Shown here: one piece after another, positions 1-48,406 of the stretch
Position numbering within the stretch: the stretch's first letter is position 1
How the letters are laid out: every line of letters begins with the position of its first letter
IMG/VR virus record: IMGVR_UViG_2531839448_000004
Strand: one strand, 5' to 3'
DNA length: 48,406 nt
Origin: a virus
Lineage: Duplodnaviria > Heunggongvirae > Uroviricota > Caudoviricetes
Notes under the pieces: generated by a model
Database searches by the model: none
The model's input: the letters and a program-made list of their open reading frames with translations, nothing else
What the model was told of the DNA's origin: nothing
Translations under genes and position numbers: made by a program

Positions 1-921
1 ATGGGCGTGCAAAAAGTGGATAGCGCACGCGCCCTTATTGCCCGGGGATGGGGAGTAAGCTTAGTCAGCCGTTGTCTCCGGGTGTCGCGTGCGCAGTTGC
101 ACGTCATTCTCAGACGAACCGATGACTGGAAAGATGGTCGCCGCAGCCGTCACTCAGATGATACGGATGTGCTTCTCCGTATACACCATGTTATCGGAGA
201 GCTGCCCACATATGGTTATCGTCGGGTATGGGCGCTGCTTCGCAGACAGGCCGAACTTGATGGTATGCCTGCGATCAATGCCAAACGTATTTACCGGATC
301 ATGCGCCAGAATGCGCTGTTGCTTGAGCGAAAACCCGCTGTACCGCCATCGAAACGGGCACATACCGGCAGAGTGGCTGTGAAAGAAAGTAATCAGCGAT
401 GGTGCTCTGACGGGTTCGAGTTCCGCTGTGATAACGGAGAAAAACTGCGAGTCACGTTCGCGCTGGACTGCTGTGACCGTGAGGCACTGCACTGGGCGGT
501 CACTACGGGCGGCTTCAACAGTGAAACAGTACAGGACGTCATGCTGGGAGCGGTGGAACGCCGTTTCGGCAACGAGCTTCCGGCGTCTCCAGTAGAGTGG
601 CTGACGGATAATGGTTCATGCTACCGGGCTAATGAAACACGGCAGTTTGCCCGGATGTTGGGGCTTGAACCGAAGAACACGGCGGTGCGGAGTCCGGAGA
701 GTAACGGCATAGCAGAGAGCTTCGTGAAAACGATAAAGCGTGACTACATCAGTGTCATGCCCAAACCAGACGGGTTAACGGCAGCAAAGAACCTTGCAGA
801 GGCATTCGAGCATTATAACGAATGGCATCCGCATAGTGCACTGGGTTATCGCTCGCCACGGGAATATCTACGGCAGCAAGCCAGTAATGGGTTAAGTGAT
901 AACAGGTGTCTGGAAATATAG
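1..921 (+). CDS. insD: IS2 transposase OrfB (InsD); the orfB frame is open from the window edge
   Basis: Translation (...[33 protein letters not shown]...[31 protein letters not shown]) matches recalled IS2 InsD almost end to end; DDE/rve core. Confidence 0.92.
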
Positions 922-932
922 GGGCAAATCCA
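1..932 (+). mobile_element. IS2, right-hand portion (element continues left of the window); right terminus ...GGGGCAAATCCA ends at 932
   Basis: The InsD ORF runs from the window edge to 921 and is followed by the IS2 right inverted-repeat sequence ggttaagtgataacaggtgtctggaaatataggggcaaatcca (889-932). Confidence 0.9.
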
Positions 933-1099
933 TTATCCTGGTGAATAACTTTATCGACCGGGTAACAGTTACCGGGAATTTTCTGTTCGGTTGCTGCAGT
1001 CATACACTCCTGCATTGTCCTGTGAACACTGACTGCAATATCAACTGGCACTCCGGAAACAAGAAAAACTGTCAGAACAAGCGCAAATGCTGAATTCAT
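933..1099 (-). pseudogene. ydfD-like small ORF whose 3' end is replaced by the IS2 terminus
   Basis: Minus-strand ORF starting MNSAFALVLTVFLVSGVPVDIAVSVHRTMQECMTAATEQKIPGNCYPVDKVIHQD (ATG at 1099, overlapping the dicB stop) reads straight into IS2 sequence at 932. Confidence 0.45.
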
Positions 1100-1284
1100 T
1101 GTGCACATCCTTTTGGCATCAGACGTAAACGAGCCAGCATTGAAACAATGCATATTTTATTTAATAGCTCCCGTTCTTGTTTTCTCTTGTTAATGGCATC
1201 TTCAGTAAATACAGGGTTACTGATAGTGACACCAATTTCAAAACAACCTTCAGACGTATTAACGTTTGGTAATAACGTTTTCAT
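1096..1284 (-). CDS. dicB: Cell-division inhibitor DicB (62 aa)
   Basis: Internal Met of the 97-aa track ORF gives MKTLLPNVNTSEGCFEIGVTISNPVFTEDAINKRKQERELLNKICIVSMLARLRLMPKGCAQ, matching DicB; sits downstream of dicF as in Qin. Confidence 0.85.
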   Translation of the reverse strand: MKTLLPNVNTSEGCFEIGVTISNPVFTEDAINKRKQERELLNKICIVSMLARLRLMPKGCAQ

Positions 1285-1455
1285 TATCGCGTCCTCAACA
1301 ATGAATTTTGTGATGCAGTGCCTGGTGCCTCCAGGTGACGTTAACCAGTTAACAATTAACGTCGGATACAGAGAATCCACCCATAACACTGTTTTTGGTT
1401 TTAACTGTTCCGCGTGCGCTTAGCCGTATTCACCGCATCACAAAATTCACTTTAA

Positions 1456-1513
1456 AAAGGGCGGCAGAGCAGTCACGGAGTAAAACTGATACCGCCAAAC
1501 GTCACCAGAAAAT
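1456..1513 (-). ncRNA. dicF: DicF small RNA (ftsZ-targeting sRNA) with its intrinsic terminator
   Basis: Reverse complement of 1461-1513 reads TTTCTGGTGACGTTTGGCGGTATCAGTTTTACTCCGTGACTGCTCTGCCGCC followed by CTTTTTAAAG, matching the DicF sequence and terminator as I recall them. Confidence 0.85.
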
Positions 1514-1770
1514 TGATAACAGAGGGCGTTGCAGCGGGGTTGTCACTTAAGCGTATGGTCAACCTGACAACCCGGTGTCCTCAACGGGGAAGGAATAACC
1601 CCGCCATACTTACCGCCGCGCCATTTTGCGGGTTGCCACAACCGGAAGCGCACGGTCGAATTAAATTTAACGACACCGTACAGTGAGACGAACTTCGCCG
1701 TGCGCTTTCGTGTTGTGTGCCTGCTTTTAACCACGTCAGGCGAGGTGGTATCCTTAAAATCACCACAGTT

Positions 1771-2346
1771 TTAAGGATTCATTAAGCAATGTCGCAACCA
1801 CCAATAAATCCGCTTAAGAACATGAAAATTGATTACTGGTATAAAGCTCTTACAGTTGTTGGCGCTGCGTTGTTTGTCTTTAATGGAACGTCTTTTTTTG
1901 ACAGATATCCCGTTGTTCCATTGGGTTTTTTGTCCTCCGGCATCTTTTTTATTGGTTTGGGGGAGTGGATTAATCACCCTCTCATAGTGAGATTTATTGG
2001 TCCTGGAGTTTGGACTCGTGGATATAATCGTTCTTCGTGCGCACTCGGTATCATCTTCGACATACTTGGTTGTTTCCTGATTGTTACAGGAGTCGTCAAG
2101 TTCTTCTGATGTAAAACCGCAAATGGGGCACGTAACGGGAATTTTGAAAAGCGTTTCTCCGGGTTCCAGAACAAAATTTTCTGCGGTCTGATTTTGCTTC
2201 TCATATTTGTGCTCCGCGTCATTGTGAGAGCACATTCTTATTCTGAGTGCCTGTTTAAACTCACTGAAGCTGAGAGCTTCTTCGCCTTCGGCAAGGCCTT
2301 CGAAGTATTCTTCGTAAGCCTTTTCCATGATTGTGTCGAAATCCAT
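1771..2346 (-). CDS. Hypothetical protein of the ydfABC-dicF operon; N-terminus YdfB-like (MDFDTIMEKAYEEYFEGLAEGEE...), contains a CPICG motif
   Basis: ATG at 2346 lies just after the ydfA stop; continuous 191-codon frame between ydfA and dicF. Start chosen at the YdfB-like Met rather than the track start. Confidence 0.5.
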   Translation of the reverse strand: MDFDTIMEKAYEEYFEGLAEGEEALSFSEFKQALRIRMCSHNDAEHKYEKQNQTAENFVLEPGETLFKIPVTCPICGFTSEELDDSCNNQETTKYVEDDTECARRTIISTSPNSRTNKSHYERVINPLPQTNKKDAGGQKTQWNNGISVKKRRSIKDKQRSANNCKSFIPVINFHVLKRIYWWLRHCLMNP

Positions 2347-2347
2347 A

Positions 2348-2503
2348 TCACTCACCTGAGTTTCTTTCCAGCCAGCGACGGGCACCATTTTCGGTTTTAA
2401 ACGTTTTGCTTTTGGTATACGTCATCGCGGTGAACGTGCCGTCCTGGTTGGGGAACACGCCACATACCAGAGATTCGCTGTTGCCAAGATCGATAGTATC
2501 CAT
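2348..2503 (-). CDS. ydfA: YdfA (51 aa)
   Basis: Internal Met gives MDTIDLGNSESLVCGVFPNQDGTFTAMTYTKSKTFKTENGARRWLERNSGE, matching recalled YdfA; first gene downstream of dicA. Confidence 0.75.
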   Translation of the reverse strand: MDTIDLGNSESLVCGVFPNQDGTFTAMTYTKSKTFKTENGARRWLERNSGE

Positions 2504-2694
2504 GCTGACCTCATTTCCCCTTAACGCCGGGGTAGCGGAACTGTTTGCTGAGAACACCGTGCGGTGTCTTGATGGAGGTAATTTAGTTTTCTCATTATTT
2601 TCGTCAAGTTTTTTTGATGAGAAAACTCAAGTGTTGGCGCAAGATAAAGCCAATACATTGAAATGTAAGGCTTTAAAATTTTGTGAAGGGATGA

Positions 2695-3102
2695 TTATTG
2701 ATGCTTGTTGCGTTTGCGAGCCTCTAATAGCTCGGTGAACAGGCGATTAAAATTCTCAACGCGGGCGCGGAGTTCGCTGAGTTGTGCTTGTTGCTCTGAT
2801 TTAGGAAGTGCGCGATACAAACGCAGCATCTCTAACTCATCTTCCGATAAGTCTAAGGCACTATCGAGTGAAACAGGGGGAGCTGGTGTTTTGTCCTCGT
2901 CGCCAAACAGTATCCAAGTTGGTGAACATTGCAATACCTCGGCGAGGCGATGCAAATTTTGCCCGCGCGGGGCTGTATGGTCACTTTCCCATAATGAAAT
3001 TGATGAGCCAGATACGCCAGCAGCTTTGCTTAAACCGTTTTGACTTAAGCCTACCTGCTTACGTCTTTCTCTAATGCGTTGACCTAAAGTTTTCTCGTTC
3101 AT
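2695..3102 (-). CDS. dicA: DicA-like HTH (XRE family) repressor, 135 aa
   Basis: MNEKTLGQRIRERRKQVGLSQNGLSKAAGVSGSSISLWESDHTAPRGQNLHRLAEVLQCSPTWILFGDEDK... shares the HTH and the LQCSPTWILFGDEDK block with DicA; divergent from the cro-like gene. Start set at the Met giving DicA length (ATG at 3100-3102). Confidence 0.8.
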   Translation of the reverse strand: MNEKTLGQRIRERRKQVGLSQNGLSKAAGVSGSSISLWESDHTAPRGQNLHRLAEVLQCSPTWILFGDEDKTPAPPVSLDSALDLSEDELEMLRLYRALPKSEQQAQLSELRARVENFNRLFTELLEARKRNKHQ

Positions 3103-3179
3103 ATTTAGATATCTTAATAACCCTTGACTTGAGATTCCTTGAGTGATTAGCATTGAGAAAACTCAATATTGGAGGTGCG
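3103..3179. promoter_or_regulatory. Divergent dicA/dicC-type promoter-operator region
   Basis: A 77-bp intergenic region between divergent repressor genes; contains the inverted repeat cATTGAGaaaaCTCAATat and a TTGACT -35-like hexamer. Confidence 0.5.
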
Positions 3180-3407
3180 ATGTTTAAATCAGACGTAATT
3201 AATTTTTACGGTACGAAAGCCAAAGTAGCGAAAGCTGCTGGCGTTGACCCATCTGCTGTTTCTCAATGGCAAGAGCTGGTTCCTGAAGGTCGCGCGATGC
3301 GTCTACAGGAGGCATCTGGCGGCGAGCTTCTGTATGATCCCAAGGTTTATGACGAATATCGTAAGACGAAGCGGGCGGGGCGGTTGAACAATGAAAATCA
3401 CTCCTGA
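3180..3407 (+). CDS. dicC: DicC-like (Cro-like) small DNA-binding protein
   Basis: MFKSDVINFYGTKAKVAKAAGVDPSAVSQWQELVPEGRAMRLQEASGGELLYDPKVYDEYRKTKRAGRLNNENHS; GGAGGTG ribosome-binding site 6 nt upstream; divergent from dicA. Confidence 0.75.
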   Translation: MFKSDVINFYGTKAKVAKAAGVDPSAVSQWQELVPEGRAMRLQEASGGELLYDPKVYDEYRKTKRAGRLNNENHS

Positions 3408-3912
3408 ACAGGCTCGTGAGGCTCTGGATGCCTGGATATGTCGACCAGGAATGACACAGGAGCAGGCGACGATATTAATCACTGAAGCATTCTGGGCTTT
3501 GAAAGAGCGCCCGAACATCGATGTTCAGCGTGTCACAGATGAAGGTGGCGCGGTTGATCAGCGAGCACTTGGCGTTAATCGAGTGAAGATATTCGAACGC
3601 TGGAAGGCTATCGACACCAGGGATAAGCGTGAAAAGTTCACGGCGCTAGTGCCTGCAATTATGGAGGCTATTCGGATTAATGATTTCAGGTTGTATCGTG
3701 AAATTAGTGACGGAAAAAGCATCACGTACATGATCGCCGGGTTAAACAAAGAATATGGCGATGTGGTGGAGTCCGGACTGCTTTTTGCTGATCCTGCCGT
3801 AGTGGATCGTGAAACTGACGAACTTATAGAAAAAGCAATTGCTTTCAAACTTGCGTATCGACAGCAATACCAACAAAAAGCTGGATGGAATTATGAGCCT
3901 TCTTTTTGCTGA
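3391..3912 (+). CDS. Hypothetical prophage early protein, YdaT-like by position
   Basis: 173-aa ORF overlapping the dicC stop, in the slot occupied by ydaT (Rac) or cII (lambda); sequence similarity to YdaT is weak and from memory only. Confidence 0.45.
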   Translation: MKITPEQAREALDAWICRPGMTQEQATILITEAFWALKERPNIDVQRVTDEGGAVDQRALGVNRVKIFERWKAIDTRDKREKFTALVPAIMEAIRINDFRLYREISDGKSITYMIAGLNKEYGDVVESGLLFADPAVVDRETDELIEKAIAFKLAYRQQYQQKAGWNYEPSFC

Positions 3913-4858
3913 ACGCCCACTGGTTATAAACACACAGCTTGCGATGAAGATTGGCTTAAATGAAGCCATTGTGTTGCAGCAGTTGCATTACTGGTTGAGA
4001 GATACCAATTCCGGCATGGAATGTGATGGTGTTCGCTGGATTTACAACACAACGGAACAATGGCTGGAACAGTTCCCATTCTGGTCAGAGTCAACGTTAA
4101 AGCGCGCGTTTGCAAGTCTGAAAACGCTGGGGCTTTTGCGTTGTGAAAAGCTCAATAAATCAAAGCGCGATATGACCAATTTCTACACGATCAACTACGG
4201 GAGCGAGCTTTTAGATGGTGGCAAATTGAGCGAATCCATCGGTTTAAAATGCGCCGCTCCATCAGGTCAAAATGACACGATGGAAGAGGTCAAAATGAAA
4301 CGCTCCATTGGTTCAAAACGACCCAATGTCATCGGGTCAAAATGGCCTGATGATCTTACAGAGAATACAACAGAGATTACTACAGAGAATAAAAACACTT
4401 TTCGTCCGGAAGCTTCGCAACCGGACCCGCAGACCGCTGAACAGGATTTTTTAACCCGGAACCCCGACGCGGTTGTGTTTAGTGCGAAAAAACGCCAGTG
4501 GGGTAGCAGGGAGGATTTGGCGTGTGCGCAGTGGATTTGGGGGCGGATCGTGAACCTTTACGAACAGGCTGCCAGCGACGATGGAGAGATCATGCGACCA
4601 AAAGAGCCTAACTGGACAGCCTGGGCCAATGACGTGCGCACAATGCGGATGCTGGATGGCAGAAGCCACAGACAAATTTGCGAAATGTTTGGTCGGGTAC
4701 AGCGAGATCAATTCTGGGTAAAAAACATCATGAGCCCGTCAAAACTCCGCGAAAAATGGGACGAACTGGTCATCCGCCTGGGACGTTCACCTGTACAGCG
4801 TTGTGTGAATCATATTTCTGAACCGGATACAGAAATTCCGCCTGGTTTCAGGGGATAA
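3893..4858 (+). CDS. Putative phage replication initiation protein (N-terminal HTH, DnaT-like C-terminal part)
   Basis: MSLLFAERPLVINTQLAMKIGLNEAIVLQQLHYWL... is the winged-helix N-terminus typical of phage replication initiators; located after the cro/cII-like genes. Confidence 0.65.
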   Translation: MSLLFAERPLVINTQLAMKIGLNEAIVLQQLHYWLRDTNSGMECDGVRWIYNTTEQWLEQFPFWSESTLKRAFASLKTLGLLRCEKLNKSKRDMTNFYTINYGSELLDGGKLSESIGLKCAAPSGQNDTMEEVKMKRSIGSKRPNVIGSKWPDDLTENTTEITTENKNTFRPEASQPDPQTAEQDFLTRNPDAVVFSAKKRQWGSREDLACAQWIWGRIVNLYEQAASDDGEIMRPKEPNWTAWANDVRTMRMLDGRSHRQICEMFGRVQRDQFWVKNIMSPSKLREKWDELVIRLGRSPVQRCVNHISEPDTEIPPGFRG

Positions 4859-4898
4859 GTGTTGATTTTAGGGTATAAAGTAATGTTCAGGAGGACTT

Positions 4899-5318
4899 GT
4901 GGCAAAAGTTTTTACACAAGAAGAGCGGGAAAAAATTAAAGGGCAGGTGGTGGAACTCGTACGCCAGAGTGGGCGCGAGACGTTACGACAACTGGAAGCT
5001 AAAACTGGGGCAACAAGATATCTGATGAGCGTTCTGGCCAGAGAGCTGGTTGCCAGTGGCGATGTATACAGCTCTGGTTACGGGTTATTCCCGTCTGAAC
5101 AGGCGCGTAAGGACTGGCAAAACGCCCGCAAAAAACTCTCGAGGGCAAAGGTGAAGAAACCTGCTGTGGTTGATCCGGACCTTATCTGGTCATTACCTGA
5201 CGGAGAAATACGTCGCTACGACAGTCGTCTAAACATAATCTGTCGCGAGTGCCGGAAGGCAAGGAGAAGCAGGCTATTGTTAACACCAAGCTGTAATGTC
5301 CCCTTTGAACCATTCTAA
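4899..5318 (+). CDS. Hypothetical protein (GTG start); C-terminus may be altered by the adjacent insertion
   Basis: 139-codon ORF with AGGAGG ribosome-binding site before GTG at 4899; ends just before a hairpin and the transposase gene. Confidence 0.45.
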   Translation: MAKVFTQEEREKIKGQVVELVRQSGRETLRQLEAKTGATRYLMSVLARELVASGDVYSSGYGLFPSEQARKDWQNARKKLSRAKVKKPAVVDPDLIWSLPDGEIRRYDSRLNIICRECRKARRSRLLLTPSCNVPFEPF

Positions 5319-5319
5319 A

Positions 5320-6940
5320 ATGTCCCCAGACAATTCTCTGGGGGATTTTTCATGATCAAAGAGACTGTTACGATGAGTCATAAGGAACTCCACCGACTTC
5401 AGATTATTCAGGAGTCAATTAATCGACATATTACTCAGGAACAAGCTGCGGCACGCATTGGCATTTCTATTCGGCAGGTTAAACGTCTGGTGCAACGGTA
5501 TAGAAATGAAGGGCCTTCTGGTCTGGTTTCCCACCGACGTGGAAAGCGTCCTAATAATTCCTTTTCTACTGAATTCAGAGCAACAGTAATTTCACTCCTC
5601 AAAGGCCGTTACGCTGATTTTGGACCTACGTTTGCGTGCGAAAAATTGCGCGAGATACACGGTTTATCTTTATCCGTTGAAACTCTCAGAAAGTGGATGA
5701 TAGAAGAGGGGTTATGGCGTGAACGCCGTCGTAAAATTGCCCGTATATATCAACGCCGCATGCGACGACCATCTTACGGTGAACTGATCCAGATTGATGG
5801 CTCACCTCATGACTGGTTTGAAAATCGAGGCCCCAGATGTACACTGATCGTTTTCATTGATGATGCCACCAGTGCGTTGATGGCGTTGCGTTTTGTGCCT
5901 GCTGAAACAACCCGGGCTTACATGGAAACCCTCCGGGGTTACCTTAATGATCATGGCGTACCGCTCGCTCTCTACTCTGATAGACACAGTATATTCAGGG
6001 TAAATAACCCAGAGCGGGAAGGTGAGCTGACCCAGTTCACTCGTGCGATAAAGACACTGGGCATCGAGCCAATCCATGCCAACAGCCCGCAGGCAAAAGG
6101 GCGGGTAGAGCGCGCCAATCAGACACTACAGGACAGGCTGGTCAAAGAAATGCGGCTTCAGAATATCAGTGATATTGAAACAGCAAATGCATGGTTGCCG
6201 ACCTTTATTGAAGCCTATAACAACCGGTTCGCTACGTCGCCTCGTACTACTGATAATGCTCATCTTGATGTGCACCATTCTGAAGAGGAACTGGGTTATA
6301 TCTTCAGCCTACAGGCGAAGCGCGTTCTGTCTAAAAATCTCACTTTCCAGTACAAAAGCAGTGCGTTTCAGGTACGCAGTGAGGGCCGGGGATATCGACT
6401 TAGGCATTCAGTTGTTACTGTATGTGAGAACTTTGACGGTGAAATTAACGTTCTGTATGACGGGAAAGCGCTGGGCTGGGAAAAGTATGTTGATGGCCCG
6501 GAGCCTATACCACTGGATGATGAAAAGAGTGTCCATGAACGAGTGGATAATGCCCGTATTGATTTACGCTCAAAATACTATGTTAAATCTAAAGCTGACC
6601 ATCCCTGGCTTACGCGCCGAACGCAAAGTCATCAGCAAGTTAAGCCCCCGAAGTTACCTAAAAAGAAGCCTGATCCCGATAAAATAGATTGAAACCAAGA
6701 TCGATTCGGTTGAGTGCATATCCATTCATAGGGTAGATTCTTAAGTCGCGTTTCTGGTGTTCATTTTCGGGTGGTTTGTTACTTGTTTTACCGGGGATAT
6801 GCCAGAAACGCGCTGAGTCAGTCTGGGCGGTGCGCGTAATGAGGCGTTATGGTAAATAGCCTATGCTAATGTCCGCTAAGAGCAAGAAGCGGAAGTTGGC
6901 AGTTTTGTGGACTGTCCCCACAAAAGTGACTACAGAAATA
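5320..6940 (+). mobile_element. Insertion element carrying one rve-type DDE transposase; family and exact ends unresolved
   Basis: A transposase gene lies in phage early DNA flanked by non-coding stretches; TGTCCCCA-containing sequences and hairpins occur on both flanks (5318-5345 and 6915-6940), but no clean terminal inverted repeats were found by eye. Confidence 0.35.
5352..6692 (+). CDS. DDE transposase, integrase-core (rve) superfamily, IS481/ISNCY-like
   Basis: 446 aa; N-terminal HTH (HRLQIIQESINRHITQEQAAARIGISIRQVKRL); catalytic-core signature ...SPQAKGRVERANQTLQDRL typical of rve transposases. Confidence 0.8.
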   Translation: MIKETVTMSHKELHRLQIIQESINRHITQEQAAARIGISIRQVKRLVQRYRNEGPSGLVSHRRGKRPNNSFSTEFRATVISLLKGRYADFGPTFACEKLREIHGLSLSVETLRKWMIEEGLWRERRRKIARIYQRRMRRPSYGELIQIDGSPHDWFENRGPRCTLIVFIDDATSALMALRFVPAETTRAYMETLRGYLNDHGVPLALYSDRHSIFRVNNPEREGELTQFTRAIKTLGIEPIHANSPQAKGRVERANQTLQDRLVKEMRLQNISDIETANAWLPTFIEAYNNRFATSPRTTDNAHLDVHHSEEELGYIFSLQAKRVLSKNLTFQYKSSAFQVRSEGRGYRLRHSVVTVCENFDGEINVLYDGKALGWEKYVDGPEPIPLDDEKSVHERVDNARIDLRSKYYVKSKADHPWLTRRTQSHQQVKPPKLPKKKPDPDKID

Positions 6941-7124
6941 GTTGCAATTCATAATTGATCATGGGTTGTCAGTTAAACTCGTGGCGATTTAAATAGACTA
7001 ATTGGGAGTGCGTCCATTACTTATATCTTGTAATGTTAACTATCAGAAATGATACAAAGATAATATGTCTTTAAAGAAAAGGCTGATGGCGAAAAGTGGC
7101 CCGATGAGGGCCACAATACGGCTG

Positions 7125-7460
7125 TCACTTAGACGTAAATATCAATGGTGCCAGCGGTATTTGTATCGTCTTTTTTCTCTTCTTTTTATCAGGCTGAACT
7201 GTCGCGTCTTTATTCTTTTTCTCTGCCTGCTGCCTTAACAACTGCTCCAGTTGAGCCCTGAGGCTTTCAATTTGCTTCTGTACCAATGCAGCCATTTCTT
7301 TTTTCTGCTGTGTCGTCATCCCCTCTTCCGATGAGATTTTCCCAAGCTTTTCAGTCAGCACCTGAATTTGTCTTGTGATTTTGGCTATTTCTGATGTTCC
7401 TTCCGGGGCGGAGTTGTTTGAAATAACGGTTGAGGTATTTCCCTGAATTGTGACAGACAT
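7125..7460 (-). CDS. flxA: FlxA (sigma-28-dependent prophage protein)
   Basis: MSVTIQGNTSTVISNNSAPEGTSEIAKITRQIQVLTEKLGK... 111 aa, matches FlxA. Confidence 0.9.
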   Translation of the reverse strand: MSVTIQGNTSTVISNNSAPEGTSEIAKITRQIQVLTEKLGKISSEEGMTTQQKKEMAALVQKQIESLRAQLEQLLRQQAEKKNKDATVQPDKKKRKKTIQIPLAPLIFTSK

Positions 7461-7483
7461 AGATTTCTCCTTTTAAAAAAGCA

Positions 7484-7510
7484 CTATCGGCATGCACAAA
7501 AAAATCTTTA
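7484..7510 (-). promoter_or_regulatory. Sigma-28 (FliA) promoter of flxA
   Basis: Reverse complement reads TAAAGATT-N11-GCCGATAG, close to the FliA consensus TAAAGTTT-N11-GCCGATAA, about 25-50 bp upstream of the flxA start. Confidence 0.65.
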
Positions 7511-7955
7511 ATCGTATTTCTTGTGTCATTAATTGTTTGATGTTCAGATTGTTTTCCTCGCGGGCTGGCGCGCCTCAGAAAGTAAAGCTTGTTGACAGGG
7601 GTAAACGTTCGGCAATAATTTTCTGCCGCATGCGGGTGTTGCATAAAACGTGCTACGTTCCTTTATCGACAGGTCAGGTCACCGCTCACCCGCCGACGAG
7701 AAAGCAACACTGACATGCTAAAGCAAAAAATAGATGAATAAGTTGAGTTGTGCATATGTAGCCTGACCGTCACAAAGTATATGGTGTCTGTACCAGTAAG
7801 ATGATGGCCGGACTCTTTAAAAACGAGCTGACCTGCACAATACAGGATGGACTTAGCAATGGCTGCTCCTGGCACAAAGCGGACAGTGATCACCGTTCTT
7901 ACGACTACTTTCTGACTTCCTTCGTGACTTGCCCTAAGCATGTTGTAGTGCGATA

Positions 7956-7981
7956 CTTGTAATGACATTTGTAATTACAAG
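7956..7981 (+). promoter_or_regulatory. relO-like palindromic operator upstream of relB
   Basis: CTTGTAATgacatttgtaATTACAAG inverted repeat 12 bp upstream of the relB ATG. Confidence 0.6.
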
Positions 7982-7992
7982 AGGTGTAAGAC

Positions 7993-8232
7993 ATGGGTAG
8001 CATTAACCTGCGTATTGACGATGAACTTAAAGCGCGTTCTTACGCCGCGCTTGAAAAAATGGGTGTAACTCCTTCTGAAGCGCTTCGTCTCATGCTCGAG
8101 TATATCGCTGACAATGAACGCTTGCCGTTCAAACAGACACTCCTGAGTGATGAAGATGCTGAACTTGTGGAGATAGTGAAAGAACGGCTTCGTAATCCTA
8201 AGCCAGTACGTGTGACGCTGGATGAACTCTGA
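7993..8232 (+). CDS. relB: RelB antitoxin
   Basis: MGSINLRIDDELKARSYAALEKMGVTPSEALRLMLEYIADNERLPFKQTLLSDEDAELVEIVKERLRNPKPVRVTLDEL. Confidence 0.93.
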   Translation: MGSINLRIDDELKARSYAALEKMGVTPSEALRLMLEYIADNERLPFKQTLLSDEDAELVEIVKERLRNPKPVRVTLDEL

Positions 8233-8519
8233 TGGCGTATTTTCTGGATTTTGACGAGCGGGCACTAAAGGAATGGCGAAAGCTGGGCTCGACGGTACGT
8301 GAACAGTTGAAAAAGAAGCTGGTTGAAGTACTTGAGTCACCCCGGATTGAAGCAAACAAGCTCCGTGGTATGCCTGATTGTTACAAGATTAAGCTCCGGT
8401 CTTCAGGCTATCGCCTTGTATACCAGGTTATAGACGAGAAAGTTGTCGTTTTCGTGATTTCTGTTGGGAAAAGAGAACGCTCGGAAGTATATAGCGAGGC
8501 GGTCAAACGCATTCTCTGA
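8232..8519 (+). CDS. relE: RelE mRNA-interferase toxin
   Basis: MAYFLDFDERALKEWRKLGSTVREQLKKKLVEVLESPRIEANKLRGMPDCYKIKLRSSGYRLVYQVIDEKVVVFVISVGKRERSEVYSEAVKRIL; ATGA overlap with relB. Confidence 0.93.
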   Translation: MAYFLDFDERALKEWRKLGSTVREQLKKKLVEVLESPRIEANKLRGMPDCYKIKLRSSGYRLVYQVIDEKVVVFVISVGKRERSEVYSEAVKRIL

Positions 8520-8590
8520 ACCAAAGCATGACATCTCTGTTTCGCACCGAAGGTGACACTTCTGCTTTGCGTTGACAGGAGAAGCAGGCT

Positions 8591-8746
8591 ATGAAGCAGC
8601 AAAAGGCGATGTTAATCGCCCTGATCGTCATCTGTTTAACCGTCATAGTGACGGCACTGGTAACGAGGAAAGACCTCTGCGAGGTACGAATCCGAACCGG
8701 CCAGACGGAGGTCGCTGTCTTCACAGCTTACGAACCTGAGGAGTAA
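8591..8746 (+). CDS. hokD: HokD (RelF) Hok-family membrane toxin, 51 aa
   Basis: Below the ORF-track length cutoff; translation MKQQKAMLIALIVICLTVIVTALVTRKDLCEVRIRTGQTEVAVFTAYEPEE. Confidence 0.85.
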   Translation: MKQQKAMLIALIVICLTVIVTALVTRKDLCEVRIRTGQTEVAVFTAYEPEE

Positions 8747-8814
8747 GAGACCCGGCGGGGGAGAAATCCCTCGCCACCTCTGATGTGGCAGGCATCCTCA
8801 ACGCACCCGCACTT

Positions 8815-8845
8815 AACCCGCTTCGGCGGGTTTTTGTTTTTATTT
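8815..8845 (+). terminator. Intrinsic terminator after hokD
   Basis: aACCCGCttcgGCGGGTttttgttttt: GC stem-loop followed by a T-run. Confidence 0.7.
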
Positions 8846-8962
8846 TCAACGCGTTTGAAGTTCTGGACGGTGCCGGAATAGAATCAAAAATACTTAAGTA
8901 GCGCGCAGGGATAAGAGGGATGGTCCCTTAAAGGGGAGAGCTAATTATCCGGAAGGATTCTG

Positions 8963-9214
8963 ATGATGAACATCGAAGAACTGCGTAAAATTTTTTGTGA
9001 AGATGGCCTCTATGCTGTGTGCGTTGAAAATGGAAATCTTGTTAGTCATTACCGCATTATGTGTTTGCGAAAGAATGGGGCTGCGTTAATTAATTTTGTG
9101 GATGCTCGGGTCACGGACGGATTTATCTTGCGCGAAGGTGAGTTTGTCACTTCATTACAGGCATTGAAAGAGATCGGAATAAAAGCTGGCTTTTCTGCTT
9201 TTTCAGGAGAATAA
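8963..9214 (+). CDS. rem: Rem (Qin prophage protein)
   Basis: MMNIEELRKIFCEDGLYAVCVENGNLVSHYRIMCLRKNGAALINFVDARVTDGFILREGEFVTSLQALKEIGIKAGFSAFSGE, 83 aa. Confidence 0.85.
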   Translation: MMNIEELRKIFCEDGLYAVCVENGNLVSHYRIMCLRKNGAALINFVDARVTDGFILREGEFVTSLQALKEIGIKAGFSAFSGE

Positions 9215-9280
9215 ACTCATCTACAATCTTGCGCGGGGCTGAACTCCCGCTGAGTAACACCGTGCCACCGGAGAAAACCG

Positions 9281-9559
9281 ATGGCACGCAACGCAAAATA
9301 TTACAATTCTGATAATTCGCCCGTTCTTGCCTGCACGCACGGGCGGTATTCTCACGCATTCAAGTCTGAATGGTTCCAGCACCCTCCATGCACTGCAGAA
9401 CAGGCCGAATGGCTGATTCATTCTTACCGCAGGCGCGGGTTCGAGGTTAAGAAAGCTCTCAGTCTCGACTATCGGCACTGGATAATCTCTGTCAGGCTGC
9501 CTTATTCCGAACGCCCACCACGTGCGTCCCGCACTTTCCAGCAACGGATCTGGAGGTAA
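9281..9559 (+). CDS. Hypothetical small protein upstream of ydfU
   Basis: 92-codon ORF ending 2 nt before the ydfU GTG start; no family recognised. Confidence 0.35.
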   Translation: MARNAKYYNSDNSPVLACTHGRYSHAFKSEWFQHPPCTAEQAEWLIHSYRRRGFEVKKALSLDYRHWIISVRLPYSERPPRASRTFQQRIWR

Positions 9560-9560
9560 C

Positions 9561-10610
9561 GTGCGGGTATTACTTAGACCTGTTCTGGTGCCTGAGCTTG
9601 GGCTGGTGGTCCTTAAGCCGGGCCGTGAATCCATACAGATATTTCATAATCCTCGAGTGCTGGTGGAACCGGAACCAAAAAGCATGCGTAATCTGCCATC
9701 CGGAGTCGTTCCTGCCGTTCGCCAGCCGCTGGCGGAAGACAAAACATTGCTGCCGTTTTTTAGTAACGAACGGGTGATTCGTGCTGCTGGCGGCGTTGGC
9801 GCATTGTCCGACTGGCTATTACGTCATGTTACATCCTGCCAGTGGCCTAATGGCGATTACCATCACACTGAAACAGTCATTCACCGTTATGGTACCGGCG
9901 CAATGGTGTTGTGCTGGCACTGCGACAACCAACTGCGTGACCAGACATCGGAATCACTGGAGCTGCTTGCTCAACAAAATCTGACAGCATGGGTGATTGA
10001 CGTCATCCGTCACGCAATAAGCGGTACGCAGGAGCGGGAATTATCTTTGGCTGAATTATCCTGGTGGGCGGTCTGCAATCAGGTGGTGGATGCACTACCT
10101 GAGGCTGTATCGCGTCGTTCGCTGGGATTACCAGCGGAAAAAATCTGCTCGGTGTACCGCGAAAGCGACATCGTACCGGGAGAGCAGACCGCCACCAGCA
10201 TATTGAAACAACGCACAAAAAATCTTGCACCGTTGCCTTACGCCCACCAGCAACAAAAATCACCACAGGAAAAGACGGTGGTAAGCATCACCGTTGATCC
10301 AGAGTCTCCGGAATCTTTCATGAAGCTGCCTAAACGTCGCCGCTGGGTTAAGGAGAAATACACACGTTGGGTTAAGACACAGCCGTGTGCTTGCTGCGGT
10401 ATGCCAGCCGACGATCCGCATCATCTGATTGGTCACGGGCAGGGCGGAATGGGAACAAAAGCACATGATCTCTTTGTGTTGCCTTTGTGCAGAAAGCATC
10501 ACAACGAGCTGCATACGGATACAGTGGCATTTGAAGATAAGTATGGCTCCCAACTGGAGCTGATATTTCGTTTTATCGATCGCGCGCTGGCAATTGGCGT
10601 ACTGGCGTAA
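9561..10610 (+). CDS. ydfU: YdfU (DUF968 family) with C-terminal Cys/His HNH-like motif
   Basis: GTG start preceded by GGAGGTAAC; MRVLLRPVLVPELGLVV... 349 aa; C-terminus CACCGMPADDPHHLIGHGQGG...CRKHHNELH. Confidence 0.8.
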   Translation: MRVLLRPVLVPELGLVVLKPGRESIQIFHNPRVLVEPEPKSMRNLPSGVVPAVRQPLAEDKTLLPFFSNERVIRAAGGVGALSDWLLRHVTSCQWPNGDYHHTETVIHRYGTGAMVLCWHCDNQLRDQTSESLELLAQQNLTAWVIDVIRHAISGTQERELSLAELSWWAVCNQVVDALPEAVSRRSLGLPAEKICSVYRESDIVPGEQTATSILKQRTKNLAPLPYAHQQQKSPQEKTVVSITVDPESPESFMKLPKRRRWVKEKYTRWVKTQPCACCGMPADDPHHLIGHGQGGMGTKAHDLFVLPLCRKHHNELHTDTVAFEDKYGSQLELIFRFIDRALAIGVLA

Positions 10611-10623
10611 GTGGAGAACGAGC

Positions 10624-11376
10624 ATGAACCTTGAAGCCTTACCAAAATATTACTCCCCAAAATCTCCAAAATTGAGCGATGACGCTCCAGCGACAGGCAC
10701 CGGTTGTTTAACAATTACGGATGTAATGGCAGCGCAGGGGATGGTGCAGTCGAAAGCACCACTTGGGTTGGCCTTATTTCTGGCAAAAGTTGGTGTTCAG
10801 GACCCTCAGTTTGCGATTGAAGGCCTGCTAAATTACGCGATGGCACTGGATAACCCGACATTGAACAAATTGAGTGAAGAAATCCGGTTACAGATTATTC
10901 CTTACCTCGTGAGTTTTGCCTTTGCTGATTACTCCAGGTCTGCGGCAAGTAAGGCTCGCTGTGAGCATTGTTCAGGTACGGGATTTTATAATGTATTGCG
11001 CGAAGTGGTGAAACACTACAGACGCGGGGAATCTGTAATCAAGGAAGAATGGGTGAAGGAACTATGTCAGCATTGCCATGGTAAGGGCGAAGCCAGCACA
11101 GCGTGCAGAGGGTGTAAGGGTAAAGGGATTGTTCTGGATGAAAAAAGAACCCGGTTTCATGGCGTACCGGTATATAAGATTTGTGGGCGTTGTAATGGAA
11201 ACCGGTTTAGTCGTTTACCGACCACGCTGGCACGACGTCATGTCCAGAAGCTGGTACCAGACCTGACCGATTATCAGTGGTATAAGGGGTATGCGGACGT
11301 CATTGGTAAACTGGTAACAAAGTGCTGGCAGGAAGAAGCATACGCGGAAGCGCAATTGAGGAAGGTGACGAGATAA
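10624..11376 (+). CDS. quuQ: Late-gene antiterminator Q (QuuQ)
   Basis: MNLEALPKYYSPKSPKLSDDAPATGTGCLTITDVMAAQ... with Cys-rich zinc-binding region CEHCSGTG...CQHCHGKGEASTACRGCKGKG; followed by a strong promoter and terminator. Confidence 0.85.
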   Translation: MNLEALPKYYSPKSPKLSDDAPATGTGCLTITDVMAAQGMVQSKAPLGLALFLAKVGVQDPQFAIEGLLNYAMALDNPTLNKLSEEIRLQIIPYLVSFAFADYSRSAASKARCEHCSGTGFYNVLREVVKHYRRGESVIKEEWVKELCQHCHGKGEASTACRGCKGKGIVLDEKRTRFHGVPVYKICGRCNGNRFSRLPTTLARRHVQKLVPDLTDYQWYKGYADVIGKLVTKCWQEEAYAEAQLRKVTR

Positions 11377-11407
11377 ATGATTTTTGCTGAAGATGGCGAC
11401 ATGATGT

Positions 11408-11436
11408 TTGCATTTTTCAAAAAATATGGATAAAAT
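11408..11436 (+). promoter_or_regulatory. pR'-like late promoter (TTGCAT-17-TAAAAT)
   Basis: Near-consensus -35 and -10 hexamers with a 17-bp spacer, 32 bp downstream of the Q stop. Confidence 0.6.
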
Positions 11437-11482
11437 TTTTTCAATGATGGGCTTTGTATACCCGACGTTAAGAAAAAGTAGA

Positions 11483-11510
11483 AAACCCGCTGATGAGCGG
11501 GTTTTGTGCT
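11483..11510 (+). terminator. tR'-like intrinsic terminator downstream of the late promoter
   Basis: aaaaCCCGCtgatgaGCGGGttttgtgc hairpin plus T-run about 50-70 nt downstream of the promoter. Confidence 0.65.
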
Positions 11511-11797
11511 TTAAATGGGGCAATGGTAATGTTGAATCTCATCCCGGGACTCATGTCTGTTAACTTATTATTTAGCTGGTGACTTGGTTATTTGCCTGAT
11601 GTTTAAAATGTTTTCTTCCAGTACAATGTCCCTAAACACAATGAGTCTGCTTATTATATTATTAGCAGAGCTATTACGGCCAAAGTACAGCATAAGCTTT
11701 TAAAGCCAATCAACCAGTCATCAAGACAGACGGGGTTATTCATAAAAACTCTCCATGTGTGATCCGATGGGGCCTGAAATTAAAGCTTTAATATAGC

Positions 11798-12010
11798 TCA
11801 TGAAAGGTAAACATTGGCAGCTGAAGGGCCACGCAGACCATTTATCCGGCAAAATTCCACGCGTAATCCGGTGGTAATTTCTTCTGCATCGCGGAGATTG
11901 AGCGCTGAAACATGAAGCTGGACATCGATACGACCATCGGATGGGGTGATAAGACCCTTGCCGCTTTTGCCGTCAAAGGTTTTGACAATTCCTGTCATTT
12001 TACGGGACAA
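11798..12010 (-). CDS. cspF: Cold-shock protein family (CspF/CspH-like)
   Basis: [70 protein letters not shown]; divergent from cspB as in Qin. Confidence 0.75.
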
Positions 12011-12309
12011 AAAATTCCTTAATACTGATAACTTGGCGCACTATACACACGTTCCTGAAGAAAGCTATAGTTTTTTGATGGGGTTGAAGATGGCTGGATG
12101 TCTAAAATAAACATTGCTTCATATGTTCAACTATGCGTTAATGATTGCGTCGGTTTGAAGAACAGACGATATACGAAGTAGTTTACTAAAGCAGTTCTCA
12201 TTTCAGGTGTTATTCACTTATTCCTTCTTTGAGTCTCTCCAATTAAGTACGAAGTCGTTTCTGTTATGCAAACCATTTATGCCGAAAGGCTCAAGTTAAG
12301 GAATGTAGA

Positions 12310-12525
12310 ATGTCAAATAAAATGACTGGTTTAGTAAAATGGTTTAACGCTGATAAAGGTTTCGGCTTTATTTCTCCTGTTGATGGTAGTAAAGATGTGT
12401 TTGTGCATTTTTCTGCGATTCAGAATGATAATTATCGAACCTTATTTGAAGGTCAAAAGGTTACCTTCTCTATAGAGAGTGGTGCTAAAGGTCCTGCAGC
12501 AGCAAATGTCATCATTACTGATTAA
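12310..12525 (+). CDS. cspB: Cold-shock protein CspB
   Basis: [71 protein letters not shown]. Confidence 0.88.
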
Positions 12526-12807
12526 AATTCATCGCTCGTCTGTATACGATAACGAAGAAGGCTGATGCCTGAGTAGAGATACGGACAGAGTAGTGAATAT
12601 TGGATTTCTTTAATAAAAATTAAGGAGGTCCAATACATGAAACAATGGCCAGCATATTTGGCAAAATCTTAATCAGGAAAAGTATGCTAACCATTGTGGT
12701 GAAGTGCAGGTTTGCTGCATGAATAGTTTTACAGCAGAAGCTAACTGCTGGCATGGCAAAACAAAGTGCGTAAGTGGATGACTCCCACAAAAAGCACCAC
12801 AATCTCA

Positions 12808-12832
12808 AACCCGCTCAGGCGGGTTTTTTATT
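12808..12832 (+). terminator. Intrinsic terminator
   Basis: AAACCCGCtcagGCGGGTTTtttatt. Confidence 0.55.
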
Positions 12833-12888
12833 ATCTGCTTTAAATATATTATTAAAATATAAAAAATACTTGTTACTAATAAAATCAA

Positions 12889-13059
12889 TCAGGCTACAGC
12901 TTTAAGATTTGTCTGGAATACTTTGTTGCAATGAGGGCAGATCAAAAGGGCACCTTTTTGTACTCTTGAAAAACTGTGTTCTGACTCTTGGGTGCAGTTT
13001 GGGCAGGAACATTTAACGAGATAATTACGGCGTGATTTTGAGTCTTTACGTTCTGACAT
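12889..13059 (-). CDS. ynfU: Small zinc-ribbon protein (YnfU-like), 56 aa
   Basis: MSERKDSKSRRNYLVKCSCPNCTQESEHSFSRVQKGALLICPHCNKVFQTNLKAVA; paired CxxC motifs; symbol assigned from memory of Qin content. Confidence 0.5.
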   Translation of the reverse strand: MSERKDSKSRRNYLVKCSCPNCTQESEHSFSRVQKGALLICPHCNKVFQTNLKAVA

Positions 13060-13278
13060 AGGCTTTTCCTGTATAAATGGCCGTATACAGTACACTAAAT
13101 ATGAAAACATTTCTCGTATTATTATTTTATATATGACTTTCTTTCAAAATAATTACTCACATTTTTAATGTGTATGTTTCTTTAGCGCCGTTGAGAACAG
13201 CGTGTGCTGTCAAAACTACCCCGTAGACTCCGATCTTTTCAAACATATTGCACCATCCGTGTACATCGGGGTGAGGAT

Positions 13279-13494
13279 ATGAAATCAATGGATAAGTTAA
13301 CAACAGGTGTTGCCTATGGCACATCGGCGGGTAATGCTGGTTTCTGGGCATTGCAGTTACTCGATAAAGTAACTCCGTCACAGTGGGCTGCAATCGGTGT
13401 GCTGGGTAGCCTGGTTTTTGGCCTGCTGACGTATCTGACAAATCTTTATTTCAAGATTAAAGAAGACAGGCGTAAGGCTGCGAGAGGAGAGTAA
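13279..13494 (+). CDS. essQ: Holin (EssQ/EssD-like), probable dual-start MKSM
   Basis: [71 protein letters not shown]; transmembrane segments; Met-Lys-Ser-Met N-terminus resembles the lambda S dual-start arrangement. Confidence 0.85.
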
Positions 13495-13498
13495 TCCA

Positions 13499-13806
13499 AT
13501 GACTCAAGACTATGAACTGGTTGTGAAAGGAGTCCGTAATTTTGAGAATAAAGTTACGGTAACTGTAGCCTTACAGGACAAAGAACGCTTTGACGGTGAA
13601 ATTTTTGACCTGGATGTCGCCATGGACCGTGTTGAAGGAGCTGCGCTGGAGTTTTATGAGGCAGCAGCCAGAAGGAGCGTCCGGCAAGTCTTCCTGGAAG
13701 TAGCAGAAAAATTGTCAGAAAAAGTTGAGTCTTATCTGCAGCATCAGTACTCCTTTAAGATTGAAAATCCTGCCAATAAGCACGAGCGTCCTCATCATAA
13801 ATATAT

Positions 13807-13810
<4 letters not shown>
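13499..13810 (+). CDS. ydfR: YdfR (prophage lysis-region protein)
   Basis: MTQDYELVVKGVRNFENKVTVTVALQDKERFDGEIFDLDV... 103 aa between holin and endolysin. Confidence 0.8.
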
Positions 13811-14834
<1,024 letters not shown>

Positions 14835-15197
14835 GGTAATATTAAATCGGAACATTTACATCGCGGAATGTAAAATTTAAATAAAAAGGACTCTTCCATG
14901 AGCCAAAATTCCTGAAATCTTAAGGGTAAGATAAAAGGTCTTAATCAGAATGACACGTTATTATTAATAAATAAAGCTATTCTTTCATTGCTGTGTTTTT
15001 CTTTACAAAAGTAATCCTTGCTATGGGTGGTTAATCATGCGTTAATGGTGTTCTGGTTTGTTACAAATTTATCTGAAGCAGTCATTGTTATAATTTTATT
15101 ATTTGTACCTCTTGAGATTTCCTTGTTGGTTTTTCTCTCTGATATTTTTTTTCGGACCATTCTGCCCAAGGGCTAATTTCTTCAAAAGGTAATAATT

Positions 15198-15410
15198 ATG
15201 TCTAACAAAATGACTGGTTTAGTGAAATGGTTTAACCCTGAAAAAGGTTTTGGTTTCATCACGCCGAAAGATGGCAGCAAAGATGTGTTTGTCCATTTCT
15301 CAGCAATTCAGAGCAACGATTTCAAAACATTAACTGAGAATCAGGAAGTTGAATTTGGTATTGAGAACGGACCTAAAGGTCCTGCCGCTGTTCATGTAGT
15401 GGCGCTTTGA
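15198..15410 (+). CDS. cspI: Cold-shock protein CspI
   Basis: [70 protein letters not shown]. Confidence 0.9.
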
Positions 15411-15613
15411 GGTAGACAATATTACAAACCATATTCACTTTAGATGCCCGTGTTGTCATGGTTCCCAGTATAGAACATCATCTTTTGATGTTTCTGACAT
15501 GAATCCTTTCGGGGCAAAATGTATCTTTTGTAAATCAATGATGATTACATTTGATAATATTTCACAATACTTAAATGCCAGCCGTCTGTCGTTGGATTTA
15601 AAAAAGTGAAAAT

Positions 15614-15640
15614 GAAGGCTCCTTCGGGAGCTTTTTTGCT
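15614..15640 (+). terminator. Intrinsic terminator
   Basis: aAGGCTCCttcgGGAGCttttttgct. Confidence 0.65.
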
Positions 15641-15681
15641 TGGTATCTATTCGATGGATACTCACATACTACGGTAACATC

Positions 15682-15912
15682 ATGAAAAAAATCATAGTTT
15701 TTTTTAACTCTGAACCAGCAGTGGTAGTGCCAGCGATGACTGGAGTTAACACCATCATGCGTGAATATCCAAATGGCGAAAAAACACACCTTACTGTAAT
15801 GGCCGCAGGGTTTCCATCTCTGACCGGAGATCATAAAGTCATTTATGTAGCCGCGGATCGACATGTTACTTCAGAAGAAATTCTGGAAGCAGCAATAAGG
15901 CTCTTGAGTTGA
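15682..15912 (+). CDS. Hypothetical small protein
   Basis: 76-codon ORF from ATG 15682 (MKKIIVFFNSEPAVVVPAMTG...); no family recognised. Confidence 0.4.
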   Translation: MKKIIVFFNSEPAVVVPAMTGVNTIMREYPNGEKTHLTVMAAGFPSLTGDHKVIYVAADRHVTSEEILEAAIRLLS

Positions 15913-16080
15913 TTTGATGCTATTGTATTGATAATTCAGGAAAATTCTCTTTGTCTGTTTGTGTAAAATTTAGACTATCGTATGTTGATTATTGCGATGT
16001 TTCATCTTATCTTTTACACGTTTGCACCATATAATCGACTTACTGTGTAACTGGAAAGTCATAACAGACTAAAAGAGGAA

Positions 16081-16256
16081 ATGATGAATATTGAAAACTT
16101 AAAAACAAAAGCAGAAGCAGATATTTCTGAATATATAACAAAAAAATTATTGAACTTAAGAAAAAGACCGGGAAAGAAGTTACCAGTATTCAGTTTACCG
16201 CACGGGAAAAAATGACGGGTCTTGAAAGCTATGATGTCAAGATTAATTTAATCTGA
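16081..16256 (+). pseudogene. gnsB: gnsB-like gene with a -1 frame break inside an A6 tract
   Basis: N-terminal frame MMNIENLKTKAEADISEYITKK... stops after 44 codons (TGA 16213-16215); the GnsB-like C-terminus ...TGKEVTSIQFTAREKMTGLESYDVKINLI continues in the next frame after the aaaaaa run at 16141-16146. Confidence 0.55.
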
Positions 16257-16407
16257 TGTATTCAATAATAAAATTTATCCATAAACCTCGTTTTTACGGG
16301 GTTTTGTTATATTTGAATGGTTCCGAATATCTAAATCACAATTGTTGATGGTTTTTATTAAACCAATGCAGTCCGGCTCAGGAGTGAGAGAAGCCGGACG
16401 TTATGGT

Positions 16408-16818
16408 TTAGCGTGGTAAGATCTGTGTAGTTTTCTGGATGCTTTCAGTAAATAGTAATGAGTTATCAAAGGCATAGTAATATCTTTGGTGTTCCTGGAT
16501 ATTTGTAACCCATCGGAAAACTCCTGCTTTAGCAAGATTTTCCCTGTATTGTTGAAATGTGATTTCTTTTGATTTCAACTTATTATAGGAGGTCTCTATA
16601 AGATGTTTGTTTCTGGAGAATTTAACATTTACAACCTTTTTGAGTCCTTTTACTAACACTATGTTGTCGTTTTCTAACACAATGTGAATATTATCTGTGG
16701 CTAAATAGTAAATATAAAGTGAGATATTGTGACGTTTTAGCTCAGAATAAAATAATTCACAGTTTAAATCTTTACGCACTTGATCGAATATTTCTTTAAA
16801 AATGGCAGCCTGAGCCAT
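16408..16818 (-). CDS. ydfO: YdfO (DUF1398 family)
   Basis: [50 protein letters not shown]...; paralogous to the ORF at 48002-48406. Confidence 0.8.
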
Positions 16819-17118
16819 TGGTAAACCTTCCATGTGATACGATGGCGCGTAGTTTGCATTATCGTGTTTATTGTTTCAATCTGGTCTGACCTCTTTGTGT
16901 TTTGTTGATGATTTATGTCAAATATTAAGCCTGTTTTTAATGAATAGTGTTGATTGCGTAACAAAATTGAGCCTTGCTGGCATCCAGGAGGGATATGCAA
17001 CCGACAGATGTATGTAAGGTCGATGTACTCAAACTTTCATACTTTTCCTCTTTTATGCAGTAAGATTTGAAGTAATATTTTAACCGCTAGATGACGAGCA
17101 AACGCATGGAGCGACAAA

Positions 17119-17325
17119 ATGAATAAAGAACAATCTGCTGATGAACTCTCGTTGGATCTGATTCGTGTAAAAAATATGCTTAATAGCACCATTTCTATGA
17201 GTTACCCGGATGTTGTAATTGCATGTATAGAACATCAGGTGTCTCTGGAAGCATTCAGGGCAATTGAGGCAGCGTTGGTGAAGCACGATAAGAATTCGAA
17301 GGATTATTCCCTGGTGGTTGACTGA
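17119..17325 (+). CDS. Hypothetical small protein
   Basis: 68-codon ORF between ydfO and the cos region. Confidence 0.35.
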
Positions 17326-17649
17326 GCACCATAACTGCTAATCATTCAAACTATTTCACCTGTGACAGAGTCAATATCGCATTCTGTCACTGTCAGGCTA
17401 ATACAGAGCTGCAATTCAACTACTGCAATGTCCTCGTAATTAGGTGAATTTACAATATCGTCCTGTTCGGATGCCGGCTGCATTGCTGAAGATGAGGCAT
17501 TTATGGTTCGCATATTTTCCCCTCATGCTCGTCAGTCCTGTGCGTAGGAAGAAACAGGACACTCACACTAATTTGTGTGGGCATGCTGTGATGTCCTTCT
17601 GAATTATTCCTATGCCATTATGTAAAGCGCTGTATCAGATGCTCGTCAC

Positions 17650-17689
17650 GGCTGTCAGGCTGTCAGGCTGTCAGGCTGTCAGGCTGTCG
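17650..17689. repeat. Tandem octamer repeat (GGCTGTCA) x4 plus one variant GGCTGTCG, just upstream of the cosN-like sequence
   Basis: Directly visible: ggctgtca ggctgtca ggctgtca ggctgtca ggctgtcg. Confidence 0.9.
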
Positions 17690-17714
17690 GGTCCTCCCGG
17701 TGGGGGCCCCTGCC

Positions 17715-17734
17715 ACGGGGCGGGAGCGTCGCGG
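17715..17734 (+). other. Candidate cosN (cohesive-end nicking site)
   Basis: ACGGGGCGGGAGCGTCGCGG resembles lambda cosN ACGGGGCGGCGACCTCGCGG (about 15 of 20 positions as recalled) and lies about 180 bp upstream of the small terminase gene. Confidence 0.5.
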
Positions 17735-17913
17735 AGAAAGGCTAGTTTTTGCATTTCCATGGCGGCGGCAGCATGTTTGGTAATTTATTGATAATTAAAA
17801 GTTATTTCTCTTTTTACCTGTACAATATTTTTTTCTCCCTGTCATTAGATCAGTTTACAATTAATTGAAATATATAAATAAACATGATTTTCACCTGCCA
17901 GATGGAGTTGCTT

Positions 17914-18441
17914 ATGTCAAATGTGAGCGGGATCGGTGATGCTTATTACTGGAGTGTTTTTAAAATCGCTGAGGCCTTTGGGCTTCACCGGGACACAGTA
18001 AAAAAACGGCGTCTCGCGGCCAACACTCCTGTGGCTGCGACTGTCAGGGGGAACCCCGTTTACGCCCTGCAGCATGTCGGGCCAGCCCTGTTTAGTGTGA
18101 AGCATGAGGCAGCAGACTCTGTTCATGATCCATCCCGTATGGAGCCGAAAGAGAGAAAGGACTGGTACCAGTCTGAAAATGAAAGGATCAAGCTGGAAAA
18201 GGAGCAGCGAAAACTCATCCCCGTTGATGAAGTAGTCATCGTCTATTCGTCCATGAGAAAGGCTGTCGTCCAGGTTCTGGAGACAATTCCGGATGTTCTT
18301 GAACGCGATTGCGCCCTGACTCCTCAGGCCGTCGGCGTTGTACAGCAGGCAATTGATGACCTGCGATACACTCTTCAGGAAAAATCCTACGAGGCTTGTG
18401 CTGCTGAATTAATTCCTGATGAGGAAGGAGAGAGTCTCTAG
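17914..18441 (+). CDS. nohA: Terminase small subunit (Nu1/NohA-like)
   Basis: MSNVSGIGDAYYWSVFKIAEAFGLHRDTVKKRRLAANTPVAATVRG... winged-helix N-terminus; immediately precedes the large terminase gene. Confidence 0.75.
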   Translation: MSNVSGIGDAYYWSVFKIAEAFGLHRDTVKKRRLAANTPVAATVRGNPVYALQHVGPALFSVKHEAADSVHDPSRMEPKERKDWYQSENERIKLEKEQRKLIPVDEVVIVYSSMRKAVVQVLETIPDVLERDCALTPQAVGVVQQAIDDLRYTLQEKSYEACAAELIPDEEGESL

Positions 18442-18449
18442 GAGGAATA

Positions 18450-20549
18450 ATGGGTTTTTCATCAGCCCGAAATTTGGGAAGGGACATATCGGCAGGATTT
18501 TCCCCACCACGTCGCATGCCGATTTCGGAGGCTGTTAAAAAATTCATGCGTGTTCCCAAGGGGGCTGGTAACTCGGTGCCATGGGATCCTGAACTGACAC
18601 CCTACATCATTGAGCCCATGAACTGCCTGGCATCGCGTGAATACGATGCGGTGATTTTTGTTGGTCCTGCGCGAACAGGGAAGACCATTGGTCTGATCGA
18701 TGGATGGATTGTCTATACCATCGTTTGCGATCCTTCGGACATGCTCGTTGTGCAGATGACCGAAGATAAGGCCCGCGAGCATTCTAAAAAGCGCCTCGAC
18801 AGAACGTTCAGAAGCAGTGCGGCGGTAAAGAAAAGAATGAGTCCACGTCGTAACGACAATAATGTCCATGATAAGACGTTCAGGGATGGCTCGTTCCTTA
18901 AAATTGGTTGGCCCTCGGTCAACATTATGTCGTCGTCGGATTACCGGTTTGTCGCCTTAACCGATTACGACCGTTTTCCGGAGAATATCGACAGCGAGGG
19001 TGATGGTTTCTCCCTGGCCTCAAAACGTACCACCACATTTATGTCCGCCGGGATGACTCTGGTGGAGAGCTCGCCGGGACGTGACATCTGCGACAGCAAA
19101 TGGCGACGTAAGTCGCCTCATGAAGCGCCACCGACGACTGGTATTCTTTCCCTTTACAATCGTGGTGACCGCCGCCGCTGGTACTGGTCATGTCCGCACT
19201 GCGGTGAATATTTTCAGCCAGCCATGGATGCCATGACCGGCTACCGTAATGAACCGGATCCCTTTAAAGCCAGTGAGGCGGCGTATCTACTTTGCCCGCA
19301 CTGCAGCGGCATTATCACTGCGGAGAAAAAGCGTGAGCTCAATAGTGCAGGAGTCTGGTTGCGTGAAGGTCAGGTCATTGATCGTAACGGCAACGTTTCC
19401 GGTGAACCGCGCCGCTCCCGTATCGCCAGTTTCTGGATGGAAGGGCCAGCTGCTGCGTATCAGACCTGGGCGCAACTGGTTTACAAATTACTGACTGCAG
19501 AACAGGAGTATGAAGCGACAGGAAGCGAAGAAACACTCAGGGCGGTTATCAACACCGACTGGGGATTGCCTTATCTTCCTCGTGCCAGCATGGAGCAACG
19601 AAAAAGTGAACTGCTTGAGCAGCGGGCAGAGCCAGTTCCTTCCCGCAGTGTGCCGGATGGCATTAATTTCCTTGTGGCGACAGTGGATGTGCAGGCGGGA
19701 CGTCATCGCCGTTTTGTGGTTCAGGTAACGGGCTATGGCAGCCGTGGCGAACGCTGGATTATTGATCGTTACAACATCACGCAGTCATTGCGCGGTGACA
19801 GCGACGGGGAGAGCCAGCGAATTGATCCGGCCAGCTATCCGGAAGACTGGGATGTCCTGCTGACGGATGTTTTTCATAAAAGCTGGCCGCTGGCCTCCGA
19901 TCCTTCTCAACAAATGCGACTGATGGCAATGGCGGTGGACTCCGGCGGTGAAGACGGGGTCACTGATAATGCCTATAAATTCTGGCGTCGTTGCCGTCGT
20001 GATGGCCTTGGTAAACGTATTTACCTGTTTAAGGGCGACAGCATCCGGCGCGCAAAACTGATCACCCGTACATTCCCTGATAACACCGGACGAACGGGCC
20101 GACGGGCGCAGGCCGCAGGTGATGTGCCGCTCTGGCTTCTTCAGACGGATGCACTGAAAGACCGGGTGAATAACGCGTTATGGCGTGACTCGCCAGGTCC
20201 CGGCTATGTGCATTTCCCTGACTGGCTGGGGAGTTGGTTTTACGACGAACTGACGTATGAAGAGCGGAGCAGTGACGGGAAATGGAGTAAGCCAGGTCGC
20301 GGTGCCAACGAAGCTTTTGACCTGATGGTGTATGCCGAGGCTCTGGTCATTCTGCATGGATACGAAAAGATCCGCTGGCCGGATGCACCGGAGTGGGCGA
20401 GCCGGGAAACCTGGCTGGAGTGTGTCCCGGACAGTACCGAACCGTCACCCACACCGGAACCGGTATCCACGCCTGTTAAAAAACAAAAACGGAAGAAAAC
20501 AGTAACTGACGATGTTAACCCCTGGCTGACTTCCGGAGGATGGTTATGA
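18450..20549 (+). CDS. Terminase large subunit (lambda gpA-like)
   Basis: 699 aa; Walker A VGPARTGKT; overall lambda gpA-like sequence. Confidence 0.9.
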   Translation: MGFSSARNLGRDISAGFSPPRRMPISEAVKKFMRVPKGAGNSVPWDPELTPYIIEPMNCLASREYDAVIFVGPARTGKTIGLIDGWIVYTIVCDPSDMLVVQMTEDKAREHSKKRLDRTFRSSAAVKKRMSPRRNDNNVHDKTFRDGSFLKIGWPSVNIMSSSDYRFVALTDYDRFPENIDSEGDGFSLASKRTTTFMSAGMTLVESSPGRDICDSKWRRKSPHEAPPTTGILSLYNRGDRRRWYWSCPHCGEYFQPAMDAMTGYRNEPDPFKASEAAYLLCPHCSGIITAEKKRELNSAGVWLREGQVIDRNGNVSGEPRRSRIASFWMEGPAAAYQTWAQLVYKLLTAEQEYEATGSEETLRAVINTDWGLPYLPRASMEQRKSELLEQRAEPVPSRSVPDGINFLVATVDVQAGRHRRFVVQVTGYGSRGERWIIDRYNITQSLRGDSDGESQRIDPASYPEDWDVLLTDVFHKSWPLASDPSQQMRLMAMAVDSGGEDGVTDNAYKFWRRCRRDGLGKRIYLFKGDSIRRAKLITRTFPDNTGRTGRRAQAAGDVPLWLLQTDALKDRVNNALWRDSPGPGYVHFPDWLGSWFYDELTYEERSSDGKWSKPGRGANEAFDLMVYAEALVILHGYEKIRWPDAPEWASRETWLECVPDSTEPSPTPEPVSTPVKKQKRKKTVTDDVNPWLTSGGWL

Positions 20550-20758
20550 ACCAGAATGATATCGAAGCCATGATTCAGCGTTATACGGAAGCTGAAATGG
20601 CGGTGCTGGACGGAAAATCCGTCACCTTTAATGGTCAGCAGATGACCATGGAAAACTTATCTGAGATCCGGCAGGGGCGGCAGGAGTGGGAGCGCCGCCT
20701 TGCGGCTCTGATTACACGACGACGGGGGCATCCCGGGTACCGGCTGGCGAGGTTCTGA
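20540..20758 (+). CDS. Head-tail joining protein gpW-like
   Basis: 72-aa ORF between terminase and portal; C-terminal ...RRRGHPGY resembles lambda W ...RRRGPAGF. Confidence 0.65.
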   Translation: MVMNQNDIEAMIQRYTEAEMAVLDGKSVTFNGQQMTMENLSEIRQGRQEWERRLAALITRRRGHPGYRLARF

Positions 20759-22233
20759 TGGCAATTCTTGATGATGTGATTGGCGTTTTTTCACCAGGAT
20801 GGAAAGCGGCAAGGCTGCGTTCCCGTGCGGTGATCCAGGCTTATGAGGCCGTAAAAACGACGCGGACACACAAAGCCCGGCGGGAAAACCGAACTGCCGA
20901 CCAGTTAAGCCAGTACGGGGCCGTGTCGTTACGTGAGCAGGCCCGTTACCTTGATAACAACCACGATCTGGTCATTGGTGTATTTGACAAGCTGGAAGAA
21001 CGGGTGGTGGGGAAAAACGGGATTATTGTCGAGCCACATCCGGTATTACGCAATGGGGCCATTGCCCGTGACCTGGCTGCGGAGATTCGCATCCGATGGA
21101 GTGAATGGTCTGTCAGCCCGGAAGTCACCGGGCAGTTTACCCGTCCGATGCTGGAACGTCTGATGCTGCGTACCTGGCTGCGCGATGGTGAGGTGTTTGC
21201 CCAGATGGTTTCCGGGCGCATAAACAGCCTGACGCCTTCTGCCGGTGTTCATTTCTGGCTGGAGGCACTCGAGCCGGACTTTATTCCCATGACCAGTGAT
21301 GAGAGCAACAGGCTGAATCAGGGCGTGTTTGTTGATGACTGGGGGCGTCCCGAAAAATATCTGGTGTATAAAAGTCGTCCCGTATCCGGACGGCAGATGG
21401 AAACCAAAGAAGTGGATGCAGAGCGAATGCTGCATCTTAAATTTGTTCGCCGTCTGCACCAGATGCGCGGGACGTCTTTGTTGTCCGGTGTGCTGATCCG
21501 CCTCAGTGCCCTGAAAGAGTATGAAGATTCTGAGCTGACTGCAGCAAGGATCGCCGCTGCTCTGGGGATGTACATCCGGAAAGGCGACGGGCAGAGCTAT
21601 GAACCGGATGGTAATGGCAGCAAGGATAAGGAACGCGAGCTTACCATTCAGCCAGGCATTATTTACGACGATCTGAAACCCGGCGAAGAAATCGGAATGG
21701 TGAAGTCGGATCGTCCCAATCCTAACCTTGAAACTTTTCGTAATGGTCAGTTGCGTGCCGTGGCGGCGGGCAGTCGTCTGAGTTTTTCCAGTACGGCACG
21801 CAACTATAACGGCACTTACAGCGCCCAGCGTCAGGAGCTGGTTGAATCCACTGATGGCTACCTGATCCTGCAGGACTGGTTTATTGGTGCCGTCACCCGC
21901 CCGATGTATCGTGCCTGGCTGAAACAGGCTGTGGCATCCGGTGTTATCAGGCTACCCCGCGATCTTGACCGTTCTTCACTGTATACCGCGGTGTATTCCG
22001 GACCGGTGATGCCGTGGATTGACCCTGTTAAGGAGGCTGAGGCCTGGAAAATTCAGATTCGTGGTGGAGCGGCGACAGAATCAGACTGGGTACGTGCAGG
22101 TGGTCGTAATCCGGATGATGTCAAACGTCGGCGCAAGGCCGAAATTGATGAAAACCGCAAGCTGGATCTGGTATTTGATACCGATCCGGCCAGTGATAAA
22201 GGAGGCAGCAGTGCCGCAACGAAACGACAGTAG
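20758..22233 (+). CDS. Portal protein (lambda gpB-like)
   Basis: ATG at 20758 overlapping the W stop; 491 aa; position and size. Confidence 0.85.
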   Translation: MAILDDVIGVFSPGWKAARLRSRAVIQAYEAVKTTRTHKARRENRTADQLSQYGAVSLREQARYLDNNHDLVIGVFDKLEERVVGKNGIIVEPHPVLRNGAIARDLAAEIRIRWSEWSVSPEVTGQFTRPMLERLMLRTWLRDGEVFAQMVSGRINSLTPSAGVHFWLEALEPDFIPMTSDESNRLNQGVFVDDWGRPEKYLVYKSRPVSGRQMETKEVDAERMLHLKFVRRLHQMRGTSLLSGVLIRLSALKEYEDSELTAARIAAALGMYIRKGDGQSYEPDGNGSKDKERELTIQPGIIYDDLKPGEEIGMVKSDRPNPNLETFRNGQLRAVAAGSRLSFSSTARNYNGTYSAQRQELVESTDGYLILQDWFIGAVTRPMYRAWLKQAVASGVIRLPRDLDRSSLYTAVYSGPVMPWIDPVKEAEAWKIQIRGGAATESDWVRAGGRNPDDVKRRRKAEIDENRKLDLVFDTDPASDKGGSSAATKRQ

Positions 22234-24238
22234 CCGCAGCACACCGACGACCAGTCCGAAGAATAATTCCTGGTTCAGGATGCAGGCTGGTCACCAGAGT
22301 GACGCGGATATTTATATTTATGACGAGATTGGTTTCTGGGGTGTTACAGCGAAGCAGTTTATCAGTGATCTGAATGCACTGGGCGATATCACCCACATTA
22401 ATCTCCATATCAATTCACCGGGTGGCGATGTCTTTGAAGGCATCGCCATTTTTAATGCACTGAAAACACATGGTGCGTCCATTACCGTTTATGTCGACGG
22501 TGTGGCGGCGTCAATGGCGTCGGTCATTGCGATGGTGGGAAACCCGGTCATTATGCCGGAAAACTCCTTCATGATGATTCATAAACCATTTGGCTTTACG
22601 GGCGGTGATGCGGAGGACATGCGCACCTATGCCGACCTGCTCGATAAAGTTGAGGCGGTTCTGTTACCCGCTTATGCACAGAAAACCGGGAAAACCACCG
22701 ATGAAATTGCTGCCATGCTGGCGGATGAGACCTGGATGTCCGGTGCCGAATGTCTGGCACAGGGATTTGCTGATCAGGTGACACCAGCCGTTAAGGCAAT
22801 GGCATGTATTCAGTCAAAACGTACAGAGGAATTTAAAAAGATGCCGGAATCCATTCGAAACATGATTACTCCGCCACGCAACAGTGCTCCACGCGTACAG
22901 GATGATGAACCTGCAGCCTCCCGGACGCCAGTGCAGGCAGCAGCACCCGTGGTGGATGAAAACAGTATCCGTGCGCAGGTACTGGCAGAGCAAAAAGCGC
23001 GTGTAAACGGTATTAATGATCTGTTTGCCATGTTTGGCGGGCGTTATCAGATGCTGCAGGCCCAGTGTCTTGCCGATCCTGAATGTTCGCTGGAGCAGGC
23101 CCGTGAAAAGCTGTTGAACGAGATGGGGCGCGAGTCCACGCCATCCAATAAAAATACCCCGGCTCATATTTATGCCGGTAACGGTAATTTTGTGGGGGAC
23201 GGGATCCGCCAGGCGCTGATGGCGCGTGCCGGATTTGAAAAAACCGAACGTGATAATGTCTACAACGGGATGACCCTGCGTGAATATGCCCGTATGTCAC
23301 TAACTGAACGGGGTATTGGGGTTTCCGGTTATAACCCGATGCAGATGGTCGGTGCGGCGTTCACACACAGTACGTCTGACTTCGGTAATATTCTGCTGGA
23401 TGTTGCGAACAAAGCCATTCTGCAGGGCTGGGAAGATGCCCCTGAAACCTATGAACAGTGGACGCGGAAAGGTCAGTTGTCTGATTTTAAAATTGCCCAT
23501 CGTGTGGGTATGGGTGGCTTCAGTGCTCTGCGTCAGGTGCGTGAAGGGGCGGAATATAAATACGTCACCACCGGAGATAAACAGGCCACTATTGCACTGG
23601 CGACCTATGGCGAGCTGTTCAGTATCACCCGTCAGGCCATTATCAATGATGATCTGAATATGCTGACCGATGTCCCGATGAAACTGGGCCGTGCGGCGAA
23701 ATCCACCATTGCCGATCTGGTTTATGCCATTCTGACGTCTAACCCGAAAATCTCCACAGATAATGTAAGTCTGTTCGATAAAGCGAAACATGCAAACGTA
23801 CTGGAGAGCGCTGCAATGGACGTGGCATCGCTGGATAAAGCCCGCCAGTTGATGCGCGTTCAGAAAGAGGGGGAGCGTCATCTGAATATTCGTCCTGCGT
23901 TCGTACTGGTACCGACGGCGATGGAGTCTGTTGCTAACCAGGTCATTCGCTCCTCAAGTGTCAAGGGGGCTGACATTAACGCCGGTATTATTAACCCGGT
24001 GAAAGATTTTGCGACCGTTATTGCAGAGCCTCGTCTTGATGATAACAGCCAGACCACCTTCTACCTGGCTGCGTCAAAAGGCTCCGATACGATTGAAGTG
24101 GCTTATCTCAACGGTGTGGATACGCCATATATTGATCAGATGGAGGGCTTCAGTGTGGATGGCGTGACAACGAAAGTGCGTATTGACGCCGGTGTCGCGC
24201 CAGTTGATCACCGCGGTCTGGTGAAATGTACGGCGTAA
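22211..24238 (+). CDS. Prohead protease (ClpP/S14-like) fused to scaffold-like linker and HK97-fold major capsid protein
   Basis: GTG start after AAGGAGG; N-terminal ClpP-like region (INSPGGDVFEGIAIFNALK...), central Ala/Gln-rich region, C-terminal capsid-like region; strong terminator downstream. Confidence 0.75.
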   Translation: MPQRNDSSRSTPTTSPKNNSWFRMQAGHQSDADIYIYDEIGFWGVTAKQFISDLNALGDITHINLHINSPGGDVFEGIAIFNALKTHGASITVYVDGVAASMASVIAMVGNPVIMPENSFMMIHKPFGFTGGDAEDMRTYADLLDKVEAVLLPAYAQKTGKTTDEIAAMLADETWMSGAECLAQGFADQVTPAVKAMACIQSKRTEEFKKMPESIRNMITPPRNSAPRVQDDEPAASRTPVQAAAPVVDENSIRAQVLAEQKARVNGINDLFAMFGGRYQMLQAQCLADPECSLEQAREKLLNEMGRESTPSNKNTPAHIYAGNGNFVGDGIRQALMARAGFEKTERDNVYNGMTLREYARMSLTERGIGVSGYNPMQMVGAAFTHSTSDFGNILLDVANKAILQGWEDAPETYEQWTRKGQLSDFKIAHRVGMGGFSALRQVREGAEYKYVTTGDKQATIALATYGELFSITRQAIINDDLNMLTDVPMKLGRAAKSTIADLVYAILTSNPKISTDNVSLFDKAKHANVLESAAMDVASLDKARQLMRVQKEGERHLNIRPAFVLVPTAMESVANQVIRSSSVKGADINAGIINPVKDFATVIAEPRLDDNSQTTFYLAASKGSDTIEVAYLNGVDTPYIDQMEGFSVDGVTTKVRIDAGVAPVDHRGLVKCTA

Positions 24239-24260
24239 ACGTCGCAGACAACAATTCTGA

Positions 24261-24285
24261 TGGCCCGTAAGGGCTTTTTTTGTAC
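24261..24285 (+). terminator. Intrinsic terminator after the capsid gene
   Basis: tGGCCCgtaaGGGCttttttt. Confidence 0.65.
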
Positions 24286-24324
24286 CTGAAATCAGCCCCT
24301 GAACGGGGCTGTGCGGAGACAGTT

Positions 24325-24648
24325 ATGGCAAAGAATTTTGTAGAAGAAGGAAAAACGGTGGCGATTGTTGCCAGTGCAGCCATCAGCAGCGGAGACCTGG
24401 TGCAGGTGGGTGATGTTTTTGCGGTGGCGCTGACCGATATTCCACAGGGTGAAACAGGCGACGTCCTGACCGAAGGTGTGTTTATGCTGCCTAAGCTGAA
24501 AACGGATGACATGAAAACGGGTAAGAAGGTTTATCTGAAGTCCGGAAAAGTTCAGCTGACTAACAGCGGCTCTGATCCGCTGGTCGGGGTTGTCTGGGCA
24601 GATGCCGGAACCAGTGCAGAAGAAGTGCCGGTAAAACTCAATGTCTGA
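24325..24648 (+). CDS. Small head-associated protein (lambda Fi/decoration-like by position)
   Basis: 107-codon ORF from MAKNFVEEGKT...; located between capsid and FII-like genes. Confidence 0.45.
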   Translation: MAKNFVEEGKTVAIVASAAISSGDLVQVGDVFAVALTDIPQGETGDVLTEGVFMLPKLKTDDMKTGKKVYLKSGKVQLTNSGSDPLVGVVWADAGTSAEEVPVKLNV

Positions 24649-24916
24649 TCCCTTTTCCCGGCTGGCAGCGCGTATGGATGCGATCACGGTCAGAAAGATG
24701 GGAAAGACAGCCTCGATTAATGATGTCGATATGACTGTGATCCCGGGAGAAACACTGGCAGAGCTGAATGCTCTGTCCGGACCTGCGGTCTCTCTGGTGG
24801 TGTTTTCTTCGGGATACCGCCCACGGCGCGGGGATCGCGTTGTTTATGACGGACAACATTGGACGGTCACACGGCATGAACGCTTTAACGGTAAGCCAAT
24901 GATCTTTATTGAGTAA
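24641..24916 (+). CDS. Head-tail connector gpFII-like
   Basis: ...RRGDRVVYDGQHWTVTRHERFNGKPMIFIE resembles the lambda FII C-terminal part; position before Z. Confidence 0.6.
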   Translation: MSDPFSRLAARMDAITVRKMGKTASINDVDMTVIPGETLAELNALSGPAVSLVVFSSGYRPRRGDRVVYDGQHWTVTRHERFNGKPMIFIE

Positions 24917-24927
24917 AGAGGTGTGGG

Positions 24928-25506
24928 ATGAAGGGGCTTGAGAATGCCATCCGCAATCTGAACAGCCTTGATACCCGTATGGTGCCACAGGCCAGCGCAT
25001 GGGCGATAAACCGTGTGGCACAGAAAGCGGTCTCGGTTGCCACCCGGCAGGTTGCCGGGAATACCGTTGCGGGAGATAACCAGGTGAAAGGGATACCCCT
25101 GAAACTGGTACGTCAGCGTGTCCGGGTGTTTAAAGCCAGTCCGTCAGGAAAAATGACGGCCAGGATCCGCGTTAACCGGGGCAATCTGCCTGCCATTAAG
25201 CTGGGGACCGCCCGGGTCAGACTGGCCCGGCGTGGTGGAAAACTGCAGTACCGTGGCAGTGTGCTGAAGGTGGGTAAATATCTTTTCCGGGATGCGTTTA
25301 TTCAGCAACTGGCGAATGGTCGCTGGCATGTGATGCGGCGTATTGATGGCAAAAATCGTTACCCCATTGATGTGGTGAAAATCCCGCTGTCCGGACCGCT
25401 GACACAGGCATTTGAAGATGCCCGCGACCACATCATTGCTGCGGAAATGCCGAAACAGCTGGGGTATGCACTGAAACAACAACTGAGGTTATGGCTGACC
25501 CGATGA
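24928..25506 (+). CDS. Tail completion protein gpZ-like
   Basis: MKGLENAIRNLNSL...LANGRWHVMRRIDGKNRYPIDVVKIPLSGPLTQAF...; 192 aa as lambda Z, with shared motifs. Confidence 0.85.
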   Translation: MKGLENAIRNLNSLDTRMVPQASAWAINRVAQKAVSVATRQVAGNTVAGDNQVKGIPLKLVRQRVRVFKASPSGKMTARIRVNRGNLPAIKLGTARVRLARRGGKLQYRGSVLKVGKYLFRDAFIQQLANGRWHVMRRIDGKNRYPIDVVKIPLSGPLTQAFEDARDHIIAAEMPKQLGYALKQQLRLWLTR

Positions 25507-25904
25507 ACCGACATACACAAATCCGCCAGGCCGTACTGGCACGCCTTCGGGAACAGTGTGGAGACAGCGCCACGTTTTTTGACGGGCTTCCGGCATTTAT
25601 TGATGCGCAGGAACTGCCTGCCGTGGCGGTGTGGCTGAGTGATGCTCAGTACACCGGAAAAATGACGGATGAAGATGACTGGCAGGCTGTTCTGCATATT
25701 GCCGTCTTCATCCGGGCACAGGCACCGGATTCAGAGCTGGATATGTGGATGGAGAGCACCATTTTCCCTGCCCTGAATGATATACCGGCACTTTCCGGAC
25801 TCATCGACACCCTGATCCCACTCGGTTTTAACTATCAACGTGATAATGAGATGGCCACCTGGGCGATGGCGGAAATCACGTACCAGATCACGTACACGAA
25901 TTAA
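25491..25904 (+). CDS. Tail terminator gpU-like
   Basis: ...ATFFDGLPAFIDAQELPAVAVWLSDAQYTGK...QAPDSELDMWMESTIFPALNDIPALSGLI... matches lambda U blocks. Confidence 0.85.
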   Translation: MADPMNRHTQIRQAVLARLREQCGDSATFFDGLPAFIDAQELPAVAVWLSDAQYTGKMTDEDDWQAVLHIAVFIRAQAPDSELDMWMESTIFPALNDIPALSGLIDTLIPLGFNYQRDNEMATWAMAEITYQITYTN

Positions 25905-25915
25905 GGAGGTGGTAA

Positions 25916-26658
25916 TGACCACACCAAATCCACTGGCAAAGACGAAAGGTGCGGGGACGACGTTCTGGATGTATACCGGCAACGGCGATGCGTTTGCGAA
26001 CCCTTTGTCGGACACTGACTGGCTGCGTCTTGCGATGGTGAAGGATCTGCAACCTGGCGAAATGACCGCTGATGCAGAAGATGACACTTATCTCGATGAT
26101 GAAGATGCAGACTGGAAAACGACAACCCAGGGGCAGAAATCCGTTGGTGATACTTCGGCGACGCTGGCCTGGCGTCCGGGTGACAGCGGGCAGAAAAAAC
26201 TGGTTCAGTTGTTCGACTCCGGTGAAGTCTGCGCGTTTCGTATCAAATATCCCAACGGCACTGTTGATGTTTTCCGTGGCTGGCTGAGCTCACTGGGTAA
26301 AACCATTGCCTCAAAAGACGTGATGACCCGCACTGTGAAAATCAGCGGTGTGGGGCGTCCGTATCTGGCAGAGGAAGGCACTGAAACCGTGAGCGTTACC
26401 GGGCTGACAGTATCACCGGCGTCTGCCAGTGTAAAAGTGGGAGCAACCACCACGCTGACCTTTACAGTAAAACCTGACGGAGCCAGTGACAAAGCGATCA
26501 GTGTGCATTCGTCAGATCCACAGACTGCCACGGTGACCCTGAACGGGCTTGTAGCCACGGTGAAAGGCGTGAAGCAGGGCAGTGTCAGCATTGTGGGCAT
26601 GACCGCTGACGGGAATTTTGTGGCTGTGGCTGCGGTGACTGTCAGCGCAGCAGGTTAA
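25916..26658 (+). CDS. Major tail protein gpV-like with C-terminal Ig-like domain
   Basis: MTTPNPLAKTKGAGTTFWMYTGNGDAFANPLSDTDWLRLAMVKDL... matches the lambda V N-terminus; C-terminal Ig-like region TVSPASASVKVGATTTLTFTVKPDG. Confidence 0.9.
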
Positions 26659-26678
26659 CAGGACGATACTCATCATTT

Positions 26679-26702
26679 GCCCCGGTTATTCGGGGCTTTT
26701 TT
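26679..26702 (+). terminator. Intrinsic terminator-like hairpin between V and G
   Basis: GCCCCggttattcGGGGCtttttt. Confidence 0.55.
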
Positions 26703-26715
26703 GCAGGTGGAGAAC

Positions 26716-27105
26716 ATGATGTTTCTGAAACAGGACACGTTTAATTATGAAAAACAGTCCGTGGTGCTCAGTGAGCTGTCCGGGCTGCAGAGAATTGAAT
26801 ATCTGACGTTTGTTCAGCAGCGAACGGCAAAGTTTGATGCCGGGGAGGGAGAACTGCCGGAGGCTGAACGACAGATTGCTTTTCTGCGGATGGGGATGGA
26901 TATCAATGCCTGGCTGGTTTCCCGCTCACTGTGGAATGCGGAACAGTCTCAGGATGTTGAGACGCTTTACGCATCCGTTATTACAACATGGTCGTATGAT
27001 GCCCTGGGTGCGGGGGCAGAGATGGTTCTGTCGCTGAGCGGTATGGGAGCCATTGAGAATGCCGGGGATTTGGAGCATGAGGTGCTGACGCCGGAAAAGT
27101 CCTGA
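26716..27105 (+). CDS. Tail assembly chaperone gpG-like
   Basis: MMFLKQDTFNYEKQSVVLSELSGLQRIEYL... resembles lambda G (MFLKTESFEH...TVTLSELSALQRIEHL). Confidence 0.8.
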   Translation: MMFLKQDTFNYEKQSVVLSELSGLQRIEYLTFVQQRTAKFDAGEGELPEAERQIAFLRMGMDINAWLVSRSLWNAEQSQDVETLYASVITTWSYDALGAGAEMVLSLSGMGAIENAGDLEHEVLTPEKS

Positions 27106-27443
27106 CGCGGGAAATGCAGTTTGTCATGCGGCTTGCCCGGGAGTTCCGGCGGGCAGACTGGCGGCGGATGCTGTCGGAAATGTCGGCCACTGAGCTTGGT
27201 GAGTGGGGTGATTATTTCCGGATGCAGAGCTTCAGTGATGTGTGGATGGATGCGCAGTTTGCCTCGCTGAAGGCATTGATCGTGAGAATGGTGTCCGGCA
27301 GCAGTGATGCTGCGGTGGCTGATTTCAGCCTTTTACCGGAAGAGAACGGGATACCGGAGCGAACGGACGAAGAACTGATGCATCTTGGGGAAGGTATTTC
27401 CGGAGGTGTGCGTTATGGACCAGATAGCCAACCTGGTCATTGA
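27096..27443 (+). CDS. gpT-like segment, expected to be made only as a G-T fusion by -1 frameshifting near the end of G
   Basis: Open -1 frame overlapping the G terminus; A-rich slip-prone sequence CCGGAAAAG at 27091-27099 just before the G stop (27103-27105). Confidence 0.6.
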   Translation, partial: KVLTREMQFVMRLAREFRRADWRRMLSEMSATELGEWGDYFRMQSFSDVWMDAQFASLKALIVRMVSGSSDAAVADFSLLPEENGIPERTDEELMHLGEGISGGVRYGPDSQPGH

Positions 27444-30400
27444 TTTGGGGATTGATGCGGCAGAGTTTAAAAATGAAATTCCCCGTATCAAAAACCTTCT
27501 GAATGGTGCAGCCAGCGATGCAGAACGGTCTTCTGCCCGTATGCAGCGTTTTATGGAGCGTCAGACTCAGGCCGCCCGGCAGACAACGCAGGCAGCTTCT
27601 TCGGCTGCAACAGCCGCATCCGTCCATACGCAGACGGTGGAGAAGAACGCACAGGCTCATGAACGCATGGCCCGCGAGGTGGAGAAAACCCGCCAGCGCA
27701 TGGAGGCACTGAGTCAGAAAATGCGCGAGGAACAGGCGCAGGCCATGGCTCTGGCGGAGGCTCAGGATAAAGCGGCTGCTGCGTTTTATCGTCAGATTGA
27801 CAGTGTGAAACAGGCCAGTGCGGGGCTGCAGGAATTACAGCGTATTCAGCAGCAGATCCGACAGGCCAGAAACAGTGGCGGGATTGGTCAGCAGGATTAT
27901 CTGGCGCTGATTTCTGAGGTTACTGCGAAAACCCGTGTTCTTACACAGGCTGAGGAAGAGGCTACCCGACAGAAAGTGGCGTTTATCCGTCAGCTTAAAG
28001 AGCAGGCAACCCGCCTGAATCTTTCATCTTCTGAGTTGCTTCGTGCTAAGGCAGCCCAGCTGGGGGTAAGCAGTGCTGCAGAAGTGTATATCCGCAAAAT
28101 GGAGCAGGCAGGAAAAGCCACGCATTCGCTGGGTCTGAAAAGTGCAGCAGCCCGCCAGGAGATAGGCGTTCTGATAGGTGAACTGGCCCGCGGCAATTTA
28201 GGGGCGCTGAGGGGATCCGGGATAACGCTGGCTAACCGTGCCGGATGGATAGACACACTGATGTCACCGAAAGGCATGATGCTTGGCTGGGTTATTGGCG
28301 GTATTGCCGCGGCCGTCTATGGTCTGGGTAAAGCCTGGTATGACGGTCAGAAGGAGGGGGAAGAATTTAACCGCCAGTTGTCGCTGACGGGGCATTATGC
28401 CGGAGTCACTGCCGGGCAGCTGTGGACGCTCAGTCGTGCTATTTCCGGGAATGGTATCACGCAACATGCTGCAGCCGGTGCGCTGGCTCAGGTGGTGGGG
28501 AGTGGTGCATTTCGTGGAAACGATATCGGTATGGTGGCGAGAGCTGCCGCACAGATGGAGCGATCGGTTGGCCAGTCGGTCAGCGATACCATAAATCAGT
28601 TTAAGCGGCTGAAGGATGATCCTGTAAATGCCGCGAAGGCTCTGGACAATGAGCTGCATTTTCTTACTGCCACTCAGCTTGAGCAGATACGCGTCCTTGG
28701 GGAACAGGGGCGGTCCAGTGATGCGGCACGGATAGCCATGTCTGCACTGGCAGAGGAAACCGGTCGGCGTACTGCGGATATTGATAATAACCTCAATGCG
28801 CTGGGCAGTACGCTGAAGTATCTGTCTGATTTATGGAGTCGTTTCTGGGATGCGGCCATGAATATTGGTCGTGAAGACTCGCTGGATGAACAGATTTCCG
28901 CTTTACAGGAGAAAGTGTCGCGGGCGAAAAGACTCCCCTGGACGGCATCATCTTCTCAGGTTGAGTACGATCAGCAGCGTCTTAACGAGCTTCAGGAGAA
29001 AAAACGCCAGAAGGATTTGCAGGATGCAAAAGAGCAGGCAGAGCGGAATTATCAGGAGCAACAGAAACGCCGTAATGCTGAAAATGCTGCACTGAACCGG
29101 ATGAATGAAACGGAAGCAGCACGACATCAGCGTGAAATTGCGCGTATTAATGCCATGCAGTACGCCGATCAGGCTGTCAGGGATGCGGCGATACAACGTG
29201 AAAATGAACGTTACGAGAAAGCCCTGGCATCCGGTAAGAAAAAAACACGCGAACCCCGTAATGATGAGGCCACCCGGTTATTGCTGCAGTACAGTCAGCA
29301 ACAGGCACAGGTGGAAGGACAGATTGCTGCTGCCAGACAGTCAGCAGGCATTGCCACGGAAAGGATGACAGAAGCGCATAAACAGCTTCTGGCTCTGCAA
29401 CAGCGCATCAGCGACCTGGACGGGAAAAAACTGACGGCAGATGAAAAGAGTGTGCTGGCCCGTAAAGACGAACTGATTCAGGCACTGACGCTGCTGGATG
29501 TAAAACAGCAGGAGCTTCAGAAACAGACGGCACTCAACGAGCTGAAGAAAAAACAATTCAGCTGACCAGTCAACTGGCTGAAGAAGAGCGCGCTCAGCGT
29601 CAGCAACATGACCTGGATATCGCCACGGTGGGTATGGGTGATCAGCAGCGGCAGCGATATCAGGTACAACTGAGTCTTCGCCAGAAATACCAGCAACAGC
29701 TGGAGCAGTTGAGGCGGGATAGTGAGCAGAAAGGAACATATAACACGGATGACTACAGAAAGGCCGAGCAGGCGCTGACGGAGAGCCTGAACCGACAACT
29801 GAATGAGAATCGCCGTTACTGGCAACAGCTTGAAGTTGTGCAGGGTAACTGGAAAAACGGAGTCCTGCGTGCATTTCAGGATTTTACCGTGGATGCAGAT
29901 AATACGGCAGGAACAGCAGAACAGGTGTTCTCGTCAGCCTTCAGCAACATGGGAAATGGCCTGGCAACTTTTGTCACTACCGGCAAACTCAATTTCAAAT
30001 CCTTCACCTCTTCTGTGCTGTCAGATATGGCGAAAATCCTGGCGCAGGCAACCATGATGAAATCGATAAAAGGGATTGGCAGTGTACTGGGATTTGATCT
30101 CAGCAGCCTTTCCCTGAATGCCAATGGGGGATTTATCAGTCTGCTGATTTGAGTCGTTACAGTGGCACGGTGGTTAACCGTCCGACGTTTTTTGCTTTTG
30201 CAAAAGGCGCGGGTGTGATGGGGGAAGCGGGACCTGAAGCCATTCTGCCTCTGCGTCGTGGTGCTGACGGTAAGCTGGGGGTTGTGGCCGATATTGGTGG
30301 TTCAGGTATGGCGATGTTTGCCCCGCAGTACAACATCGAGATCAATAACGATGGCACGAACGGGCAGATAGGTCCGGCTGCCCTGAAGGTGGTTTATGAC

Positions 30401-30478
30401 CTTGGGAAAAAAGCGGCAGCGGACTTTATGCAACAGCAGGCCCGTGATGGTGGTCGGTTAAGTGGAGCATATCGGTAA
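27415..30478 (+). CDS. Tape measure protein gpH-like, interrupted by two frame changes (segments 27415-29565, 29628-30152, 30149-30478)
   Basis: N-terminus MDQIANLVIDLGIDAAEF (lambda H: VGDLVVDLSLDAARF); C-terminal segment ...NIEINNDGTNGQIGPAALKVVYDL matches the lambda H C-terminus; frame changes at the A6 tract 29548-29553 and the G5 tract 30126-30130. Confidence 0.75.
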
Positions 30479-30807
30479 TGGAGACGTTTCACTGGAAAGT
30501 GCGCCCGGATATGAATGTGGTATCAGAGCCGAAAGTGGTGACAGTGAAGCTGGGCGATGGTTATGAACAGCGTCGTGCGGCGGGACTGAATAACCAGTTG
30601 TCGACTTACAGCGTGACGATACGTGTTCGTAAATGTGAACACCCATCTTTAAAAGCCTTTCTGGAACGGCACGGTGGCGTCCGCGCATTTCAGTGGACGC
30701 CACCTTATGACTGGAAACCGATTAGGGTGGTTTGTCGTAAATGGTCGGCAAGCGTGGGGGCGCTGTGGGTAACCATAACGGCAGATTTTGAACAGGTCGT
30801 GGCATAG
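30478..30807 (+). CDS. Minor tail protein gpM-like
   Basis: METFHWKVRPDMNVVSEPKVVTVKLGDGYEQR...FEQVVA, 109 aa as lambda M. Confidence 0.9.
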   Translation: METFHWKVRPDMNVVSEPKVVTVKLGDGYEQRRAAGLNNQLSTYSVTIRVRKCEHPSLKAFLERHGGVRAFQWTPPYDWKPIRVVCRKWSASVGALWVTITADFEQVVA

Positions 30808-30816
30808 GAGGCTCTG

Positions 30817-31515
30817 ATGCAGGATATTCCACAGGAAACACATCATGAGACGACACGCCTCACTCAGTCAGCCCAGGTGGTGCTCTGGGAAATCGATCTG
30901 ACAGAGGTCGGTGGTGAACGTTATTTTTTCTGTAATGAGCAGAACGAAAAAGGTGAGCCGGTTACCTGGCAGGGGCGGCAGTATCAGGCATACCCCATTC
31001 AGGGGACGGGATTTGAACTGAATGGCAAGGGCAGTGCTGCCCGTCCGACACTGACGGTTTCTAACCTGCACGGCATGGTCACCGGGATGGCGGAAGACCT
31101 GCAGAGTCTGGTCGGCGGAACGGTGGTCAGGCGTAAGGTTTACGCCCGTTTTCTGGATGCGGTGAACTTCGTCAACGGAAACAGCGACGCCGATCCGGAG
31201 CAGGAGGTGATCAGCCGCTGGCGCATCGAGCAGTGCAGCGAACTGAGTGCGGTCAGTGCCTCCTTTGTGTTGTCCACACCGACGGAAACGGATGGTGCCG
31301 TTTTTCCGGGACGTATCATGCTGGCCAACACCTGCACCTGGACCTATCGCGGCGATGAGTGCGGTTATCACGGTCCGGCGGTCGCGGATGAATATGACCA
31401 GCCAACGTCCGACATCACGAAGGATAAATGCAGCAAATGCCTGAGCGGTTGTAAGTTCCGCAATAACGTCGGCAACTTTGGCGGCTTCCTTTCCATTAAC
31501 AAACTTTCGCAGTAA
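30817..31515 (+). CDS. Minor tail protein gpL-like (Cys-rich C-terminus)
   Basis: 232 aa; C-terminal cysteine cluster CTWTYRGDECGY...CSKCLSGCKF as in lambda L. Confidence 0.9.
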   Translation: MQDIPQETHHETTRLTQSAQVVLWEIDLTEVGGERYFFCNEQNEKGEPVTWQGRQYQAYPIQGTGFELNGKGSAARPTLTVSNLHGMVTGMAEDLQSLVGGTVVRRKVYARFLDAVNFVNGNSDADPEQEVISRWRIEQCSELSAVSASFVLSTPTETDGAVFPGRIMLANTCTWTYRGDECGYHGPAVADEYDQPTSDITKDKCSKCLSGCKFRNNVGNFGGFLSINKLSQ

Positions 31516-31520
31516 ATCCC

Positions 31521-32264
31521 ATGACACAGACAGAATCATCGATTCTGGCGCACGCCCGGCGATGTGCTCCAGCGGAGTCGTGCGGCTTCGTGGTAAGAAC
31601 GCCGGAGGGGGAAAGATATTTCCCCTGCGTGAATATCTCCGGTGAGCCGGAGGCATATTTCCGTATGTCGCCGGAAGACTGGCTGCAGGCAGAGATGCAG
31701 GGTGAGATTGTGGCACTGGTCCACAGCCACCCCGGTGGTCTGCCCTGGCTGAGTGAGGCCGACCGGCGGCTGCAGGTGCAGAGTGATTTGCCGTGGTGGC
31801 TGGTCTGCCGGGGGACGATTCATAAGTTCCGCTGTGTGCCGCATCTCACCGGGCGGCGCTTTGAGCACGGTGTGACGGACTGTTACACACTGTTCCGGGA
31901 TGCTTATCATCTGGCGGGGATTGAGATGCCGGACTTTCATCGTGAGGATGACTGGTGGCGTAACGGCCAGAATCTCTATCTGGATAATCTGGAGGCGACG
32001 GGGCTGTATCAGGTGCCGTTGTCAGCGGCACAGCCGGGCGATGTGCTGCTGTGCTGTTTTGGTTCATCGGTGCCGAATCACGCCGCAATTTACTGCGGCG
32101 ACGGCGAGCTGCTGCACCATATTCCTGAACAACTGAGCAAACGAGAGAGGTACACCGACAAATGGCAGCGACGCACACACTCCCTCTGGCGTCACCGGGC
32201 ATGGCGCGCATCTGCCTTTACGGGGATTTACAACGATTTGGTCGCCGCATCGACCTTCGTGTGA
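31521..32264 (+). CDS. Tail assembly protein gpK-like (JAB/MPN + NlpC/P60 domains)
   Basis: HSHPGG motif of the JAB/MPN domain and a conserved Cys/His region; position after L. Confidence 0.88.
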   Translation: MTQTESSILAHARRCAPAESCGFVVRTPEGERYFPCVNISGEPEAYFRMSPEDWLQAEMQGEIVALVHSHPGGLPWLSEADRRLQVQSDLPWWLVCRGTIHKFRCVPHLTGRRFEHGVTDCYTLFRDAYHLAGIEMPDFHREDDWWRNGQNLYLDNLEATGLYQVPLSAAQPGDVLLCCFGSSVPNHAAIYCGDGELLHHIPEQLSKRERYTDKWQRRTHSLWRHRAWRASAFTGIYNDLVAASTFV

Positions 32265-32833
32265 AAACGGGGGCTGAAGCCATCCGGGCACTGGCCACAC
32301 AGCTCCCGGCGTTTCGTCAGAAACTGAGCGACGGCTGGTATCAGGTACGGATTGCCGGGCGGGACGTCAGCACGTCCGGGTTGACGGCGCAGTTACATGA
32401 GACTCTGCCTGATGGCGCTGTGATTCATATTGTTCCCAGAGTCGCCGGGGCCAAGTCAGGTGGCGTATTCCAGATTGTCCTGGGAGCAGCCGCCATTGCC
32501 GGATCATTCTTTACTGCCGGAGCCACCCTTGCAGCATGGGGGGCAGCCATTGGGGCCGGTGGTATGACCGGCATCCTGTTTTCTCTCGGTGCCAGTATGG
32601 TGCTCGGTGGTGTGGCGCAGATGCTGGCACCGAAAGCCAGGACGCCCACGGCAGCCAGTACAGATAACGGCAAACAGAACACGTATTTCTCGTCACTGGA
32701 TAACATGGTTGCCCAGGGCAATGTTCTGCCTGTTCTGTACGGGGAAATGCGCGTGGGATCACGTGTGGTTTCTCAGGAGATCAGCACGGCAGACGAAGGG
32801 GATGGTGGTCAGGTTGTGGTGATTGGTCGCTGA
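32162..32833 (+). CDS. Tail assembly protein gpI-like
   Basis: 223 aa; RICLYGDLQRFGRRIDLRVKTGAEAIRALATQLPAFRQ...; overlaps the 3' end of K as in lambda. Confidence 0.85.
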   Translation: MAATHTLPLASPGMARICLYGDLQRFGRRIDLRVKTGAEAIRALATQLPAFRQKLSDGWYQVRIAGRDVSTSGLTAQLHETLPDGAVIHIVPRVAGAKSGGVFQIVLGAAAIAGSFFTAGATLAAWGAAIGAGGMTGILFSLGASMVLGGVAQMLAPKARTPTAASTDNGKQNTYFSSLDNMVAQGNVLPVLYGEMRVGSRVVSQEISTADEGDGGQVVVIGR

Positions 32834-32893
32834 TGCAAAACATTTTATGTGAAACCGCCTGCGGGCGGTTTTGTCGTTTATGGAGCGTGACGA

Positions 32894-35800
32894 ATGGGTA
32901 AAGGCAGCAGTAAGGGGCATACCCCGCGCGAAGCAAAGGACAACCTGAAGTCCACGCAGTTGCTGAGTGTGATCGATGCCATCAGCGAAGGGCCGATTGA
33001 AGGTCCGGTGGATGGATTAAAAAGCGTGCTGCTGAACAGTACACCGGTGCTGGACAGTGAGAGGAATACTAACATCTCCGGTGTCACGGTGGTGTTCCGG
33101 GCAGGTGAGCAGGAACAGACACCGCCGGAGGGATTTGAATCATCAGGTTCCGAGACGGTACTGGGTACGGAAGTGAAATACGACACGCCGATCACCCGGA
33201 CCATCACGTCGGCAAACATTGACCGTCTGCGCTTTACCTTCGGTGTGCAGGCACTGGTGGAAACCACCTCAAAGGGGGACAGGAATCCGTCGGAAGTCCG
33301 CCTGCTGGTTCAGATACAACGTAACGGTGGCTGGGTGACGGAAAAAGACATCACCATTAAGGGCAAAACCACCTCGCAGTATCTGGCCTCGGTAGTGGTG
33401 GATAACCTGCCGCCGCGCCCGTTTAATATCCGGATGCGCAGGATGACGCCGGACAGCACCACAGACCAGCTGCAGAACAAAACGCTCTGGTCGTCATACA
33501 CCGAAATCATCGATGTGAAACAGTGCTACCCGAACACGGCACTGGTCGGCGTGCAGGTGGATTCGGAGCAGTTCGGCAGCCAGCAGGTGAGCCGTAATTA
33601 TCATCTGCGCGGGCGTATTCTGCAGGTGCCGTCGAACTATAACCCGCAGACGCGGCAATACAGCGGTATCTGGGACGGAACGTTTAAGCCAGCATACAGC
33701 AATAACATGGCCTGGTGTCTGTGGGATATGCTGACCCATCCACGCTACGGCATGGGGAAACGTCTCGGTGCGGCGGATGTGGACAAATGGGCGCTGTATG
33801 TCATCGGCCAGTACTGCGACCAGTCAGTGCCGGACGGCTTTGGCGGCACGGAGCCGCGCATCACCTGTAATGCGTACCTGACCACACAGCGCAAGGCGTG
33901 GGATGTGCTCAGTGATTTCTGCTCGGCGATGCGCTGTATGCCGGTATGGAACGGGCAGACGCTGACGTTCGTGCAGGACCGGCCGTCGGATAAGGTGTGG
34001 ACCTATAACCGCAGTAATGTGGTGATGCCGGATGATGGCGCGCCGTTCCGCTACAGCTTCAGCGCCCTCAAGGACCGCCATAATGCCGTTGAGGTGAACT
34101 GGATTGACCCGGATAACGGCTGGGAGACGGCGACAGAGCTTGTGGAGGACACGCAGGCCATTGCCCGTTACGGTCGTAACGTCACGAAGATGGATGCCTT
34201 TGGCTGTACCAGCCGGGGGCAGGCACACCGCGCCGGGCTGTGGCTGATTAAAACGGAGCTGCTGGAAACGCAGACCGTGGACTTCAGCGTGGGTGCCGAA
34301 GGGCTTCGCCATGTACCGGGCGATGTCATTGAAATCTGTGATGATGACTATGCCGGTATCAGCACCGGCGGGCGCGTGCTGGCGGTGAACAGCCAGACCC
34401 GGACGCTGACGCTCGACCGTGAAATCACGCTGCCATCCTCCGGTACCACGCTGATAAGCCTGGTTGACGGAAGTGGCAATCCGGTCAGCGTGGAGGTCCA
34501 GTCCGTCACCGACGGCGTGAAGGTAAAAGTGAGCCGTGTTCCTGACGGCGTTGCCGGATACAGCGTGTGGGGGCTGAAGCTGCCGACGCTGCGCCAGCGC
34601 CTGTTCCGCTGCGTGAGTATCCGTGAGAACGATGACGGTACGTATGCCATCACTGCCGTGCAGCATGTACCGGAAAAAGAAGCCATCGTGGATAACGGGG
34701 CGCACTTTGACGGCGACCAGAGCGACACGGTGAATGGTGTCACGCCGCCAGCAGTGCAGCACCTGACTGCCGAAGTCACCGCAGACAGTGGGGAGTATCA
34801 GGTACTGGCCCGCTGGGATACGCCGAAGGTGGTGAAGGGCGTGAGCTTCATGCTTCGCCTGACCGTGGCAGCGGATGACGGCAGTGAGCGGCTGGTCAGC
34901 ACGGCCCGGACGGCGGAAACCACATACCGCTTCAGGCAGCTGGCGCTGGGGAACTACAGGCTGACAGTCCGGGCAGTAAATGCGTGGGGACAGCAGGGCG
35001 ATCCGGCATCGGTATCGTTCCGGATTGCCGCACCGGCAGCGCCGTCGCAGATTGAGCTGACACCGGGGTATTTTCAGATAACCGCCACGCCGCATCTTGC
35101 GGTTTATGATCCGACGGTACAGTTTGAGTTCTGGTTCTCGGAAACGCGGATTACCGATATCAGGCAGGTTGAAACCACAGCCCGCTACCTTGGCACGGGG
35201 CTGTACTGGATAGCCGCCAGTATCAATATCAAACCGGGCCATGATTATTACTTTTATATCCGCAGTGTGAACACCGTTGGCAAATCGGCATTCGTGGAGG
35301 CCGTCGGTCGGGCGAGCGATGATGCGGAAGGTTACCTGGATTTTTTCAAAGGCAAGATAACCGAATCCCATCTCGGTAAAGGGCTGCTGGAAAAAGTCGA
35401 CCTGACGGAAGATAACGCCAGCAGACTGGATCAGTTTTCGAAAGAGTGGAAAGACGCCAACGATAAATGGAATGCCATGTGGGGCGTCAAAATTGAGCAG
35501 ACCGAAGACGGTAAGCATTATGTCGCGGGACTTGGCCTCAGCATGGAGGATACAGAGGAAGGCAAACTGAGCCAGTTTCTGGTTGCCGCTAACCGTATCG
35601 CGTTTATTGACCCGGCAAACGGGAATGAAACGCCGATGTTTGTGGCGCAGGGCAACCAGATATTCATGAACGAAGTGTTCCTGAAACGCCTGACGGCCCC
35701 CACCATTACCAGTGGTGGAAATCCACCGGTATTTTCCCTGACACCGGACGGAAAGCTGACCGCTAAAAATGCGGATATCAGTGGCAGTGTGAATGCGAAC

Positions 35801-36307
35801 TCCGGGACGCTCAACAACGTCACGATAAATGAAAACTGTACGATTAAGGGTATGCTGGAGGCGAATCAGGTCAGAGGTGATTTTGTTAAAACAGTATCCA
35901 AATCATTCCCGAAAAAGGCTGGTACGTGGGGTAACACGGAAACACCAGACGGGACGGTTACAGTCACCATCAGCGATGATCATAACTTTGACCGTCAAAT
36001 CATTATTCCGCCCATTATCTTTAACGGTATAGCGTATGACGATCCGGGAAGTGGTGATAACCCGGGAGGTACAAGGTACACGGGGTATGGTTTTGAAGTT
36101 CGCAAAAACGGCGTATTAATCGCATCCAGAGAAACTAAAGGGGCCATTCCCGGTAGTTACAGTGCGGTTATTGATATGCCGAGTGGCAGGGGAAGCGTCA
36201 CTCTGGAGTTTAAGATTTTCCAGAAAGGCAATCAGGGGGCAGGCAATATCACCGACTGTACGGTGATTGTGACCAAAAAGGCTGCTTCCGGCATCAGTAT
36301 TCGTTGA
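32894..36307 (+). CDS. Host-specificity protein / central tail fibre gpJ-like
   Basis: 1137 aa; position after I; lambda-J-like N-terminus. Confidence 0.92.
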
Positions 36308-36328
36308 AATTGTTATAACCCCAATAAA

Positions 36329-36354
36329 GGGCGTCAGGAATGACGCCTTTTTTA
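36329..36354 (+). terminator. Intrinsic terminator after J
   Basis: GGCGTCAggaaTGACGCCttttttatt. Confidence 0.75.
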
Positions 36355-36377
36355 TTGCAGAAAAGCGAGAGGTAATT

Positions 36378-36977
36378 ATGCGTAAAGTTTGTGCAGCCAT
36401 TTTGTCCGCAGCCATCTGTCTGGTCGTATCCGGTGCGCCTGCATGGGCGTCTGAACATCAGTCCACGCTGAGCGCGGGGTATCTTCATGCCTCGACGAAC
36501 GTTCCCGGCAGCGATGATCTTAACGGGATTAACGTGAAATACCGTTATGAGTTTACGGACACGCTGGGGATGGTGACGTCATTCAGCTATGCAGAAGACA
36601 AGAATCGCCAGCTGACTCATTACAGCGATACCCGCTGGCATGAAGATTCCGTGCGTAACCGCTGGTTCAGCGTGATGGCGGGGCCGTCTGTGCGCGTGAA
36701 TGAATGGTTCAGCGCGTATGCGATGGCGGGTGTGGCTTACAGCCGTATTTCGACTTTCTCCGGGGATTATCTCCGCGTAACTGACAACAAGGGGAAAACG
36801 CACGAAGTGCTGACCGGAAGTGATGACGGTCGCCGCAGCAACACGTCTCTGGCGTGGGGGGCTGGCGTGCAGTTTAACCCGACCGAATCCGTGGCCATTG
36901 ATATTGTTTATGAAGGCTCCGGCAGTGGCGACTGGCGCACTGACGGTTTCATCGTGGGTGTCGGTTATAAGTTCTGA
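36378..36977 (+). CDS. lom: Lom outer-membrane protein (Ail/Lom family)
   Basis: Signal peptide MRKVCAAILSAAICLVVSGAPAWA; beta-barrel pattern; C-terminal ...GVGYKF. Confidence 0.9.
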   Translation: MRKVCAAILSAAICLVVSGAPAWASEHQSTLSAGYLHASTNVPGSDDLNGINVKYRYEFTDTLGMVTSFSYAEDKNRQLTHYSDTRWHEDSVRNRWFSVMAGPSVRVNEWFSAYAMAGVAYSRISTFSGDYLRVTDNKGKTHEVLTGSDDGRRSNTSLAWGAGVQFNPTESVAIDIVYEGSGSGDWRTDGFIVGVGYKF

Positions 36978-37003
36978 TTAGCCAGGTAACACAGTGTTAT
37001 GAC

Positions 37004-37031
37004 AGCCCGCCGGTTCAGGCGGGCTTTTTTG
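37004..37031 (+). terminator. Intrinsic terminator after lom
   Basis: AGCCCGCCggttcaGGCGGGCTtttttg. Confidence 0.75.
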
Positions 37032-37041
37032 TGGGGTGAAT

Positions 37042-40000
37042 ATGGCAGTAAAGATTTCAGGTGTACTGAAAGACGGTGCAGGTAAACCGGTACAGAACTG
37101 CACAATCCAGCTGAAAGCAAAACGTAACAGCACCACGGTGGTGGTGAACACGCTGGCATCTGAAAATCCGGATGAAGCAGGGCGTTACAGCATGGACGTT
37201 GAGTACGGTCAGTACAGCGTTATTCTGTTGGTGGAAGGATTCCCGCCGTCACATGCCGGGACCATCACAGTGTATGAAGATTCCCGACCCGGTACGCTGA
37301 ATGATTTTCTCGGTGCCATGACGGAGGATGATGCCCGTCCGGAGGCACTGCGCCGTTTTGAGCTGATGGTGGAGGAGGTGGCGCGTAACGCGTCCGTGGT
37401 GGCACAGAACACGGCAGCCGCGAAGAAGTCAGCCAGTGATGCCAGCACATCAGCCCGTGAGGCGGCAACCCATGCGACTGATGCTGCAGGCTCAGCACGC
37501 GCAGCCAGCACGTCAGCCGGACAGGCCGCGTCGTCGGCTCAGTCAGCGTCTTCCAGCGCAGGAACGGCATCAACAAAGGCCAGTGAAGCATCGAAAAGTG
37601 CTGCTGCTGCAGAGTCCTCAAAAAGCGCGGCGGCCACCAGTGCCGGTGCGGCGAAAACGTCAGAAACGAATGCGGCAGCGTCACAACAATCAGCCGCCAC
37701 TTCTGCATCCACCGCGACCACGAAAGCGTCAGAAGCTGCCACCTCAGCCCGGGATGCGGCGGCCTCAAAAGAGGCAGCGAAATCATCAGAAACGAACGCA
37801 TCATCAAGTGCCAGTAGTGCAGCTTCCTCGGCAACGGCGGCAGGAAATTCCGCGAAGGCCGCAAAAACGTCTGAGACGAATGCAGATAACAGCGCACAGG
37901 CGGCAGCGGCCTCACAAACTGCATCGGCAAACTCCGCGACAGCAGCCAAAAAATCAGAAACCAACGCGAAAAATAGCGAGGCAGCAGCAAAGAGCAGCGA
38001 AACAAACGCTAAAGCCAGCGAAACTAATGCTAAATCCAGTGAAACAAACGCGGCGAAATCTGCGGCGGACGCACTTAATTATCGCAACCAGGCGCAAGTA
38101 ATTGTAGGCGATAATATCGGTCTTGGCTCAGCACCGCGTGATTGTCCTGATATTTCCGGCAACCCATCAGGGTATATCGGATTTATGCGCATTATGAGTA
38201 ATGCAAAAGGCTTTCCATCGATTGCATCCGGTGAAAGCAGTCTTACGGGGTTTATTAGTCAGGTAGATGGAACACCAGCGTATACAGGTGTATTTCAGGG
38301 ATGGGCTACGCGCTCGCTTTATACTTATCGCTGGAATCCGACAATAGGCCCGCAGTGGACGCGTCACGCAAGAAAAGATGAAGTGGACAGGCTTACTCAA
38401 CTAACAGGTAATACACGCGTATATTGTCAAAATGCAAGCAAATTTTTTGGTATCTACGATTCAGGAACATGGGGTTATTACGATGCAGAGAATAGCGAAT
38501 GGATTCCGCTTTCGATCGCGGCCGGAGGTACTGGTGCGGCAACTATTGATGGTGCCAGAACGAATCTTGGCTTAGGTAGGAACAACAGCCCTCAACTTAA
38601 CAGTCTATTTCTTGATAGATATAGTGATTCGACCAATACATACACATCTAGTGGAATTCTCCATACAAGACTGTTAGCAACTGACAGCACTGTGCGTCTT
38701 GGTGCTGATATGTATGTTGAGACTTTATCAAATGAGCCAGGTCAATTAACAATAAGGTTTACATACGATGGTTCAACTGGTGCTTCAAAATATCTAAACC
38801 TTAACTCAGAAGGTAATTTAATTGTAGATAGTGCGATACTGAGATCAACGGTTGAAAAACCTTTACAAATAAGGAGCGCTAACCCAGCAATAAGATTTAA
38901 TGAAACAGATCGCCCGGCTAACACGCCTACTTATACTCTCATTGCTAATGCTGGCGACTGGTTTATTCAGAAACGCGATTATGATGATGCCGGAAGCGTT
39001 AGTAACGCAATTGCATATAATTTCGCAAACGACAGAATTGATGTGCAAAATCTTAAAGCGTCTGGGTTAATTACAGCTAACTCAGGAATCGCAACATTAA
39101 CAGGTCATGACTGGAACTCTCAGCATACTGATAACGTCGACAAATTTAGACCAATCGCAGGCAGTACAAACGGCCCGGCAGGCTCTATGGTTCTTGGCGG
39201 CATTCATGTTCAATTTAGTAAAAATTATGCTGTGCAGTTCGGAGGCCGCAATTCCGGTTTTTGGGGAAGAACAATTGAAAATGGAACGACGCAGGAATGG
39301 AAGAAATTACTAACAGTAGACGATCTCAATTCATCTACCGATCTTGCTGTCAGGTCATTAACCACATCTAACCCGGTAAAATCTGGCGGAGGGCGAATTG
39401 ATGTCCTTGGAAGCACGTCAGACTATAGCAAAATGGATTGCTTTGTACGTGGGTTTGATAGCACCGGTAATTCTCTCGCGTGGGCGTTGGGTTCATCAGT
39501 CGGCGTAAGTAAGATGCTGTCGCTAAAAAATTTCTTTAGCGGAGCTGAGATACTGCTAAATGGTAATGACGGCGCGGTTCAACTCAAAACAGGTGCTGTT
39601 AACGGGGCTAAAGCGCAGGCGCTCACTATCAACAAGGATGAGGTTAACTCAACTGTTGATTTAACTCTTACAAAACAAACAGGGACTGGAAATCGTTTTG
39701 TTTTACAGAACTTAGGTAATACAGAACTATCATTTGCCGCAAAAGTATGGGGATCAAGTGATCGACAAAACGTTTTTGAGGTTGGAACGTCTGCTGCGTA
39801 TCTGTTTTATGCGCAAAAAACGTCAGCAGGCCAGTTGTTTGATGTAAATGGCGCTATTAATTGCACAACGCTGAATCAGTCATCAGACCGCGACCTTAAA
39901 GACGATATTCTCGTTATCAGCGACGCGACGAAAGCAATCCGTAAAATGAACGGATACACCTACACGCTCAAGGAAAACGGGATGCCTTATGCTGGCGTTA

Positions 40001-40317
40001 TTGCACAGGAAGTAATGGAGGCGATACCAGAAGCTGTGGGATCGTTTACTCATTATGGTGAAGAGTTGCAAGGTCCGACCGTTGACGGCAACGAGCTACG
40101 CGAAGAAACTCGCTATCTTAATGTTGACTACTCCGCCGTGACGGGTTTACTTGTTCAGGTCGCCCGTGAAACAGATGATCGCGTTACCGCGCTGGAAGAG
40201 GAAAACACAACGCTACGTCAAAATCTGGCAACAGCAGGCACCCGGATCAGCACTCTGGAAAATCAGGTAAGCGAACTGGTTGCACTTGTCCGGCAGTTAA
40301 CAGGAAGCGAACATTGA
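37042..40317 (+). CDS. Side tail fibre protein with Ala/Ser-rich repeat collar and C-terminal intramolecular-chaperone (S74-like) domain
   Basis: N-terminus MAVKISGVLKDGAGKPVQNCTIQLKAKRNSTTVV...; C-terminal ...DRDLKDDILVISDATKAIRKMNGYTYTLKENGMPYAGVIAQEV... is chaperone-domain-like. Confidence 0.85.
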   Translation: MAVKISGVLKDGAGKPVQNCTIQLKAKRNSTTVVVNTLASENPDEAGRYSMDVEYGQYSVILLVEGFPPSHAGTITVYEDSRPGTLNDFLGAMTEDDARPEALRRFELMVEEVARNASVVAQNTAAAKKSASDASTSAREAATHATDAAGSARAASTSAGQAASSAQSASSSAGTASTKASEASKSAAAAESSKSAAATSAGAAKTSETNAAASQQSAATSASTATTKASEAATSARDAAASKEAAKSSETNASSSASSAASSATAAGNSAKAAKTSETNADNSAQAAAASQTASANSATAAKKSETNAKNSEAAAKSSETNAKASETNAKSSETNAAKSAADALNYRNQAQVIVGDNIGLGSAPRDCPDISGNPSGYIGFMRIMSNAKGFPSIASGESSLTGFISQVDGTPAYTGVFQGWATRSLYTYRWNPTIGPQWTRHARKDEVDRLTQLTGNTRVYCQNASKFFGIYDSGTWGYYDAENSEWIPLSIAAGGTGAATIDGARTNLGLGRNNSPQLNSLFLDRYSDSTNTYTSSGILHTRLLATDSTVRLGADMYVETLSNEPGQLTIRFTYDGSTGASKYLNLNSEGNLIVDSAILRSTVEKPLQIRSANPAIRFNETDRPANTPTYTLIANAGDWFIQKRDYDDAGSVSNAIAYNFANDRIDVQNLKASGLITANSGIATLTGHDWNSQHTDNVDKFRPIAGSTNGPAGSMVLGGIHVQFSKNYAVQFGGRNSGFWGRTIENGTTQEWKKLLTVDDLNSSTDLAVRSLTTSNPVKSGGGRIDVLGSTSDYSKMDCFVRGFDSTGNSLAWALGSSVGVSKMLSLKNFFSGAEILLNGNDGAVQLKTGAVNGAKAQALTINKDEVNSTVDLTLTKQTGTGNRFVLQNLGNTELSFAAKVWGSSDRQNVFEVGTSAAYLFYAQKTSAGQLFDVNGAINCTTLNQSSDRDLKDDILVISDATKAIRKMNGYTYTLKENGMPYAGVIAQEVMEAIPEAVGSFTHYGEELQGPTVDGNELREETRYLNVDYSAVTGLLVQVARETDDRVTALEEENTTLRQNLATAGTRISTLENQVSELVALVRQLTGSEH
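37600..38060 (+). repeat. In-frame tandem repeats encoding reiterated A-K-(S/T)-S-E-T-N-A motifs within the tail-fibre gene
   Basis: Repeated peptide units AAKTSETNAAAS, AKSSETNASSSAS, AKTSETNADNSAQ, KKSETNAKNSEAAAKSSETNAKASETNAKSSETNAAKSA. Confidence 0.8.
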
Positions 40318-40353
40318 TATCCTTCAAGCCCTGAAGGAGGCTGTTCCTGGTAC

Positions 40354-40488
40354 GTTCAGACTGTTGCTGAGCTGGAGATCGCAACGGAGGAAGAGAAAGC
40401 GTTTCTGGCCGCATGGAAAACATATCGGGTATTGCTGAACCGTGTTGATACAGTAAACCCCGTCTGGCCTCCACCTTCGAAGCGATAG
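40354..40488 (+). pseudogene. Tail-fibre assembly (Tfa) C-terminal remnant
   Basis: Reads [43 protein letters not shown], resembling conserved Tfa C-termini; no start codon and no N-terminal part; in frame directly after the stf stop. Confidence 0.6.
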
Positions 40489-40792
40489 CCCAGCAACTCC
40501 TAAATAGCTGCGCATAATACCGCTACACCTGCCGTTTTACTGACATTTGGAATATTGCGTGAGGGCAACATATCGAGGGGCAGATACAGCTCGGTCAAAT
40601 AGAAAAACAGCCCCACTATTTACCATGCAATAGCTGGTCAAAAGGAGAGCACTATTCCGCTCCGCGTAGTATTTTGTGTTTATAGTGATAACTTAGGTAA
40701 TGCTTAGTCACTAAGATACTTTGCTATTGGAGAGCGATTTATAATGTGGGCGCAACAGATTTTTACTATTGCGCCACTTGCTCTTGTGAGTA

Positions 40793-41881
40793 CTATTCGC
40801 TATAAGTTAATGTTGGTTTTGAAAGTCTTTTGGATATTGTTTTTCCGATATTAATGAATGGAGTTTCAATATATTTATAAATAAAGAATGATAAGAACAA
40901 GCTAAGAGCAATAATGAATGAAAACTTAGAGAACCCAGGTTTTTCATAAAGCGGAATGAAATCCTTAAAATTAATTAAAAATAGCATTACTATCGCATGG
41001 GATAAATACAGAGAGTAAGAGATATCACCTAGCTTACTGAGTATTTTATTTTCCCTTAATCCGAAGTTAACTTCATAAAGTAAAACTCCCGTAATTATGG
41101 AGGCTGCCCACAATCCGAAGTTTAAAGGGCCATGACCAAATCTGAATTGATAAAAATATGAGCAAACACCAAATGAAACCAAAAGGAATGATATCGCCTT
41201 TGCGTTTTTTATATATTTAAATTTTCTGTGTATTATATACAGAAACATCCCATAAACGAATTCTAACAGCATGGGTGATGACATTAAGTTTAGAAAGCCA
41301 ATATGCCAATGACCTGTATCACCAATCGTAAACTTACTTGATAGAGAAAGGCTGTTGGAAAATTTCAACTGTATGAGAAGTAGCGGGACTATCAATGCAA
41401 TAACTGATATTAATAATCTGTTTTTATGACTCAGCGATATTGCAAGCATAAAAATGAAATAAAAATAGACTTCAAAGGTTAATGTCCATGCTGGATAAAG
41501 CACGTTGTATCCGAAGAATGGCGCTTCTGAATAATAGTCCAGGTGAAGCAGAAACAATGAACGCAATAATTCACTTTCGGTGAAGACTGGGTTCAATAAA
41601 AAGAATAAGATTGTGCAAATGAAAAATACAGGGTAAATCCTGAAAAAACGCCTGGTCATAAAGTTAATAGGGGAATTTGTTTCTTTTTTTTGACTCGATA
41701 ACATTATTATAAATCCACTTATAATAAAAAACAGATCAACCCCAAAACCACCACTAATAAACAATAAATCACCTAGATCTTTTTGTGCGTAAACTTCATT
41801 TAGGTATTGTTTATTGTGATATGCAACAACGAGTAATGCTGCTACACCTCGCAAATAGTGAATTGATTTTACCTTCTTCAT
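40793..41881 (-). CDS. Acyltransferase-3 family membrane protein (OafA/Oac-like O-antigen acetyltransferase candidate)
   Basis: 362 aa, polytopic, markedly AT-rich; N-terminal YLRGVAALLVVAYH motif typical of acyltransferase-3 proteins. Confidence 0.75.
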   Translation of the reverse strand: MKKVKSIHYLRGVAALLVVAYHNKQYLNEVYAQKDLGDLLFISGGFGVDLFFIISGFIIMLSSQKKETNSPINFMTRRFFRIYPVFFICTILFFLLNPVFTESELLRSLFLLHLDYYSEAPFFGYNVLYPAWTLTFEVYFYFIFMLAISLSHKNRLLISVIALIVPLLLIQLKFSNSLSLSSKFTIGDTGHWHIGFLNLMSSPMLLEFVYGMFLYIIHRKFKYIKNAKAISFLLVSFGVCSYFYQFRFGHGPLNFGLWAASIITGVLLYEVNFGLRENKILSKLGDISYSLYLSHAIVMLFLINFKDFIPLYEKPGFSKFSFIIALSLFLSFFIYKYIETPFINIGKTISKRLSKPTLTYSE

Positions 41882-42319
41882 TTTTATATAATCACTGTTC
41901 CAATTTTTTTATTTTACAAACAATTCTATCTAGCTCATTAGTACTCAAAGTCAGATTGGTAGCAATAAAAAAACAAGATATGTGATGACATGGCGCGGGG
42001 CTCAGAACCACTCGTGTATTTTCGCCACTGGCTATGACTGGCTGCACCTGCAAGATCTGCCATTTGTGTGCCAGTATACCCAAGCTCTGACTTTATGTTT
42101 ACCAGATCCTCTGGAGTGCCGGGGAGTATAATCGTTGATTAATCGAATCTGCAACTATTTCAGAACGACCTAGGTTAAAGTGCGCTCTGCAGTCTCTTAT
42201 ATAAGGTGATACTTTAATTGTCTGGAAACTGGACAGGTTAGGAAGGAGCAGGAAACATCTTATTATACTTACCGAGTAGCTGCGGGTAAGGGGGGGATTT
42301 CCGTAGCCTGACAGGTAAC

Positions 42320-42594
42320 ATTGACACGTCAACATCGATGGTTTTTTTTATTTTTCCATGTGATGGAGCCCTGGTTGAAATGAAGCGTGAACTGATTGAT
42401 GACTGAACAAAAGTTGGACTGGAAGATGCTCGCGCACAGGGAGGAATTGGTGGACGTCGTCCTAAACTTACATCAGAACAATGGGCGCAGGCCGGGCGAT
42501 TAATTGCATCAAAAGTCCCGCGTCAGAAGGTGGCGATCATCTATGATATTGGTGTATCGACTTTGTATAAGAGGTTTCCAGCCAGGATTATATA
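42320..42594 (+). pseudogene. Decayed C-terminal fragment of a Pin/Hin-family serine DNA invertase
   Basis: Frames give ...GALVEMKRELIDD* then ...GGIGGRRPKLTSEQWAQAGRLIASKVPRQKVAIIYDIGVSTLYKRFPARII*, matching the invertase C-terminal HTH region, with in-frame stops and frame changes; catalytic N-terminus absent. Confidence 0.65.
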
Positions 42595-42918
42595 AAACTG
42601 CAGACACGCCGTATGCAAGACGTGCTGCGGTTGGTTGATGCACTTTCGAGAGTGTATGTATTGAATAATTTCCAACCGTCATTAATTTTATTTATTTTTT
42701 GCATGAGAGGATTTGAACCTCCGAGCCTCGACACCTTATGACAACGCGATATTCCCTTGATGACCGCTATGCGCCAAAATAACCAATTGATAAATAAGTT
42801 GATTTTAATTGGTTGGAAGCAAGTCAGGTCAAATTCAGCATGCCGCTCTCTGTATCGGGTAGTTAAATTTTTCTATAACTGATAGTAATATGTTAAAACT
42901 CACACAGATAAATTATCA

Positions 42919-44901
42919 TTGCTCAACAAGTATAATGGAGTTCCCGTGGATACAGCAGAACATGATGGCAAATTTGCTTGGGCTAGTTTTTATGAGGCTT
43001 TTGCCAACGCGTTACTGACTTGGCGAAATCGTAGAGATGAATTAGTCAAAGGTATTCATCTAATTGCCTCAGGTGTGGAAGGAATGTCCCATCTGCAGGA
43101 CAAATCTATTATGGGAGAGATCTTTCCCTTAAAAGACATTTGTCCGTTTACTACTATGGGCTTGTTCAATCGTAACTTGACCGACAGCAATCGCAAAATT
43201 ATTGCTGCCAAGCTAGCGAATTTGTTGGGCGTGAACGAACCGATTCCTGACTCCTTTGCCGGAATCCCGCTGTTGAATAACCAAAAATCTTGGTTCTTTG
43301 GTTATGAAAAGTCACGCGACCCTAATGACATTGAATGCTTGTGGGAAATGTTCTCGCAGGCAATGACCTTTGCGGATAACCAGAATACTAACTCTGCAGA
43401 CTTCACTGCCGCATATGACATCGCTTCTACAGTAATGAATGTCGGTTGGAATCTCACCATGGGGTTGTACTGGACCCGTCCTTGGTTCTACCCTACTTTA
43501 GATAGCCAGTCGCAGTATTACATTCAGACAGTGTTAAACATTAAGATCATTAAAAACGGGGCAAAAGGTCGCTGTAGTGGACAAAGTTACCTGAGTCTTA
43601 TGCGGGCGCTGAACGAGGTCTTTACCCAACCAAACTATCCGGTTCATTCTTTCCCAGAACTTTCTTTATCAGCGTGGAATACAGATCTTAGCCAGTCTAA
43701 AGATGAGGTGGCAAATAGAACGTGGAAAGCCTCTTTACTGAATAAAATTAAGGCGTTATGCCTGAAAAAAAATGGCCCTTATTTCACTGCTTCGGAGTTG
43801 GAAGAAAACTACTTGGACGTATTCAAGGTAGAGCATCCTGAGAGCAAAACAGTTACAAGCTCAATCTACTTTTATCTACAGAAACTATGCAATGATGATG
43901 AGTTAAAGTCCCTTGAGTCCGGAAATTATGAATACCTGAATTTTGAGAAAAACGAATCCCAGACGATAACTGAGGAAACTGTCGAAGAGAGTGCGCCGTT
44001 GCCAAAACTCACTCACGTTCCTTATGACATCAGTCATCTGGTGCAGGATGGCTGTTTCTTGGAAGAGGCTAAGATCCAACTCACACTTCAGCGCCTGATC
44101 GACAAGAAAAACCTGATATTACAAGGACCACCCGGAACTGGAAAAACCTGGTTAGCGCGACGTCTGGCGTACTGCTTGATGGGAGAAAAAGCACCTGAGC
44201 GTATTAGCGCGGTGCAATTTCACCCGAACCTCTCTTACGAAGACTTTATTCGCGGCTGGCGTCCAGGTAAAGAAGGGCAATTGACGCTAATTGATGGACC
44301 TTTTGTAAATGCAATCAAAACTGCAGTCAATAATCCTACCTCGAAATATGTGGTGATAATTGAAGAGATTAATCGTGGCAATCCGGCGCAAATCTTCGGT
44401 GAAACACTCACGTTGATGGAAGCAGATAAACGCACGCCGACTGAGGCATTATCTCTTTCCTATCCTAAAAATGATGATGAAAAAATATACATTCCTGAGA
44501 ATCTATATATCATCGGTACGATGAATATTGCAGACCGCTCACTCGCACTACTTGACCTAGCGCTGCGCCGTCGTTTCGCGTTTATCGATCTAAAGCCAGC
44601 TTTTAATGACGCGTGGAGAAACTGGGTAAATTATAATTACGCAATTGATTTTGACATGTTAGCATTCATCAAATCTCGACTGACGGTACTTAACGATATG
44701 CTGGCAAAAGATGTTACCTTAGGACCACAGTTTTGTATCGGTCACAGCTATGTCACCCCAGCTATCGGCCAAAAAATCAACGATGCCCAGGCTTGGTATG
44801 AACAAGTCGTTGATACAGAGATCTGCCCTTTGCTCGCCGAATATTGGTTCGATGCTCCAAATAAAGTCGATGAAGCCAGAAAAGTGTTATTAGCAAAATG
44901 A
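42919..44901 (+). CDS. McrB-like AAA+ GTPase with a long (~400 aa) N-terminal region of unrecognised type; start codon uncertain (TTG 42919 or GTG 42946)
   Basis: C-terminal motifs LILQGPPGTGKTW, VVIIEEINRGNPAQIFGETLTLMEADKR, YIIGTMNIADRSLALLDLALRRRFAF match the McrB GTPase family; ATGA overlap with the downstream McrC-like gene. Confidence 0.75.
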   Translation: MLNKYNGVPVDTAEHDGKFAWASFYEAFANALLTWRNRRDELVKGIHLIASGVEGMSHLQDKSIMGEIFPLKDICPFTTMGLFNRNLTDSNRKIIAAKLANLLGVNEPIPDSFAGIPLLNNQKSWFFGYEKSRDPNDIECLWEMFSQAMTFADNQNTNSADFTAAYDIASTVMNVGWNLTMGLYWTRPWFYPTLDSQSQYYIQTVLNIKIIKNGAKGRCSGQSYLSLMRALNEVFTQPNYPVHSFPELSLSAWNTDLSQSKDEVANRTWKASLLNKIKALCLKKNGPYFTASELEENYLDVFKVEHPESKTVTSSIYFYLQKLCNDDELKSLESGNYEYLNFEKNESQTITEETVEESAPLPKLTHVPYDISHLVQDGCFLEEAKIQLTLQRLIDKKNLILQGPPGTGKTWLARRLAYCLMGEKAPERISAVQFHPNLSYEDFIRGWRPGKEGQLTLIDGPFVNAIKTAVNNPTSKYVVIIEEINRGNPAQIFGETLTLMEADKRTPTEALSLSYPKNDDEKIYIPENLYIIGTMNIADRSLALLDLALRRRFAFIDLKPAFNDAWRNWVNYNYAIDFDMLAFIKSRLTVLNDMLAKDVTLGPQFCIGHSYVTPAIGQKINDAQAWYEQVVDTEICPLLAEYWFDAPNKVDEARKVLLAK

Positions 44902-46018
44902 CGACAATAACCGGGAGTGAGCAACATACAGCATCACGTATTCCCATGCGAAATATCTGGATGCTGATGCTGTACGCTTCAGATCTGTTTCGTCAGTTAG
45001 GGCGCAATCAGATCGCAGTAGAAGATAACCCAGCAGAAATCCCCGACCTGGTGGCGACAATCCTCCTTCATGAGATTACGCTGCGCCGACGTCGCAATTT
45101 AAATATGGGATACCAAACTTGTCATGCGGCCCTGAACCGGGTGAGAGGGCGCATTGACATACTGTATACTGCCAGTCATCAACTACTGGAACGGGGACAG
45201 GTTGCCTGCCATTTTCAAGACATAACCCTCAACACCCCCCGAAATCGCTATGTTCGCTGTGCGTTAGAACGTCTGGCCTCAATCATAGTGAAACCGTCTT
45301 TGGCGGCAGATTGCCATTTTATGGCAATATCACTTCGCCGTGAGGGGATAAATGGAGGATATCCTGCCCCCACGAATTACCCTCAGTGTGGCGTTTTGGA
45401 CGCCATGATGCCGCAGATAAACCGATGGTCGATGCCGCACGATTAGCTTTTGAACTGCTGATGCCGACCGAAGATCAAGGCCAATATCTTTTACCTGCGC
45501 CCTCAAATAACCTTTACTGGATGAGAAGACTATTTGAAAAAGGTATCGCTGGCTTATATCGTGTACACCTTGCCAAAACAACTTGGCAGGTCTCTGCAGG
45601 GAAAGAGCTGAAATGGGCGTTGAGCGATCAAAGTGCAGGTAGTGCAGAGATTTTCCCGACAATGAAGTCAGACATTATTCTGGAACACAAGACTGCCCAG
45701 CGGCGTATTATTATCGATACCAAATTTAATTCGATTCTGACAAAGGGTTGGCATCGGGAGCAATCACTACGTAATGGCTATATTTATCAGCTATATACCT
45801 ACCTTAGAACACAGGAGAACAAGACGGATCCGCTTTCGCTCAATGCCGCTGGTCTTCTACTTCATCCAGCTGTTGGCTATATGCTTAATGAGTATGTTGT
45901 CACTCAGGGACATAAGATCCATTTTGCTACAGTAGATATGACGGTAGATGCTAAAGCAATTAAAAAACAATTGCTGGCAATAGCCCATGATTGTGCAGGA
46001 GTCGCGGTTGATGACTAA
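44898..46018 (+). CDS. McrC-like nuclease subunit, split into two frames (44898-45446 and from about 45344 to 46018)
   Basis: N-terminus ...IPMRNIWMLMLYAS... (McrC: IPVRNIYYMLTYAW); second frame carries the D-x-K nuclease core RIIIDTKF and YIYQLYTYL (McrC: ILIVDAKYY, NLYQLMNYL). Confidence 0.6.
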
Positions 46019-46715
46019 CCATCCTATAAGGCACTGGCTGTAATATAATCAATAGTTTCAATTAAGTAGCTGTTATCCGTGCTTAGTCATCATATGACGC
46101 ACCACGGTCTAATTTTCCTGCTCATACATTGATATATCCTTGTCGAGCCCGGAAAGTCGCAGTCCACTATTAGGTATACCGATTGCCAGCACCAAAAGCT
46201 TCTTTGTAATTATTATATCGGGGAATGCCTATTTTTTAGTGACAATATCAGATAGCAATTAATAAGCGGTGCCGGTAATGGATGTTATGTTTAATGTATA
46301 GATACAGTCATCATAAACTAAACGTCTGTTGTTCGCTCATAACCGACATTTATCTCAGTTATGGAAGATAATTATGTATGCAGATAATGGGGCAGACAGT
46401 CGTGGAGTAAACAAGGTTTTGCACTGATTGGCGGCATCGTTATCTTATTTTTAATTATGTGCCTCTTAACATAAGTTGGGACAAAACAGAGACACATAAG
46501 GTCTCACAAAGGTCTGCAAGGCCTCACATGTATTGAGGTGTTAATAAAATGTAGACTTGTAATTTGGATATAAATGGTAGAGAAAACCTTTCCCCAAAAT
46601 AAAAACGAACGTCAATGAAATCAAACGGTTGAATAAAGTTGATTTTGGCTAATAAAAAACAATAAAATATTTTTATGATTAAATATCAATGACTTGAACT
46701 TAATGTTTTTATATA

Positions 46716-46880
46716 CTGTTACGCCATATGGGTTGGACTGAAGCGGCTGACCTGATTGTTAAAGGTATGGAAGGCGCAATCAATGCCAAGACCGTAACCT
46801 ATGACTTCGAACGTCTGATGGAAGGCGCTAAATTGCTGAAATGTTCAGAGTTTGGTGACGCGATCATCAAGAATATGTAA
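46716..46880 (+). pseudogene. icdC: 3' fragment of isocitrate dehydrogenase gene icd (prophage attR duplication)
   Basis: Translation [54 protein letters not shown] matches the Icd C-terminus; no upstream icd sequence. Confidence 0.8.
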
Positions 46881-46903
46881 TCTCTCCATGTGTTAAATAT
46901 TGA

Positions 46904-46935
46904 AACGGGCGTATAACACGCCCGTTGTTTTATTT
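46904..46935 (+). terminator. icd-type intrinsic terminator
   Basis: AACGGGCGTataacACGCCCGTTgttttattt. Confidence 0.7.
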
Positions 46936-46982
46936 ATGTGGATATTATTAATAGCATATCGAGCATATTTATATAAAACCCT

Positions 46983-47306
46983 TTACTTGAGCCCATATGG
47001 GCATATTTTTATAATGCAACTATTATGCAAACATTTATTTGTTATTTTGCTTTCTCCTGGAGGACACTCTTGACTGCTTTTGAGTAGACTCCATAAATCC
47101 TTGTTGAATGGTGCGATGTTATAAATAGTAATAGGATATTCTTTATCTTTAAGGATAATACCAGATTTAACCGGTTTAAATATACTGCCAGGAGGGAGAA
47201 ATATAGTAGATTGATACCAGATGATCATTTTCATATCACCCCATATGACTGAAAAAGATATACCGCATGTAGGTTGAATTACCGTGTCAATTACTATCCA
47301 CTTCAT
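46983..47306 (-). CDS. iraM: IraM anti-adaptor protein (RpoS stabiliser)
   Basis: [107 protein letters not shown], 107 aa. Confidence 0.88.
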
Positions 47307-47744
47307 TTGTTATGTCTTATCCCACGGTATTTAATATAGTTCATTTGGATATTCATTTCTTTATTTTGCATATGAGTATATTACCCCTTCAAAAAATAAA
47401 TTAATTAAAACGATTGCTTATATAAAACAAAATTTAAAGCAAGGAATCTCAATGGATGTTAAACAAAATGAGATTTAGTGAAAACAATAAATTATTCACT
47501 TCGTTTTAGATTTGTTTAGCTATAATGTTATACATTCAAATGACTGAACATCCTGTAATTAAAACATAGCCTTTATGCTACTTGGTGCCAATTTGCTAAA
47601 CATTATGGTTGCTTTTTTATATAACGATAATAATGAATATAAGCATGACATGAGAATAAGGTTCCAATTTTTGAGTTATATAGGAAAGGTTTAACCTGTT
47701 CCTGGCTAAAATACATATAACTGGATGATGACTAAACCAAAACA

Positions 47745-47795
47745 CATGTGCGTTAAGTATTGAAACGGGCGTATGGCACACCCGTTGTTTTTATA
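47745..47795 (+). repeat. Second copy of the icd 3'-end/terminator sequence
   Basis: catgtgcgttaagtattgaaacgggcgtatggcacacccgttgttttta closely parallels 46888-46933 (catgtgttaaatattgaaacgggcgtataacacgcccgttgtttta). Confidence 0.7.
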
Positions 47796-48001
47796 AATAT
47801 ATTAACCGTTATAAAATAACGTATAGAAAGTCAAGTGATCACATTTCAAATATCAATTTGATAGTATTGGCCTGGTGATTATTTATGGGTAGCAATAAAA
47901 GGACAGTATTTATCATCCATAGGGATAGTCTCTGTACTTTTATTCCCATTATGCTAATGCCTTACTGAATTATGAAGCATTTCTTTAGTATCCAACTTTA
48001 G

Positions 48002-48406
48002 CTAGATTAATGGTTTATTATTTTCTACATCTTCAATATATAAAAGCGTATTATCAATGGCGTAGTAACTGCGTTTGTTATGATTAACATCAGTAACCCA
48101 ACGGAAAACGCCCGCGCCTGCTAGTGTTGAACAGTATTCCCGAAATGTAGATTTTCCGCAAATATGAAGCAATGCGGCCTCTTTTATTTTAGCAGGGTTC
48201 TTGGTCGTACTAACTTTTAACAGGTTCCTGGTTCCTCTTAATAACAAAACCGTATCATCGTGAGTAATAATTCTGATGTTATCCGTAGCCAGATAATAAA
48301 TGTAATGTGCAATACGGTGATGTTTTAATTCTGAATAAAACCAGGAGAAGTTTTGCTCTTTTCTCACTTGCTCAAACATCTTTTGAAAAACAACGACCTG
48401 ATCCAT
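48002..48406 (-). CDS. ycgX: YcgX (DUF1398 family), complete at the window edge
   Basis: [51 protein letters not shown]...; paralogue of ydfO; neighbour of iraM as in the icd flank of K-12. Confidence 0.8.
   Translation of the reverse strand: MDQVVVFQKMFEQVRKEQNFSWFYSELKHHRIAHYIYYLATDNIRIITHDDTVLLLRGTRNLLKVSTTKNPAKIKEAALLHICGKSTFREYCSTLAGAGVFRWVTDVNHNKRSYYAIDNTLLYIEDVENNKPLI

Follow-up and report, generated by a model that had tools for sequence, protein, structure and literature searches.

The DNA analysed here, referred to as the window, is a 48,406-nucleotide stretch of a Qin-like prophage from a Caudoviricetes record (IMGVR_UViG_2531839448_000004); features lie on the plus strand unless stated otherwise. 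IS2 occupies its left edge (ORF 1-921; NF006918, E 1.6e-213), as a first-pass annotation had recognised, and that annotation also correctly noted a 446-aa DDE transposase to the left of flxA (7125-7460, minus strand). The transposase ORF (tnp, 5352-6692) is intact, and the gene to its left is a DUF977 gene (4899-5318). Further to the right follow the ydfV ORF (7663-7968, minus strand), relB (7993-8232) and relE (8232-8519), both identified by family matches, and the type I toxin gene hokD (8591-8746; Hok family match). The DUF977 gene is truncated at its C-terminal end: the Pfam match spans residues 1-121, corresponding to positions 1-115 in a model of 134, and from about codon 118 the reading frame runs through a hok-leader remnant and the left end of the transposon described below. 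The gene ydfW called by PGAP (6543-6692) corresponds to the last 49 codons of tnp, and because it was called within the same gene, RefSeq marks the intact transposase as a pseudogene, which is an annotation problem.

The transposase had initially been left unclassified. Its product matched the NCBIfam ISNCY model NF033594 with an E-value of 1.2e-139 and 465 bits (cut-off 250), the IS481, IS21 and IS3 models all scored under their own cut-offs, and identical proteins are named 'IS1202-like element ISEsa1 family transposase' in RefSeq. On a K. michiganensis plasmid (L003), another copy encodes a transposase with 100% identity over 446 aa. N-terminal HTH_28/29/32/23 domains and a weak rve_3 match were returned by the domain search, and a search of solved-structure sequences yielded only a marginal integrase-core match (E 0.01). 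The DDE residues D149, D210 and E253 are invariant among the relatives, and with 446 aa, an N-terminal HTH and a DDE core the protein has the make-up of IS1202-family transposases (400-500 aa). Judged by these matches, the ORF is the known ISEsa1 transposase of the IS1202 family (the IS1202 group of ISNCY), where the name ISEsa1 is based on the RefSeq naming and a published table (PMC10132070).

The left end of the element was located by comparing more than 30 copies in varied contexts, as the mutual similarity of all Enterobacterales copies and of 70%-identical relatives stops exactly at position 5278. This end (IRL, 5278-5329) starts with 5'-TGT (TGTTAAC...) inside the annotated DUF977 ORF and holds two direct repeats (about 5278-5303 and 5306-5329; ...GTAATGTCCCC and ...AAAATGTCCCC), each ending in AATGTCCCC, which are presumed to be transposase-binding sites. 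The 15 bp to its left (GGAGAAGCAGGCTAT, 5263-5277) recur exactly, immediately past position 8577 (8578-8592), where they give hokD its Shine-Dalgarno sequence and the 'AT' of its start codon, and they are present in a single copy in the empty site. The right end (IRR, 8520-8577; ...GGTGACACTTCTGCTTTGCGTTGACA-3', ...GTTGACA) finishes in ACA at 8575-8577, its pattern has a single match in the window (8553-8577), and in reverse complement it contains the repeats ...AAGTGTCACC and ...AGAGATGTCATG. Of the whole 48 kb, it matches the left end best in inverted orientation, with 22/30 positions (16/22 and 19/26 over shorter spans), and the next-best chance inverted matches in the window reach 20/30. 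An inverted repeat this weak convinces only when it is taken along with the duplication and the comparisons between elements.

A cargo-free relative of 1,449 bp (62% amino-acid identity) is present in Hahella in ten copies, all of which have TGTTAGC...GTTGACA ends, a pair of AATGTCCCC repeats at either end and a duplication of 15-16 bp. The TGT...ACA outer ends with imperfect inverted repeats and the second internal repeat near each end, a predicted transposase-binding site, are features of the IS1202 family, and the Hahella layout is alike. The window has a 15-bp duplication, and duplications of 15-16 bp flank seven further complete elements and the Hahella copies; such long duplications are of the ISTde1 type (16-17 bp), often one base under the published range. 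Positions 5278-8577 very probably represent one 3,300-bp IS1202-family transposon that carries tnp, flxA, a partial ydfV, relB and relE; its mobility is suggested by comparisons between copies alone. The boundaries proposed in the first-pass annotation, 5320 and 6940, are superseded: the left end lies at 5278 and the right end at 8577, 1.7 kb beyond. The same annotation had reported no clean inverted repeats, which holds for 5320 and 6940 only because the ends of the element lie elsewhere. By inspection, no inverted repeats were found at these boundaries or at those of the catalogued length (5275/5278 to 6883/6886). Both outcomes that the first-pass annotation had named as refuting its reading were thus found: the transposase matches a known insertion sequence whose ends differ from those proposed, and its gene is part of a larger 3.3-kb element.

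Two conserved arms enclose a variable middle part. The left arm (5278-6897), which is what databases call 'ISEsa1', consists of the left end, tnp and a conserved non-coding 3' part (6693-6897) that ends in the palindrome AATGTCCGCT-N10-AGCGGAaGTT (6868-6897). This palindrome has a fold z-score of -3.5 (0/200 shuffles as good), and the copy in the window differs from the other copies by two substitutions. Similarity among elements with differing cargo stops at 6883-6897. The segment that follows (6898-7864, no strand assigned) is specific to the Qin type and comprises flxA and the 3' two-thirds of the ydfV ORF; in its place, other elements carry cytochrome-b/CDF-transporter genes or ncr/chr metal-resistance genes. 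The right arm (7865-8577) comprises a conserved part with relBE (7865-8519) and the right end. The conserved part starts with a palindrome-like site (~7858-7887, ...AGCGGACAGT) followed by relB and relE, so that two GTCCGCT-N10-AGCGGAC palindromes border the cargo. It is 98.5-99% identical among elements with four different cargos, and at least seven distinct cargo junctions converge on its start. Only tnp, relB and relE are conserved genes across the elements. In plasmid records the left arm was found 832 times and the right arm 784 times, and both are distributed alike over the genera, a sign that the two arms belong together; a cargo-less tnp-relBE junction was not found among 168 loci. With passenger genes between its ends, the element does not qualify strictly as an insertion sequence and is better called a transposon or a 'transporter IS'.

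The hairpins that had been proposed as flanks of the element do not lie at its ends. The left one, ccccagacaattctctgggg, is present exactly at 5324-5343 as described, within a terminator-like structure (5323-5350; 8-bp stem followed by ATTTTT) that matched in a terminator scan and whose 3' arm covers the Shine-Dalgarno sequence of tnp. It sits 46 bp inside the left end, its fold is modestly better than chance (z -2.4; 4/200 shuffles as good), and a comparable stem is predicted for 10 diverged relatives in this position. The right hairpin (TTTTGTGG...CCACAAAA, with TGTCCCCA in its loop) does exist, at 6903-6925 and not at 6915-6938, and its fold is not significant (z -1.7; 14/200 shuffles as good). 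It is part of the cargo, confined to copies with the flxA cargo, and lies 1.65 kb before the true right end. The motif noted on both sides is the 8-mer TGTCCCCA, which indeed occurs at both flanks (5321-5328 and 6913-6920), at a count no higher than chance: the window contains 3 copies versus 1.56 expected, and 19/100 shuffles reach 3. The right-hand hairpin was consequently rejected as a degenerate element end, given the chance motif count, the insignificant fold and its restriction to one cargo.

The right copy of the duplication identifies hokD as the target gene. The hok target region includes a leader hairpin, a TAGCCTCTTA box, the Shine-Dalgarno sequence and the downstream coding sequence, and the insertion point lies in the Shine-Dalgarno/start-codon region. 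The insertion separated hokD from its promoter, mok and sok, and hokD now lies behind relBE. Comparison with an uninterrupted Qin-like prophage, which had been suggested as a check, showed the empty site with a single copy of the 15 bp. With the full hok leader, one copy of the duplication and the hokD coding sequence as query, the empty site was contiguous in 1,147 E. coli records (100% coverage, 99.1% identity), one example being the Qin-like prophage of strain CP53. Hok leaders with sok upstream of a Hok-family coding sequence characterise the target. The Rfam sok model RF01794 (104-108 bits, cut-off 59) covers the left flank of one occupied locus (L014) and an empty site (L084) and ends at the left junction. 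It has no match in the window, which retains 28 bp of the leader.

At least 12 different hok alleles are occupied by elements that share both arms but carry other cargo (metal resistance), and each insertion has a duplication of its own, 15-16 bp long. Plasmid pEnt261 carries the same 3.3-kb unit as the window with the duplication GGAGAAGAAGGCCAT, the IncHI2 plasmid p34977 a 6,093-bp element, and pCAV1151-215 a 12,843-bp element with ncr and chr genes (duplication GGAGAAGTCAGCTATG) for which 100%-identical empty sites exist in two plasmids; the p34977 element and two metagenome elements (4,600 and 7,694 bp) are likewise independent insertions with their own duplications. Among 36 distinct right junctions, 25 lead into a hok Shine-Dalgarno sequence, its ATG and the hok coding sequence, while 3 others are tandem copies. 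Re-insertions in tandem at the same 15 bp were seen at three loci (L018, L151, L159), one copy lies in reverse orientation at the same 16 bp (L017), and the cut position is unchanged at a hokE-type locus and at a locus whose downstream coding sequence is not hok (L087, L106). The remaining 8/36 right junctions are not beside hok, nor are about a third of the species-level left junctions (L006, L013, L015, L016, L020, L033, L034, L072); either hok targeting is not absolute or these copies have been rearranged. No duplication was found within 2 kb to the right of other Enterobacterales copies, where the flanks examined were shorter than the cargo. A guide-like role of the left-arm end, in which GAGAAGCGGACAT resembles the target GGAGAAGNAGGCNAT, was also considered and was rejected for lack of co-variation, because a 99%-identical left-arm variant sits in hok alleles with different duplications.

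It could be argued that the ends and the duplication are correct and that the association with hok reflects selection or hitch-hiking instead of a choice made by the transposase. Some copies are not beside hok, the Hahella relatives inserted at varied sequences, and disruption of a toxin gene could be neutral or beneficial. Selection would not, however, fix the cut to one nucleotide (GGAG) over diverged hok, hokE-type and non-hok loci, and the tandem re-insertions point to active targeting; we regard this explanation as unlikely. Quite unlikely, too, is a simple 1.6-kb insertion sequence between DUF977 and flxA, with flxA and relBE as ordinary prophage genes. It would agree with the first-pass annotation and with the ISEsa1 catalogue entry, in which the element measures 1,609 bp, has inverted repeats of 15/22 and makes no duplication (PMC10132070), and a 1.6-kb block (5250/5278-6887/6897) is indeed the unit common to hundreds of plasmids. 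Yet no right-end motif and no duplication are present at 6883-6897, and the reverse complement of the left-arm end (6868-6897) agrees with the left end at about 14/30 positions (hand count). Every sufficiently long locus runs on into cargo, and wherever the flank sufficed, the block was followed by cargo, the relBE arm, a proper right end and then the duplication of the left flank. Apparent '1.6-kb only' copies (L013, L004-L010) run into the same cargo or an ISEsa2 insertion as complete elements do, and cargo-free relatives do generate 15-16-bp duplications. The left-arm end was therefore rejected as the right end of the element. Scarcely credible is the proposal that two hok leaders were joined by homologous recombination or duplication, with the right end being a diverged leader: hok loci are multi-copy and mutually similar, and the 8-mer GCTTTGCG of the putative right end also occurs in the hok leader of plasmid R1, but the Hahella right end, unrelated to hok, matches that of the window at 21/30 positions and exact empty sites exist for two loci, on which grounds a mere hok leader was rejected. 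At least 12 hok alleles, moreover, have the junction at one and the same nucleotide, with duplication pairs that agree within and differ between loci, and reverse-orientation and tandem copies occur.

A second event accounts for the left flank of the transposon. Homology between the window and an undeleted prophage (L103) stops at 5258, and a 28-bp remnant of the hokD leader (5250-5277; hairpin, Shine-Dalgarno sequence and the 'AT' of ATG) aligns to the leader end in L014, L103 and L084. A 1,979-bp deletion between GTGCCGGAAG and GTGCCGAAAG, which share a short microhomology, removed the rest of the leader including sok. From this alignment, the DUF977 truncation and the loss of downstream genes are assigned to the separate deletion and not to the transposon insertion. 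The earlier suggestion that insertions had inactivated the early region is thus not borne out for the transposon, since hokD was the gene hit and the damage to early genes came from the deletion. In the Qin prophage of E. coli K-12, the same order of flxA, ydfV, relB, relE, right end, duplication and hokD is found at 99.8% identity, whereas the left end and most of tnp are gone: the position equivalent to window 3670 is fused directly to window 6508, and the surviving last 185 bp of tnp are annotated as ydfW. K-12 ydfW and relBE-hokD are thus a decayed copy of this transposon, whose origin is invisible from K-12 alone because the left end and most of tnp are missing. Insertion at the hokD start probably explains the origin of the classic E. 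coli relBE-hokD locus. It offers an origin for the long-known oddity that K-12 hokD (relF) lacks its own promoter, mok and sok and lies behind relBE, and it would explain the orphan ORF ydfW as the tail of tnp.

The transposition reading suggests how the insertion came about. The transposase would bind the AATGTCCCC-type repeats at both ends, cleave at the TGT and ACA termini, and find its target through the conserved hok leader immediately before GGAG; recognition of the leader is suggested because the position holds whether hokE-type or unrelated sequence follows. Sequence comparison shows that staggered cuts, 15 bp apart, starting from the GGAG of the hok Shine-Dalgarno sequence created the duplication GGAGAAGCAGGCTAT, and that elements sharing these arms have inserted independently at the same position in many other hok alleles. 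It also shows that the 1,979-bp microhomology deletion later joined the DUF977 gene to what was left of the hok leader, its final 28 bp, and that in K-12 a larger deletion spared only the tnp tail, flxA, ydfV, relBE, the right end and hokD. The hairpin at 5323-5350 may shield tnp from read-through of the hok promoter, and relBE may replace the plasmid or prophage addiction function lost through insertion. As the Shine-Dalgarno sequence is duplicated, hok could still be translated on relBE transcripts, which would account for the 'relBEF' arrangement of K-12. On balance, we lean towards the view that 'ISEsa1' is the left arm of widespread, so far undescribed, hok-homing relBE cargo transposons that use a single TnsB-like transposase, generate 15-16-bp duplications, swap addiction modules and carry metal-resistance genes, with K-12 relBE-hokD and ydfW as their fossils.

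A description of a hok-targeting ISEsa1/IS1202 element was not found in the literature searched. The only published treatment of the ISEsa1 ends that was found reports no duplication and no target (PMC10132070). The transposase is the same and the conserved left arm, at about 1,610-1,620 bp, is close to the catalogued length, whereas here the right end is found past relBE, 15-16 bp are duplicated and hok is the target. The catalogue entry would be corrected accordingly, as ISEsa1 was reported without duplication or target because the wrong right end had been assumed. The transposons would also serve as a vehicle that, by homing to hok/sok, spreads nickel, chromate and cation-efflux genes among plasmids of Klebsiella, Enterobacter, Citrobacter and others, and they offer a simple one-protein system for studying target choice by a TnsB-like transposase. 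Tn7 has TGT/ACA termini and several binding repeats per end, carries its cargo between the arms and homes to a 'safe' site. Termini, end repeats, cargo between conserved arms and homing are all likenesses to Tn7 and Tn7-like elements (TnsB comparison: PMC10132070). The element is nevertheless not Tn7-like, as no TnsA, TnsC, TnsD/TnsE or CRISPR selector was found in the window element or in the annotated 6.1-kb and 12.8-kb elements, and its duplication is 15-16 bp, compared with 5 bp in Tn7. Members of the ISTde1 subgroup likewise end in TGT...ACA, encode one TnsB-like DDE transposase (400-500 aa) and make a long duplication of ~16 bp, and ISEsa1 is listed on the ISTde1-subgroup sheet in the supplement of bioRxiv 10.1101/2022.12.17.520857. 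ISTde1 members have been regarded as plain insertion sequences for which no target is recognised, in contrast to the relBE arm, variable cargo and hok homing found here. Members of the ISAjo2/ISAba32 subgroup (dif/pdif), and ISKpn21 with its passenger gene, also combine a single TnsB-like transposase with strong, oriented site-specific insertion, and in this subgroup, too, the insertions adjoin a conserved site for plasmid or chromosome maintenance, tandem re-insertions at one site are seen and passenger genes occur occasionally. Their transposases share about 41% identity with that of ISEsa1, and they produce 5-6-bp duplications and insert at a distance of 5 bp from the XerC arm in dif-like sites (PMC10132070). 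The elements described here, by comparison, duplicate 15-16 bp and have the translation-initiation region of hok as their target, which would give the IS1202 family a second and quite different target specificity besides dif sites.

An ORF search of the window recovered an intact 446-aa reading frame, the transposase gene tnp, at 5352-6692 (+), as the first-pass annotation had reported, although it was unclassified there. The protein carries four overlapping HTH-type Pfam matches (residues 10-116) and a weak rve_3 match. It scores 465 bits against the NCBIfam model NF033594 'ISNCY family transposase' (E 1.2e-139; cut-off 250), and the NCBIfam models for IS481, IS21, IS630 and IS3 all remained under their own cut-offs. 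As RefSeq also names the gene 'IS1202-like element ISEsa1 family transposase', tnp had already been classified. D149, D210 and E253 are conserved without exception among the aligned relatives, the most diverged of which have 39% identity, and the protein is 100% identical to a Klebsiella michiganensis plasmid copy. With 5000-7300 as query, megablast found the order DUF977-transposase-flxA in 776 records of complete E. coli genomes. In one RefSeq genome, strain CV839-06, tnp is flagged as a pseudogene ('incomplete, missing C-terminus') because a separate 'ydfW' annotation covers its last 49 codons (6543-6692). K-12 ydfW (b1567) represents the last 49 codons of an ISEsa1-type transposase, located at window 6543-6692 (+) and at 6175-6324 (-) in the fetched K-12 locus L083.

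To locate the ends, 78 loci encoding relatives were fetched from one-genome-per-species contigs and aligned to the window. On the left side, the mutual similarity of every copy stops exactly at 5278, even for relatives at 70% DNA identity in unrelated contexts. The start proposed earlier (5320) therefore lies 42 bp too far right; the true one falls inside the annotated DUF977 ORF, at its 3' end. The left end begins with TGTTAACACCAAGCTGTAATGTCCCC..., followed by a second ...AAAATGTCCCC repeat. On the right side, similarity among the copies stops at 6883-6897, where an inverted repeat and a duplication were sought and neither was found. The failure of the first-pass annotation to find terminal inverted repeats holds for this position, and the missing duplication is consistent with ISEsa1 as published, which was described as 1,609 bp with 15/22 inverted repeats and for which no duplication or target was found (Harmer & Hall 2023; PMC10132070). 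Hahella sp. SMD15-11 contains at least 10 copies of a 1,449-bp cargo-free relative (62% amino-acid identity), each with a left end TGTTAGCCCAAAGCTGTAATGTCCCC... and second AATGTCCCC repeat, a right end ...GGGGACATTTTAGAATTGGGTTGACA and a target duplication of 15 or 16 bp. A pattern built from this right end had a single match in the window, at 8553-8577 (GTGACACTTCTGCTTTGCGTTGACA; 21/30 against the Hahella right end). No other site in the 48 kb matches the left end as well in inverted orientation (22/30; next-best 20/30), so that a weak terminal pair does exist at 5278 and 8577. The 15 bp directly past this right end (8578-8592, GGAGAAGCAGGCTAT) recur without change immediately in front of the left end (5263-5277). 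The right-end match and these identical flanks show by alignment an element of 3,300 bp at 5278-8577 that runs from TGT to ACA and is flanked by a 15-bp duplication. Rather than forming a stand-alone IS at 5320-6940, the transposase belongs to this element together with flxA (-), ydfV (-), relB and relE.

The hairpins and motif that had been taken to mark the flanks fared differently. The left hairpin was found exactly where it had been placed, at 5324-5343, and its fold (z -2.4) is better than most shuffles; it is internal to the element, because the element begins at 5278. A terminator scan scored the hairpin at 5323-5344, followed by ATTTTT, as an intrinsic-terminator-like site. Its 3' arm spans the Shine-Dalgarno sequence of tnp, and ten diverged relatives have a predicted stem at the equivalent position. 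The right stem is present at 6903-6925 instead of 6915-6938, with a fold (z -1.7) not better than most shuffles. The motif TGTCCCCA occurs 3 times in the window versus 1.56 expected, and at least 3 times in 19 of 100 shuffles; by itself it is without evidential weight.

The duplicated 15 bp comprise the Shine-Dalgarno sequence of the type I toxin gene hokD (coding sequence 8591-8746) and the first two bases of its start codon. The Shigella flexneri copy L014 has a complete hok leader to its left, and a match to Rfam model RF01794 (sok; 104 bits) runs up to the left junction. An empty site was predicted by joining the L014 leader, one 15-bp copy and the hokD coding sequence. This sequence is contiguous in 1,147 E. 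coli records (100% coverage, 99.1% identity), and the occupied right junction is present in 1,165 E. coli genomes. Strain CP53 has the empty site within a Qin-like prophage with dicB, Cro/CI and YdaT genes that is devoid of tnp, flxA and relBE. This is the kind of uninterrupted prophage against which the first-pass annotation had proposed to define ends and duplication: the homologies of the window and of L014 join at the CP53 locus, overlapping by exactly the duplicated bases.

Further copies show, on comparison of their junctions, that hok loci have been hit repeatedly at one and the same position. The copy in locus L017 uses the same 16 bp in reverse orientation. In a hokE-type locus the start codon is inside the duplicated bases, and in L087 the sequence downstream of the insertion is not hok; as the cut keeps a fixed distance from the leader hairpin in both, the recognised feature probably lies in the hok leader rather than in the coding sequence. 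pEnt261 carries the same 3.3-kb unit as the window (99.4% identity) in an R1-like hok, with GGAGAAGAAGGCCAT on both sides. The 6,093-bp element of IncHI2 plasmid p34977 (tnp, an ISEsa2 insertion, a cytochrome-b-like gene, a CDF transporter and relBE) has GGAGAAGAAGGCCAT at both flanks and a Hok gene after it. On pCAV1151-215, an element of 12,843 bp with ncrYCBA, chrBA, hupE and relBE has GGAGAAGTCAGCTATG flanks and adjoins psiB-psiA; two other plasmids match its reconstructed empty site at 100% identity. Scanning metagenome contigs with a right-end 21-mer returned 84 stretches, of which 80 were analysed. Elements with both ends on the contig (3,273-3,304, 4,600 and 7,694 bp) all had matching 15-16-bp flanks. 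Among all loci compared there are 36 distinct right flanks: 25 continue into the Shine-Dalgarno sequence, ATG and coding sequence of a hok gene, with at least 12 variants of it represented, three are tandem copies (right end, about 15 bp, left end) and eight are neither. Roughly one left junction in three lies away from hok. In the tandems L018 (Leclercia), L151 and L159 (metagenomes), a right end is followed by 10-15 bp of hok Shine-Dalgarno sequence and a second left end, and the second element is sometimes different from the first; such arrangements indicate repeated insertion at the same hok site. The flanks of more distant relatives are also non-random. Those in Massilia (L052, L057, L059, L056, L062) abut GTAGGGTG or GGGCAC...GTGCCCACC palindromes; of those in Hahella (L022, L032, L023), two lie beside tRNA genes, and one pair stands in tandem with a shared duplication.

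Across these elements the arms are conserved (left to about 6887-6897, right from 7865) and the DNA between them differs, an alignment pattern that shows conserved arms with exchangeable cargo. Plasmid records contain the left arm (832) and the right arm (784) with nearly the same genus distribution. The cargo is bounded by two GTCCGCT-N10-AGCGGAC palindromes, at 6868-6897 (fold z -3.5) and around 7858-7887, whose arms are similar to the AATGTCCCC end repeats. The right palindrome is the meeting point of at least seven different cargo junctions (loci including L081, L082, L137 and L157), and the palindromes may serve in cargo exchange or transposase binding. ISEsa2 (IS110 family) sits in the left palindrome in IncHI2 plasmids. 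The ydfV ORF (7663-7968, -) has its first 104 nt in the conserved relBE arm and the remainder in Qin-specific cargo; because it straddles the boundary at 7865, ydfV is possibly not a genuine gene. The cargo also has a near-consensus sigma-70 promoter-like site (7592-7619, +; TTGACA-16-AATAAT, 11/12 matches), which is antisense to ydfV and directed towards relBE.

The transposase insertion, together with IS2 at the left edge, had been suggested to have inactivated the early region. Comparison with the otherwise collinear metagenome prophage L103, which has both the element and the full leader, traces the damage instead to a deletion of 1,979 bp. It lies between near-identical 10-mers, GTGCCGGAAG near the DUF977 gene end and GTGCCGAAAG in the hok-leader hairpin (window 5249-5258; L103 6144-6153 and 8132-8141), and took the last roughly 20 DUF977 codons, a methylase-like ORF, small ORFs, the hok promoter and the mok and sok region. 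In K-12 MG1655, window 3279-3670 abuts window 6508 onwards, so that only the tnp tail (ydfW), flxA, ydfV, relBE, the right end, one duplication copy and hokD are retained. The K-12 relBE-hokD locus appears to be derived from a hok-homing relBE cargo transposon. Overall, the earlier observation was confirmed in part and its interpretation partly supported. The gene is a known transposase. Features expected of a Qin-like prophage are present in the window, namely DicF sRNA (1459-1510, -) and two cspA-type thermoregulator leaders (12149-12541, +; 15052-15437, +) by Rfam, and IS2 TnpB (1-921, +).

In the mechanism we propose, the transposase would bind AATGTCCCC-type repeats, two per end, and cleave at TGT and ACA. 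The conserved leader would guide the target cuts, which would begin at GGAG of hok and lie 15-16 bp apart. Since insertion places the element a short way past the hok promoter, the 5323-5344 hairpin most likely blocks read-through into tnp. Insertion would cut the hok coding sequence off from its promoter, mok and sok; hok could be translated behind relBE because the Shine-Dalgarno sequence is duplicated, and this order corresponds to the known relBEF arrangement of K-12. The relBE genes of the right arm would then substitute for the lost addiction function. The right terminus (8572-8577) is a perfect outward-facing TTGACA, and TGTAAT lies at 5292-5297, 14 nt from the left tip. Joined in a circle or end to end with about 3 bp between them, the two ends would give a strong promoter into tnp, as proposed for other IS1202-family members.

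Of 16 papers mentioning ISEsa1, Harmer & Hall (2023) is the only study found that treats its ends; the others appear by title and abstract to be resistance or genome surveys. A recent hok-locus survey makes no mention of transposon targeting, and further searches of the openly available literature yielded nothing on a hok-homing relBE cargo transposon. As far as checked, such a transposon and the origin of the K-12 relBE-hokD locus had not been described before. Sequence comparison identifies the element as a hok-homing relBE cargo transposon. Its passenger genes set it apart from strict insertion sequences, and its lack of TnsA, TnsC and TnsD sets it apart from Tn7-like transposons. It resembles the ISAjo2 group in homing to a site with one transposase, but that group targets dif sites and differs in duplication length. 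The element shows all the features that define the IS1202 family, namely transposase homology, TGT/ACA ends, sub-terminal repeats and a long duplication, and its best fit is the ISTde1-type subgroup with 16-17-bp duplications, on whose supplement sheet ISEsa1 is placed.

Follow-up and report, generated by a model that had tools for sequence, protein, structure and literature searches.

Homopolymer frame breaks in a prophage region of the Escherichia coli TX1999 draft genome: probable consensus errors and one candidate lesion

Do the interrupted reading frames of a prophage region record lost or recoded functions, or a miscounted sequence? The window analyzed here, a viral stretch of 48,406 nucleotides (IMGVR_UViG_2531839448_000004), contains three genes whose frames are broken at four homopolymer runs. 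Taken at face value, the breaks would imply a prophage without tails, a dead McrBC-type restriction system, the loss of GnsB, and perhaps recoding. Comparison with related genomes indicates that most of them are very probably consensus errors of a draft assembly, that of E. coli TX1999. The broken genes are the following.

16084 to 16256, plus strand: gnsB, broken at an A7 run (16140-16146) that is A8 in most genomes.
27415 to 30478, plus strand: tail tape measure gene, in three ORFs, split at an A6 run (29548-29553) and a G5 run (30126-30130).
44898 to 46018, plus strand: mcrC of an McrBC-like pair, broken at a C5 run (45367-45371) that is C6 in five annotated relatives.

The initial annotation held that each site it named needs one extra base, and the repaired frames bear this out at all four. 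The zero-frame product of gnsB is 43/44 aa long, and one additional A at 16140-16146 gives the 57-aa GnsB. Both tape measure runs are longer elsewhere (A7 at 29548-29553, G6 at 30126-30130), and insertion of one A in the first and one G in the second produces a protein of 1021 aa, 100% identical to that of strain CV839-06. With one C added at 45367-45371, a full McrC is obtained, in which WP_001425460.1 is contained exactly. Some details had to be corrected: the gnsB run had been given as A6 at 16141-16146 and is A7 at 16140-16146, and the four genes announced in the annotation's title are three genes with four sites. The mcrC break had been placed within 45344-45446, an interval in which the C5 run is the break and the G4 run plays no part. 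The four sites are real, but the list was incomplete, as the same one-base shortfall occurs at eight further runs.

These further sites emerge from comparison with the nearest complete genome. The window is 100% identical to contig AFEB01000030.1 of the TX1999 draft (GCA_000225245.2; protein accessions EGX...), where it occupies positions 63148-111553; the identity extends over 22,151 bp in the alignment, and the truncated products bear TX1999 accessions. The assembly itself is not among 5,426 complete RefSeq E. coli genomes; their best match, CV839-06, served as the reference. Over approximately 42 kb of near-identical sequence, the two differ by 3 substitutions (one of them a transition), one 8-bp repeat unit, and 12 single-base indels, and the right-end 12.6 kb contain 0 substitutions vs. 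6 deletions relative to this reference. In each of the 12 indels it is the window that lacks the base (sign test, 2.4e-4), and each falls in a run of six or more bases in CV839-06. Besides the four sites above, the 12 comprise the following.

11 to 15, plus strand: A5 run in an IS3-family transposase; A6 in CV839-06 and ETEC1731.
7125 to 7460, minus strand: flxA, with a T5 run (7183-7187) that is T6 in all 5 relatives.
12009 to 12014, plus strand: A6 run abutting the TTG start of cspF (minus strand), in its 5′ leader; A7 in 11 of 11 relatives read.
41904 to 41910, plus strand: intergenic T7 run; T8 in CV839-06 and T7 in four other relatives, ambiguous.
42290 to 42349, plus strand: G7 (42290-42296) and T8 (42342-42349) runs in a recombinase pseudogene remnant; 7, 8 or 9 in relatives, ambiguous.
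46654 to 46674, plus strand: intergenic A6 (46654-46659) and T5 (46670-46674) runs, between mcrC and an icd remnant.

Six of the 12 sites are in functional genes (gnsB, the tape measure gene twice, mcrC, flxA, and the IS3-family transposase), and six fall between genes, in a leader, or in the remnant of a pseudogene. In the transposase, the A6 of the relatives is followed by G, forming the programmed-frameshift motif A_AAA_AAG; the A5 at 11-15 is also present in the TX1999 contig. The shortfall in flxA replaces the last 18 aa of the product; outside TX1999, the exact altered product is matched by just two short Logan contigs. At 46654-46659 the run is one base longer in the four relatives readable there, and at 46670-46674 it is one longer in CV839-06 and ETEC1731, the sole relatives readable at that place. 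Overall, every relative fetched has the longer run at 9 of the 12 sites. Over-calling in CV839-06 was considered as an alternative source of the differences and rejected at these nine sites, where all other readable relatives agree with CV839-06. The relatives give conflicting lengths for the three long non-coding runs, where the error may lie in CV839-06 and not in the window; the T7 at 41904-41910 in particular may be correct as it stands in the window.

The deletions depend strongly on run length. By length in the reference, shortfalls affect 0 of 2434 runs of 3-5, 5 of 64 runs of 6, 3 of 13 runs of 7, 3 of 8 runs of 8, and the single run of 9 (1/1), that is, 12 of 86 runs of at least 6 vs. 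0 of 2434 shorter ones (Fisher, 1e-18); runs of at least 7 also differ from runs of 6 (P = 0.01). Homopolymer under-calling, which the initial annotation had proposed as the leading reading, is well supported by deletions that spare all runs of 3-5, climb in rate with length, go in one direction, and are blind to coding. The base caller or assembler would have counted long homopolymers one base too few. The homopolymer-length errors made by flow-based (454, Ion Torrent) and nanopore platforms have the same character, as the indels of the window occur only in mononucleotide runs, more often in longer ones, are one-way and coding-blind, and are specific to the assembly, and the same two tape measure runs are also short in plainly error-ridden assemblies. 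The error profile and an accession series of 2011 suggest a platform of the pyrosequencing type (454); no literature on the TX1999 sequencing platform was found, the strain being met merely via a citation of one of its proteins.

A rate that rises with run length can also have a biological origin. In mismatch repair (MMR)-deficient E. coli, the indel rate is exponential in run length (PMC8510543), in agreement with the rates by run length in the window, and TX1999 might be a mutator of this kind, with homopolymer indels genome-wide. The composition of the changes makes this very improbable. MMR-deficient lines were reported to accumulate 30,061 substitutions vs. 5,324 small indels, or about 15% indels (PMC8510543), so that ~5.6 substitutions per indel would be expected; the ratio here is 3 to 12. 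At an indel fraction of 15%, the probability of 12 indels in 15 changes is ~4e-8, and it is ~6e-6 if only the firm sites are counted (9 of 12 changes as indels). The lone transition among three substitutions and the uniform direction of the 12 indels also argue against a mutator. Extrapolation of ~0.3 indels per kb to the whole genome would moreover lead to ~1,400 indels, presumably with hundreds of genes inactivated.

Closely related assemblies provide a separate view. Sister contigs were reached through a DUF1441 variant; a terminase variant was too common (527 blocks) and gave other lineages. Consistent with under-calling, the related assemblies that are readable at 12009, gnsB, and the tape measure G5 site are without the deletion. 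The closest relatives (AIGE01, NLFO01, NXMG01, and SRR12505091) have A8 in gnsB, AIGE01 has A7 at 12009, and G6 is found at 30126 in AIGD01, AIGE01, UIKY01, and SRR491126. AIGE01 has private homopolymer deletions at window positions 11436 and 15698, and none private to NLFO01, NXMG01, SRR12505091, or UIKY01, four assemblies from other sources, occurs in the sequence compared; the defect thus tracks the assembly and not the lineage. For mcrC, 46654, and 46670, no sister sequence was obtained, the 1091-aa tail-fibre product not being on record and the J product being unique to TX1999. The doubly broken tape measure fragment is otherwise found only in assemblies shredded by frameshifts throughout. 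The C5 of mcrC is also present in CP029630.1, where neighboring genes are intact, and in several Logan contigs, some of them heavily fragmented. Among complete-genome records, the short allele is carried by 41 of 2137 for gnsB (1.9%), 2 of 1805 for the tape measure A6 (0.11%), 4 of 1539 for the tape measure G5 (0.26%), and 1 of 291 for the mcrC C5 (0.34%). These sequence comparisons make it most likely that the living strain has an intact gnsB, mcrC, and flxA and an intact 3′ portion of the tape measure gene.

The runs could also have been shortened in vivo by replication slippage, with a cryptic prophage and its cargo decaying under relaxed selection into genuine pseudogenes. The element does look cryptic, judging from its near-identical copy in CV839-06, where just an IS3-family element separates ynfB from a truncated ydfD, and the annotation lists an ISEsa1 remnant but no gene for an integrase, excisionase, or exonuclease. 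In STEC409 and NCTC9699, all three genes are present at that place; TX1999 has the order ynfB-IS-dicB, the same as CV839-06. Because the element looks cryptic regardless of the tape measure, the earlier remark on failed tail assembly loses its force. The decay of cryptic lambdoid prophages (Qin, e14-type) is a natural parallel, as the element is a Qin-site/icd-site lambdoid hybrid whose copy in CV839-06 is devoid of int/xis and has acquired IS insertions. Prophage decay normally also brings substitutions, larger deletions, and IS insertions, whereas the changes observed here consist of one-base homopolymer losses and hardly any substitutions. The balance of 12 one-base deletions (9 of them firm) against 3 substitutions, with no insertions, is far from measured E. 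coli spectra. The TX1999 chromosomal backbone outside the window (10.5 kb) has no shortfall, as would be expected if decay were confined to the prophage, but so few runs of six or more bases (14) give P(0) = 0.19 and leave the comparison without power. Genuine decay is favored by the recurrence of gnsB A7 in many assemblies and by a tape measure A6 that is common to four assemblies, one of them otherwise clean; against it, the changes at gnsB, 12009, and G5 are absent in the closest relatives, and the private deletions of AIGE01 are different ones. Decay is therefore unlikely to account for the series, and true pseudogenisation is plausible for one site only, the tape measure A6.

This A6 run (29548-29553) is found in AIGD01, AIGE01, UIKY01, and SRR491126, which goes beyond simple independent error of the flow-based or nanopore type. 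In the 16 kb compared, it is the only homopolymer indel of UIKY01. The short run recurs in unrelated long-read assemblies too, and one of the four carriers, AIGE01, has the private homopolymer deletions noted above. We lean slightly toward a true frameshift specific to the lineage, in a prophage that was cryptic already, and this is the sole candidate for a real lesion worth keeping. The frameshifts of the TX1999 draft are otherwise not to be taken as biology. Comparisons of pseudogenes or gene content that use TX1999 will inflate the pseudogene count at runs of six or more, and the same holds for at least one sister draft, AIGE01.

The A7 of gnsB is more widespread. Its truncated product is encoded on at least 1000 contigs, and A7 recurs in drafts that look clean, JAJARS01 among them; the carriers among complete genomes are diverse strains, a survey in which only the -1 length was looked for. 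Since 41 complete genomes and apparently clean drafts carry it, A7 probably exists as a real allele somewhere and not as a recurrent miscall alone, and it could be real in this strain. A more far-reaching idea is that the A8 tract is a true mutational hot spot, with A7 truly present in a minority of natural E. coli, and that ribosomal -1 or transcriptional slippage on the in-register A_AAA_AAA could give leaky, tunable expression; GnsB, a small Qin-prophage protein, would then be under a contingency-like switch and gnsB would not be a dead gene. As in simple-sequence contingency loci, the A8/A7 tract is coding and both lengths occur in many unrelated E. coli. Unlike in such loci, the minor allele is at only ~2%, and switching within a clone and a selected on/off function are without support here. 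We regard the switch as improbable.

Slippage at the level of expression, through programmed or adventitious -1 ribosomal frameshifting or through transcriptional slippage, could in principle restore full-length products at all four sites, the broken frames then being a functional arrangement. The initial annotation had listed ribosomal -1 slippage among its alternatives. The gnsB tract comes closest: its zero-frame codons ACA AAA AAA place A_AAA_AAA in register for tandem -1 slippage, and A_AAA_AAA heptamers do shift in E. coli, although far less than A_AAA_AAG (PMC5009743). At the tape measure sites (G_AAA_AAA, T_GGG_GGA) and in mcrC (C_CCC_ACG), however, no X_XXY_YYZ heptamer is in register. 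Structures at the stimulatory distance (5-9 nt) are lacking downstream (folding z of 0.89, 0.00, and -0.27), and the one stable hairpin (z of -3.4) begins ~50 nt beyond the G5 run. The same one-base shortfalls are also present outside coding sequence. Among complete genomes, the reading frame is intact in 98.1% of the loci homologous to gnsB and in 99.9%, 99.7%, and 99.7% of those homologous to the other three sites. The broken arrangement is thus not conserved, which refutes programmed frameshifting as a feature of these genes and leaves the slippage alternative unsupported; that recoding in any form explains the breaks is scarcely credible.

A conserved frameshift arrangement does exist in the window, as a lambda-type G/GT pair immediately upstream of the tape measure gene.

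26719 to 27105: G.
27114 to 27443: T frame, at -1.

As in the -1 programmed frameshift of phage lambda G/GT (PMC5009743), the T frame of the window is at -1 relative to G and overlaps in the lambda manner. This G/T arrangement is conserved in every annotated relative, unlike the breaks studied here, which are not conserved and, gnsB excepted, are without an in-register slippery heptamer.

The window carries an E. coli lambdoid prophage plus flanking cargo, and the breaks in its genes were verified both in ORF lists and in the raw sequence. They are listed here with the frequency of the window's allele in complete genomes, obtained by short exact-match queries.

gnsB: A7 run at 16140-16146; reading frame stops at codon 43/44; allele in 41/2137 records
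Tape measure gene: ORF pieces 27385-29565, 29628-30152 and 30149-30478; broken at A6 29548-29553 (allele in 2/1805 records) and G5 30126-30130 (4/1539)
mcrC-like gene: ORF pieces 44898-45446 and 45386-46018; broken at C5 run 45367-45371 (allele in 1/291 records)

The gnsB run, which the initial annotation had read as A6 at 16141-16146, is thus an A7; one additional A opens the frame in which the conserved C-terminal sequence resumes, and yields an intact 57-aa GnsB. Both tape-measure breaks lie where they had been placed, and adding one A and one G restores 1021 aa, every residue as in the protein of CV839-06, the nearest complete genome and our reference. The break in the McrC-like gene, previously left without an exact point, maps to the C5 run, where one more C produces an McrC that contains WP_001425460.1 exactly. 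This gene belongs to an McrBC-like pair (651-aa AAA ATPase plus McrC; 42946-46018) at the icd-proximal prophage end, followed directly by an icd remnant, iraM and ycgX; its ATPase gene is unbroken here.

The breaks are real features of the record and statistically far from chance, and their cause is ordinary: most likely, homopolymers were systematically called too short in a draft assembly, and no more than one or two of the alleles are genuine. The truncated products match E. coli TX1999 proteins exactly (EGX23946.1, EGX23948.1, EGX23962.1). Contig AFEB01000030.1 of the TX1999 assembly (GCA_000225245.2) matches window 17415-39565 at 100% identity, which places the window at positions 63148-111553 of this contig, in a draft from around 2011; that draft is absent from the complete RefSeq set compared (5,426 genomes).

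From 1 to ~31800 the window matches the CV839-06 prophage adjoining ynfB, and from there to 48406 the one at icd. Over the near-identical stretches (1-31800 and 38450-48406, ~42 kb in total), it differs from CV839-06 by three substitutions, an additional unit of an 8-bp repeat and 12 one-base indels. In every one of the 12 it is the window that lacks a base, each time within a homopolymer; the final 12.6 kb has six of these deletions and no substitution. Under-calling, the cause initially preferred, is supported by this pattern, in which only runs of at least six bases in the reference are affected, coding and non-coding alike.

Reference homopolymers by length, and those shortened in the window
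Length 3-5: 0/2434
Length 6: 5/64
Length 7: 3/13
Length 8: 3/8
Length 9: 1/1

Six of the 12 sites are in functional genes (gnsB, tape measure twice, mcrC, the flxA 3′ end and the A6G slippery motif of an IS3-family transposase), and the others in leader, intergenic DNA or a recombinase pseudogene remnant. The transposase copy, at the left end (1-921; site 11-15), has A5G in place of the A_AAA_AAG frameshift motif seen in relatives; were this real, it could no longer make fused transposase, and a further under-call is more likely. The variable 8-bp tandem repeat, GGCTGTCA, lies at 17650-17689, upstream of the DUF1441/terminase genes, with four full copies and one variant in the window, one fewer in CV839-06 and two fewer in UIKY01, a close relative.

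Natural shortening of the runs by replication slippage would likewise depend on run length, so it is the mutation spectrum, rather than length dependence, that decides against it. Mismatch-repair-deficient E. coli mutation-accumulation lines gave 30,061 substitutions and 5,324 small indels (PMC8510543); at that 15% indel fraction, 12 indels among 15 changes have P ~4e-8, and 9/12 (only sites where every relative reads one base more) P ~6e-6. The one-way direction adds P 2e-4 to 2e-3. A stretch of flanking TX1999 chromosomal backbone (10.5 kb) has no indels, which says little about whether the backbone is spared, since with only 14 runs of at least six bases zero is expected 19% of the time.

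Run lengths were compared at ten loci from eight other genomes, one of them the O26:H11 11368 reference. At 9/12 sites every locus readable there is one base longer than the window, while at the three long non-coding runs (41904, 42290, 42342) the relatives differ among themselves (7, 8 or 9). The gnsB A7 allele is certainly present in other strains; the closest relatives of TX1999, however, lack it, as they do other shortfalls. The sister draft AIGE01, whose upstream contig was fetched via a DUF1441 variant, reads A8 for the gnsB run and A7 for the run at 12009. True pseudogenes, an alternative raised initially, are disfavored for gnsB, 12009 and the G5 run, whose changes the closest relatives lack, and retain a case at the tape-measure A6. 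There, a 716-aa N-terminal fragment, and hence A6, is common to AIGD01, AIGE01, UIKY01 and the Logan assembly of SRR491126, all four of which have G6 at the second site. Since these four assemblies share the A6, and since it is the sole homopolymer indel between UIKY01 and CV839-06 over 16 kb, a true frameshift in the small lineage of its sharers is marginally favored. Against this, A6 also occurs in unrelated long-read assemblies; in one of these, strain 204446, frameshift flags extend to the adjoining T and C40-peptidase genes.

Elsewhere, the doubly broken middle tape-measure fragment was found only in assemblies with nearly all phage genes in fragments, namely single-contig ones of 5.2 Mb and a set from Logan. 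These carriers read 5 or 6 at the first run and 5 at the second, indicating that both are recurrently under-called in error-rich data. AIGE01 (AIGE01000015.1) has homopolymer deletions of its own at window 11436 (T6 to T5) and 15698 (T8 to T7), which points to the same error process there; no private homopolymer indels were found in NLFO01, NXMG01, SRR12505091 or UIKY01, close relatives of other provenance, over 15-20 kb each. Across public assemblies, errors of the homopolymer type are widespread in this region. Frameshift-flagged genes also occur in or beside these prophage regions in several "complete" RefSeq genomes, e.g., the ETEC1731 tape measure, NCTC9699 rzpQ and capsid, the S30 tail gene and ycgX, and 204446 T, tape measure and C40 peptidase.

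A programmed frameshift that keeps a two-frame arrangement functional is expected to be conserved as such. Ribosomal -1 slippage, also proposed initially, does not fit: 98-99.9% of homologous loci in complete genomes are in frame, and RNA folding found no stable downstream structure at stimulatory distance at any break site. An in-register slippery heptamer exists at gnsB alone: A_AAA_AAA, which shifts less in E. coli than A_AAA_AAG (PMC5009743). A strong hairpin (GCCUUUUGCAAAAGC core) lies at 30182-30213 within the tape-measure coding sequence (80-nt window, z -3.4 vs shuffles), too distant from the G5 run for frameshift stimulation. In contrast to the broken genes, the tail chaperones G (26719-27105) and T (27114-27443), just upstream of the tape measure, have a conserved, genuine -1 arrangement with T in the -1 frame, like the lambda G/GT programmed frameshift. 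A possible slip site, GGAAAAG at 27093-27099, differs from canonical G_GGA_AAG.

The prophage element appears cryptic regardless of whether its tape measure is intact. The near-identical copy in CV839-06 has an IS3-family element directly adjoining ynfB and a truncated ydfD, and it lacks the integrase, excisionase and exonuclease genes that STEC409 and NCTC9699 have there; TX1999 has the same ynfB-IS-dicB order. The prophage is also a hybrid (30814-32361; crossover ~31715-31815), with a left arm equal to the prophage that CV839-06 and ETEC1731 carry on the ynfB side (Qin site) and a right arm equal to their icd-site prophage; in those genomes the two prophages lie ~440 kb apart in inverted orientation. 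Recombination in tail genes L/K may have produced a true inversion, or the draft may contain a chimeric join; UIKY01 crosses over too, ~200 bp further left. The J (tail tip) protein (32894-36307, 1137 aa) has no other exact match in a 15-billion-protein collection, and its differences from the CV839-06 icd-prophage J at ~40 nucleotide positions indicate a mosaic variant.

Follow-up and report, generated by a model that had tools for sequence, protein, structure and literature searches.

A copy-number-variable octamer repeat beside cosQ in the predicted cos site of a Tritos-like lambdoid prophage

Introduction

The DNA analysed here, an IMG/VR virus record of 48,406 nucleotides (hereafter the window), carries five tandem octamers immediately upstream of a sequence that resembles the cohesive-end site of phage lambda. 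The locus raises the question of what such an array does beside a packaging site. The original prediction, made from the sequence of the window, was that it may be an element like cosQ or some other array of protein-binding sites. Our analysis suggests a different answer: we consider it probable that the octamers are a slippage-prone short tandem repeat of variable copy number, situated just outside the conserved cos core, and that packaging does not require its extra copies.

Results

The cos site

Its sequence identifies the region as the cos site of an E. coli prophage of the lambdoid, Tritos-like kind, with the layout of lambda (Table 1). The predicted cosN-like 20-mer with a lambda-type cohesive end is borne out. 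The assignment draws on the cosQ heptamer and its spacing, on the first six base pairs of the overhang and the CG dinucleotides at both nicks, which are identical to those of lambda, on the ends of deposited phage records, and on a large terminase subunit of the gpA family. The likeness to lambda further includes an AT-rich interval with an IHF consensus. The cosN context reads CACG, GGGCGGGAGCGT, CGCGG in the window versus TACG, GGGCGGCGACCT, CGCGG in lambda. The heptamer lies 29 nt from the predicted top-strand nick, versus 30 nt in lambda by alignment. GGGTCCT is retained in all sampled lambda-like cos cores, and the 7-bp cosQ has been described as highly conserved (PMC4669245).

The predicted 12-nt 5' cohesive end, GGGCGGGAGCGT, comprises positions 17718-17729, with predicted nicks after 17717 on the top strand and after 17729 on the bottom strand. 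We infer these positions from the sequence together with record boundaries: the record of phage Tritos (OV696610) ends at the base corresponding to window position 17717 and begins with GGGCGGGAGCGT, and the record of the cdtI phage (AB285204) begins at the base corresponding to 17718. Identity of overhang bp 1-6 and CG dinucleotides flanking the nicks, the features used to recognize a lambda-like cos (PMC4669245), are both present. The differences from lambda are confined to bp 7-12 of the overhang (window GAGCGT versus lambda CGACCT, differing at bp 7, 8, 9 and 11), a part in which natural variation is common (PMC4669245). As a text string in the literature, the overhang retrieved unrelated matches only. 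Tritos, cdtI, mEp460 and mEp460_ev081, HannyBb and PhiR40_1 share the cosQ-cosN core and the overhang of the window.

Table 1. Features in and around the predicted cos site (positions in the window).
Feature	Position	Strand	Remarks
Inverted repeat GTGACAGA-N13-TCTGTCAC	17362-17369 and 17383-17390	.	outside cos
Inverted repeat GTCCTGT-N12-ACAGGAC	17535-17541 and 17554-17560	.	outside cos
Degenerate 9-bp repeat-like unit GCTCGTCAC	17641-17649	+	directly 5' of the array
Four perfect GGCTGTCA units, expandable tract	17650-17681	+	relatives have 0-4 before the terminal GGCTGTCG
Terminal variant unit GGCTGTCG	17682-17689	+	in all loci of the lineage; GGCTGACG in the mEp460 group
cosQ homologue GGGTCCT (putative packaging-termination subsite)	17689-17695	+	heptamer identical to that of lambda; function predicted by homology
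cosN: CG, GGGCGGGAGCGT, CG (predicted)	17716-17731	.	alignment to lambda cosN; Tritos and cdtI record boundaries
I2/cosB-equivalent interval, type A	17732-17901	+	between cosN and terS, AT-rich
Small terminase subunit gene terS (DUF1441 family)	17902-18441	+	Pfam PF07278, E = 6e-44
Large terminase subunit gene (lambda gpA family TerL)	18450-20549	+	Pfam GpA_ATPase E = 4e-80, GpA_nuclease E = 4e-86

The cosB-equivalent interval is lambda-like in length (about 170 bp, with the TerS start at bp 185 versus 191 in lambda), and its GC content falls to 26-33%. It contains an IHF consensus on the minus strand (17781-17793, bp +64 to +76 from the nick), one of five matches in the window. A scan for R sites gave weak candidate repeats only, without a definable R consensus. 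The small terminase subunit is identical to that of Tritos at 174 of 175 positions, and an alternative start at 17914 yields the 175-residue form annotated in Tritos and RefSeq. In contrast to lambda, the protein belongs to DUF1441, and a BLASTP comparison with Nu1 found no similarity. Three alternative cosB intervals and TerS N-terminal domains (types A, B and C) are found behind the same cosN. The window and Tritos have type A (TerS 99% identical, with a left arm 99.8% identical), mEp460 and mEp460_ev081 have type B, and PhiR40_1 has type C.

Anatomy of the array

The predicted octamer array beside cos is real and directly observed: four copies of GGCTGTCA, starting at 17650, 17658, 17666 and 17674, are followed by the variant GGCTGTCG. 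Tandem Repeats Finder reports a period of 8 bp with 5.4 copies and 97% matches (17645-17688). Exact copies of GGCTGTCA number seven in the window versus 1.6 expected, and by simple arithmetic the chance of four perfect head-to-tail octamers in 48 kb is about 1e-10. The array always adjoins cosQ at a fixed distance from cosN, the last G of the terminal unit being also the first G of cosQ, and an expansion shifts only upstream DNA. This side corresponds to the future right end of the packaged chromosome. The degenerate unit GCTCGTCAC never takes part in copy-number change, and its TCGTCA core is retained in the diverged lineages of mEp460, PhiR40_1 and L133.

Both inverted repeats that had been noted further upstream exist, with coordinates slightly off in the original prediction (17541-17565, for example, for what is 17535-17560). 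The GTGACAGA/TCTGTCAC repeat is conserved in the homologous segment of lambda, about 500 bp from lambda cos. The GTCCTGT/ACAGGAC repeat is a widespread lambdoid hairpin motif; many lambdoid contigs, lambda among them, have it in the forms GTCCGGT...ACCGGAC and CCGGT...ACCGG.

Copy-number variation

Across about 180 related cos loci, most of them prophages, the number of units ranges from 1 to 5. Among 105 loci from IMG/VR and the phage set, which have a 46-nt cosQ-cosN core in common, one unit occurs in 2, two in 76, three in 23, four in 2 and five in 2. Seventy-five independent metagenome loci have two (59), three (13) or four (3) units. The two five-unit loci are the window and L103, which represent one lineage, as their identity over 13.8 kb is 99.96%. 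No cosQ-adjacent array of five or more units was found in 241 million metagenome records, and the top match among 5,426 complete E. coli genomes has four. Five units is thus the longest allele seen so far. That the five-unit array is an artefact of assembly or sequencing has a negligible probability: some platforms can miscount short tandem repeats, but 40 bases fit well inside single reads, the independent record L103 has the same five units, and alleles of one to four units occur in dozens of independent assemblies.

The polymorphism can be seen directly in identical backgrounds. Fourteen loci with an identical left flank of 300 nt and an identical core have one, two, three, four and five units, and alleles with three and four units were found on two flank haplotypes, CGTCAC and CATCAC. 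Its dependence on purity is equally direct. Where the first unit is interrupted, as GGTTGTCA, the number is exactly two in 99 of 99 loci (54 + 45), although their flanks are of several haplotypes and each of the three cosB types is represented. In the pure lineage, one unit is found in 2 loci, two in 36, three in 36, four in 5 and five in 2. The fixed number in all GGTTGTCA loci is the pattern expected from replication slippage. Among deposited phage genomes, Tritos, which forms plaques (PMC9928086), has three units; HannyBb, mEp460_ev081, mEp460 and PhiR40_1 have two each, as does cdtI, in some of these phages with GGTTGTCA or AGCTGTCA/GGCTGACG. A cross-species scan of GTDB gave mostly lambda contamination and chance matches; the informative loci were L113, L115, L118, L120 and L133.

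The array has the properties of a short tandem repeat, one that we take to be non-coding, namely perfect head-to-tail units, polymorphism with identical flanks, and instability tied to purity. From this pattern we infer slippage as the mechanism and, from the natural variation, neutrality of the extra copies. The ancestral state would have been an imperfect direct repeat of two units, from which 8-bp units would be gained or lost when the replicating strands mispair by slippage or exchange unequally. The extra units would be dispensable for packaging, and five units would simply be the longest allele so far. Unit numbers cluster at two and three; mutation bias could account for this, but so could weak selection. 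At least about 1.5-2 units and an invariant GTCAGGCTG are present in every lineage with the element, including those diverged by 10-15%. Since basal units are kept in every lineage, a role for these may exist.

Relation to cosQ and terminase

The proposal that the repeat resembles cosQ or binds some other protein is not supported: the real cosQ homologue adjoins the array, unit number varies from one to five, there is no co-variation with TerS or cosB, cosB holds no further copies, and the array is absent from prophages with identical TerS. As a candidate cosQ, the octamer array was rejected because of this copy-number range, the true heptamer alongside, and a match between octamer and cosQ heptamer at only 3 of 7 positions.

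It is also very unlikely that the octamers are R-type binding sites of the small terminase subunit left of cosN, comparable to R4 and aiding assembly of the nicking complex. They are repeated and lie within 70 bp of cosN, and the hexamer CTGTCA is found again within the cosB interval (17839) and within terS (18041). However, this left arm occurs, whatever its unit number, together with three TerS types with differing N-terminal DNA-binding domains and cosB, and unit number showed no association with TerS or cosB type in the IMG/VR, phage and metagenome loci; independence from terminase type is thus a direct observation. Octamers with at most one mismatch are not enriched in the neighbourhood (17000-18500 outside the array: 2 in 1.5 kb versus about 1.4 expected). 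Lambda, which has a different TerS and lacks the array, nevertheless shares the CTGTCA pair at 17384/17390. Among prophages encoding an identical TerS protein (WP_001389340.1), some have four units or diverged ones, others a Fur-like palindrome in place of the units, and others neither. The spacing between R sites and cosN is critical in lambda (PMC9026076), whereas every unit but the last moves by 8 bp with each expansion.

Two related candidates were set aside. A dispersed CTGTCA recognition code was post hoc; its apparent enrichment at cos disappeared with the full octamer, and the cluster at 17363/17384/17390 is conserved in lambda. A copy of ACTGTCAGG inside terS occurs at differing positions in types A and B and is missing in type C, and was taken as coincidence.

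Reading frames and transcription

An ATG-initiated ORF of 59 codons (17612-17791) runs across the array. Since 8 is not divisible by 3, changes in unit number shift its frame, and the array might then be a contingency tract that switches this frame or alters the spacing of a terminase promoter. The automatic annotation of HannyBb places small hypothetical genes at the array. This reading is extremely improbable: the ORF extends through cosN, its product has no Pfam match, its C-terminal part is wholly different for each unit number and cosB type (all frames are open for just 33-80 codons), and no promoter-like site was found near the array. A coding or phase-variation role was rejected because the ORF is not conserved across alleles. 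The late genes of lambda are transcribed from an upstream late promoter through cos. The array region gave no promoter, no terminator and no Rfam match, and its single-strand fold is not unusual (z = -1.5).

A possible accessory function

A functional accessory of cos would be an extension of cosQ, a binding or pausing track that terminase encounters during translocation shortly before it reaches cosQ, or a site for a DNA-binding protein of host or phage, replacing the Fur-box palindrome found elsewhere, with unit number tuning termination or occupancy. We regard this as unlikely, although several observations are in its favour. The position of the array next to cosQ, and thus its distance from cosN, is constant, and the core GTCAGGCTG is invariant in all lineages bearing the element, diverged ones included. 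In about half of the other lambda-like cos cores, a conserved palindrome lies 3-9 bp left of cosQ in otherwise unrelated flanks. Fur binds the equivalent site upstream of nohA in vitro (PMC2189734), and together with the cosQ-side palindromes this indicates that the position can carry a protein site. Tandem 8-bp operators with cooperative binding are known as well, namely the metboxes of MetJ.

Against an accessory function, identical backgrounds tolerate anything from one to five units, and the element is missing in prophages with identical TerS and the same cosQ and cosN. The units are no more conserved than flanking non-coding DNA (about 3 of 15 versus 3 of 12 variable positions), and in PICI-type cos cores a terminator hairpin lies directly at cosQ. 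None of the regulator consensus sequences considered is matched: agreement is at 3 of 8 positions for the metbox and at 5 of 8 for Chi, while copies of the Pho-box half-site CTGTCA are spaced by 8 instead of 11 bp. By analogy, the octamers might more specifically be an operator-like array in 8-bp register that binds a factor of host or phage origin, or a track on which the translocating terminase pauses, replacing the Fur-box palindrome, with unit number acting as a heritable rheostat for termination or right-end handling; such an arrangement appears decidedly improbable. If a functional reading were true, the array would be a new and tunable subsite of cos.

Known motifs were considered individually. 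MetJ metboxes are tandem 8-bp boxes in two to five copies that are bound cooperatively. The window octamers share the tandem 8-bp register and the range of copies, but are unrelated in sequence (3 of 8 positions match AGACGTCT) and lack an adjacent regulated promoter, so that metboxes serve as an analogy only. The Pho box consists of CTGTCAT direct repeats with 11-bp spacing, and PhoB was rejected because the octamers are spaced by 8 bp. Allowing up to three mismatches, no match to the Fur box GATAATGATAATCATTATC was found anywhere in the window. Chi (GCTGGTGG) was rejected, since GCTGTCAG matches at only 5 of 8 positions and the true Chi sites are kilobases away (9602, 9659 and 14225 on the plus strand; 10192 and 10244 on the minus strand); the idea of Chi activity for RecBCD entering the right end comes from PMC12315714.

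Discussion

The short-tandem-repeat reading accounts for the array as a bacterial or phage VNTR, with which it has in common perfect units, polymorphism, stable interrupted arrays and a skew to low numbers. Classical contingency loci differ in that they switch gene expression from within a promoter or reading frame; no gene or promoter is affected here. A hypervariable repeat beside an ordinary cos site is a minor and apparently undescribed feature, and a search of the literature for the octamer repeat as a text string gave no match. The result is mainly one of annotation: cos site, cohesive end and cosQ homologue are now assigned for a prophage family whose sequence in the cos region is matched, at least partly, in 1,204 of 5,426 complete E. 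coli genomes. The tract, less than 70 bp from the virion right end, is also a naturally hypervariable marker that could be used for fine typing of Tritos-like prophages, and a natural experiment on the weight of the sequence left of cosQ for termination.

The repeat had been called unusual for lying on this side of cosN, opposite to the R sites of lambda. This needs qualification, as what lies to the left of cosQ simply differs from one lambda-like cos site to another: it can be a Fur-box palindrome, a terminator hairpin, octamers, or nothing recognizable. The conserved cos core stops at cosQ. Lambda itself has a Fur-box-like palindrome where the window has octamers.

About half of the other lambda-like cos sites have a Fur-box palindrome, within about 10-35 bp left of cosQ. 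It resembles the octamers in its place left of cosQ and in being an island in otherwise unrelated flanks, but differs in structure: it is a 13-bp palindrome, GATAATCATTATC, agreeing with 15-18 of 19 positions of the Fur consensus, whereas the octamers of the window repeat directly and have no known binder. Such a conserved palindrome beside cosQ hints that the position can carry function. Such a Fur site lies upstream of nohA and nohB in cryptic prophages of E. coli K-12; the study that reported Fur binding to the nohA site treats it as a promoter site of nohA, with no mention of cos or lambda (PMC2189734). The Fur box as a frequent neighbour of cosQ may interest specialists in packaging and iron regulation more than the repeat itself.

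The cos site and the adjoining array

The cos site in the window belongs to the lambda-like cos family; databases already open the Tritos and cdtI genomes at this same cos. A megablast search of window 17300-17900 against phage genomes served as the anchor: phage Tritos, deposited as a linear record (OV696610) that opens with GGGCGGGAGCGTCGCGG, has window base 17717 as its last base, and the record of phage cdtI (AB285204) has base 17718 as its first. The junction reads ...TTTAC GGGTCCT TTCCGGTGATCCGACAGGTTACG / GGGCGGCGACCT / CGCGGG in lambda and ...CTGTC GGGTCCT CCCGGTGGGGGCCCCTGCCACG / GGGCGGGAGCGT / CGCGGA in the window, slashes marking nicks (predicted ones in the window). Common to both are the heptamer GGGTCCT, 30 nt before the nick in lambda and 29 nt in the window, and a CG dinucleotide on either side of the overhang; overhang bp 1-6 are identical, and all four differences lie within bp 7-12. 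This is exactly the pattern that Feiss and co-workers described for lambda-like phages, with variable bp 7-12 and constant flanking CG pairs and 7-bp cosQ (PMC4669245). The cosN and cohesive end of the original prediction are hence well supported by homology to lambda and by the Tritos and cdtI record boundaries. Terminase would nick the top strand at 17717/17718 and the bottom strand after 17729, and cosQ would serve packaging termination, as in lambda. An AT-rich interval of ~170 bp lies 3' of cosN; it includes an IHF-consensus match (bp +64 to +76, counted from the nick), and the whole window has only five of these. The terminase genes follow (Table). TerS is identical at 174/175 positions to that of Tritos, a plaque-forming siphovirus isolated from E. 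coli LF82 (PMC9928086).

The octamer repeat noticed originally is real (period 8, 5.4 copies, 97% matches in Tandem Repeats Finder, TRF), and four perfect head-to-tail octamers within 48 kb cannot have arisen by chance. The array sits immediately outside the conserved cos core; in the packaged chromosome it lies 30-70 bp from the right end. It is not the cosQ-like element once suggested, because the true cosQ homologue is a heptamer that overlaps the last unit by one G. TRF also lists three other short tandem repeats in the window.

Table. Coordinates of features in the window and in compared loci
Feature	Position	Strand	Remarks
Array, cosQ and cosN	17636-17735	+	CAGATGCTCGTCAC 4x GGCTGTCA then GGCTGTCG GGTCCTCCCGGTGGGGGCCCCTGCCACG GGGCGGGAGCGT CGCGGA
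Octamer array	17650-17689		four exact units, one variant
Exact octamers GGCTGTCA	starts 17650, 17658, 17666, 17674	+	exact-match search
Variant last unit GGCTGTCG	17682-17689	+	read from sequence
cosQ heptamer	17689-17695		shares one G with last unit
DUF1441 small terminase (TerS)	start bp 185 from nick		after AT-rich interval; lambda Nu1 start 191
Large terminase (TerL)	after TerS		both gpA Pfam domains matched
Inverted repeat GTGACAGA/TCTGTCAC	17362-17369/17383-17390		to 17395 with CTGTCAGG
Hairpin GTCCTGT-N12-ACAGGAC	17535-17541/17554-17560		
Other TRF repeat	37995-38051		21-bp unit x 2.7
Other TRF repeat	4358-4391		12-bp unit x 2.8
Other TRF repeat	16644-16685		21-bp unit x 2.0
Chi octamers	9602, 9659, 14225	+	
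Chi octamers	10192, 10244	-	
Fur-box-like palindrome, lambda	J02459 48447-48465 (L108)		16/19 vs Fur-box consensus
Other palindrome loci	L134-L138; L219; L223-L342		last group ~120 IMG/VR loci
Two inverted cos cores each	L343, L353, L358, L382, L401, L405		
Three direct cos cores	L007: 67, 8202, 10738		

Unit-number polymorphism

Searching IMG/VR with the 46-nt cosQ-cosN core yielded 102 loci, to which phage records and the window were added. Two units predominate in this first sample (76 loci), either pure (GGCTGTCA-GGCTGTCG, 22 loci) or with an interrupted first unit (GGTTGTCA-GGCTGTCG, 54 loci); three units are found at 23 loci, and one, four and five units at two loci each. The two five-unit records, the window and IMG/VR record L103, represent one lineage, since they are 99.96% identical over 13.8 kb. 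A second, independent sample of 75 metagenome loci comprises 14 pure and 45 interrupted two-unit arrays, 13 arrays of three units and 3 of four. No array of at least five units adjoining cosQ occurs in 241 million metagenome records, and the highest number among 5,426 complete E. coli genomes is four. Within IMG/VR, arrays of at least four units are confined to the cosQ-adjoining context. The window array is the largest known expansion of the two-unit repeat.

All unit numbers from one to five occur among 14 loci with identical 300-nt left flank and core, and three- and four-unit alleles are found on two different flank haplotypes. The polymorphism depends on repeat purity: none of the 99 loci with an interrupted first unit varies in unit number, even though all three cosB types and several flank haplotypes are represented. 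Because identical flanks carry one to five units and interrupted arrays are invariant, the pattern suggests slipped-strand mispairing, not descent or selection, as the source of the variation. Array length would change via replication slippage or unequal exchange, presumably without consequence for packaging. The ancestral state is an imperfect two-unit repeat, as the diverged relatives mEp460, Ayreon, PhiR40_1 and a soil MAG keep two units (AGCTGTCA or GGCTGTCA, then GGCTGACG). Simple-sequence repeats are a familiar kind of element, and this is one of them; a literature search found its sequence in no paper.

Tests of a protein-binding role

One left arm with its cosQ-cosN core occurs in combination with three right arms, types A (window 17732-18441), B (loci L006/L007) and C (loci L038/L041), whose cosB DNA and TerS N-terminal, DNA-binding domains differ; TerS C-termini and TerL are related. 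The arrangement mirrors that of lambda and phage 21, and the types look like three packaging specificities that may reassort by recombination within the conserved core. The array is independent of terminase type: all unit-number classes were seen with types A and B, and both left-arm variants with types A, B and C. To the left of cosQ, E. coli prophages with identical TerS (WP_001389340.1) and a shared cosQ-cosN differ widely: there are cases with four units, with two units of the diverged form, with a GATAATCAC... palindrome but no octamer, and with neither. Elsewhere around cos, there is no excess of octamers with at most one mismatch. These three results speak against the protein-binding array proposed originally. 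With expansion, the distance to cosN changes by multiples of 8 bp for all units except the last, yet in lambda the spacing from R site to cosN is critical (PMC9026076), which disfavours reading the units as R sites. Viable phages are known with two and with three units. Every element-bearing lineage retains at least ~1.5 units with an invariant GTCAGGCTG; this is weak functional evidence, because the non-coding DNA around it is conserved to about the same degree. Several tests argue against a site for terminase or another protein; we consider a functional role of the octamers, all versions together, unlikely, and a tunable operator or pausing track very unlikely.

Other candidates were rejected. 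A 59-codon ORF spans the array and runs on through cosN, matches no family, and differs in frame and C-terminal part between unit numbers and between cosB types; the octamer sequence is not Chi; and CTGTCA hexamers at 17363, 17384 and 17390, considered as recognition sites, are kept in lambda, which has a different TerS and no array. Around the array, neither a promoter- or terminator-like site nor an Rfam match was found, and the single-strand fold is not unusual.

Both inverted repeats described left of cos are present. Variants of the hairpin at 17535-17560, GTCCGGT...ACCGGAC or CCGGT...ACCGG, are found in many lambdoid contigs, among them a lambda-derived contig (L110) and IMG/VR loci L232, L223, L263 and L264; the loop end GGAAGAA is conserved, changes on both sides preserve the stem, and no T-run follows. 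The other inverted repeat, which has no obvious role, is kept together with the CTGTCAGG after it in the homologous lambda segment, where alignment places it just right of a ybcW-like ORF.

A Fur-box palindrome beside cosQ in other phages

A less biased sampling of lambda-like cos cores comprised 86 non-redundant loci. In 42 of them the palindrome GATAATCATTATC (at least 11/13 matches) lies within 34 nt left of cosQ, and seven have octamers; the remaining cores have other sequences, including GC hairpin and T-run terminators ending right at cosQ. This 13-bp palindrome is located 3-9 bp left of cosQ in lambda, mEp213, Klebsiella phage Kp4865-4 and many others. A palindrome-required search returned more than 120 loci in at least 20 unrelated upstream contexts, with 15-18/19 matches to the Fur-box consensus GATAATGATAATCATTATC; the palindrome forms an island within otherwise unrelated flanks. 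In gel shifts, Chen et al. found that Fur binds a site 233 bp upstream of nohA, which is the Qin prophage's Nu1 homologue; they also predicted a strong Fur cluster 133 bp upstream of nohB. Their paper (PMC2189734) nowhere mentions cos or lambda. The position of the palindrome fits the nohA site; no link between Fur and cos was found in the literature that could be searched. Given the frequency of the palindrome and the gel shift upstream of nohA, the position next to cosQ can accommodate a genuine protein site; in the window lineage, octamers stand there instead. The Fur-box neighbour is a more intriguing by-product than the repeat, though the window contains no Fur box.

Further observations around cos

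The evolved phage mEp460_ev081 (L003, ~1909-2100) has a ~100-bp tandem duplication of the cosB interval directly after cosN, the stretch GGCTAGTTTTTGAAATTTCATCCGTCATCACC...GATTGTTTTTTGT being present twice. In some IMG/VR contigs, a few kb hold two or even three lambda-like cosQ-cosN cores, and several of the cores have a GC hairpin and T-run in front that ends right at cosQ; they resemble the PICI elements with two cos reported by Fillol-Salom et al. (PMC6739421). The window has five Chi octamers. Four of them form two pairs, one on each strand, with ~55 bp between the members of a pair and both pairs inside a 650-bp stretch. All three top-strand sites lie in the part forming the right arm of the virion chromosome; Tritos-class phages are reported to be Chi-rich and without anti-RecBCD (PMC12315714). 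The lambda cos-end sequence also appears in assemblies of unrelated taxa (L110, L111, L114, L119, L121, L125, L127, L129, L130), among them Oceanobacillus, Shewanella, Leeuwenhoekiella, Raphidiopsis, an Alicyclobacillus 'plasmid' and several MAGs, most likely as lambda DNA contamination.

Follow-up and report, generated by a model that had tools for sequence, protein, structure and literature searches.

Two missing homopolymer bases that split a lambda-H-like tape measure gene into three reading frames are probably an artefact of a draft assembly

The tail tape measure gene described here is written in three reading frames in succession, which raises the question of whether the gene has been inactivated by mutation, is reassembled from its pieces during its expression, or was misread when the DNA was sequenced. 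The gene occupies positions 27415-30478 of the window (the whole stretch of 48,406 nt that was analysed), and both the listing of open reading frames and the sequence place it in frames 1, 3 and 2 (Table 1). The first junction reads CTG AAG AAA AAA C and the second AAT GGG GGA, and a -1 change of frame is needed at each. A sequence-only reading of this DNA had described a gpH-like gene, complete in content and matching lambda H at both ends, with two -1 frame changes, one at an A-run and then one at a G-run; this description proved correct throughout, including its coordinates.

Several lines of evidence identify the gene. Pfam detects TMP_2 (1.3e-49) and TMP_4 (6.8e-16) in piece 1 and Tape_meas_lam_C (1.8e-23) in piece 2, and the intact 1021-aa homologue has the same domain architecture. 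The alignment of this intact protein with lambda gpH covers residues 2-56 (against 3-57, E=4e-8) and then everything from residue 297 to its last residue, 1021 (against 128-853, E=1e-49), the conserved INNDGTNGQIGPAALK motif included. The gene follows the G/T chaperone genes and precedes M-L-K-I-J, as in the canonical order of lambda tail genes, with Pfam matches running from the major tail protein through TAC_2 (G), Phage_tail_T, TMP, Phage_min_tail (M), Phage_tail_L, NlpC_P60 (K) and Lambda_tail_I to GpJ.

Table 1. Pieces of the tape measure gene, its two frame breaks, the upstream chaperone genes and the other contracted runs (positions in the window)
Feature	Position	Strand	Details
Tail chaperone genes G and T (upstream)	26716..27443	+	G stop 27103-27105; T in -1 frame, open from 27081
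Tape measure piece 1	27415..29565	+	Frame 1; ATG 27415; TGA 29563-29565; 716 aa ending KKQFS (stop)
A6 run, first -1 frame break	29548..29553	+	Intact homologues have A7
Tape measure piece 2	29553..30152	+	Frame 3; open from 29466; TGA 30150-30152
G5 run, second -1 frame break	30126..30130	+	Intact homologues have G6
Tape measure piece 3	30128..30478	+	Frame 2; open from 30098; C-terminal ~115 residues with lambda-H-like INNDGTNGQIGPAALK end
Contraction	11-15		A AAA AAG motif of IS3 transposase
Contraction	7183-7187		flxA
Contraction	12009-12014		cspB-cspF spacer
Contraction	16140-16146		gnsB
Three contractions	41904-41910, 42290-42296, 42342-42349		Intergenic/pseudogene stretch with long runs
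Contraction	45367-45371		mcrC
Two contractions	46.65 kb		Near icd fragment

Comparison with relatives reduces the split to two bases. By megablast against 5426 complete E. coli genomes, ~3000 carry the region, as do phages related to mEp460 and cdtI, and it is annotated there as one tape measure gene of 3066 nt and 1021 aa. Essentially all relatives carry A7 and G6, including genomes with 0-3 substitutions against the window in 32 kb, and the free-living phages mEp460 and cdtI, in which the gene is a single ORF. Between the prophage of strain CV839-06 and window positions 27300-30600 the sole differences are one A and one G missing from the window; the gene itself contains no substitution, and piece 1 is identical to the CV839-06 protein WP_000372058.1 as far as the A-run, so that its product consists of 711 native residues and five out-of-frame residues before the TGA. 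No single uninterrupted ORF for the whole protein exists in the window as given; insertion of both bases in silico restores A7 and G6 and yields the CV839-06 gene exactly, with 3066 nt, 1021 aa and no internal stop. The split into three frames is thus real as sequence, and it arises from two missing bases in homopolymer runs only.

The origin of these letters can be traced. Positions 17415-39565 of the window are 100% identical to contig AFEB01000030.1 of assembly GCA_000225245.2 (E. coli TX1999, a 2011 draft), a contig that was reached by exact look-up of the 716-aa product; the pieces are deposited for TX1999 as EGX23946, EGX23948 and EGX23949. We propose that the two frame breaks would be undercalls of homopolymer length in this draft, made by a platform that under-reads long runs, so that the cause would be technical rather than mutational and the real gene would be an ordinary intact lambda-H-like tape measure gene with A7 and G6. 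We put the probability that both breaks are sequencing artefacts at about 0.6. The split is most likely an artefact because the same one-directional homopolymer defect recurs all along the window.

We aligned positions 1-32364 of the window to the Qin-site prophage of CV839-06, and positions 30814-48406 to the icd(e14)-site prophage of the same strain with its flank. These alignments contain 12 single-base deletions in the window, every one a contraction in a mononucleotide run of 6-9 bases, against which there is not a single run expansion (sign test p=5e-4). The contracted fraction climbs with the length of the run in the reference: none of the 736 runs of 4-5 bases is affected (0/567 and 0/169), as compared to 5/64 runs of six bases, 3/13 of seven, 3/8 of eight and 1/1 of nine. 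Ten of these contractions lie outside the tape measure gene, in the same direction, in unrelated genes and in intergenic DNA (two intergenic), and they also break the reading frames of flxA, gnsB, mcrC and the IS3 transposase. The inference of a tail-defective prophage, which the sequence-only reading had drawn from the split, is not supported by this result; with ten further contractions in unrelated genes and intergenic DNA, the most doubtful element is the sequence itself. The 2.9 kb of chromosomal flank on the left, in which only the IS3 run differs from CV839-06, is too short to add power.

The scarcity of substitutions points in the same direction. Three near-identical complete genomes were compared over positions 1-31800, and substitutions were polarised with ETEC1731 and ETEC1747. 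Three substitutions separate the window from CV839-06 in this interval. Six contractions are private to TX1999, which also carries an additional copy of an 8-bp repeat and two substitutions absent from all three complete genomes. One of these two, the G at 18011, is common to AIGD01, AIGE01 and other assemblies, leaving 17736 as the only strictly private one and giving a total of 1-2 private substitutions in 31.8 kb. The interval 38450-48406 has six contractions and 0 substitutions. The probability of finding at least six contractions ranges from 7e-8 to 0.017 for indels 0.1-1 times as frequent as substitutions: it is 0.017 if the two are equally frequent, and about 7e-8 under a roughly tenfold deficit of indels, which is the usual relation between the two. 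Such a pattern is characteristic of a platform that reads long homopolymer runs as too short, and not of evolutionary divergence. We considered a mutator, i.e. mismatch-repair-deficient, lineage and rejected it, since transitions are expected to exceed indels several-fold in such lineages and only 1-2 private substitutions are seen.

We do not suppose that every shortened run is an error. A stronger claim, that all twelve contractions are private to TX1999, was rejected as too strong: the three runs at 41.9-42.3 kb vary in length among complete genomes too, and the truncated gnsB product is found on at least 1000 contigs (the nearest relatives of the window all have A8 at that site). Some of the run-length differences in the region are therefore genuine polymorphisms.

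The two breaks in the tape measure gene differ in how far they are shared with other sequences. We searched complete E. coli genomes carrying the region with 61-mers centred on each run. The exact A6 61-mer occurs in 2/1802 genomes and the exact G5 61-mer in 4/1538, counts that are lower bounds because A6 or G5 combined with one substitution scores like the longer run; all remaining matches stand at about 98% identity, the value for a run longer by one base. Among near-identical prophages G5 is found in TX1999 alone, and otherwise only in three error-laden Logan contigs and in strain 204446. The Logan contigs (SRR30949427/443/624) carry A6 and G5 together with 4-8 further homopolymer deletions within 1.5-3.4 kb. 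Strain 204446 carries A6, G5 and four more indels in the gene (six in total); its T gene and its K-equivalent C40 peptidase gene are marked as frameshifted, and the locus stands at the extreme end of the record. ETEC1731, near-identical in other respects, has a +A frameshift of its own elsewhere in the tape measure gene, and the NCTC assembly UARZ01 has A8 at the first run. Frameshifted tape measure genes are thus frequently produced when this prophage is imperfectly assembled. We regard G5 as very probably an artefact.

The A6 run is the site at which a true mutation has to be taken seriously. A6 also occurs in AIGE01, AIGD01, UIKY01, the Logan assembly SRR491126, strain 204446 and 24A16CRGN010, and the 716-aa product is encoded again in AIGE01000015, AIGD01000009, UIKY01000042 and the SRR491126 Logan contig, all four of which have G6. 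The gene could thus be a genuine pseudogene, in which slipped-strand mispairing shortened A7, and possibly G6, in a prophage no longer under selection. A real A7-to-A6 mutation, inherited or recurrent, is a possible reading because A6 is present in four other assemblies and because AIGD01 and UIKY01, the A-run aside, show no indel across 15-16 kb; counting the window, the assemblies with A6 number five, and at least two submitters deposited them. AIGD01 and AIGE01 moreover match the window in the 18011 G allele and in the copy number of the 8-bp repeat, which gives A6 the look of an inherited mutation, and long runs are natural mutation hot spots, as the A8 of UARZ01 at the same run illustrates. 

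Other features of A6 argue against inheritance. The allele is at odds with the substitution tree: it is found together with 18011 G as well as with 18011 T, and in many assemblies that have 18011 G the 1021-aa gene is intact. Two T-run contractions are private to AIGE01, and its closest relative NXMG01, with which it has the 25501 T and the 191-aa Z gene call in common, carries an intact 1021-aa gene. The protein accession prefixes EGX, EHV and EHW suggest that TX1999 and both AIG assemblies may date from the same period and presumably come from the same centre. The 716-aa product is found on only about 5 contigs, as compared to 266 for the intact product with an identical N-terminal part and at least 1000 for close variants. 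The 283-aa downstream ORF was tried as a proxy for the frequency of A6 and rejected; it occurs on ~100 contigs, mostly because the 5' part of the gene is deleted or broken by other lesions, and among the places read for this ORF A6 was present in AIGE01 and UIKY01 only. On account of the two 18011 backgrounds, the mismatch between AIGE01 and NXMG01 and the rarity of the 716-aa product, we consider it more likely that A6 is an artefact than that it is real, with less assurance than for G5.

As an account of the whole locus, a pseudogene would further require that the inactivation be extremely recent, given that the gene has no substitution relative to CV839-06; it would require about ten independent run contractions accompanied by 1-2 substitutions and by no expansion; and it would have to accommodate a G5 that is private to TX1999 among near-identical prophages, and two alleles that are both very rare in complete genomes. 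The weight of this explanation is probably carried mostly by A6, and we rate it as the main rival, possible but less probable than an artefact.

The element itself is a hybrid of a Qin-site and an e14-site prophage into which IS3 and ISEsa1 have inserted. The left arm belongs to the Qin-site prophage and has IS3 at the ynfB boundary and a remnant of ISEsa1; the right arm is the icd-site prophage from inside gene K onwards (crossover at 31716-31814), and ends in an icd fragment, iraM and ycgX. The junction of the two arms may be a true inversion or a misjoin of contigs. No integrase gene is present within the window. An element so crippled, in a prophage family that is often truly degraded (5' gene deletions; H and J stops in CV839-06), favours a pseudogene; by the same token a true inactivation would add little, as the element is not otherwise a complete prophage. 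Many contigs of this family carry deletions that remove the 5' part of the tape measure gene, and in CV839-06 the H and J genes of the second lambdoid prophage are interrupted by internal stops.

The sequence-only reading had also left room for a low level of full-length product through ribosomal slippage. Under such recoding the complete protein would be made by -1 ribosomal slippage, with tRNA-Lys slipping on the A-run and tRNA-Gly on the G-run; the alternative route would be transcriptional slippage. The idea has some appeal: A-runs that are read by tRNA-Lys of E. coli are by nature prone to shifts, as dnaX and the IS3 family show; the first zero-frame stop comes three codons past the A-run, with frame overlaps of 97 and 52 nt; and the cluster is expected to have its genuine programmed -1 frameshift, of the lambda type, just upstream at the overlap of G and T. 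It fails on the details of the two sites. The zero-frame codons at site 1 are CTG AAG AAA AAA CAA, with the heptamer G AAA AAA, and site 2 offers T GGG GGA; neither site has an X XXY YYZ slippery heptamer in the zero frame, and G AAA AAA allows slippage of a single tRNA only, since the P-site tRNA would have to re-pair with GAA. The 80 nt downstream of site 1 fold no better than shuffled sequence (z=0.11), and no stimulatory structure is found 5-9 nt downstream of site 2, where z=-2.5 stems from a hairpin ~55 nt downstream. Nor is the split-frame arrangement conserved among homologues, nearly all of which are one ORF (A6 in 2/1802 and G5 in 4/1538; single ORF in mEp460 and cdtI). Two independent, unprogrammed shifts of low efficiency would multiply to a negligible yield, and transcriptional slippage is not efficient on runs as short as 5-6 bases. 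We therefore regard recoding as unsupported and very improbable.

A further reading is that A7/A6, and perhaps G6/G5, form a real, recurrently mutating switch in the tape measure gene of this widespread family of prophages, by which tail production would be turned reversibly off and on, or which would be bypassed in part by tRNA-Lys slippage. The recurrence of A6 in several independent assemblies would then have a biological cause; we regard such a switch as very improbable.

What the split means for the phage depends on whether the breaks are true. If they are, translation would end after 716 aa, without the Tape_meas_lam_C domain and the conserved C-terminus; going by what is known of lambda gpH, this loss should abolish tail initiation, and a true pseudogene would mean no functional tape measure and no tails. 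Even so, a true A6 would be just another inactivating mutation, of an ordinary kind, in a prophage that is crippled already. The situation is ordinary whether the outcome is artefact or real mutation, and no open question is affected by it. The practical lesson is one of caution: when a phage structural gene appears frameshifted in a draft or long-read-only assembly, the neighbouring sequence should be checked first for the homopolymer signature, and neither prophage decay nor recoding should be inferred before such a check.

The homopolymer errors of flow-based and long-read sequencing resemble what is seen in the window, where likewise only runs of at least 6 bases are affected, only contractions occur, their frequency rises with run length and they outnumber substitutions; as with such errors, other noisy assemblies have miscalls at these very sites. 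Unlike pure sequencing error, A6 is also found in otherwise clean-looking assemblies. The programmed sites of lambda G/T and dnaX and the A AAA AAG site of IS3 have in common with the first break an A-rich run that is decoded by tRNA-Lys, with a zero-frame stop nearby; unlike them, the window lacks a conserved split, an in-frame heptamer for tandem slippage and a stimulatory structure, and requires two shifts.

The closest counterparts of the gene are those of mEp460, cdtI and the Qin-site prophages of E. coli (e.g. CV839-06), which are 99.2-99.9% identical in DNA to the window over the whole gene and its flanks and have the same gene order, V-G-T-H-M-L-K-I-J; the window differs from them in A6 for A7 and G5 for G6, which places its ORF in three frames. 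Lambda gpH (853 aa) is a more distant relative: the intact form of the window's protein resembles it in the N-terminal ~55 residues, in TMP_2 and in Tape_meas_lam_C, with 25% identity over residues 297-1021 and near-identity in the last ~50 residues, whereas the intact form is 168 aa longer, its central coiled-coil is divergent and its DNA is recognisably similar over 61 nt only.

The tape measure gene is not the only gene in the window that is affected by homopolymer length. The adenine run in the IS3-family transposase gene, which extends past the left end of the window, is a contraction of the same type as those in the tape measure gene; if it is true, the slippery motif of the transposase would be lost. 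Three further genes, i.e. flxA, gnsB and mcrC, are frameshifted in the same manner (see table). The 43-aa truncated GnsB product is encoded on at least 1000 database contigs, and therefore the A7/A8 run length of gnsB is a genuine polymorphism in E. coli as well.

Features of the window and their coordinates
Feature	Window position	Strand	Detail
A5 run in IS3-family transposase gene	11-15		A6 in relatives; within A AAA AAG programmed-frameshift motif
flxA frameshift	7183-7187	-	Single-base homopolymer contraction vs. nearest relatives
gnsB frameshift	16140-16146		Single-base homopolymer contraction vs. nearest relatives
8-bp tandem repeat GTCAGGCT	17645-17688		5.4 copies
G/T tail chaperone overlap	27081-27105		G stop at 27103-27105; T in -1 frame, open from 27081
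Match to Aeromonas phage AP1 record	29149-29386		MT713136.1 251326-251563; unannotated stretch near the end of the record
Junction of two prophage arms	31716-31814		Inside gene K (31521-32264)
mcrC frameshift	45367-45371		Single-base homopolymer contraction vs. nearest relatives

Isolated frameshifts also occur in near-identical prophage copies from RefSeq “complete” genomes, each of which carries its own: the tape measure gene of ETEC1731 has an A4 run with one additional A (L018, 28010-31076); ETEC1747 has an additional T in the portal gene (L019, 10486-11962); and strain 204446 (L026) has six indels within the tape measure gene. PGAP calls the frameshifted genes of all three copies pseudogenes. 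Among assemblies this closely related, indels are more numerous than substitutions.

Many assemblies of E. coli and Shigella retain the 3′ third of the tape measure gene as a 283-aa ORF, located directly downstream of the head genes (L032, L033, L035, L037 and L038), and large deletions in these assemblies have removed the tail genes from Z through the middle of H. Such loci demonstrate real decay of the prophage family of the window, by another route.

The window joins two prophages as a hybrid: the left arm (1-31715) corresponds to the lambdoid prophage at the Qin site (ynfB side) of E. coli CV839-06, and the right arm (31815-48406) matches the icd/e14-site prophage of the same genome and continues into iraM-ymgL-ycgX. 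As the two prophages are mutually inverted and separated by ~0.4 Mb in CV839-06, the arrangement implies either recombination between prophages with a large inversion or a contig misjoin. A similar junction, offset by ~200 bp, is present in UIKY01000042.

The small terminase (DUF1441) gene is preceded, at a distance of ~225 nt, by the GTCAGGCT repeat, whose copy number varies by 1-2 units between otherwise near-identical prophages (CV839-06, ETEC1731, ETEC1747, UIKY01 and SRR12505091). A 238-nt segment of the 254-kb record of Aeromonas phage AP1 (MT713136.1) shares 99.6% identity with the E. coli tape measure gene; contamination or a chimeric end of the record is the probable explanation.

A lambda-type programmed frameshift between G and T is predicted at the tail chaperone overlap, where the window reads CCG GAA AAG TCC TGA, whereas lambda has G GGA AAG instead.

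Follow-up and report, generated by a model that had tools for sequence, protein, structure and literature searches.

The window analysed here, that is, the whole stretch of 48,406 nucleotides of the IMG/VR virus record IMGVR_UViG_2531839448_000004, carries a side tail fibre gene whose 3' end is followed by the orphan end of a tfa gene. The features in and around this fibre module are as follows:

37036..40317, plus strand: stf, the side tail fibre gene (open reading frame list; 1093 codons from GTG 37036; the RefSeq start is ATG 37042, giving 1091 aa)
37042..37443, plus strand: tail-attachment domain phage_tail_N, Stf aa 3-136 (Pfam PF08400, E 2.5e-71)
39880..40314, plus strand: Peptidase_S74 intramolecular chaperone domain of Stf (Pfam PF13884, motif, predicted fold)
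40315..40353, plus strand: TGA stop (40315-40317) and 36-nt spacer, with AAGGAGG at 40334-40340, a 7-bp hairpin at 40320-40338, and no start codon
40354..40488, plus strand: tfa 3' fragment, about TfaR aa 147-191, with the natural stop TAG at 40486-40488 (PF02413, tblastn, RefSeq pseudogene)
40793..41881, minus strand: acyltransferase gene of low GC between the tfa and invertase remnants, context outside the fibre module (Pfam Acyl_transf_3, E 2.6e-34)
42148..42583, plus strand: dead Pin/Din-family serine invertase remnant, PinE aa 36-181, frameshifted near 42290 and without the catalytic N-terminus (tblastn)

RefSeq names the stf product 'prophage tail fiber N-terminal domain and S74 family endopeptidase-containing protein', and the product matches PHROG 6578 (tail fibre) with an E value of 0. 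Its N-terminal ~350 aa, within which the attachment domain falls, are common to StfR-type fibres. At the DNA level, identity with Rac-type stf amounts to 95.5% up to window position ~37882; the similarity of the proteins ends at aa ~351, and beyond this point the sequences are unrelated. A search of NCBIfam gave zero matches for both Stf and the remnant peptide.

At the other end of the protein, PF13884 matches aa 950-1001 (E 4.7e-13, 49.7 bits against a cutoff of 22). The motif SSDRDLK, whose first residue is aa 949 (nt 39880), has its S, D, L, and K invariant or nearly so among 26 homologues, and it aligns with SSDRRIK in the sequence match to PDB 6f45. The AF2 model of the S74 domain (pLDDT 81) comprises a beta region and a long C-terminal helix (103-160), and its only Foldseek matches with E <= 1e-3 are 7dc3 (MyRF ICA) and 3gw6 (K1F IMC), with a probability of 1.0; the low TM-scores (0.33-0.47) reflect the use of a monomer model for a domain that is trimeric. 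Pfam, the 6f45 alignment, and the two fold matches thus bear out the initial annotation in taking the stf C-terminus for an intramolecular chaperone domain. Furthermore, a Ser and a Lys five residues apart (S-D-x-x-x-K) are present at the predicted cleavage site, and the domain probably cuts itself off at SSDRDLK by means of this predicted Ser-Lys dyad. Membership in the S74 Pfam family and S-D-x-x-x-K at the domain start are features shared with the K1F endosialidase (3GW6), the T5 L-shaped fibre pb1, S16 gp37 (6F45), and the MyRF ICA (7DC3); a further likeness to these S74/IMC systems lies in the position at the extreme fibre C-terminus, the long C-terminal helix, and the fold match to 7dc3/3gw6. 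In contrast to them, the Stf tip is a graft onto a lambda-type Stf N-terminal domain, and autoproteolysis is here only predicted.

It had also been proposed that such a domain makes a separate Tfa protein unnecessary, and for this the support is indirect. The complete genome of phage mEp460 has the same fibre end followed by the remnant only, with no intact tfa in the whole genome, and in phage contigs of ~54 kb the genes of related S74 fibres stop at a TAA with an intrinsic terminator directly behind it and no tfa. Tfa would then be dispensable for an S74-tipped fibre. The side fibres are themselves dispensable in lambda, and therefore the viability of a phage is no proof that its fibre folds without Tfa.

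Past the TGA, the stf frame stays open for 56 codons up to the stop at 40486-40488, and the last ~45 of these are the C-terminal end of Tfa. On the 56-codon peptide, Pfam Caudo_TAP (PF02413) is found with an E value of 2.7e-11 (44.2 bits against a cutoff of 22.1), peptide residues 14-51 aligning with profile positions 87-127 of 131, and tblastn with K-12 TfaR as the query places aa 147-179 of 191 on 40354-40452 (72.7% identity, E 3e-10). Judged by their scores, the S74 and Caudo_TAP matches are both far beyond chance. With the same TfaR query, no further Tfa-like pieces and no intact tfa were found elsewhere in the whole window. The remnant has none of the marks of a full-length Tfa, namely an open reading frame of ~190 aa, a start codon, and an N-terminal fibre-binding domain: the earliest in-frame ATG, GTG, or TTG past the stf stop is TTG 40432, the list of open reading frames holds none of at least 30 aa on the plus strand at the remnant, and RefSeq annotates 40366-40488 as a partial tfa pseudogene, 'missing N-terminus'. 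Hence the claim that an in-frame Tfa C-terminus of ~45 codons, with neither a start nor an N-terminal part, follows the stf stop was confirmed by Pfam, by the TfaR search, and by the list of reading frames, and the similarity of this downstream peptide to Tfa proved significant in the first two of these searches.

In Tfa proteins, the N-terminal domain binds the fibre and is variable, and the helical C-terminal domain serves trimerisation and is conserved (PMC9608196). The 11-residue tail of the remnant is similar to the P1-like Tfa tail SNPVWPTPP; a protein search with the remnant peptide returned only fragments of 27-76 aa and is uninformative on intact Tfa proteins with the same tail. C-terminal pieces of tfa are also met in degraded prophages, such as tfaX and tfaD in DLP12 of K-12, and Rfam IS009 is modelled on such sequence; unlike the remnant, tfaX and tfaD adjoin no S74 fibre. 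We considered whether decay of the remnant (D>N in RVDT at 11 loci, and other seemingly 'private' changes) could serve as a sign of non-function, and rejected this, as an intact 194-aa Tfa (locus L230) has RVNT together with KALLAAW. The substitution pattern is uninformative because these variants occur in an intact Tfa too, and the panel of intact tfa genes used for comparison was too narrow (11 haplotypes, all TfaR-like).

Between the stop and the remnant, the first 12 codons (40318-40353) are not Tfa-derived. This spacer is identical or near-identical across all S74 loci and missing from intact stf-tfa loci, and all 51 occurrences of its motif in IMG/VR are S74-tfa junctions. The donor of the cassette and spacer was sought in intact stf-tfa loci, in the related ~54-kb phage fibres, and in IMG/VR, and was not found there.

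The junction as a whole (TGA, spacer of about 36-37 nt, tfa 3' end) is present in 802 of 5426 complete E. coli genomes, at 1376 places, with icd, bioA/ybhB, and ydfJ among the attachment sites; 820 of these genomes have this stf end. It is found in the isolated phages mEp460, Ayreon, and PhiR70_1 as well. For IMG/VR, 80 loci were fetched; 57 of them have a fibre of this type and extend 140 nt or more past it, and the TGA, the same spacer, and the tfa remnant occur in all 57. In the three phages and in E. coli prophages with PHROG 6578 fibres, the fibre end, the stop, the spacer, and the remnant all recur at 92-100% identity; what only a minority has is the last ~36 nt of the remnant and the downstream region with the acyltransferase gene. 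All loci share one and the same left breakpoint, which argues for a single origin and points to an illegitimate junction that happened once. The event is thus neither local to this prophage nor new, but an old junction carried by ~15% of complete E. coli genomes. It is also already known, RefSeq annotating an S74 tail fibre and a partial tfa pseudogene in hundreds of public genomes.

The right side of the junction has a different history. From the stf end through the spacer to nt 33 of the remnant, nucleotide diversity stays at 0.021-0.025; over remnant nt 34-66 it jumps to 0.159. In the four-gamete test, all four gametes occur at 48 of 171 site pairs. Moreover, in at least 30 loci the remnant tail and the 100 nt past its stop are 88-100% identical to the sequence that comes after intact tfa genes with the same tail. 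Being conserved among tfa genes, the tfa 3' end therefore serves as a right-hand homology arm. With the stf-tfa modules of lambda, Rac, and Qin (StfR-TfaR-PinR of E. coli K-12), the locus has in common the Stf N-terminal ~350 aa and the remnant itself, which corresponds to the last ~45 TfaR codons, and at some S74 loci the downstream flank, including pinQ/pinR, is identical; the difference is that the distal stf and tfa codons 1-146 are here replaced by the S74 region, so that no functional Tfa is left. That the arrangement is a recombination scar, as initially suggested, is supported by the identical left breakpoint everywhere and by right flanks that run into resident stf-tfa contexts. The phage mEp460_ev081 was at one point taken as a direct example of a crossover within the remnant; this was rejected, the swapped block being far larger (stfR-tfaR-pinR through int), and the phage shows only the exchangeability of the module.

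We conclude that the tfa remnant very probably has no function and is a scar left by recombination where a mobile cassette for the tail-fibre tip ends on its 3' side. Four observations stand behind this conclusion: what the domains are, one left breakpoint common to all loci, a right side of mosaic make-up, and the lack of an intact tfa. In the scenario that we favour, an ancestral lambdoid stf-tfa module would have lost its distal stf and the first ~146 tfa codons, and a foreign distal fibre region ending in a Peptidase S74 domain would have taken their place, bringing its own stop and 36 nt of its own downstream sequence, through one illegitimate event at about 40353/40354. The new fibre would trimerise aided by its own C-terminal domain and would then be cut by that domain at SSDRDLK, through the Ser-Lys dyad, with no need of Tfa. 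What survives of tfa, ~100-135 nt, encodes only a part of the conserved helical C-terminal domain and would have no normal start for translation. The cassette would be left with two homology arms, the conserved stf 5' region on the left and the tfa 3' end on the right, and by virtue of these two conserved arms homologous recombination could copy the S74 tip over the resident stf-tfa of other lambdoid prophages. Such copying would account both for the presence of the junction in many prophages and for the patchwork of resident tfa alleles in the 3' half of the remnant. That tail-fibre genes are exchanged as modules is textbook knowledge of phages, and a putative change of receptor specificity, or host-range switch, brought about by the S74 tip is a reasonable inference. 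What counts against the scar reading is the open, in-frame state of the remnant, which alone could suggest constraint, along with the Shine-Dalgarno-like AAGGAGG of the spacer and the search for a donor that gave none.

One alternative extends this explanation without contradicting it: the remnant may have been kept for the benefit that a portable 3' homology arm brings to the cassette, cassettes that keep the arm having spread and others not. The presence of the remnant in every lambdoid copy examined (57 of 57 loci; 802 genomes), the near-absence of the stf end without it (820 against 802 genomes), and the crossovers that fall demonstrably inside it all agree with this idea. But a neutral scar of recent common origin, simply hitch-hiking, predicts the same pattern, zero arm-less cassettes were found for comparison, and second-order selection is not demonstrable by sequence alone, so we consider a selected arm possible but rather unlikely.

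Much less probable is that the remnant is translated, either by UGA readthrough extending the chaperone domain or from a non-canonical start behind AAGGAGG, to act as a mini-Tfa trimerisation helper. To be sure, the fragment corresponds to the conserved helical trimerisation domain of Tfa, it shares its frame with stf, in 56 of 57 loci this frame runs open to the natural stop of Tfa, and the AAGGAGG at 40334-40340 is strong and Shine-Dalgarno-like. Against this, there is no in-frame ATG, GTG, or TTG upstream of 40432, AAGGAGG lies partly within the 7-bp hairpin, and the fibre-binding N-domain is absent; all three polymorphic sites of the spacer alter the in-frame amino acid (P>S, W>R, G>S), and related S74 fibres work in phages without such a sequence. 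An extension of the chaperone domain would, besides, be cleaved away with the domain. As for the open frame, it is accounted for by allele exchange with intact tfa genes; agreement in frame between stf and the remnant has a prior chance of one in three and counts once, as a single inherited state, rather than as a coincidence repeated at each locus, and the in-frame arrangement is without demonstrable meaning. If the remnant were expressed after all, a Tfa-type helix would be joined with an intramolecular chaperone in a hybrid of two known fibre-folding strategies.

A small RNA or structured 3' UTR element is less credible still, although Rfam IS009 (RF02111) matches 40257-40457 over the full model length (69.1 bits, E 1e-15): the family's gathering threshold, 117, is not reached, the consensus of the model is nothing other than tfa coding sequence, with a good alignment over the tfa-derived part only, the fold z-score is -0.11, and neither a promoter nor a terminator was found at the segment. 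Searches by sequence analysis thus gave no evidence for translation or RNA action of the remnant. Finally, that the junction arose locally and recently here, or that several prophages each acquired it through an illegitimate event of their own, has nothing in its favour beyond the local look of a truncated gene and is already contradicted by a breakpoint and spacer that are identical at every locus, across attachment sites and free phages, which leaves it a negligible chance.

As a discovery the scar carries little weight, the gene pair being already annotated publicly. It is nevertheless a worked example of how a chaperone-containing fibre tip can displace a pair of fibre and chaperone genes, of how a short conserved gene end can act as a recombination arm that spreads a new tip among prophages, and of how an open in-frame remnant need not function while it swaps alleles with intact paralogues. 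In practical terms, side fibres of the lambda type that do without a separate chaperone could be engineered with the conserved boundaries as natural splice points, the N-terminal region of stf at one end and the final ~100 nt of tfa at the other.

The surroundings also bear on the suggestion that the replaced module was probably invertible, which stood in part. The dead Pin remnant 1.7 kb downstream of the tfa remnant, the gene order of e14 (stf-tfa...pin-mcr-icd'), and the P1-like Tfa tail speak for it; an inverted second copy and crossover sites above chance were not found. Specifically, tblastn with TfaP, TfaE, StfP, and StfE detected no second inverted tfa'/stf' set in the window, and a scan for inverted crossover sites with the core AAACCnnGGTTT gave two matches with one mismatch each, where chance alone predicts 2.1; both lie outside stf. 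Nor was an intact serine invertase met beside the segment, the Pin homologue covering aa 36-181 only and being frameshifted; RefSeq calls it a 'recombinase family protein, frameshifted, internal stop, missing N-terminus'. The locus therefore resembles the e14 P-region and the Mu G and P1 C segments in its icd attachment site, its stf-tfa...pin-mcr-icd' order, its Pin homologue, and its P1-like Tfa tail, and differs from them in having a truncated and frameshifted invertase, no inverted tfa'/stf' copy, and no crossover match above chance. An intact ancestor of the right end was sought, and pin is 'missing N-terminus' in all three annotated copies inspected (CV839-06, AR_0369, and PK5086). Collinearity with CV839-06, at first assumed for the whole window, was ruled out as such, since it extends over 30.8-48.4 kb only. 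The acyltransferase gene has a GC content of 0.28-0.36 against ~0.5 in its flanks, and the stretch just past the remnant (40425-40800, its last 8 nt in the acyltransferase gene) occurs in 32 genomes only; the pin'-mcrBC-icd' arrangement is present in 232 genomes.

The side tail fibre gene (stf) and the fragment of a tail fibre assembly gene (tfa) behind it are as the initial annotation had observed, and its core interpretation holds. The features concerned are the following.

37036 (GTG; RefSeq start, ATG 37042) to 40317, plus strand: stf, from the ORF listing
40354-40488, plus strand: orphan 3' remnant of tfa
40793-41881, minus strand: acyltransferase-3 family gene (GC 0.28-0.36), between the tfa and pin remnants
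42148-42583: Pin-family recombinase remnant (PinE aa 36-181), frameshifted and without the catalytic N-terminus
42919-46022, plus strand: gene for an McrB-like AAA_5 ATPase (ORF of 660 aa), together with mcrC, next to the icd' duplication on its inner side

The fibre begins with the prophage tail fibre N-terminal domain (Stf aa 3-136, Pfam), and the claim that it ends in an intramolecular chaperone domain was borne out. Pfam places Peptidase_S74 (S74) at aa 950-1001 (score 49.7 bits, cutoff 22), and the motif SSDRDLK, of which S, D, L and K are invariant or nearly so in an alignment of 26 homologues, starts at aa 949, i.e., nt 39880, where the initial annotation placed its start. A sequence search with the C-terminal 293 aa matched a single solved structure, the long tail fibre tip of phage S16 (6f45), whose SSDRRIK is aligned opposite SSDRDLK. 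The AlphaFold model of the last 164 aa (mean pLDDT 81) is made up of short helices, a beta part and, at the C-terminus, a single long helix, and among PDB entries only 7dc3 (MyRF ICA) and 3gw6 (the K1F endosialidase intramolecular chaperone) matched it at E <= 1e-3, both with probability 1.0. In sequence, motif, position and modelled fold, the Stf C-terminus agrees with the S74 family, and self-cleavage is predicted for it; the RefSeq name is 'prophage tail fiber N-terminal domain and S74 family endopeptidase-containing protein'. Compared with Rac-type StfR, Stf retains 95.5% DNA identity up to about 37882 and protein similarity to aa ~351, beyond which the two are unrelated.

Past the stf stop codon (TGA, 40315-40317) a further 56 codons can be read in the stf frame before TAG at 40486-40488. 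The Tfa peptide, reported to lie immediately after the stop, does share this frame, but the 12 codons directly after the stop do not derive from Tfa. Caudo_TAP (Pfam) recognizes the 56-codon peptide at 44.2 bits (cutoff 22.1) over profile positions 87-127 of 131 only, and aa 147-179 of the 191-aa K-12 TfaR align to 40354-40452, which confirms a Tfa C-terminus; comparison with K-12 TfaR found no other Tfa-like sequence in the window. The remnant does lack a start codon and N-terminal part, as had been reported, since it matches TfaR aa 147-179 only and the earliest in-frame ATG, GTG or TTG after the stf stop is at 40432. In RefSeq, 40366-40488 carries the label 'tail fiber assembly protein, incomplete, missing N-terminus'.

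The junction of stf end, TGA, 36-nt spacer and tfa remnant is neither local nor new: it is common among lambdoid prophages of E. coli and has been annotated there before. Of 5426 complete E. coli genomes, 820 carry this stf end at all and 802 were hit by a 131-nt junction probe, at 1376 places and never below 90% identity. Junction-bearing prophages occupy the attachment sites icd, bioA/ybhB and ydfJ, one ydfJ locus having an intact pinQ directly after the junction, and the isolated phages mEp460, Ayreon and PhiR70_1 carry it as well. Among 80 IMG/VR loci fetched for the fibre end, all 57 window-type loci with enough downstream sequence show TGA, the same spacer and the remnant, and all 51 occurrences of the spacer motif in IMG/VR lay in this junction. 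On phage contigs of ~54 kb, more distant relatives of the fibre end (78-84% identical as protein) have TAA followed by an intrinsic terminator, and no tfa sequence follows the fibre end in those contigs. The reading of the junction as a recombination scar is made precise: the left breakpoint lies at about 40353/40354 in every copy, which points to one ancestral illegitimate event, and the right boundary falls inside the tfa 3' end.

On its right side the junction is mosaic. Across 56 copies, nucleotide diversity is 0.021 for the final 150 nt of stf and 0.025 for stop plus spacer; within the remnant it is 0.024 in the first 33 nt, 0.159 in nt 34-66 and 0.048 in nt 67-98, and 48 of 171 biallelic site pairs within 99 nt display all four allele combinations. 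The 57 copies encode 35 different remnant peptides, with tails such as ALP, VAPIG, TNPVRE, ANPVRE and AVPVME that also occur in intact Tfa proteins of 191-194 aa. At 30 or more loci the 100 nt past the remnant stop are 88-100% identical to the flank of an intact tfa with the same tail, and in one (L004) the remnant runs on into the K-12 tfaR-pinR flank; the S74 block thus has its right boundary somewhere within the conserved tfa 3' end, at a point that varies among loci. In the simplest reading, the S74 cassette would spread by homologous recombination, with arms in two conserved stretches, the stf 5' region and the last ~100 nt of tfa, and each transfer would cost the recipient locus its distal fibre and the N-terminal domain of its Tfa. 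This agrees with the known Tfa domain roles, the N-terminal domain being variable and fibre-binding and the C-terminal helical domain conserved and mediating trimerisation (PMC9608196, summarising work on Mu Tfa). What we add is this population picture, with one ancestral breakpoint, the tfa end as recombination arm and a frame kept by allele exchange.

A deposited example of the reverse swap was seen in the mEp460-derived phage mEp460_ev081, in which, relative to mEp460, the S74 stf end, dinI and the int region are exchanged for a Rac-like block (stfR-tfaR-pinR-ydfK-int) whose left crossover lies in or before the stf 5' region.

The remnant might alternatively have a function: it is in phase with stf, its frame is uninterrupted in all but one of 57 copies (L029 is frameshifted), and AAGGAGG stands ahead of it in the spacer (40334-40340). 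But it has neither a usable start codon nor a fibre-binding domain, all three polymorphic spacer sites alter an in-frame residue, and AAGGAGG is half buried in a perfect 7-bp hairpin (40320-40338, TCCTTCA-AGCCC-TGAAGGA) that starts 3 nt past the stf stop, has no U-run and is invariant in its stem in all copies, the sole polymorphism being in the loop. Changes such as D>N in RVDT were considered as remnant decay and rejected, the same variants occurring in an intact Tfa (L230); most of the polymorphism of the remnant thus comes from intact tfa genes and is uninformative on function. It is because of these imported alleles that the frame is open, maintained via allele exchange and not by function. 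The search for a promoter or terminator at the remnant segment found neither, and the RNA of the segment has no excess structure (z-score -0.11). The Rfam IS009 sRNA (RF02111), matching 40257-40457, was likewise rejected at 69.1 bits against a gathering score of 117; its model was built on tfa coding sequence, the consensus reading as the 3' coding region, and it therefore flags Tfa genes or fragments in prophages, among which K-12 tfaX and tfaD may be cited, and not a demonstrated RNA.

Would such a fibre make a separate Tfa unnecessary, as had been proposed? In the complete mEp460 genome no tfa is annotated, and the remnant (TfaR aa 147-191) is the only Tfa sequence. Together with the lack of another tfa in the window and the terminator-only context in the ~54-kb phages, this supports a Tfa-independent S74 fibre, albeit indirectly, because side fibres are dispensable for lambda plaque formation. 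One paper that reports the sequencing of mEp460 says lytic and lysogenic growth was confirmed for its 26 focus phages, which may or may not include mEp460 (PMC9836094).

The suggestion that the replaced module was probably invertible is only partly sustained. In its favour are the Pin remnant, a gene order mirroring that of e14 (stfP-tfaP / tfaE-stfE / pinE / mcrA / icd'), and the remnant's unusual tail, which resembles the RVDTSNPVWPTPP tail of a Tfa in a P1-like phage, whose gene stands in an inverted-pair arrangement adjoining invertase genes. Against it, the window contains no inverted second tfa/stf copy, and the search for crossover-site-like sequence found none above chance. In Rac- and Qin-type loci, moreover, the annotation shows pin beside tfa but no inverted tfa'/stf' set in addition. 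An invertible ancestor of the stf-tfa module is no more than plausible. The acyltransferase gene separates the tfa remnant from the truncated pin.

From ~30.8 to 48.4 kb the window matches, at 99.3% identity, a lambdoid prophage of E. coli CV839-06 that occupies the icd (e14) attachment site, with the order J, lom, stf, partial tfa, acyltransferase (minus strand), partial recombinase, McrBC-like pair, icd duplication and iraM. Where e14 has mcrA at the prophage end, the McrBC pair here represents a different type IV restriction module, and this pin'-mcrBC-icd' end was found in 232 genomes. The sequence from just 3' of the remnant to the acyltransferase start occurs in only 32 complete E. coli genomes; the acyltransferase may be an O-antigen-modifying accessory gene. 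Collinearity with the icd prophage is limited to the right 17.6 kb (30814-48400), not 1-30813, and 900-24000 corresponds at 99.9% identity to another CV839-06 prophage, ~0.43 Mb away on the opposite strand. Because the two halves match separate prophages, the source genome seems to carry a hybrid of two prophages recombined in tail genes, or an inversion between them.

Two minor observations concern neighbouring sequence. E. coli AR_0369 (L012, 4839-5050) and an IMG/VR contig (L206) have a further deletion, from mid-lom to a point just past the stf stop (...GTGAAATAT|CCTTCAAGC...), which took the whole stf and left spacer and remnant; ATATC at both parental sites suggests that it was microhomology-mediated. 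The non-coding 40496-40660, just 3' of the remnant, matches, at ~75%, sites without annotation in some 100 other E. coli records; one such site is flanked by an Rhs toxin/immunity module and an ISEc1 transposase, and another follows a TnpB gene by ~420 nt on a plasmid that bears a Dam methylase and phage baseplate genes as well. The stretch may be the remnant of a mobile-element end.

Follow-up and report, generated by a model that had tools for sequence, protein, structure and literature searches.

A prophage-borne AT3-only membrane acyltransferase of Escherichia coli as a candidate for lysogenic conversion of the O-polysaccharide

The 48,406-nt stretch of viral DNA analysed here (the window) carries, at 40793–41881 on the minus strand, an intact gene for an acyltransferase-3 (AT3-only) membrane protein of 362 aa with an ATG start, the sole ORF of at least 50 aa spanning that stretch. 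The gene adds an uncharacterised member to a well-known group, the phage-borne O-antigen acetylases, which alter serotype, vaccine epitopes and phage susceptibility. These effects have been elucidated in Shigella, Salmonella and Pseudomonas, whereas work in E. coli is sparse. The enzyme most likely adds acetyl groups to a cell-surface polysaccharide. We somewhat favour the reading that it is a functional O-acyltransferase carried as prophage cargo, with the O-polysaccharide as its most probable acceptor and lysogenic conversion as the outcome; the acyl donor, the acceptor, the expression in the lysogen and the phenotypic effect are inferred. Lysogenic conversion, as proposed in the initial annotation, is supported by a gene layout shared with the experimentally characterised phages Sf6 and phiV10, the contexts of relatives, a dN/dS of 0.09 and an enrichment in O8 hosts. 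It is kept a conditional proposal by the low identity to characterised enzymes, the loss of the upstream ORF and promoter, the decaying prophage, the disruption of about one third of the copies, and promoter and terminator signals that do not exceed chance.

The assignment to the acyltransferase-3 family was borne out by PF01757 (Acyl_transf_3), which matched residues 5–335 with an E-value of 2.6e-34 (119.2 bits; cut-off 31) over profile positions 2–325 of 326, i.e., its full length. The PHROG 3333 'O-acetyltransferase' profile matched at E 2e-71. PF01757 was the sole Pfam domain; no SGNH/GDSL domain was found in the protein, which ends at residue 362, and no SGNH gene was present among the called neighbours within the window. 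PADLOC recognised no known defence component in the protein, and a literature search returned no mention of WP_000756238. The AlphaFold2 model (pLDDT 94.5, pTM 0.92) was all-helical with about ten long helices (residues 5–22, 36–62, 71–96, 129–150, 155–175, 205–218, 227–244, 255–273, 288–304, and 317–354), in agreement with the polytopic membrane protein that had been proposed. A PDB sequence search gave zero matches, which indicates that no structure has been solved for a close AT3 relative. The best PDB structure matches of the model were weak ones to HGSNAT (8jkv/8vly; E 0.027, TM 0.37), and HGSNAT and AT3 proteins have been grouped into one transmembrane acyltransferase superfamily (PMC12423673).

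The conserved catalytic residues, on which the initial annotation had made its proposal depend, were all present when the protein was aligned with five characterised enzymes (Sf6 Oac, phiV10 Oac, WecH, OpgC, and D3 Orf28). The motifs are R11-X10-H22, F51-F52-I53-I54-S55-G56 (FFxISG, in TMH2), and R78-x-x-R81 (RxxR); R11, H22, F51, I54, S55, G56, R81, and G211 were invariant and R78 near-invariant. Among 74 subfamily members, H22 was invariant and R11 was at least 90% conserved. These positions are essential or invariant in OafA/Oac, and R/K-X10-H in TMH1, with its invariant catalytic His, is a criterion of the family (PMC7448272). Judging from the family, the ten-helix protein would sit in the inner membrane. 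With the Arg/His pair of TMH1 and the arginines of RxxR, it would move an acyl group through its pore, most likely acetyl supplied by acetyl-CoA of the cytoplasm, and would transfer it to a polysaccharide hydroxyl on the periplasmic face. The acceptor would most probably be the LPS O-polysaccharide, either prior to or following its ligation to lipid A-core. Such a transfer would alter both the O epitope and the surface met by O-antigen-binding phages, which would constitute lysogenic conversion.

The closest characterised AT3 enzymes were only 19–24% identical to the query, and the acceptor sugar is not readable from homology because no characterised enzyme exceeds 24% identity. A tblastn search at E 1e-5 did not recover Sf6 or phiV10, and the gene does not qualify as an orthologue of a characterised Oac. 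Oac of the Shigella phage Sf6 and OacB–D, the O-antigen O-acetyltransferases of serotype-converting phages, are, like the query, AT3-only proteins of about 330–360 aa with the same R/K-X10-H, FFxISG, and RxxR motifs, and Sf6 oac likewise lies in convergent orientation just past the gene for the receptor-binding protein, near the prophage end. However, Sf6 Oac was 24% identical overall, BLASTP aligned the N-terminal 186 residues only (29%, E 7e-10), and Sf6 is P22-like whereas the prophages hosting the query are lambdoid or P2-like. In the E. coli O157 phage phiV10, oac likewise follows the tail-fibre gene directly and is encoded on the other strand, and its product is annotated as a host O-antigen acetylase giving superinfection immunity (PMC9558356); however, phiV10 is an epsilon15-like podovirus and its Oac was 19% identical to the query. 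OafA and OafB (GtrC family II, Salmonella) and D3 Orf28 (Pseudomonas) share the AT3 domain and the essential residues with the query, whose AT3 domain was 24% identical to that of D3 Orf28. The fused AT3-SGNH proteins of the OafA/OafB/OatA type possess an SGNH domain and an eleventh helix, both of which the query lacks; nonetheless, the query has the GG-F-x-G-V-D motif (G44–D49), which is typical of fused AT3-SGNH proteins (Pearson et al., PMC7448272). The earlier label 'OafA/Oac type' is therefore loose: the protein is AT3-only as Oac is, is not AT3-SGNH as OafA is, and is an orthologue of neither. The Kapi1 study was also considered as a parallel and was set aside, since it found no acyltransferase-3 gene responsible for the O-antigen change.

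WecH and OpgC, encoded on the K-12 chromosome, have the same fold class and motifs as the query. Both are AT3-only and occupy housekeeping loci of normal GC content with ECA and periplasmic glucans as the respective acceptors, whereas the query gene is AT-rich prophage cargo. The query was as far from these two enzymes (19% each) as from the Oac enzymes, which is compatible with an active enzyme acting on another acceptor, i.e., ECA, the galF-gnd K/O polymer, colanic acid, LPS core or periplasmic glucans. We regard such an acceptor as rather unlikely. The hosts presumably own wecH and opgC already, as K-12 does, and the contexts of relatives argue mostly for the O-polysaccharide. The prophage AT3 subfamily (PHROG 3333; P0002–P0120; Pseudomonas Detrevirus IME307) was 35–54% identical to the query over the full length; its members have the same length as the query and are recurrently tail-fibre-adjacent, sometimes with the same small upstream ORF. 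Three relatives in the range of 42–54% identity (P0002, P0003, and P0005) adjoin baseplate or tail-fibre genes, and a further one (P0119) lies between tailspike and int, so that prophage-borne relatives adjoin receptor-binding proteins. Outside prophages, two relatives of the same identity range are found, one adjoining gtrA-gtrB (P0012) and one that closes an O-antigen cluster of Salmonella and immediately precedes gnd (P0086). A relative in a flagellar region that adjoins a GDSL lipase gene and a second AT3 gene (P0010) speaks for another glycan, as does a near-identical copy of the query in an assembly labelled Klebsiella variicola, which fits a widely shared acceptor. Relatives were encoded by 431 IMG/VR viral contigs, and 41 of 53 lay within 5 kb of a contig end, against 24% expected (IMG/VR contigs of at least 30 kb). 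Literature searches found no member of the PHROG 3333 subfamily with a demonstrated substrate; since this subfamily of enterobacterial prophages is large and its relatives number in the hundreds, one characterised member would inform many annotations.

The host element is a lambdoid E. coli prophage at the icd (e14) site. A duplicate of the icd 3′ end at 46714–46931 (plus strand), identified by blastn to K-12 icdC and the icd 3′ end, marks attR, where the annotation of the CV839-06 locus, 99% identical to this region of the window, gives an isocitrate dehydrogenase fragment followed by iraM. IS elements are present in the prophage, which is probably defective, with a split tape-measure gene, a pin pseudogene and a frameshifted mcrC. 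The acyltransferase gene is 4.8 kb from attR, in a cargo slot that extends from the side tail fibre gene to attR. The side tail fibre gene (stf; 37036–40317, plus strand) was identified by Pfam (phage_tail_N, E 2.5e-71; Peptidase_S74, E 4.7e-13), and its product has a lambda Stf-type N-terminus, an Ala/Ser-rich shaft and a C-terminal S74 intramolecular chaperone and shared 85% identity with the side tail fibre of phage mEp460. A likeness of this fibre to pb1 of T5, which would have argued for polymannose binding, was considered and set aside, since a PDB sequence search matched only the S74 chaperone of the phage S16 fibre. As had been described, the acyltransferase gene lies on the opposite strand; it is convergent with stf and separate from the late operon. 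It is near the tail-fibre genes, although not directly downstream as described, because it lies 475 nt past the stf stop (40317) and a 173-nt remnant and a 302-nt spacer intervene.

The remnant (40318–40490, plus strand) is the 3′ end of a tail fibre assembly gene (tfa) without the N-terminus, as annotated by RefSeq at the CV839-06 locus. Using a query starting at 40318, we found tfa matches in more than 2000 E. coli genomes confined to about its first 141 nt, and from 40368 onward the sequence is collinear with the Caudo_TAP gene of a P2-like prophage. A 1.8-kb module (40368–42159) consisting of the tfa 3′ end, the spacer, the acyltransferase gene and a small ORF is common to both, with 90.8% identity to the P2-like prophage (L025 10511–8723, and L026) over 1795 columns in blastn. 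These results show that P2-like and lambdoid prophages exchanged the module through recombination within tfa. The spacer (40491–40792, between the tfa remnant and the acyltransferase stop codon) is part of the transferred module and was seen only in gene-carrying genomes and L025/L026; it contains no ORF of at least 50 aa and no terminator-like site. The right junction of the module is a Pin-type invertase pseudogene (42149–42607, plus strand), which is frameshifted with an internal stop and a missing N-terminus according to RefSeq and was 75.7% identical to K-12 pinE over 42204–42607. DNA-level searches of plasmids and of 50,697 isolated-phage genomes did not find the module. A tRNA fragment suspected at about 42690–42770 was found by neither ARAGORN nor Rfam.

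The gene might instead be a separate insertion, such as a transposon or genomic islet, that entered the prophage by chance and is not phage cargo. The sharp drop in GC content and the frequency of IS1 and IS3 in and around the gene would suit such an origin, which is nevertheless very improbable: the module has no transposase and no plasmid match, it includes the phage tfa 3′ end, it occupies the same tfa-adjacent slot in the P2-like prophage, and the relatives are found in viral contigs. Flanking direct and inverted repeats and Pin crossover sites were also sought around the gene, and only short repeats not beyond chance were found.

In intact modules, a small ORF of 87 aa lies 2 nt upstream of the acyltransferase gene or overlaps it; this ORF is intact at P0126 and P0002, is called as 59 aa at P0005, and is weakly HTH-like (Xre-like Pfam matches, all sub-threshold). 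Its counterpart in the window (41882–42159, minus strand) is a pseudogene that, aligned to L025 8721–9003, has lost its ATG and has three 1-nt indels. The homology to the intact module ends 12 nt short of the start of this ORF, so that the window lacks the native promoter region. With the upstream ORF a pseudogene and this region not carried over, expression is a matter of inference. We counted 10 promoter-like sites against 8.0 ± 2.5 in shuffled controls, a search at the acyltransferase gene found no terminator, and the ribosome-binding site of the gene looks weak as read from the sequence. The acyltransferase gene itself was 93% identical to the P2-like prophage copy at the nucleotide level, with a dN/dS of 0.094 and a dS of 0.28. 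These values indicate that the protein has been under purifying selection.

The gene was carried by 42 of 5426 complete E. coli genomes. Intact copies numbered 26, and 14 copies were disrupted by IS1, IS3, frameshift or truncation; in approximately 200 further genomes the gene was lost by IS1-mediated deletion with the neighbouring McrBC-like genes kept. The E. coli copies were at least 99.4% identical among themselves and are thus too young for their decay to be informative either way. A protein search of GTDB species representatives gave one distant Bacillus match only, since the gene is absent from the genome that represents E. coli there. The disruptions and deletions, the defects of the prophage, the lost upstream ORF and promoter region, and the chance-level promoter and terminator signals would all fit a silent relic in the window, where the ORF would have survived intact in a dying prophage but would have ceased to be expressed and to have any effect; in addition, H-NS commonly silences foreign AT-rich DNA in E. 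coli. We consider a relic of this type fairly improbable, since the ORF remained intact while the adjacent 278-nt ORF gathered four lesions and since the intact copies are concentrated in O8 hosts.

O8 wzm was present in 24 of 39 carriers, compared with approximately 5% of all genomes. Among intact copies, 21 of 26 were in O8 hosts, compared with 3 of 13 disrupted copies (Fisher p 0.001; p 0.016 after a rough collapse of clones). This association between intact copies and O8 is suggestive and is confounded by clonal descent, and it is not absolute, since ET745 has an O10-family cluster yet an intact gene. The his-linked O8 polymannan is the candidate acceptor to which this association across genomes points. 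MRE162 is an O8 carrier with an intact copy, and IAI1 is an O8 strain without the gene. The host of the P2-like copy is a Klebsiella, a genus whose O5 antigen is structurally identical to E. coli O8. With regard to the acceptors other than the O-polysaccharide, three inspected O8 carriers differed in their wzx/wzy clusters (O104, O155, and O133 family), which would be compatible with a different glycan, whereas the skew between intact and disrupted copies tracks the O8 cluster and not the variable galF-gnd cluster. To our knowledge, descriptions of the canonical O8 structure do not include O-acetylation. Of prophages, an E. coli O-antigen review mentions only gtr-bearing ones, and it contains nothing on prophage acetylases or O8 acetylation.

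Returning to conversion of the O-polysaccharide, we tentatively suggest, as a possible though rather unlikely specific form, that the acceptor of the acyl group is the O8 polymannan, a homopolymer exported by an ABC transporter and not usually described as acetylated. The enzyme would be kept intact only with its substrate, the tfa-linked module being a receptor-masking cassette matched to host range. The gene would then decay once the prophage or host reaches a non-O8 background, and the cassette would move between myovirus and siphovirus prophages via recombination inside tfa. O8 strains include clinically important lineages, and if the O8 link is true, an acetylated variant would have to be allowed for in O8 typing sera, in phages that target O8 and in glycoconjugate designs. 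If the link fails, the locus would still be a clean case of tfa module exchange and selective decay in a cryptic prophage.

The GC content of the acyltransferase ORF was 32.2% (GC3 32.0%), compared with 53.6% in the structural region (17884–40317) and 48.0% in the whole window, which agrees with the foreign composition first proposed. Of the flanks described as AT-rich, only the right one is strongly so (41882–41975, 24.5% GC), the left spacer having 42.7%. Contrary to the earlier description, the AT-rich DNA is also not unique within the prophage, since 12001–13000 and 15001–17000 have 33–37% GC. These two regions hold csp paralogues and a DUF1398 gene.

The six-frame ORF list of the window contains a 362-aa ORF with an ATG start at 40793–41881 on the minus strand, facing the plus-strand side tail fibre gene (stf), exactly where the initial annotation had placed it. 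The acyltransferase-3 (AT3) family PF01757 (Acyl_transf_3) is matched over practically the full profile (residues 5–335; E = 2.6e-34, 119 bits, cut-off 31), and PHROG 3333 "O-acetyltransferase" is matched with an E value of 2e-71. We aligned the protein with five experimentally characterised AT3 members from annotated records (Sf6 Oac, phiV10 Oac, E. coli WecH, OpgC, and the AT3 domain of phage D3 Orf28) and six subfamily relatives. R11, H22, F51, I54, S55, G56, R81, W132, G211, and Y292 were invariant in this alignment, and R78 and H295 were nearly invariant. These positions map to the R/K-X10-H pair in TMH1 and to the FFxISG and RxxR motifs, whose residues are invariant or essential in OafA and Oac (Pearson et al., PMC7448272). 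The conserved AT3 residues, on which the initial annotation had made its reading depend, are present. A confident AlphaFold2 model (pLDDT 94.5, pTM 0.92), built with 74 relatives as input, comprises approximately 10 long helices. A PDB sequence search gave no match, and the top two Foldseek matches of the model were to human HGSNAT and were weak (E = 0.027, TM 0.37); PMC12423673 groups HGSNAT and AT3 proteins in one transmembrane acyltransferase superfamily. The protein contains no SGNH domain and therefore belongs to the AT3-only class, as do Oac, WecH, and OpgC. Of the earlier label "OafA/Oac type", the Oac-like architecture stands, the OafA (AT3-SGNH) type does not apply, and the protein is an orthologue of neither.

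The identity to characterised enzymes is low: 24% for Sf6 Oac (BLASTP covers the N-terminal half only; 29%, E = 7e-10) and D3 Orf28, and 19% each for phiV10 Oac, WecH, and OpgC. The putative acyltransferase would work like the Oac-type serotype-converting acetylases and follows the same genomic logic; it is an orthologue of none of them. The best match in 50,697 isolated phage genomes (35.7%) belongs to a D3-like Pseudomonas phage, in which the gene likewise lies just beyond the tail-fibre genes. In a 5.8-billion-protein collection, the 90% cluster of the acyltransferase holds 364 sequences, almost all with an E. coli label, and one member was found on at least 1000 contigs. Beyond this cluster the identity is at most 54%, to proteins of Serratia, Erwinia, Enterobacter, Citrobacter, and Salmonella. 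No paper citing the RefSeq accession (WP_000756238) was found. The acyltransferase is a member of a large prophage-associated subfamily, of which no characterised member was found in the literature searched.

Ten genomic contexts of relatives were inspected. P0002, P0003, and P0005 (52–54% identity) and P0126 (94%) adjoin baseplate, tail-fibre, or tail-fibre-assembly (tfa) genes of Mu-like, P2-like, or other myovirus-type prophages. Two E. coli relatives also lie in prophages: P0035 (48%) between a lysis cassette and a 735-aa protein, and P0119 (42%) between the tailspike and integrase of a P22-like prophage, which is the position of oac in Sf6. P0012 (47%, Erwinia) adjoins a glucosylation cassette of the gtrA-gtrB type, P0086 (44%, Salmonella) closes an O-antigen cluster just ahead of gnd-ugd-wzz, and P0010 (48%) lies in a flagellar region, where its neighbours are a GDSL lipase and another AT3 gene. 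Relatives occur on 431 IMG/VR viral contigs; on contigs of at least 30 kb, for which the predicted prophage borders are uncertain, 41 of 53 lay within 5 kb of a contig end, compared with 24% expected (p = 6e-16). These results indicate that the subfamily is mainly phage cargo linked to receptor-binding genes and that, outside phages, its members are associated with O-antigen loci. This double linkage, an association and not proof, is our main argument for O-antigen as the acceptor; we consider it unlikely that another glycan takes this role. Some relatives have esterase-type neighbours, namely a 624-aa protein with a faint GDSL match (locus L013, 4749–6623), a polysaccharide deacetylase (locus L003, 4079–7938), and a GDSL lipase (locus L014, 6136–6831), a hint that some prophages or islands pair acetylation with deacetylation.

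The gene had been placed directly past the tail-fibre genes; it does lie near them, but a 173-nt tfa remnant and a 302-nt spacer intervene. Its low GC was confirmed (32.2%, GC3 32.0%, versus 53.6% in the structural-gene block and 48.0% in the whole window), and the low-GC island runs from approximately 40640 to 41975. Of the flanks, which had both been described as AT-rich, only the right is strongly so. Contrary to the initial annotation, AT-rich DNA is not confined to this part of the prophage: other AT-rich islands (33–37% GC) hold three cold-shock-protein paralogues (11798–12010, minus strand; 12310–12525 and 15198–15410, plus strand) and a DUF1398 gene (16408–16833, minus strand), and the acyltransferase is therefore not the sole compositionally foreign cargo. 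Lom (36378–36977) is a further surface-protein cargo gene.

P0126 belongs to the same 90% cluster, and its assembly bears the label Klebsiella variicola. Its gene occupies a site between tfa and the tail sheath gene of a P2-like prophage next to smpB. Window positions 40368–42159 are homologous to the DNA of this locus (90.8% identity), and the common block begins ~110 nt before the end of tfa and takes in the spacer, the acyltransferase gene, and a small ORF upstream of it. The left boundary of this 1.8-kb module falls inside tfa, where tailed phages are well known to recombine. Searches for flanking repeats, a transposase, or a plasmid copy of the module found none. Given this and the tfa-linked module in a P2-like prophage, we regard the acyltransferase as phage-to-phage cargo, and a stray insertion of non-phage origin is very improbable. 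The two acyltransferases share 93.0% DNA and 93.9% protein identity, with dS 0.28, dN 0.026, and dN/dS 0.094 (Nei-Gojobori), values that clearly point to purifying selection across that divergence.

The arrangement around the gene recurs at ≥99.6% identity in 32 of 5426 complete E. coli genomes (megablast). In the RefSeq annotation of one of these genomes, that of E. coli CV839-06, the order is lambdoid tail genes, gpJ, Lom, stf, tfa remnant, acyltransferase (opposite strand), pin-type invertase pseudogene, McrB-like AAA ATPase, McrC, icd fragment, iraM, ycgX, and bluR. The attachment site is the icd (e14) site, and alignment to K-12 places attR at ~46714; the acyltransferase thus belongs to the cargo that separates the receptor-binding genes from attR and is 4.8 kb away from the end of the prophage. 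The pin pseudogene (42149–42607, plus strand) lacks its N-terminus, has several frameshifts, and is 76% identical to K-12 pinE (42204–42607). The stf product combines a lambda Stf-type N-terminus with a C-terminal S74 chaperone; its nearest phage relative is that of mEp460 (85%), whose listed host is E. coli only and which has dinI in the slot after stf. Together, the pin pseudogene and tfa remnant suggest that the S74-type fibre and the acyltransferase module took the place of an invertible tail-fibre segment present in an ancestor. A sub-threshold Rfam match to IS009 (RF02111; 40257–40457, plus strand; 69 bits, gathering score 117, E = 7e-15) covers the stf end and tfa remnant and is probably due to homology with the K-12 prophage region where this candidate RNA was defined.

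The prophage is a mosaic: homology to that of CV839-06 (99.3% identity) is confined to the right 17.6 kb of the window, and the left 30.8 kb shows none. The prophage also looks defective. The window starts (1–932) inside an IS3-family transposase gene, 99.9% identical to the CV839-06 IS3 copy, and a second transposase-like ORF (HTH and rve_3) lies at 5352–6692. The tape-measure gene (27385–30152, plus strand) is split into a 726-aa ORF (TMP_2, TMP_4) and, in another frame, a 174-aa ORF corresponding to the lambda tape-measure C-terminal domain; barring sequencing error in this gene, the prophage probably cannot build tails. The pin pseudogene and a 1-nt deletion in mcrC complete the signs of decay. 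An McrBC-like pair (42919–46018, plus strand) sits where e14 of K-12 has mcrA. Its first gene encodes a 660-aa AAA_5 ATPase that matches McrB (NCBIfam E = 7.6e-79, below the equivalog cut-off) at residues 378–654 only, and its N-terminal ~380 residues therefore form a different domain. The mcrC deletion, at ~45366 relative to two other strains, splits the gene into 44898–45446 and 45386–46018.

In the intact module, an 87-aa ORF with sub-threshold Xre-like HTH matches stops 2 nt ahead of the acyltransferase start codon, and the same small ORF precedes two further relatives. The copy of this ORF in the window lacks the ATG and contains three 1-nt indels, and homology to the intact module stops 12 nt upstream of its start, at the pin remnant; the native promoter region is therefore absent. 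Promoter-like sites were no commoner than in shuffled sequence in a consensus scan, and a terminator was not found; one 9/12 promoter match inside the dead small ORF (42101–42073, minus strand) carries no weight statistically. In this lysogen, expression of the gene is therefore putative. The gene was found in 42 of the 5426 genomes. By match length, number of pieces, and annotation, 26 copies look intact; of the others, two are vestiges and 14 are disrupted (five by IS1, one by IS3, four by an identical 1-nt deletion, and four by truncation). In ~200 further genomes, an IS1-bounded deletion ending at window ~41914, 33 nt upstream of the start codon, removes the acyltransferase and most of the prophage and leaves the pin remnant and McrBC-like genes. 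These results indicate that the gene is dispensable and often lost. We nevertheless consider it unlikely that the copy in this decaying prophage is a silent relic; the 1089-nt ORF is unharmed, whereas the neighbouring 278 nt gathered four lesions. We lean towards an active AT3-only O-acyltransferase that is expressed from the prophage and acts on a periplasm-exposed surface polysaccharide. It would take an acyl group (probably acetyl, donated by acetyl-CoA) through the inner membrane and pass it onto this polysaccharide, most probably the O-polysaccharide, and the outcome would be an altered epitope and altered phage recognition.

The acyltransferase itself would not surprise a specialist; the interest lies in the tfa-linked module common to P2-like and lambdoid prophages and in an association with O8 polymannan, the candidate acceptor. 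In three carriers from unrelated sources, MRE162 (UK, human), VCSW7 (Hong Kong, soil), and A23 (Venezuela, capybara), the O-antigen regions all include a his-linked O8-family polymannan cluster (manC, manB, wzm, wzt, methyltransferase, and mannosyltransferases). The O8 wzm-wzt genes occur in 308 of 5426 complete E. coli genomes (5.7%). Carriers were examined with a chimeric query of the acyltransferase region and O8 wzm, in which the number of matching places per record reports the presence of both parts; five carriers known as O8 showed two places, as expected. O8 wzm was present in 24 of the 39 carriers listed (odds ratio ~31 versus the rest of the genomes), comprising 21 of 26 with intact copies and 3 of 13 with disrupted copies (Fisher p = 0.001; 0.016 with obvious clones roughly collapsed). 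Shared descent is a confounder in all of these figures (the carriers include three MRE162 sub-strains, pig ETEC isolate sets, and isolate pairs), and the link is not absolute, because ET745 has an O10-family cluster without polymannan genes yet an intact copy. No link between stf and polymannose was obtained, its sole solved-structure match being the S74 chaperone. We regard the O8 association as a testable lead, not a result. Between galF and gnd, MRE162, VCSW7, and A23 (loci L027, L030, and L031) also carry complete wzx/wzy clusters, each different, of the O104, O155, and O133 families, respectively. Strains with both cluster types probably make two surface polymers, and their in-silico serotyping would be ambiguous.
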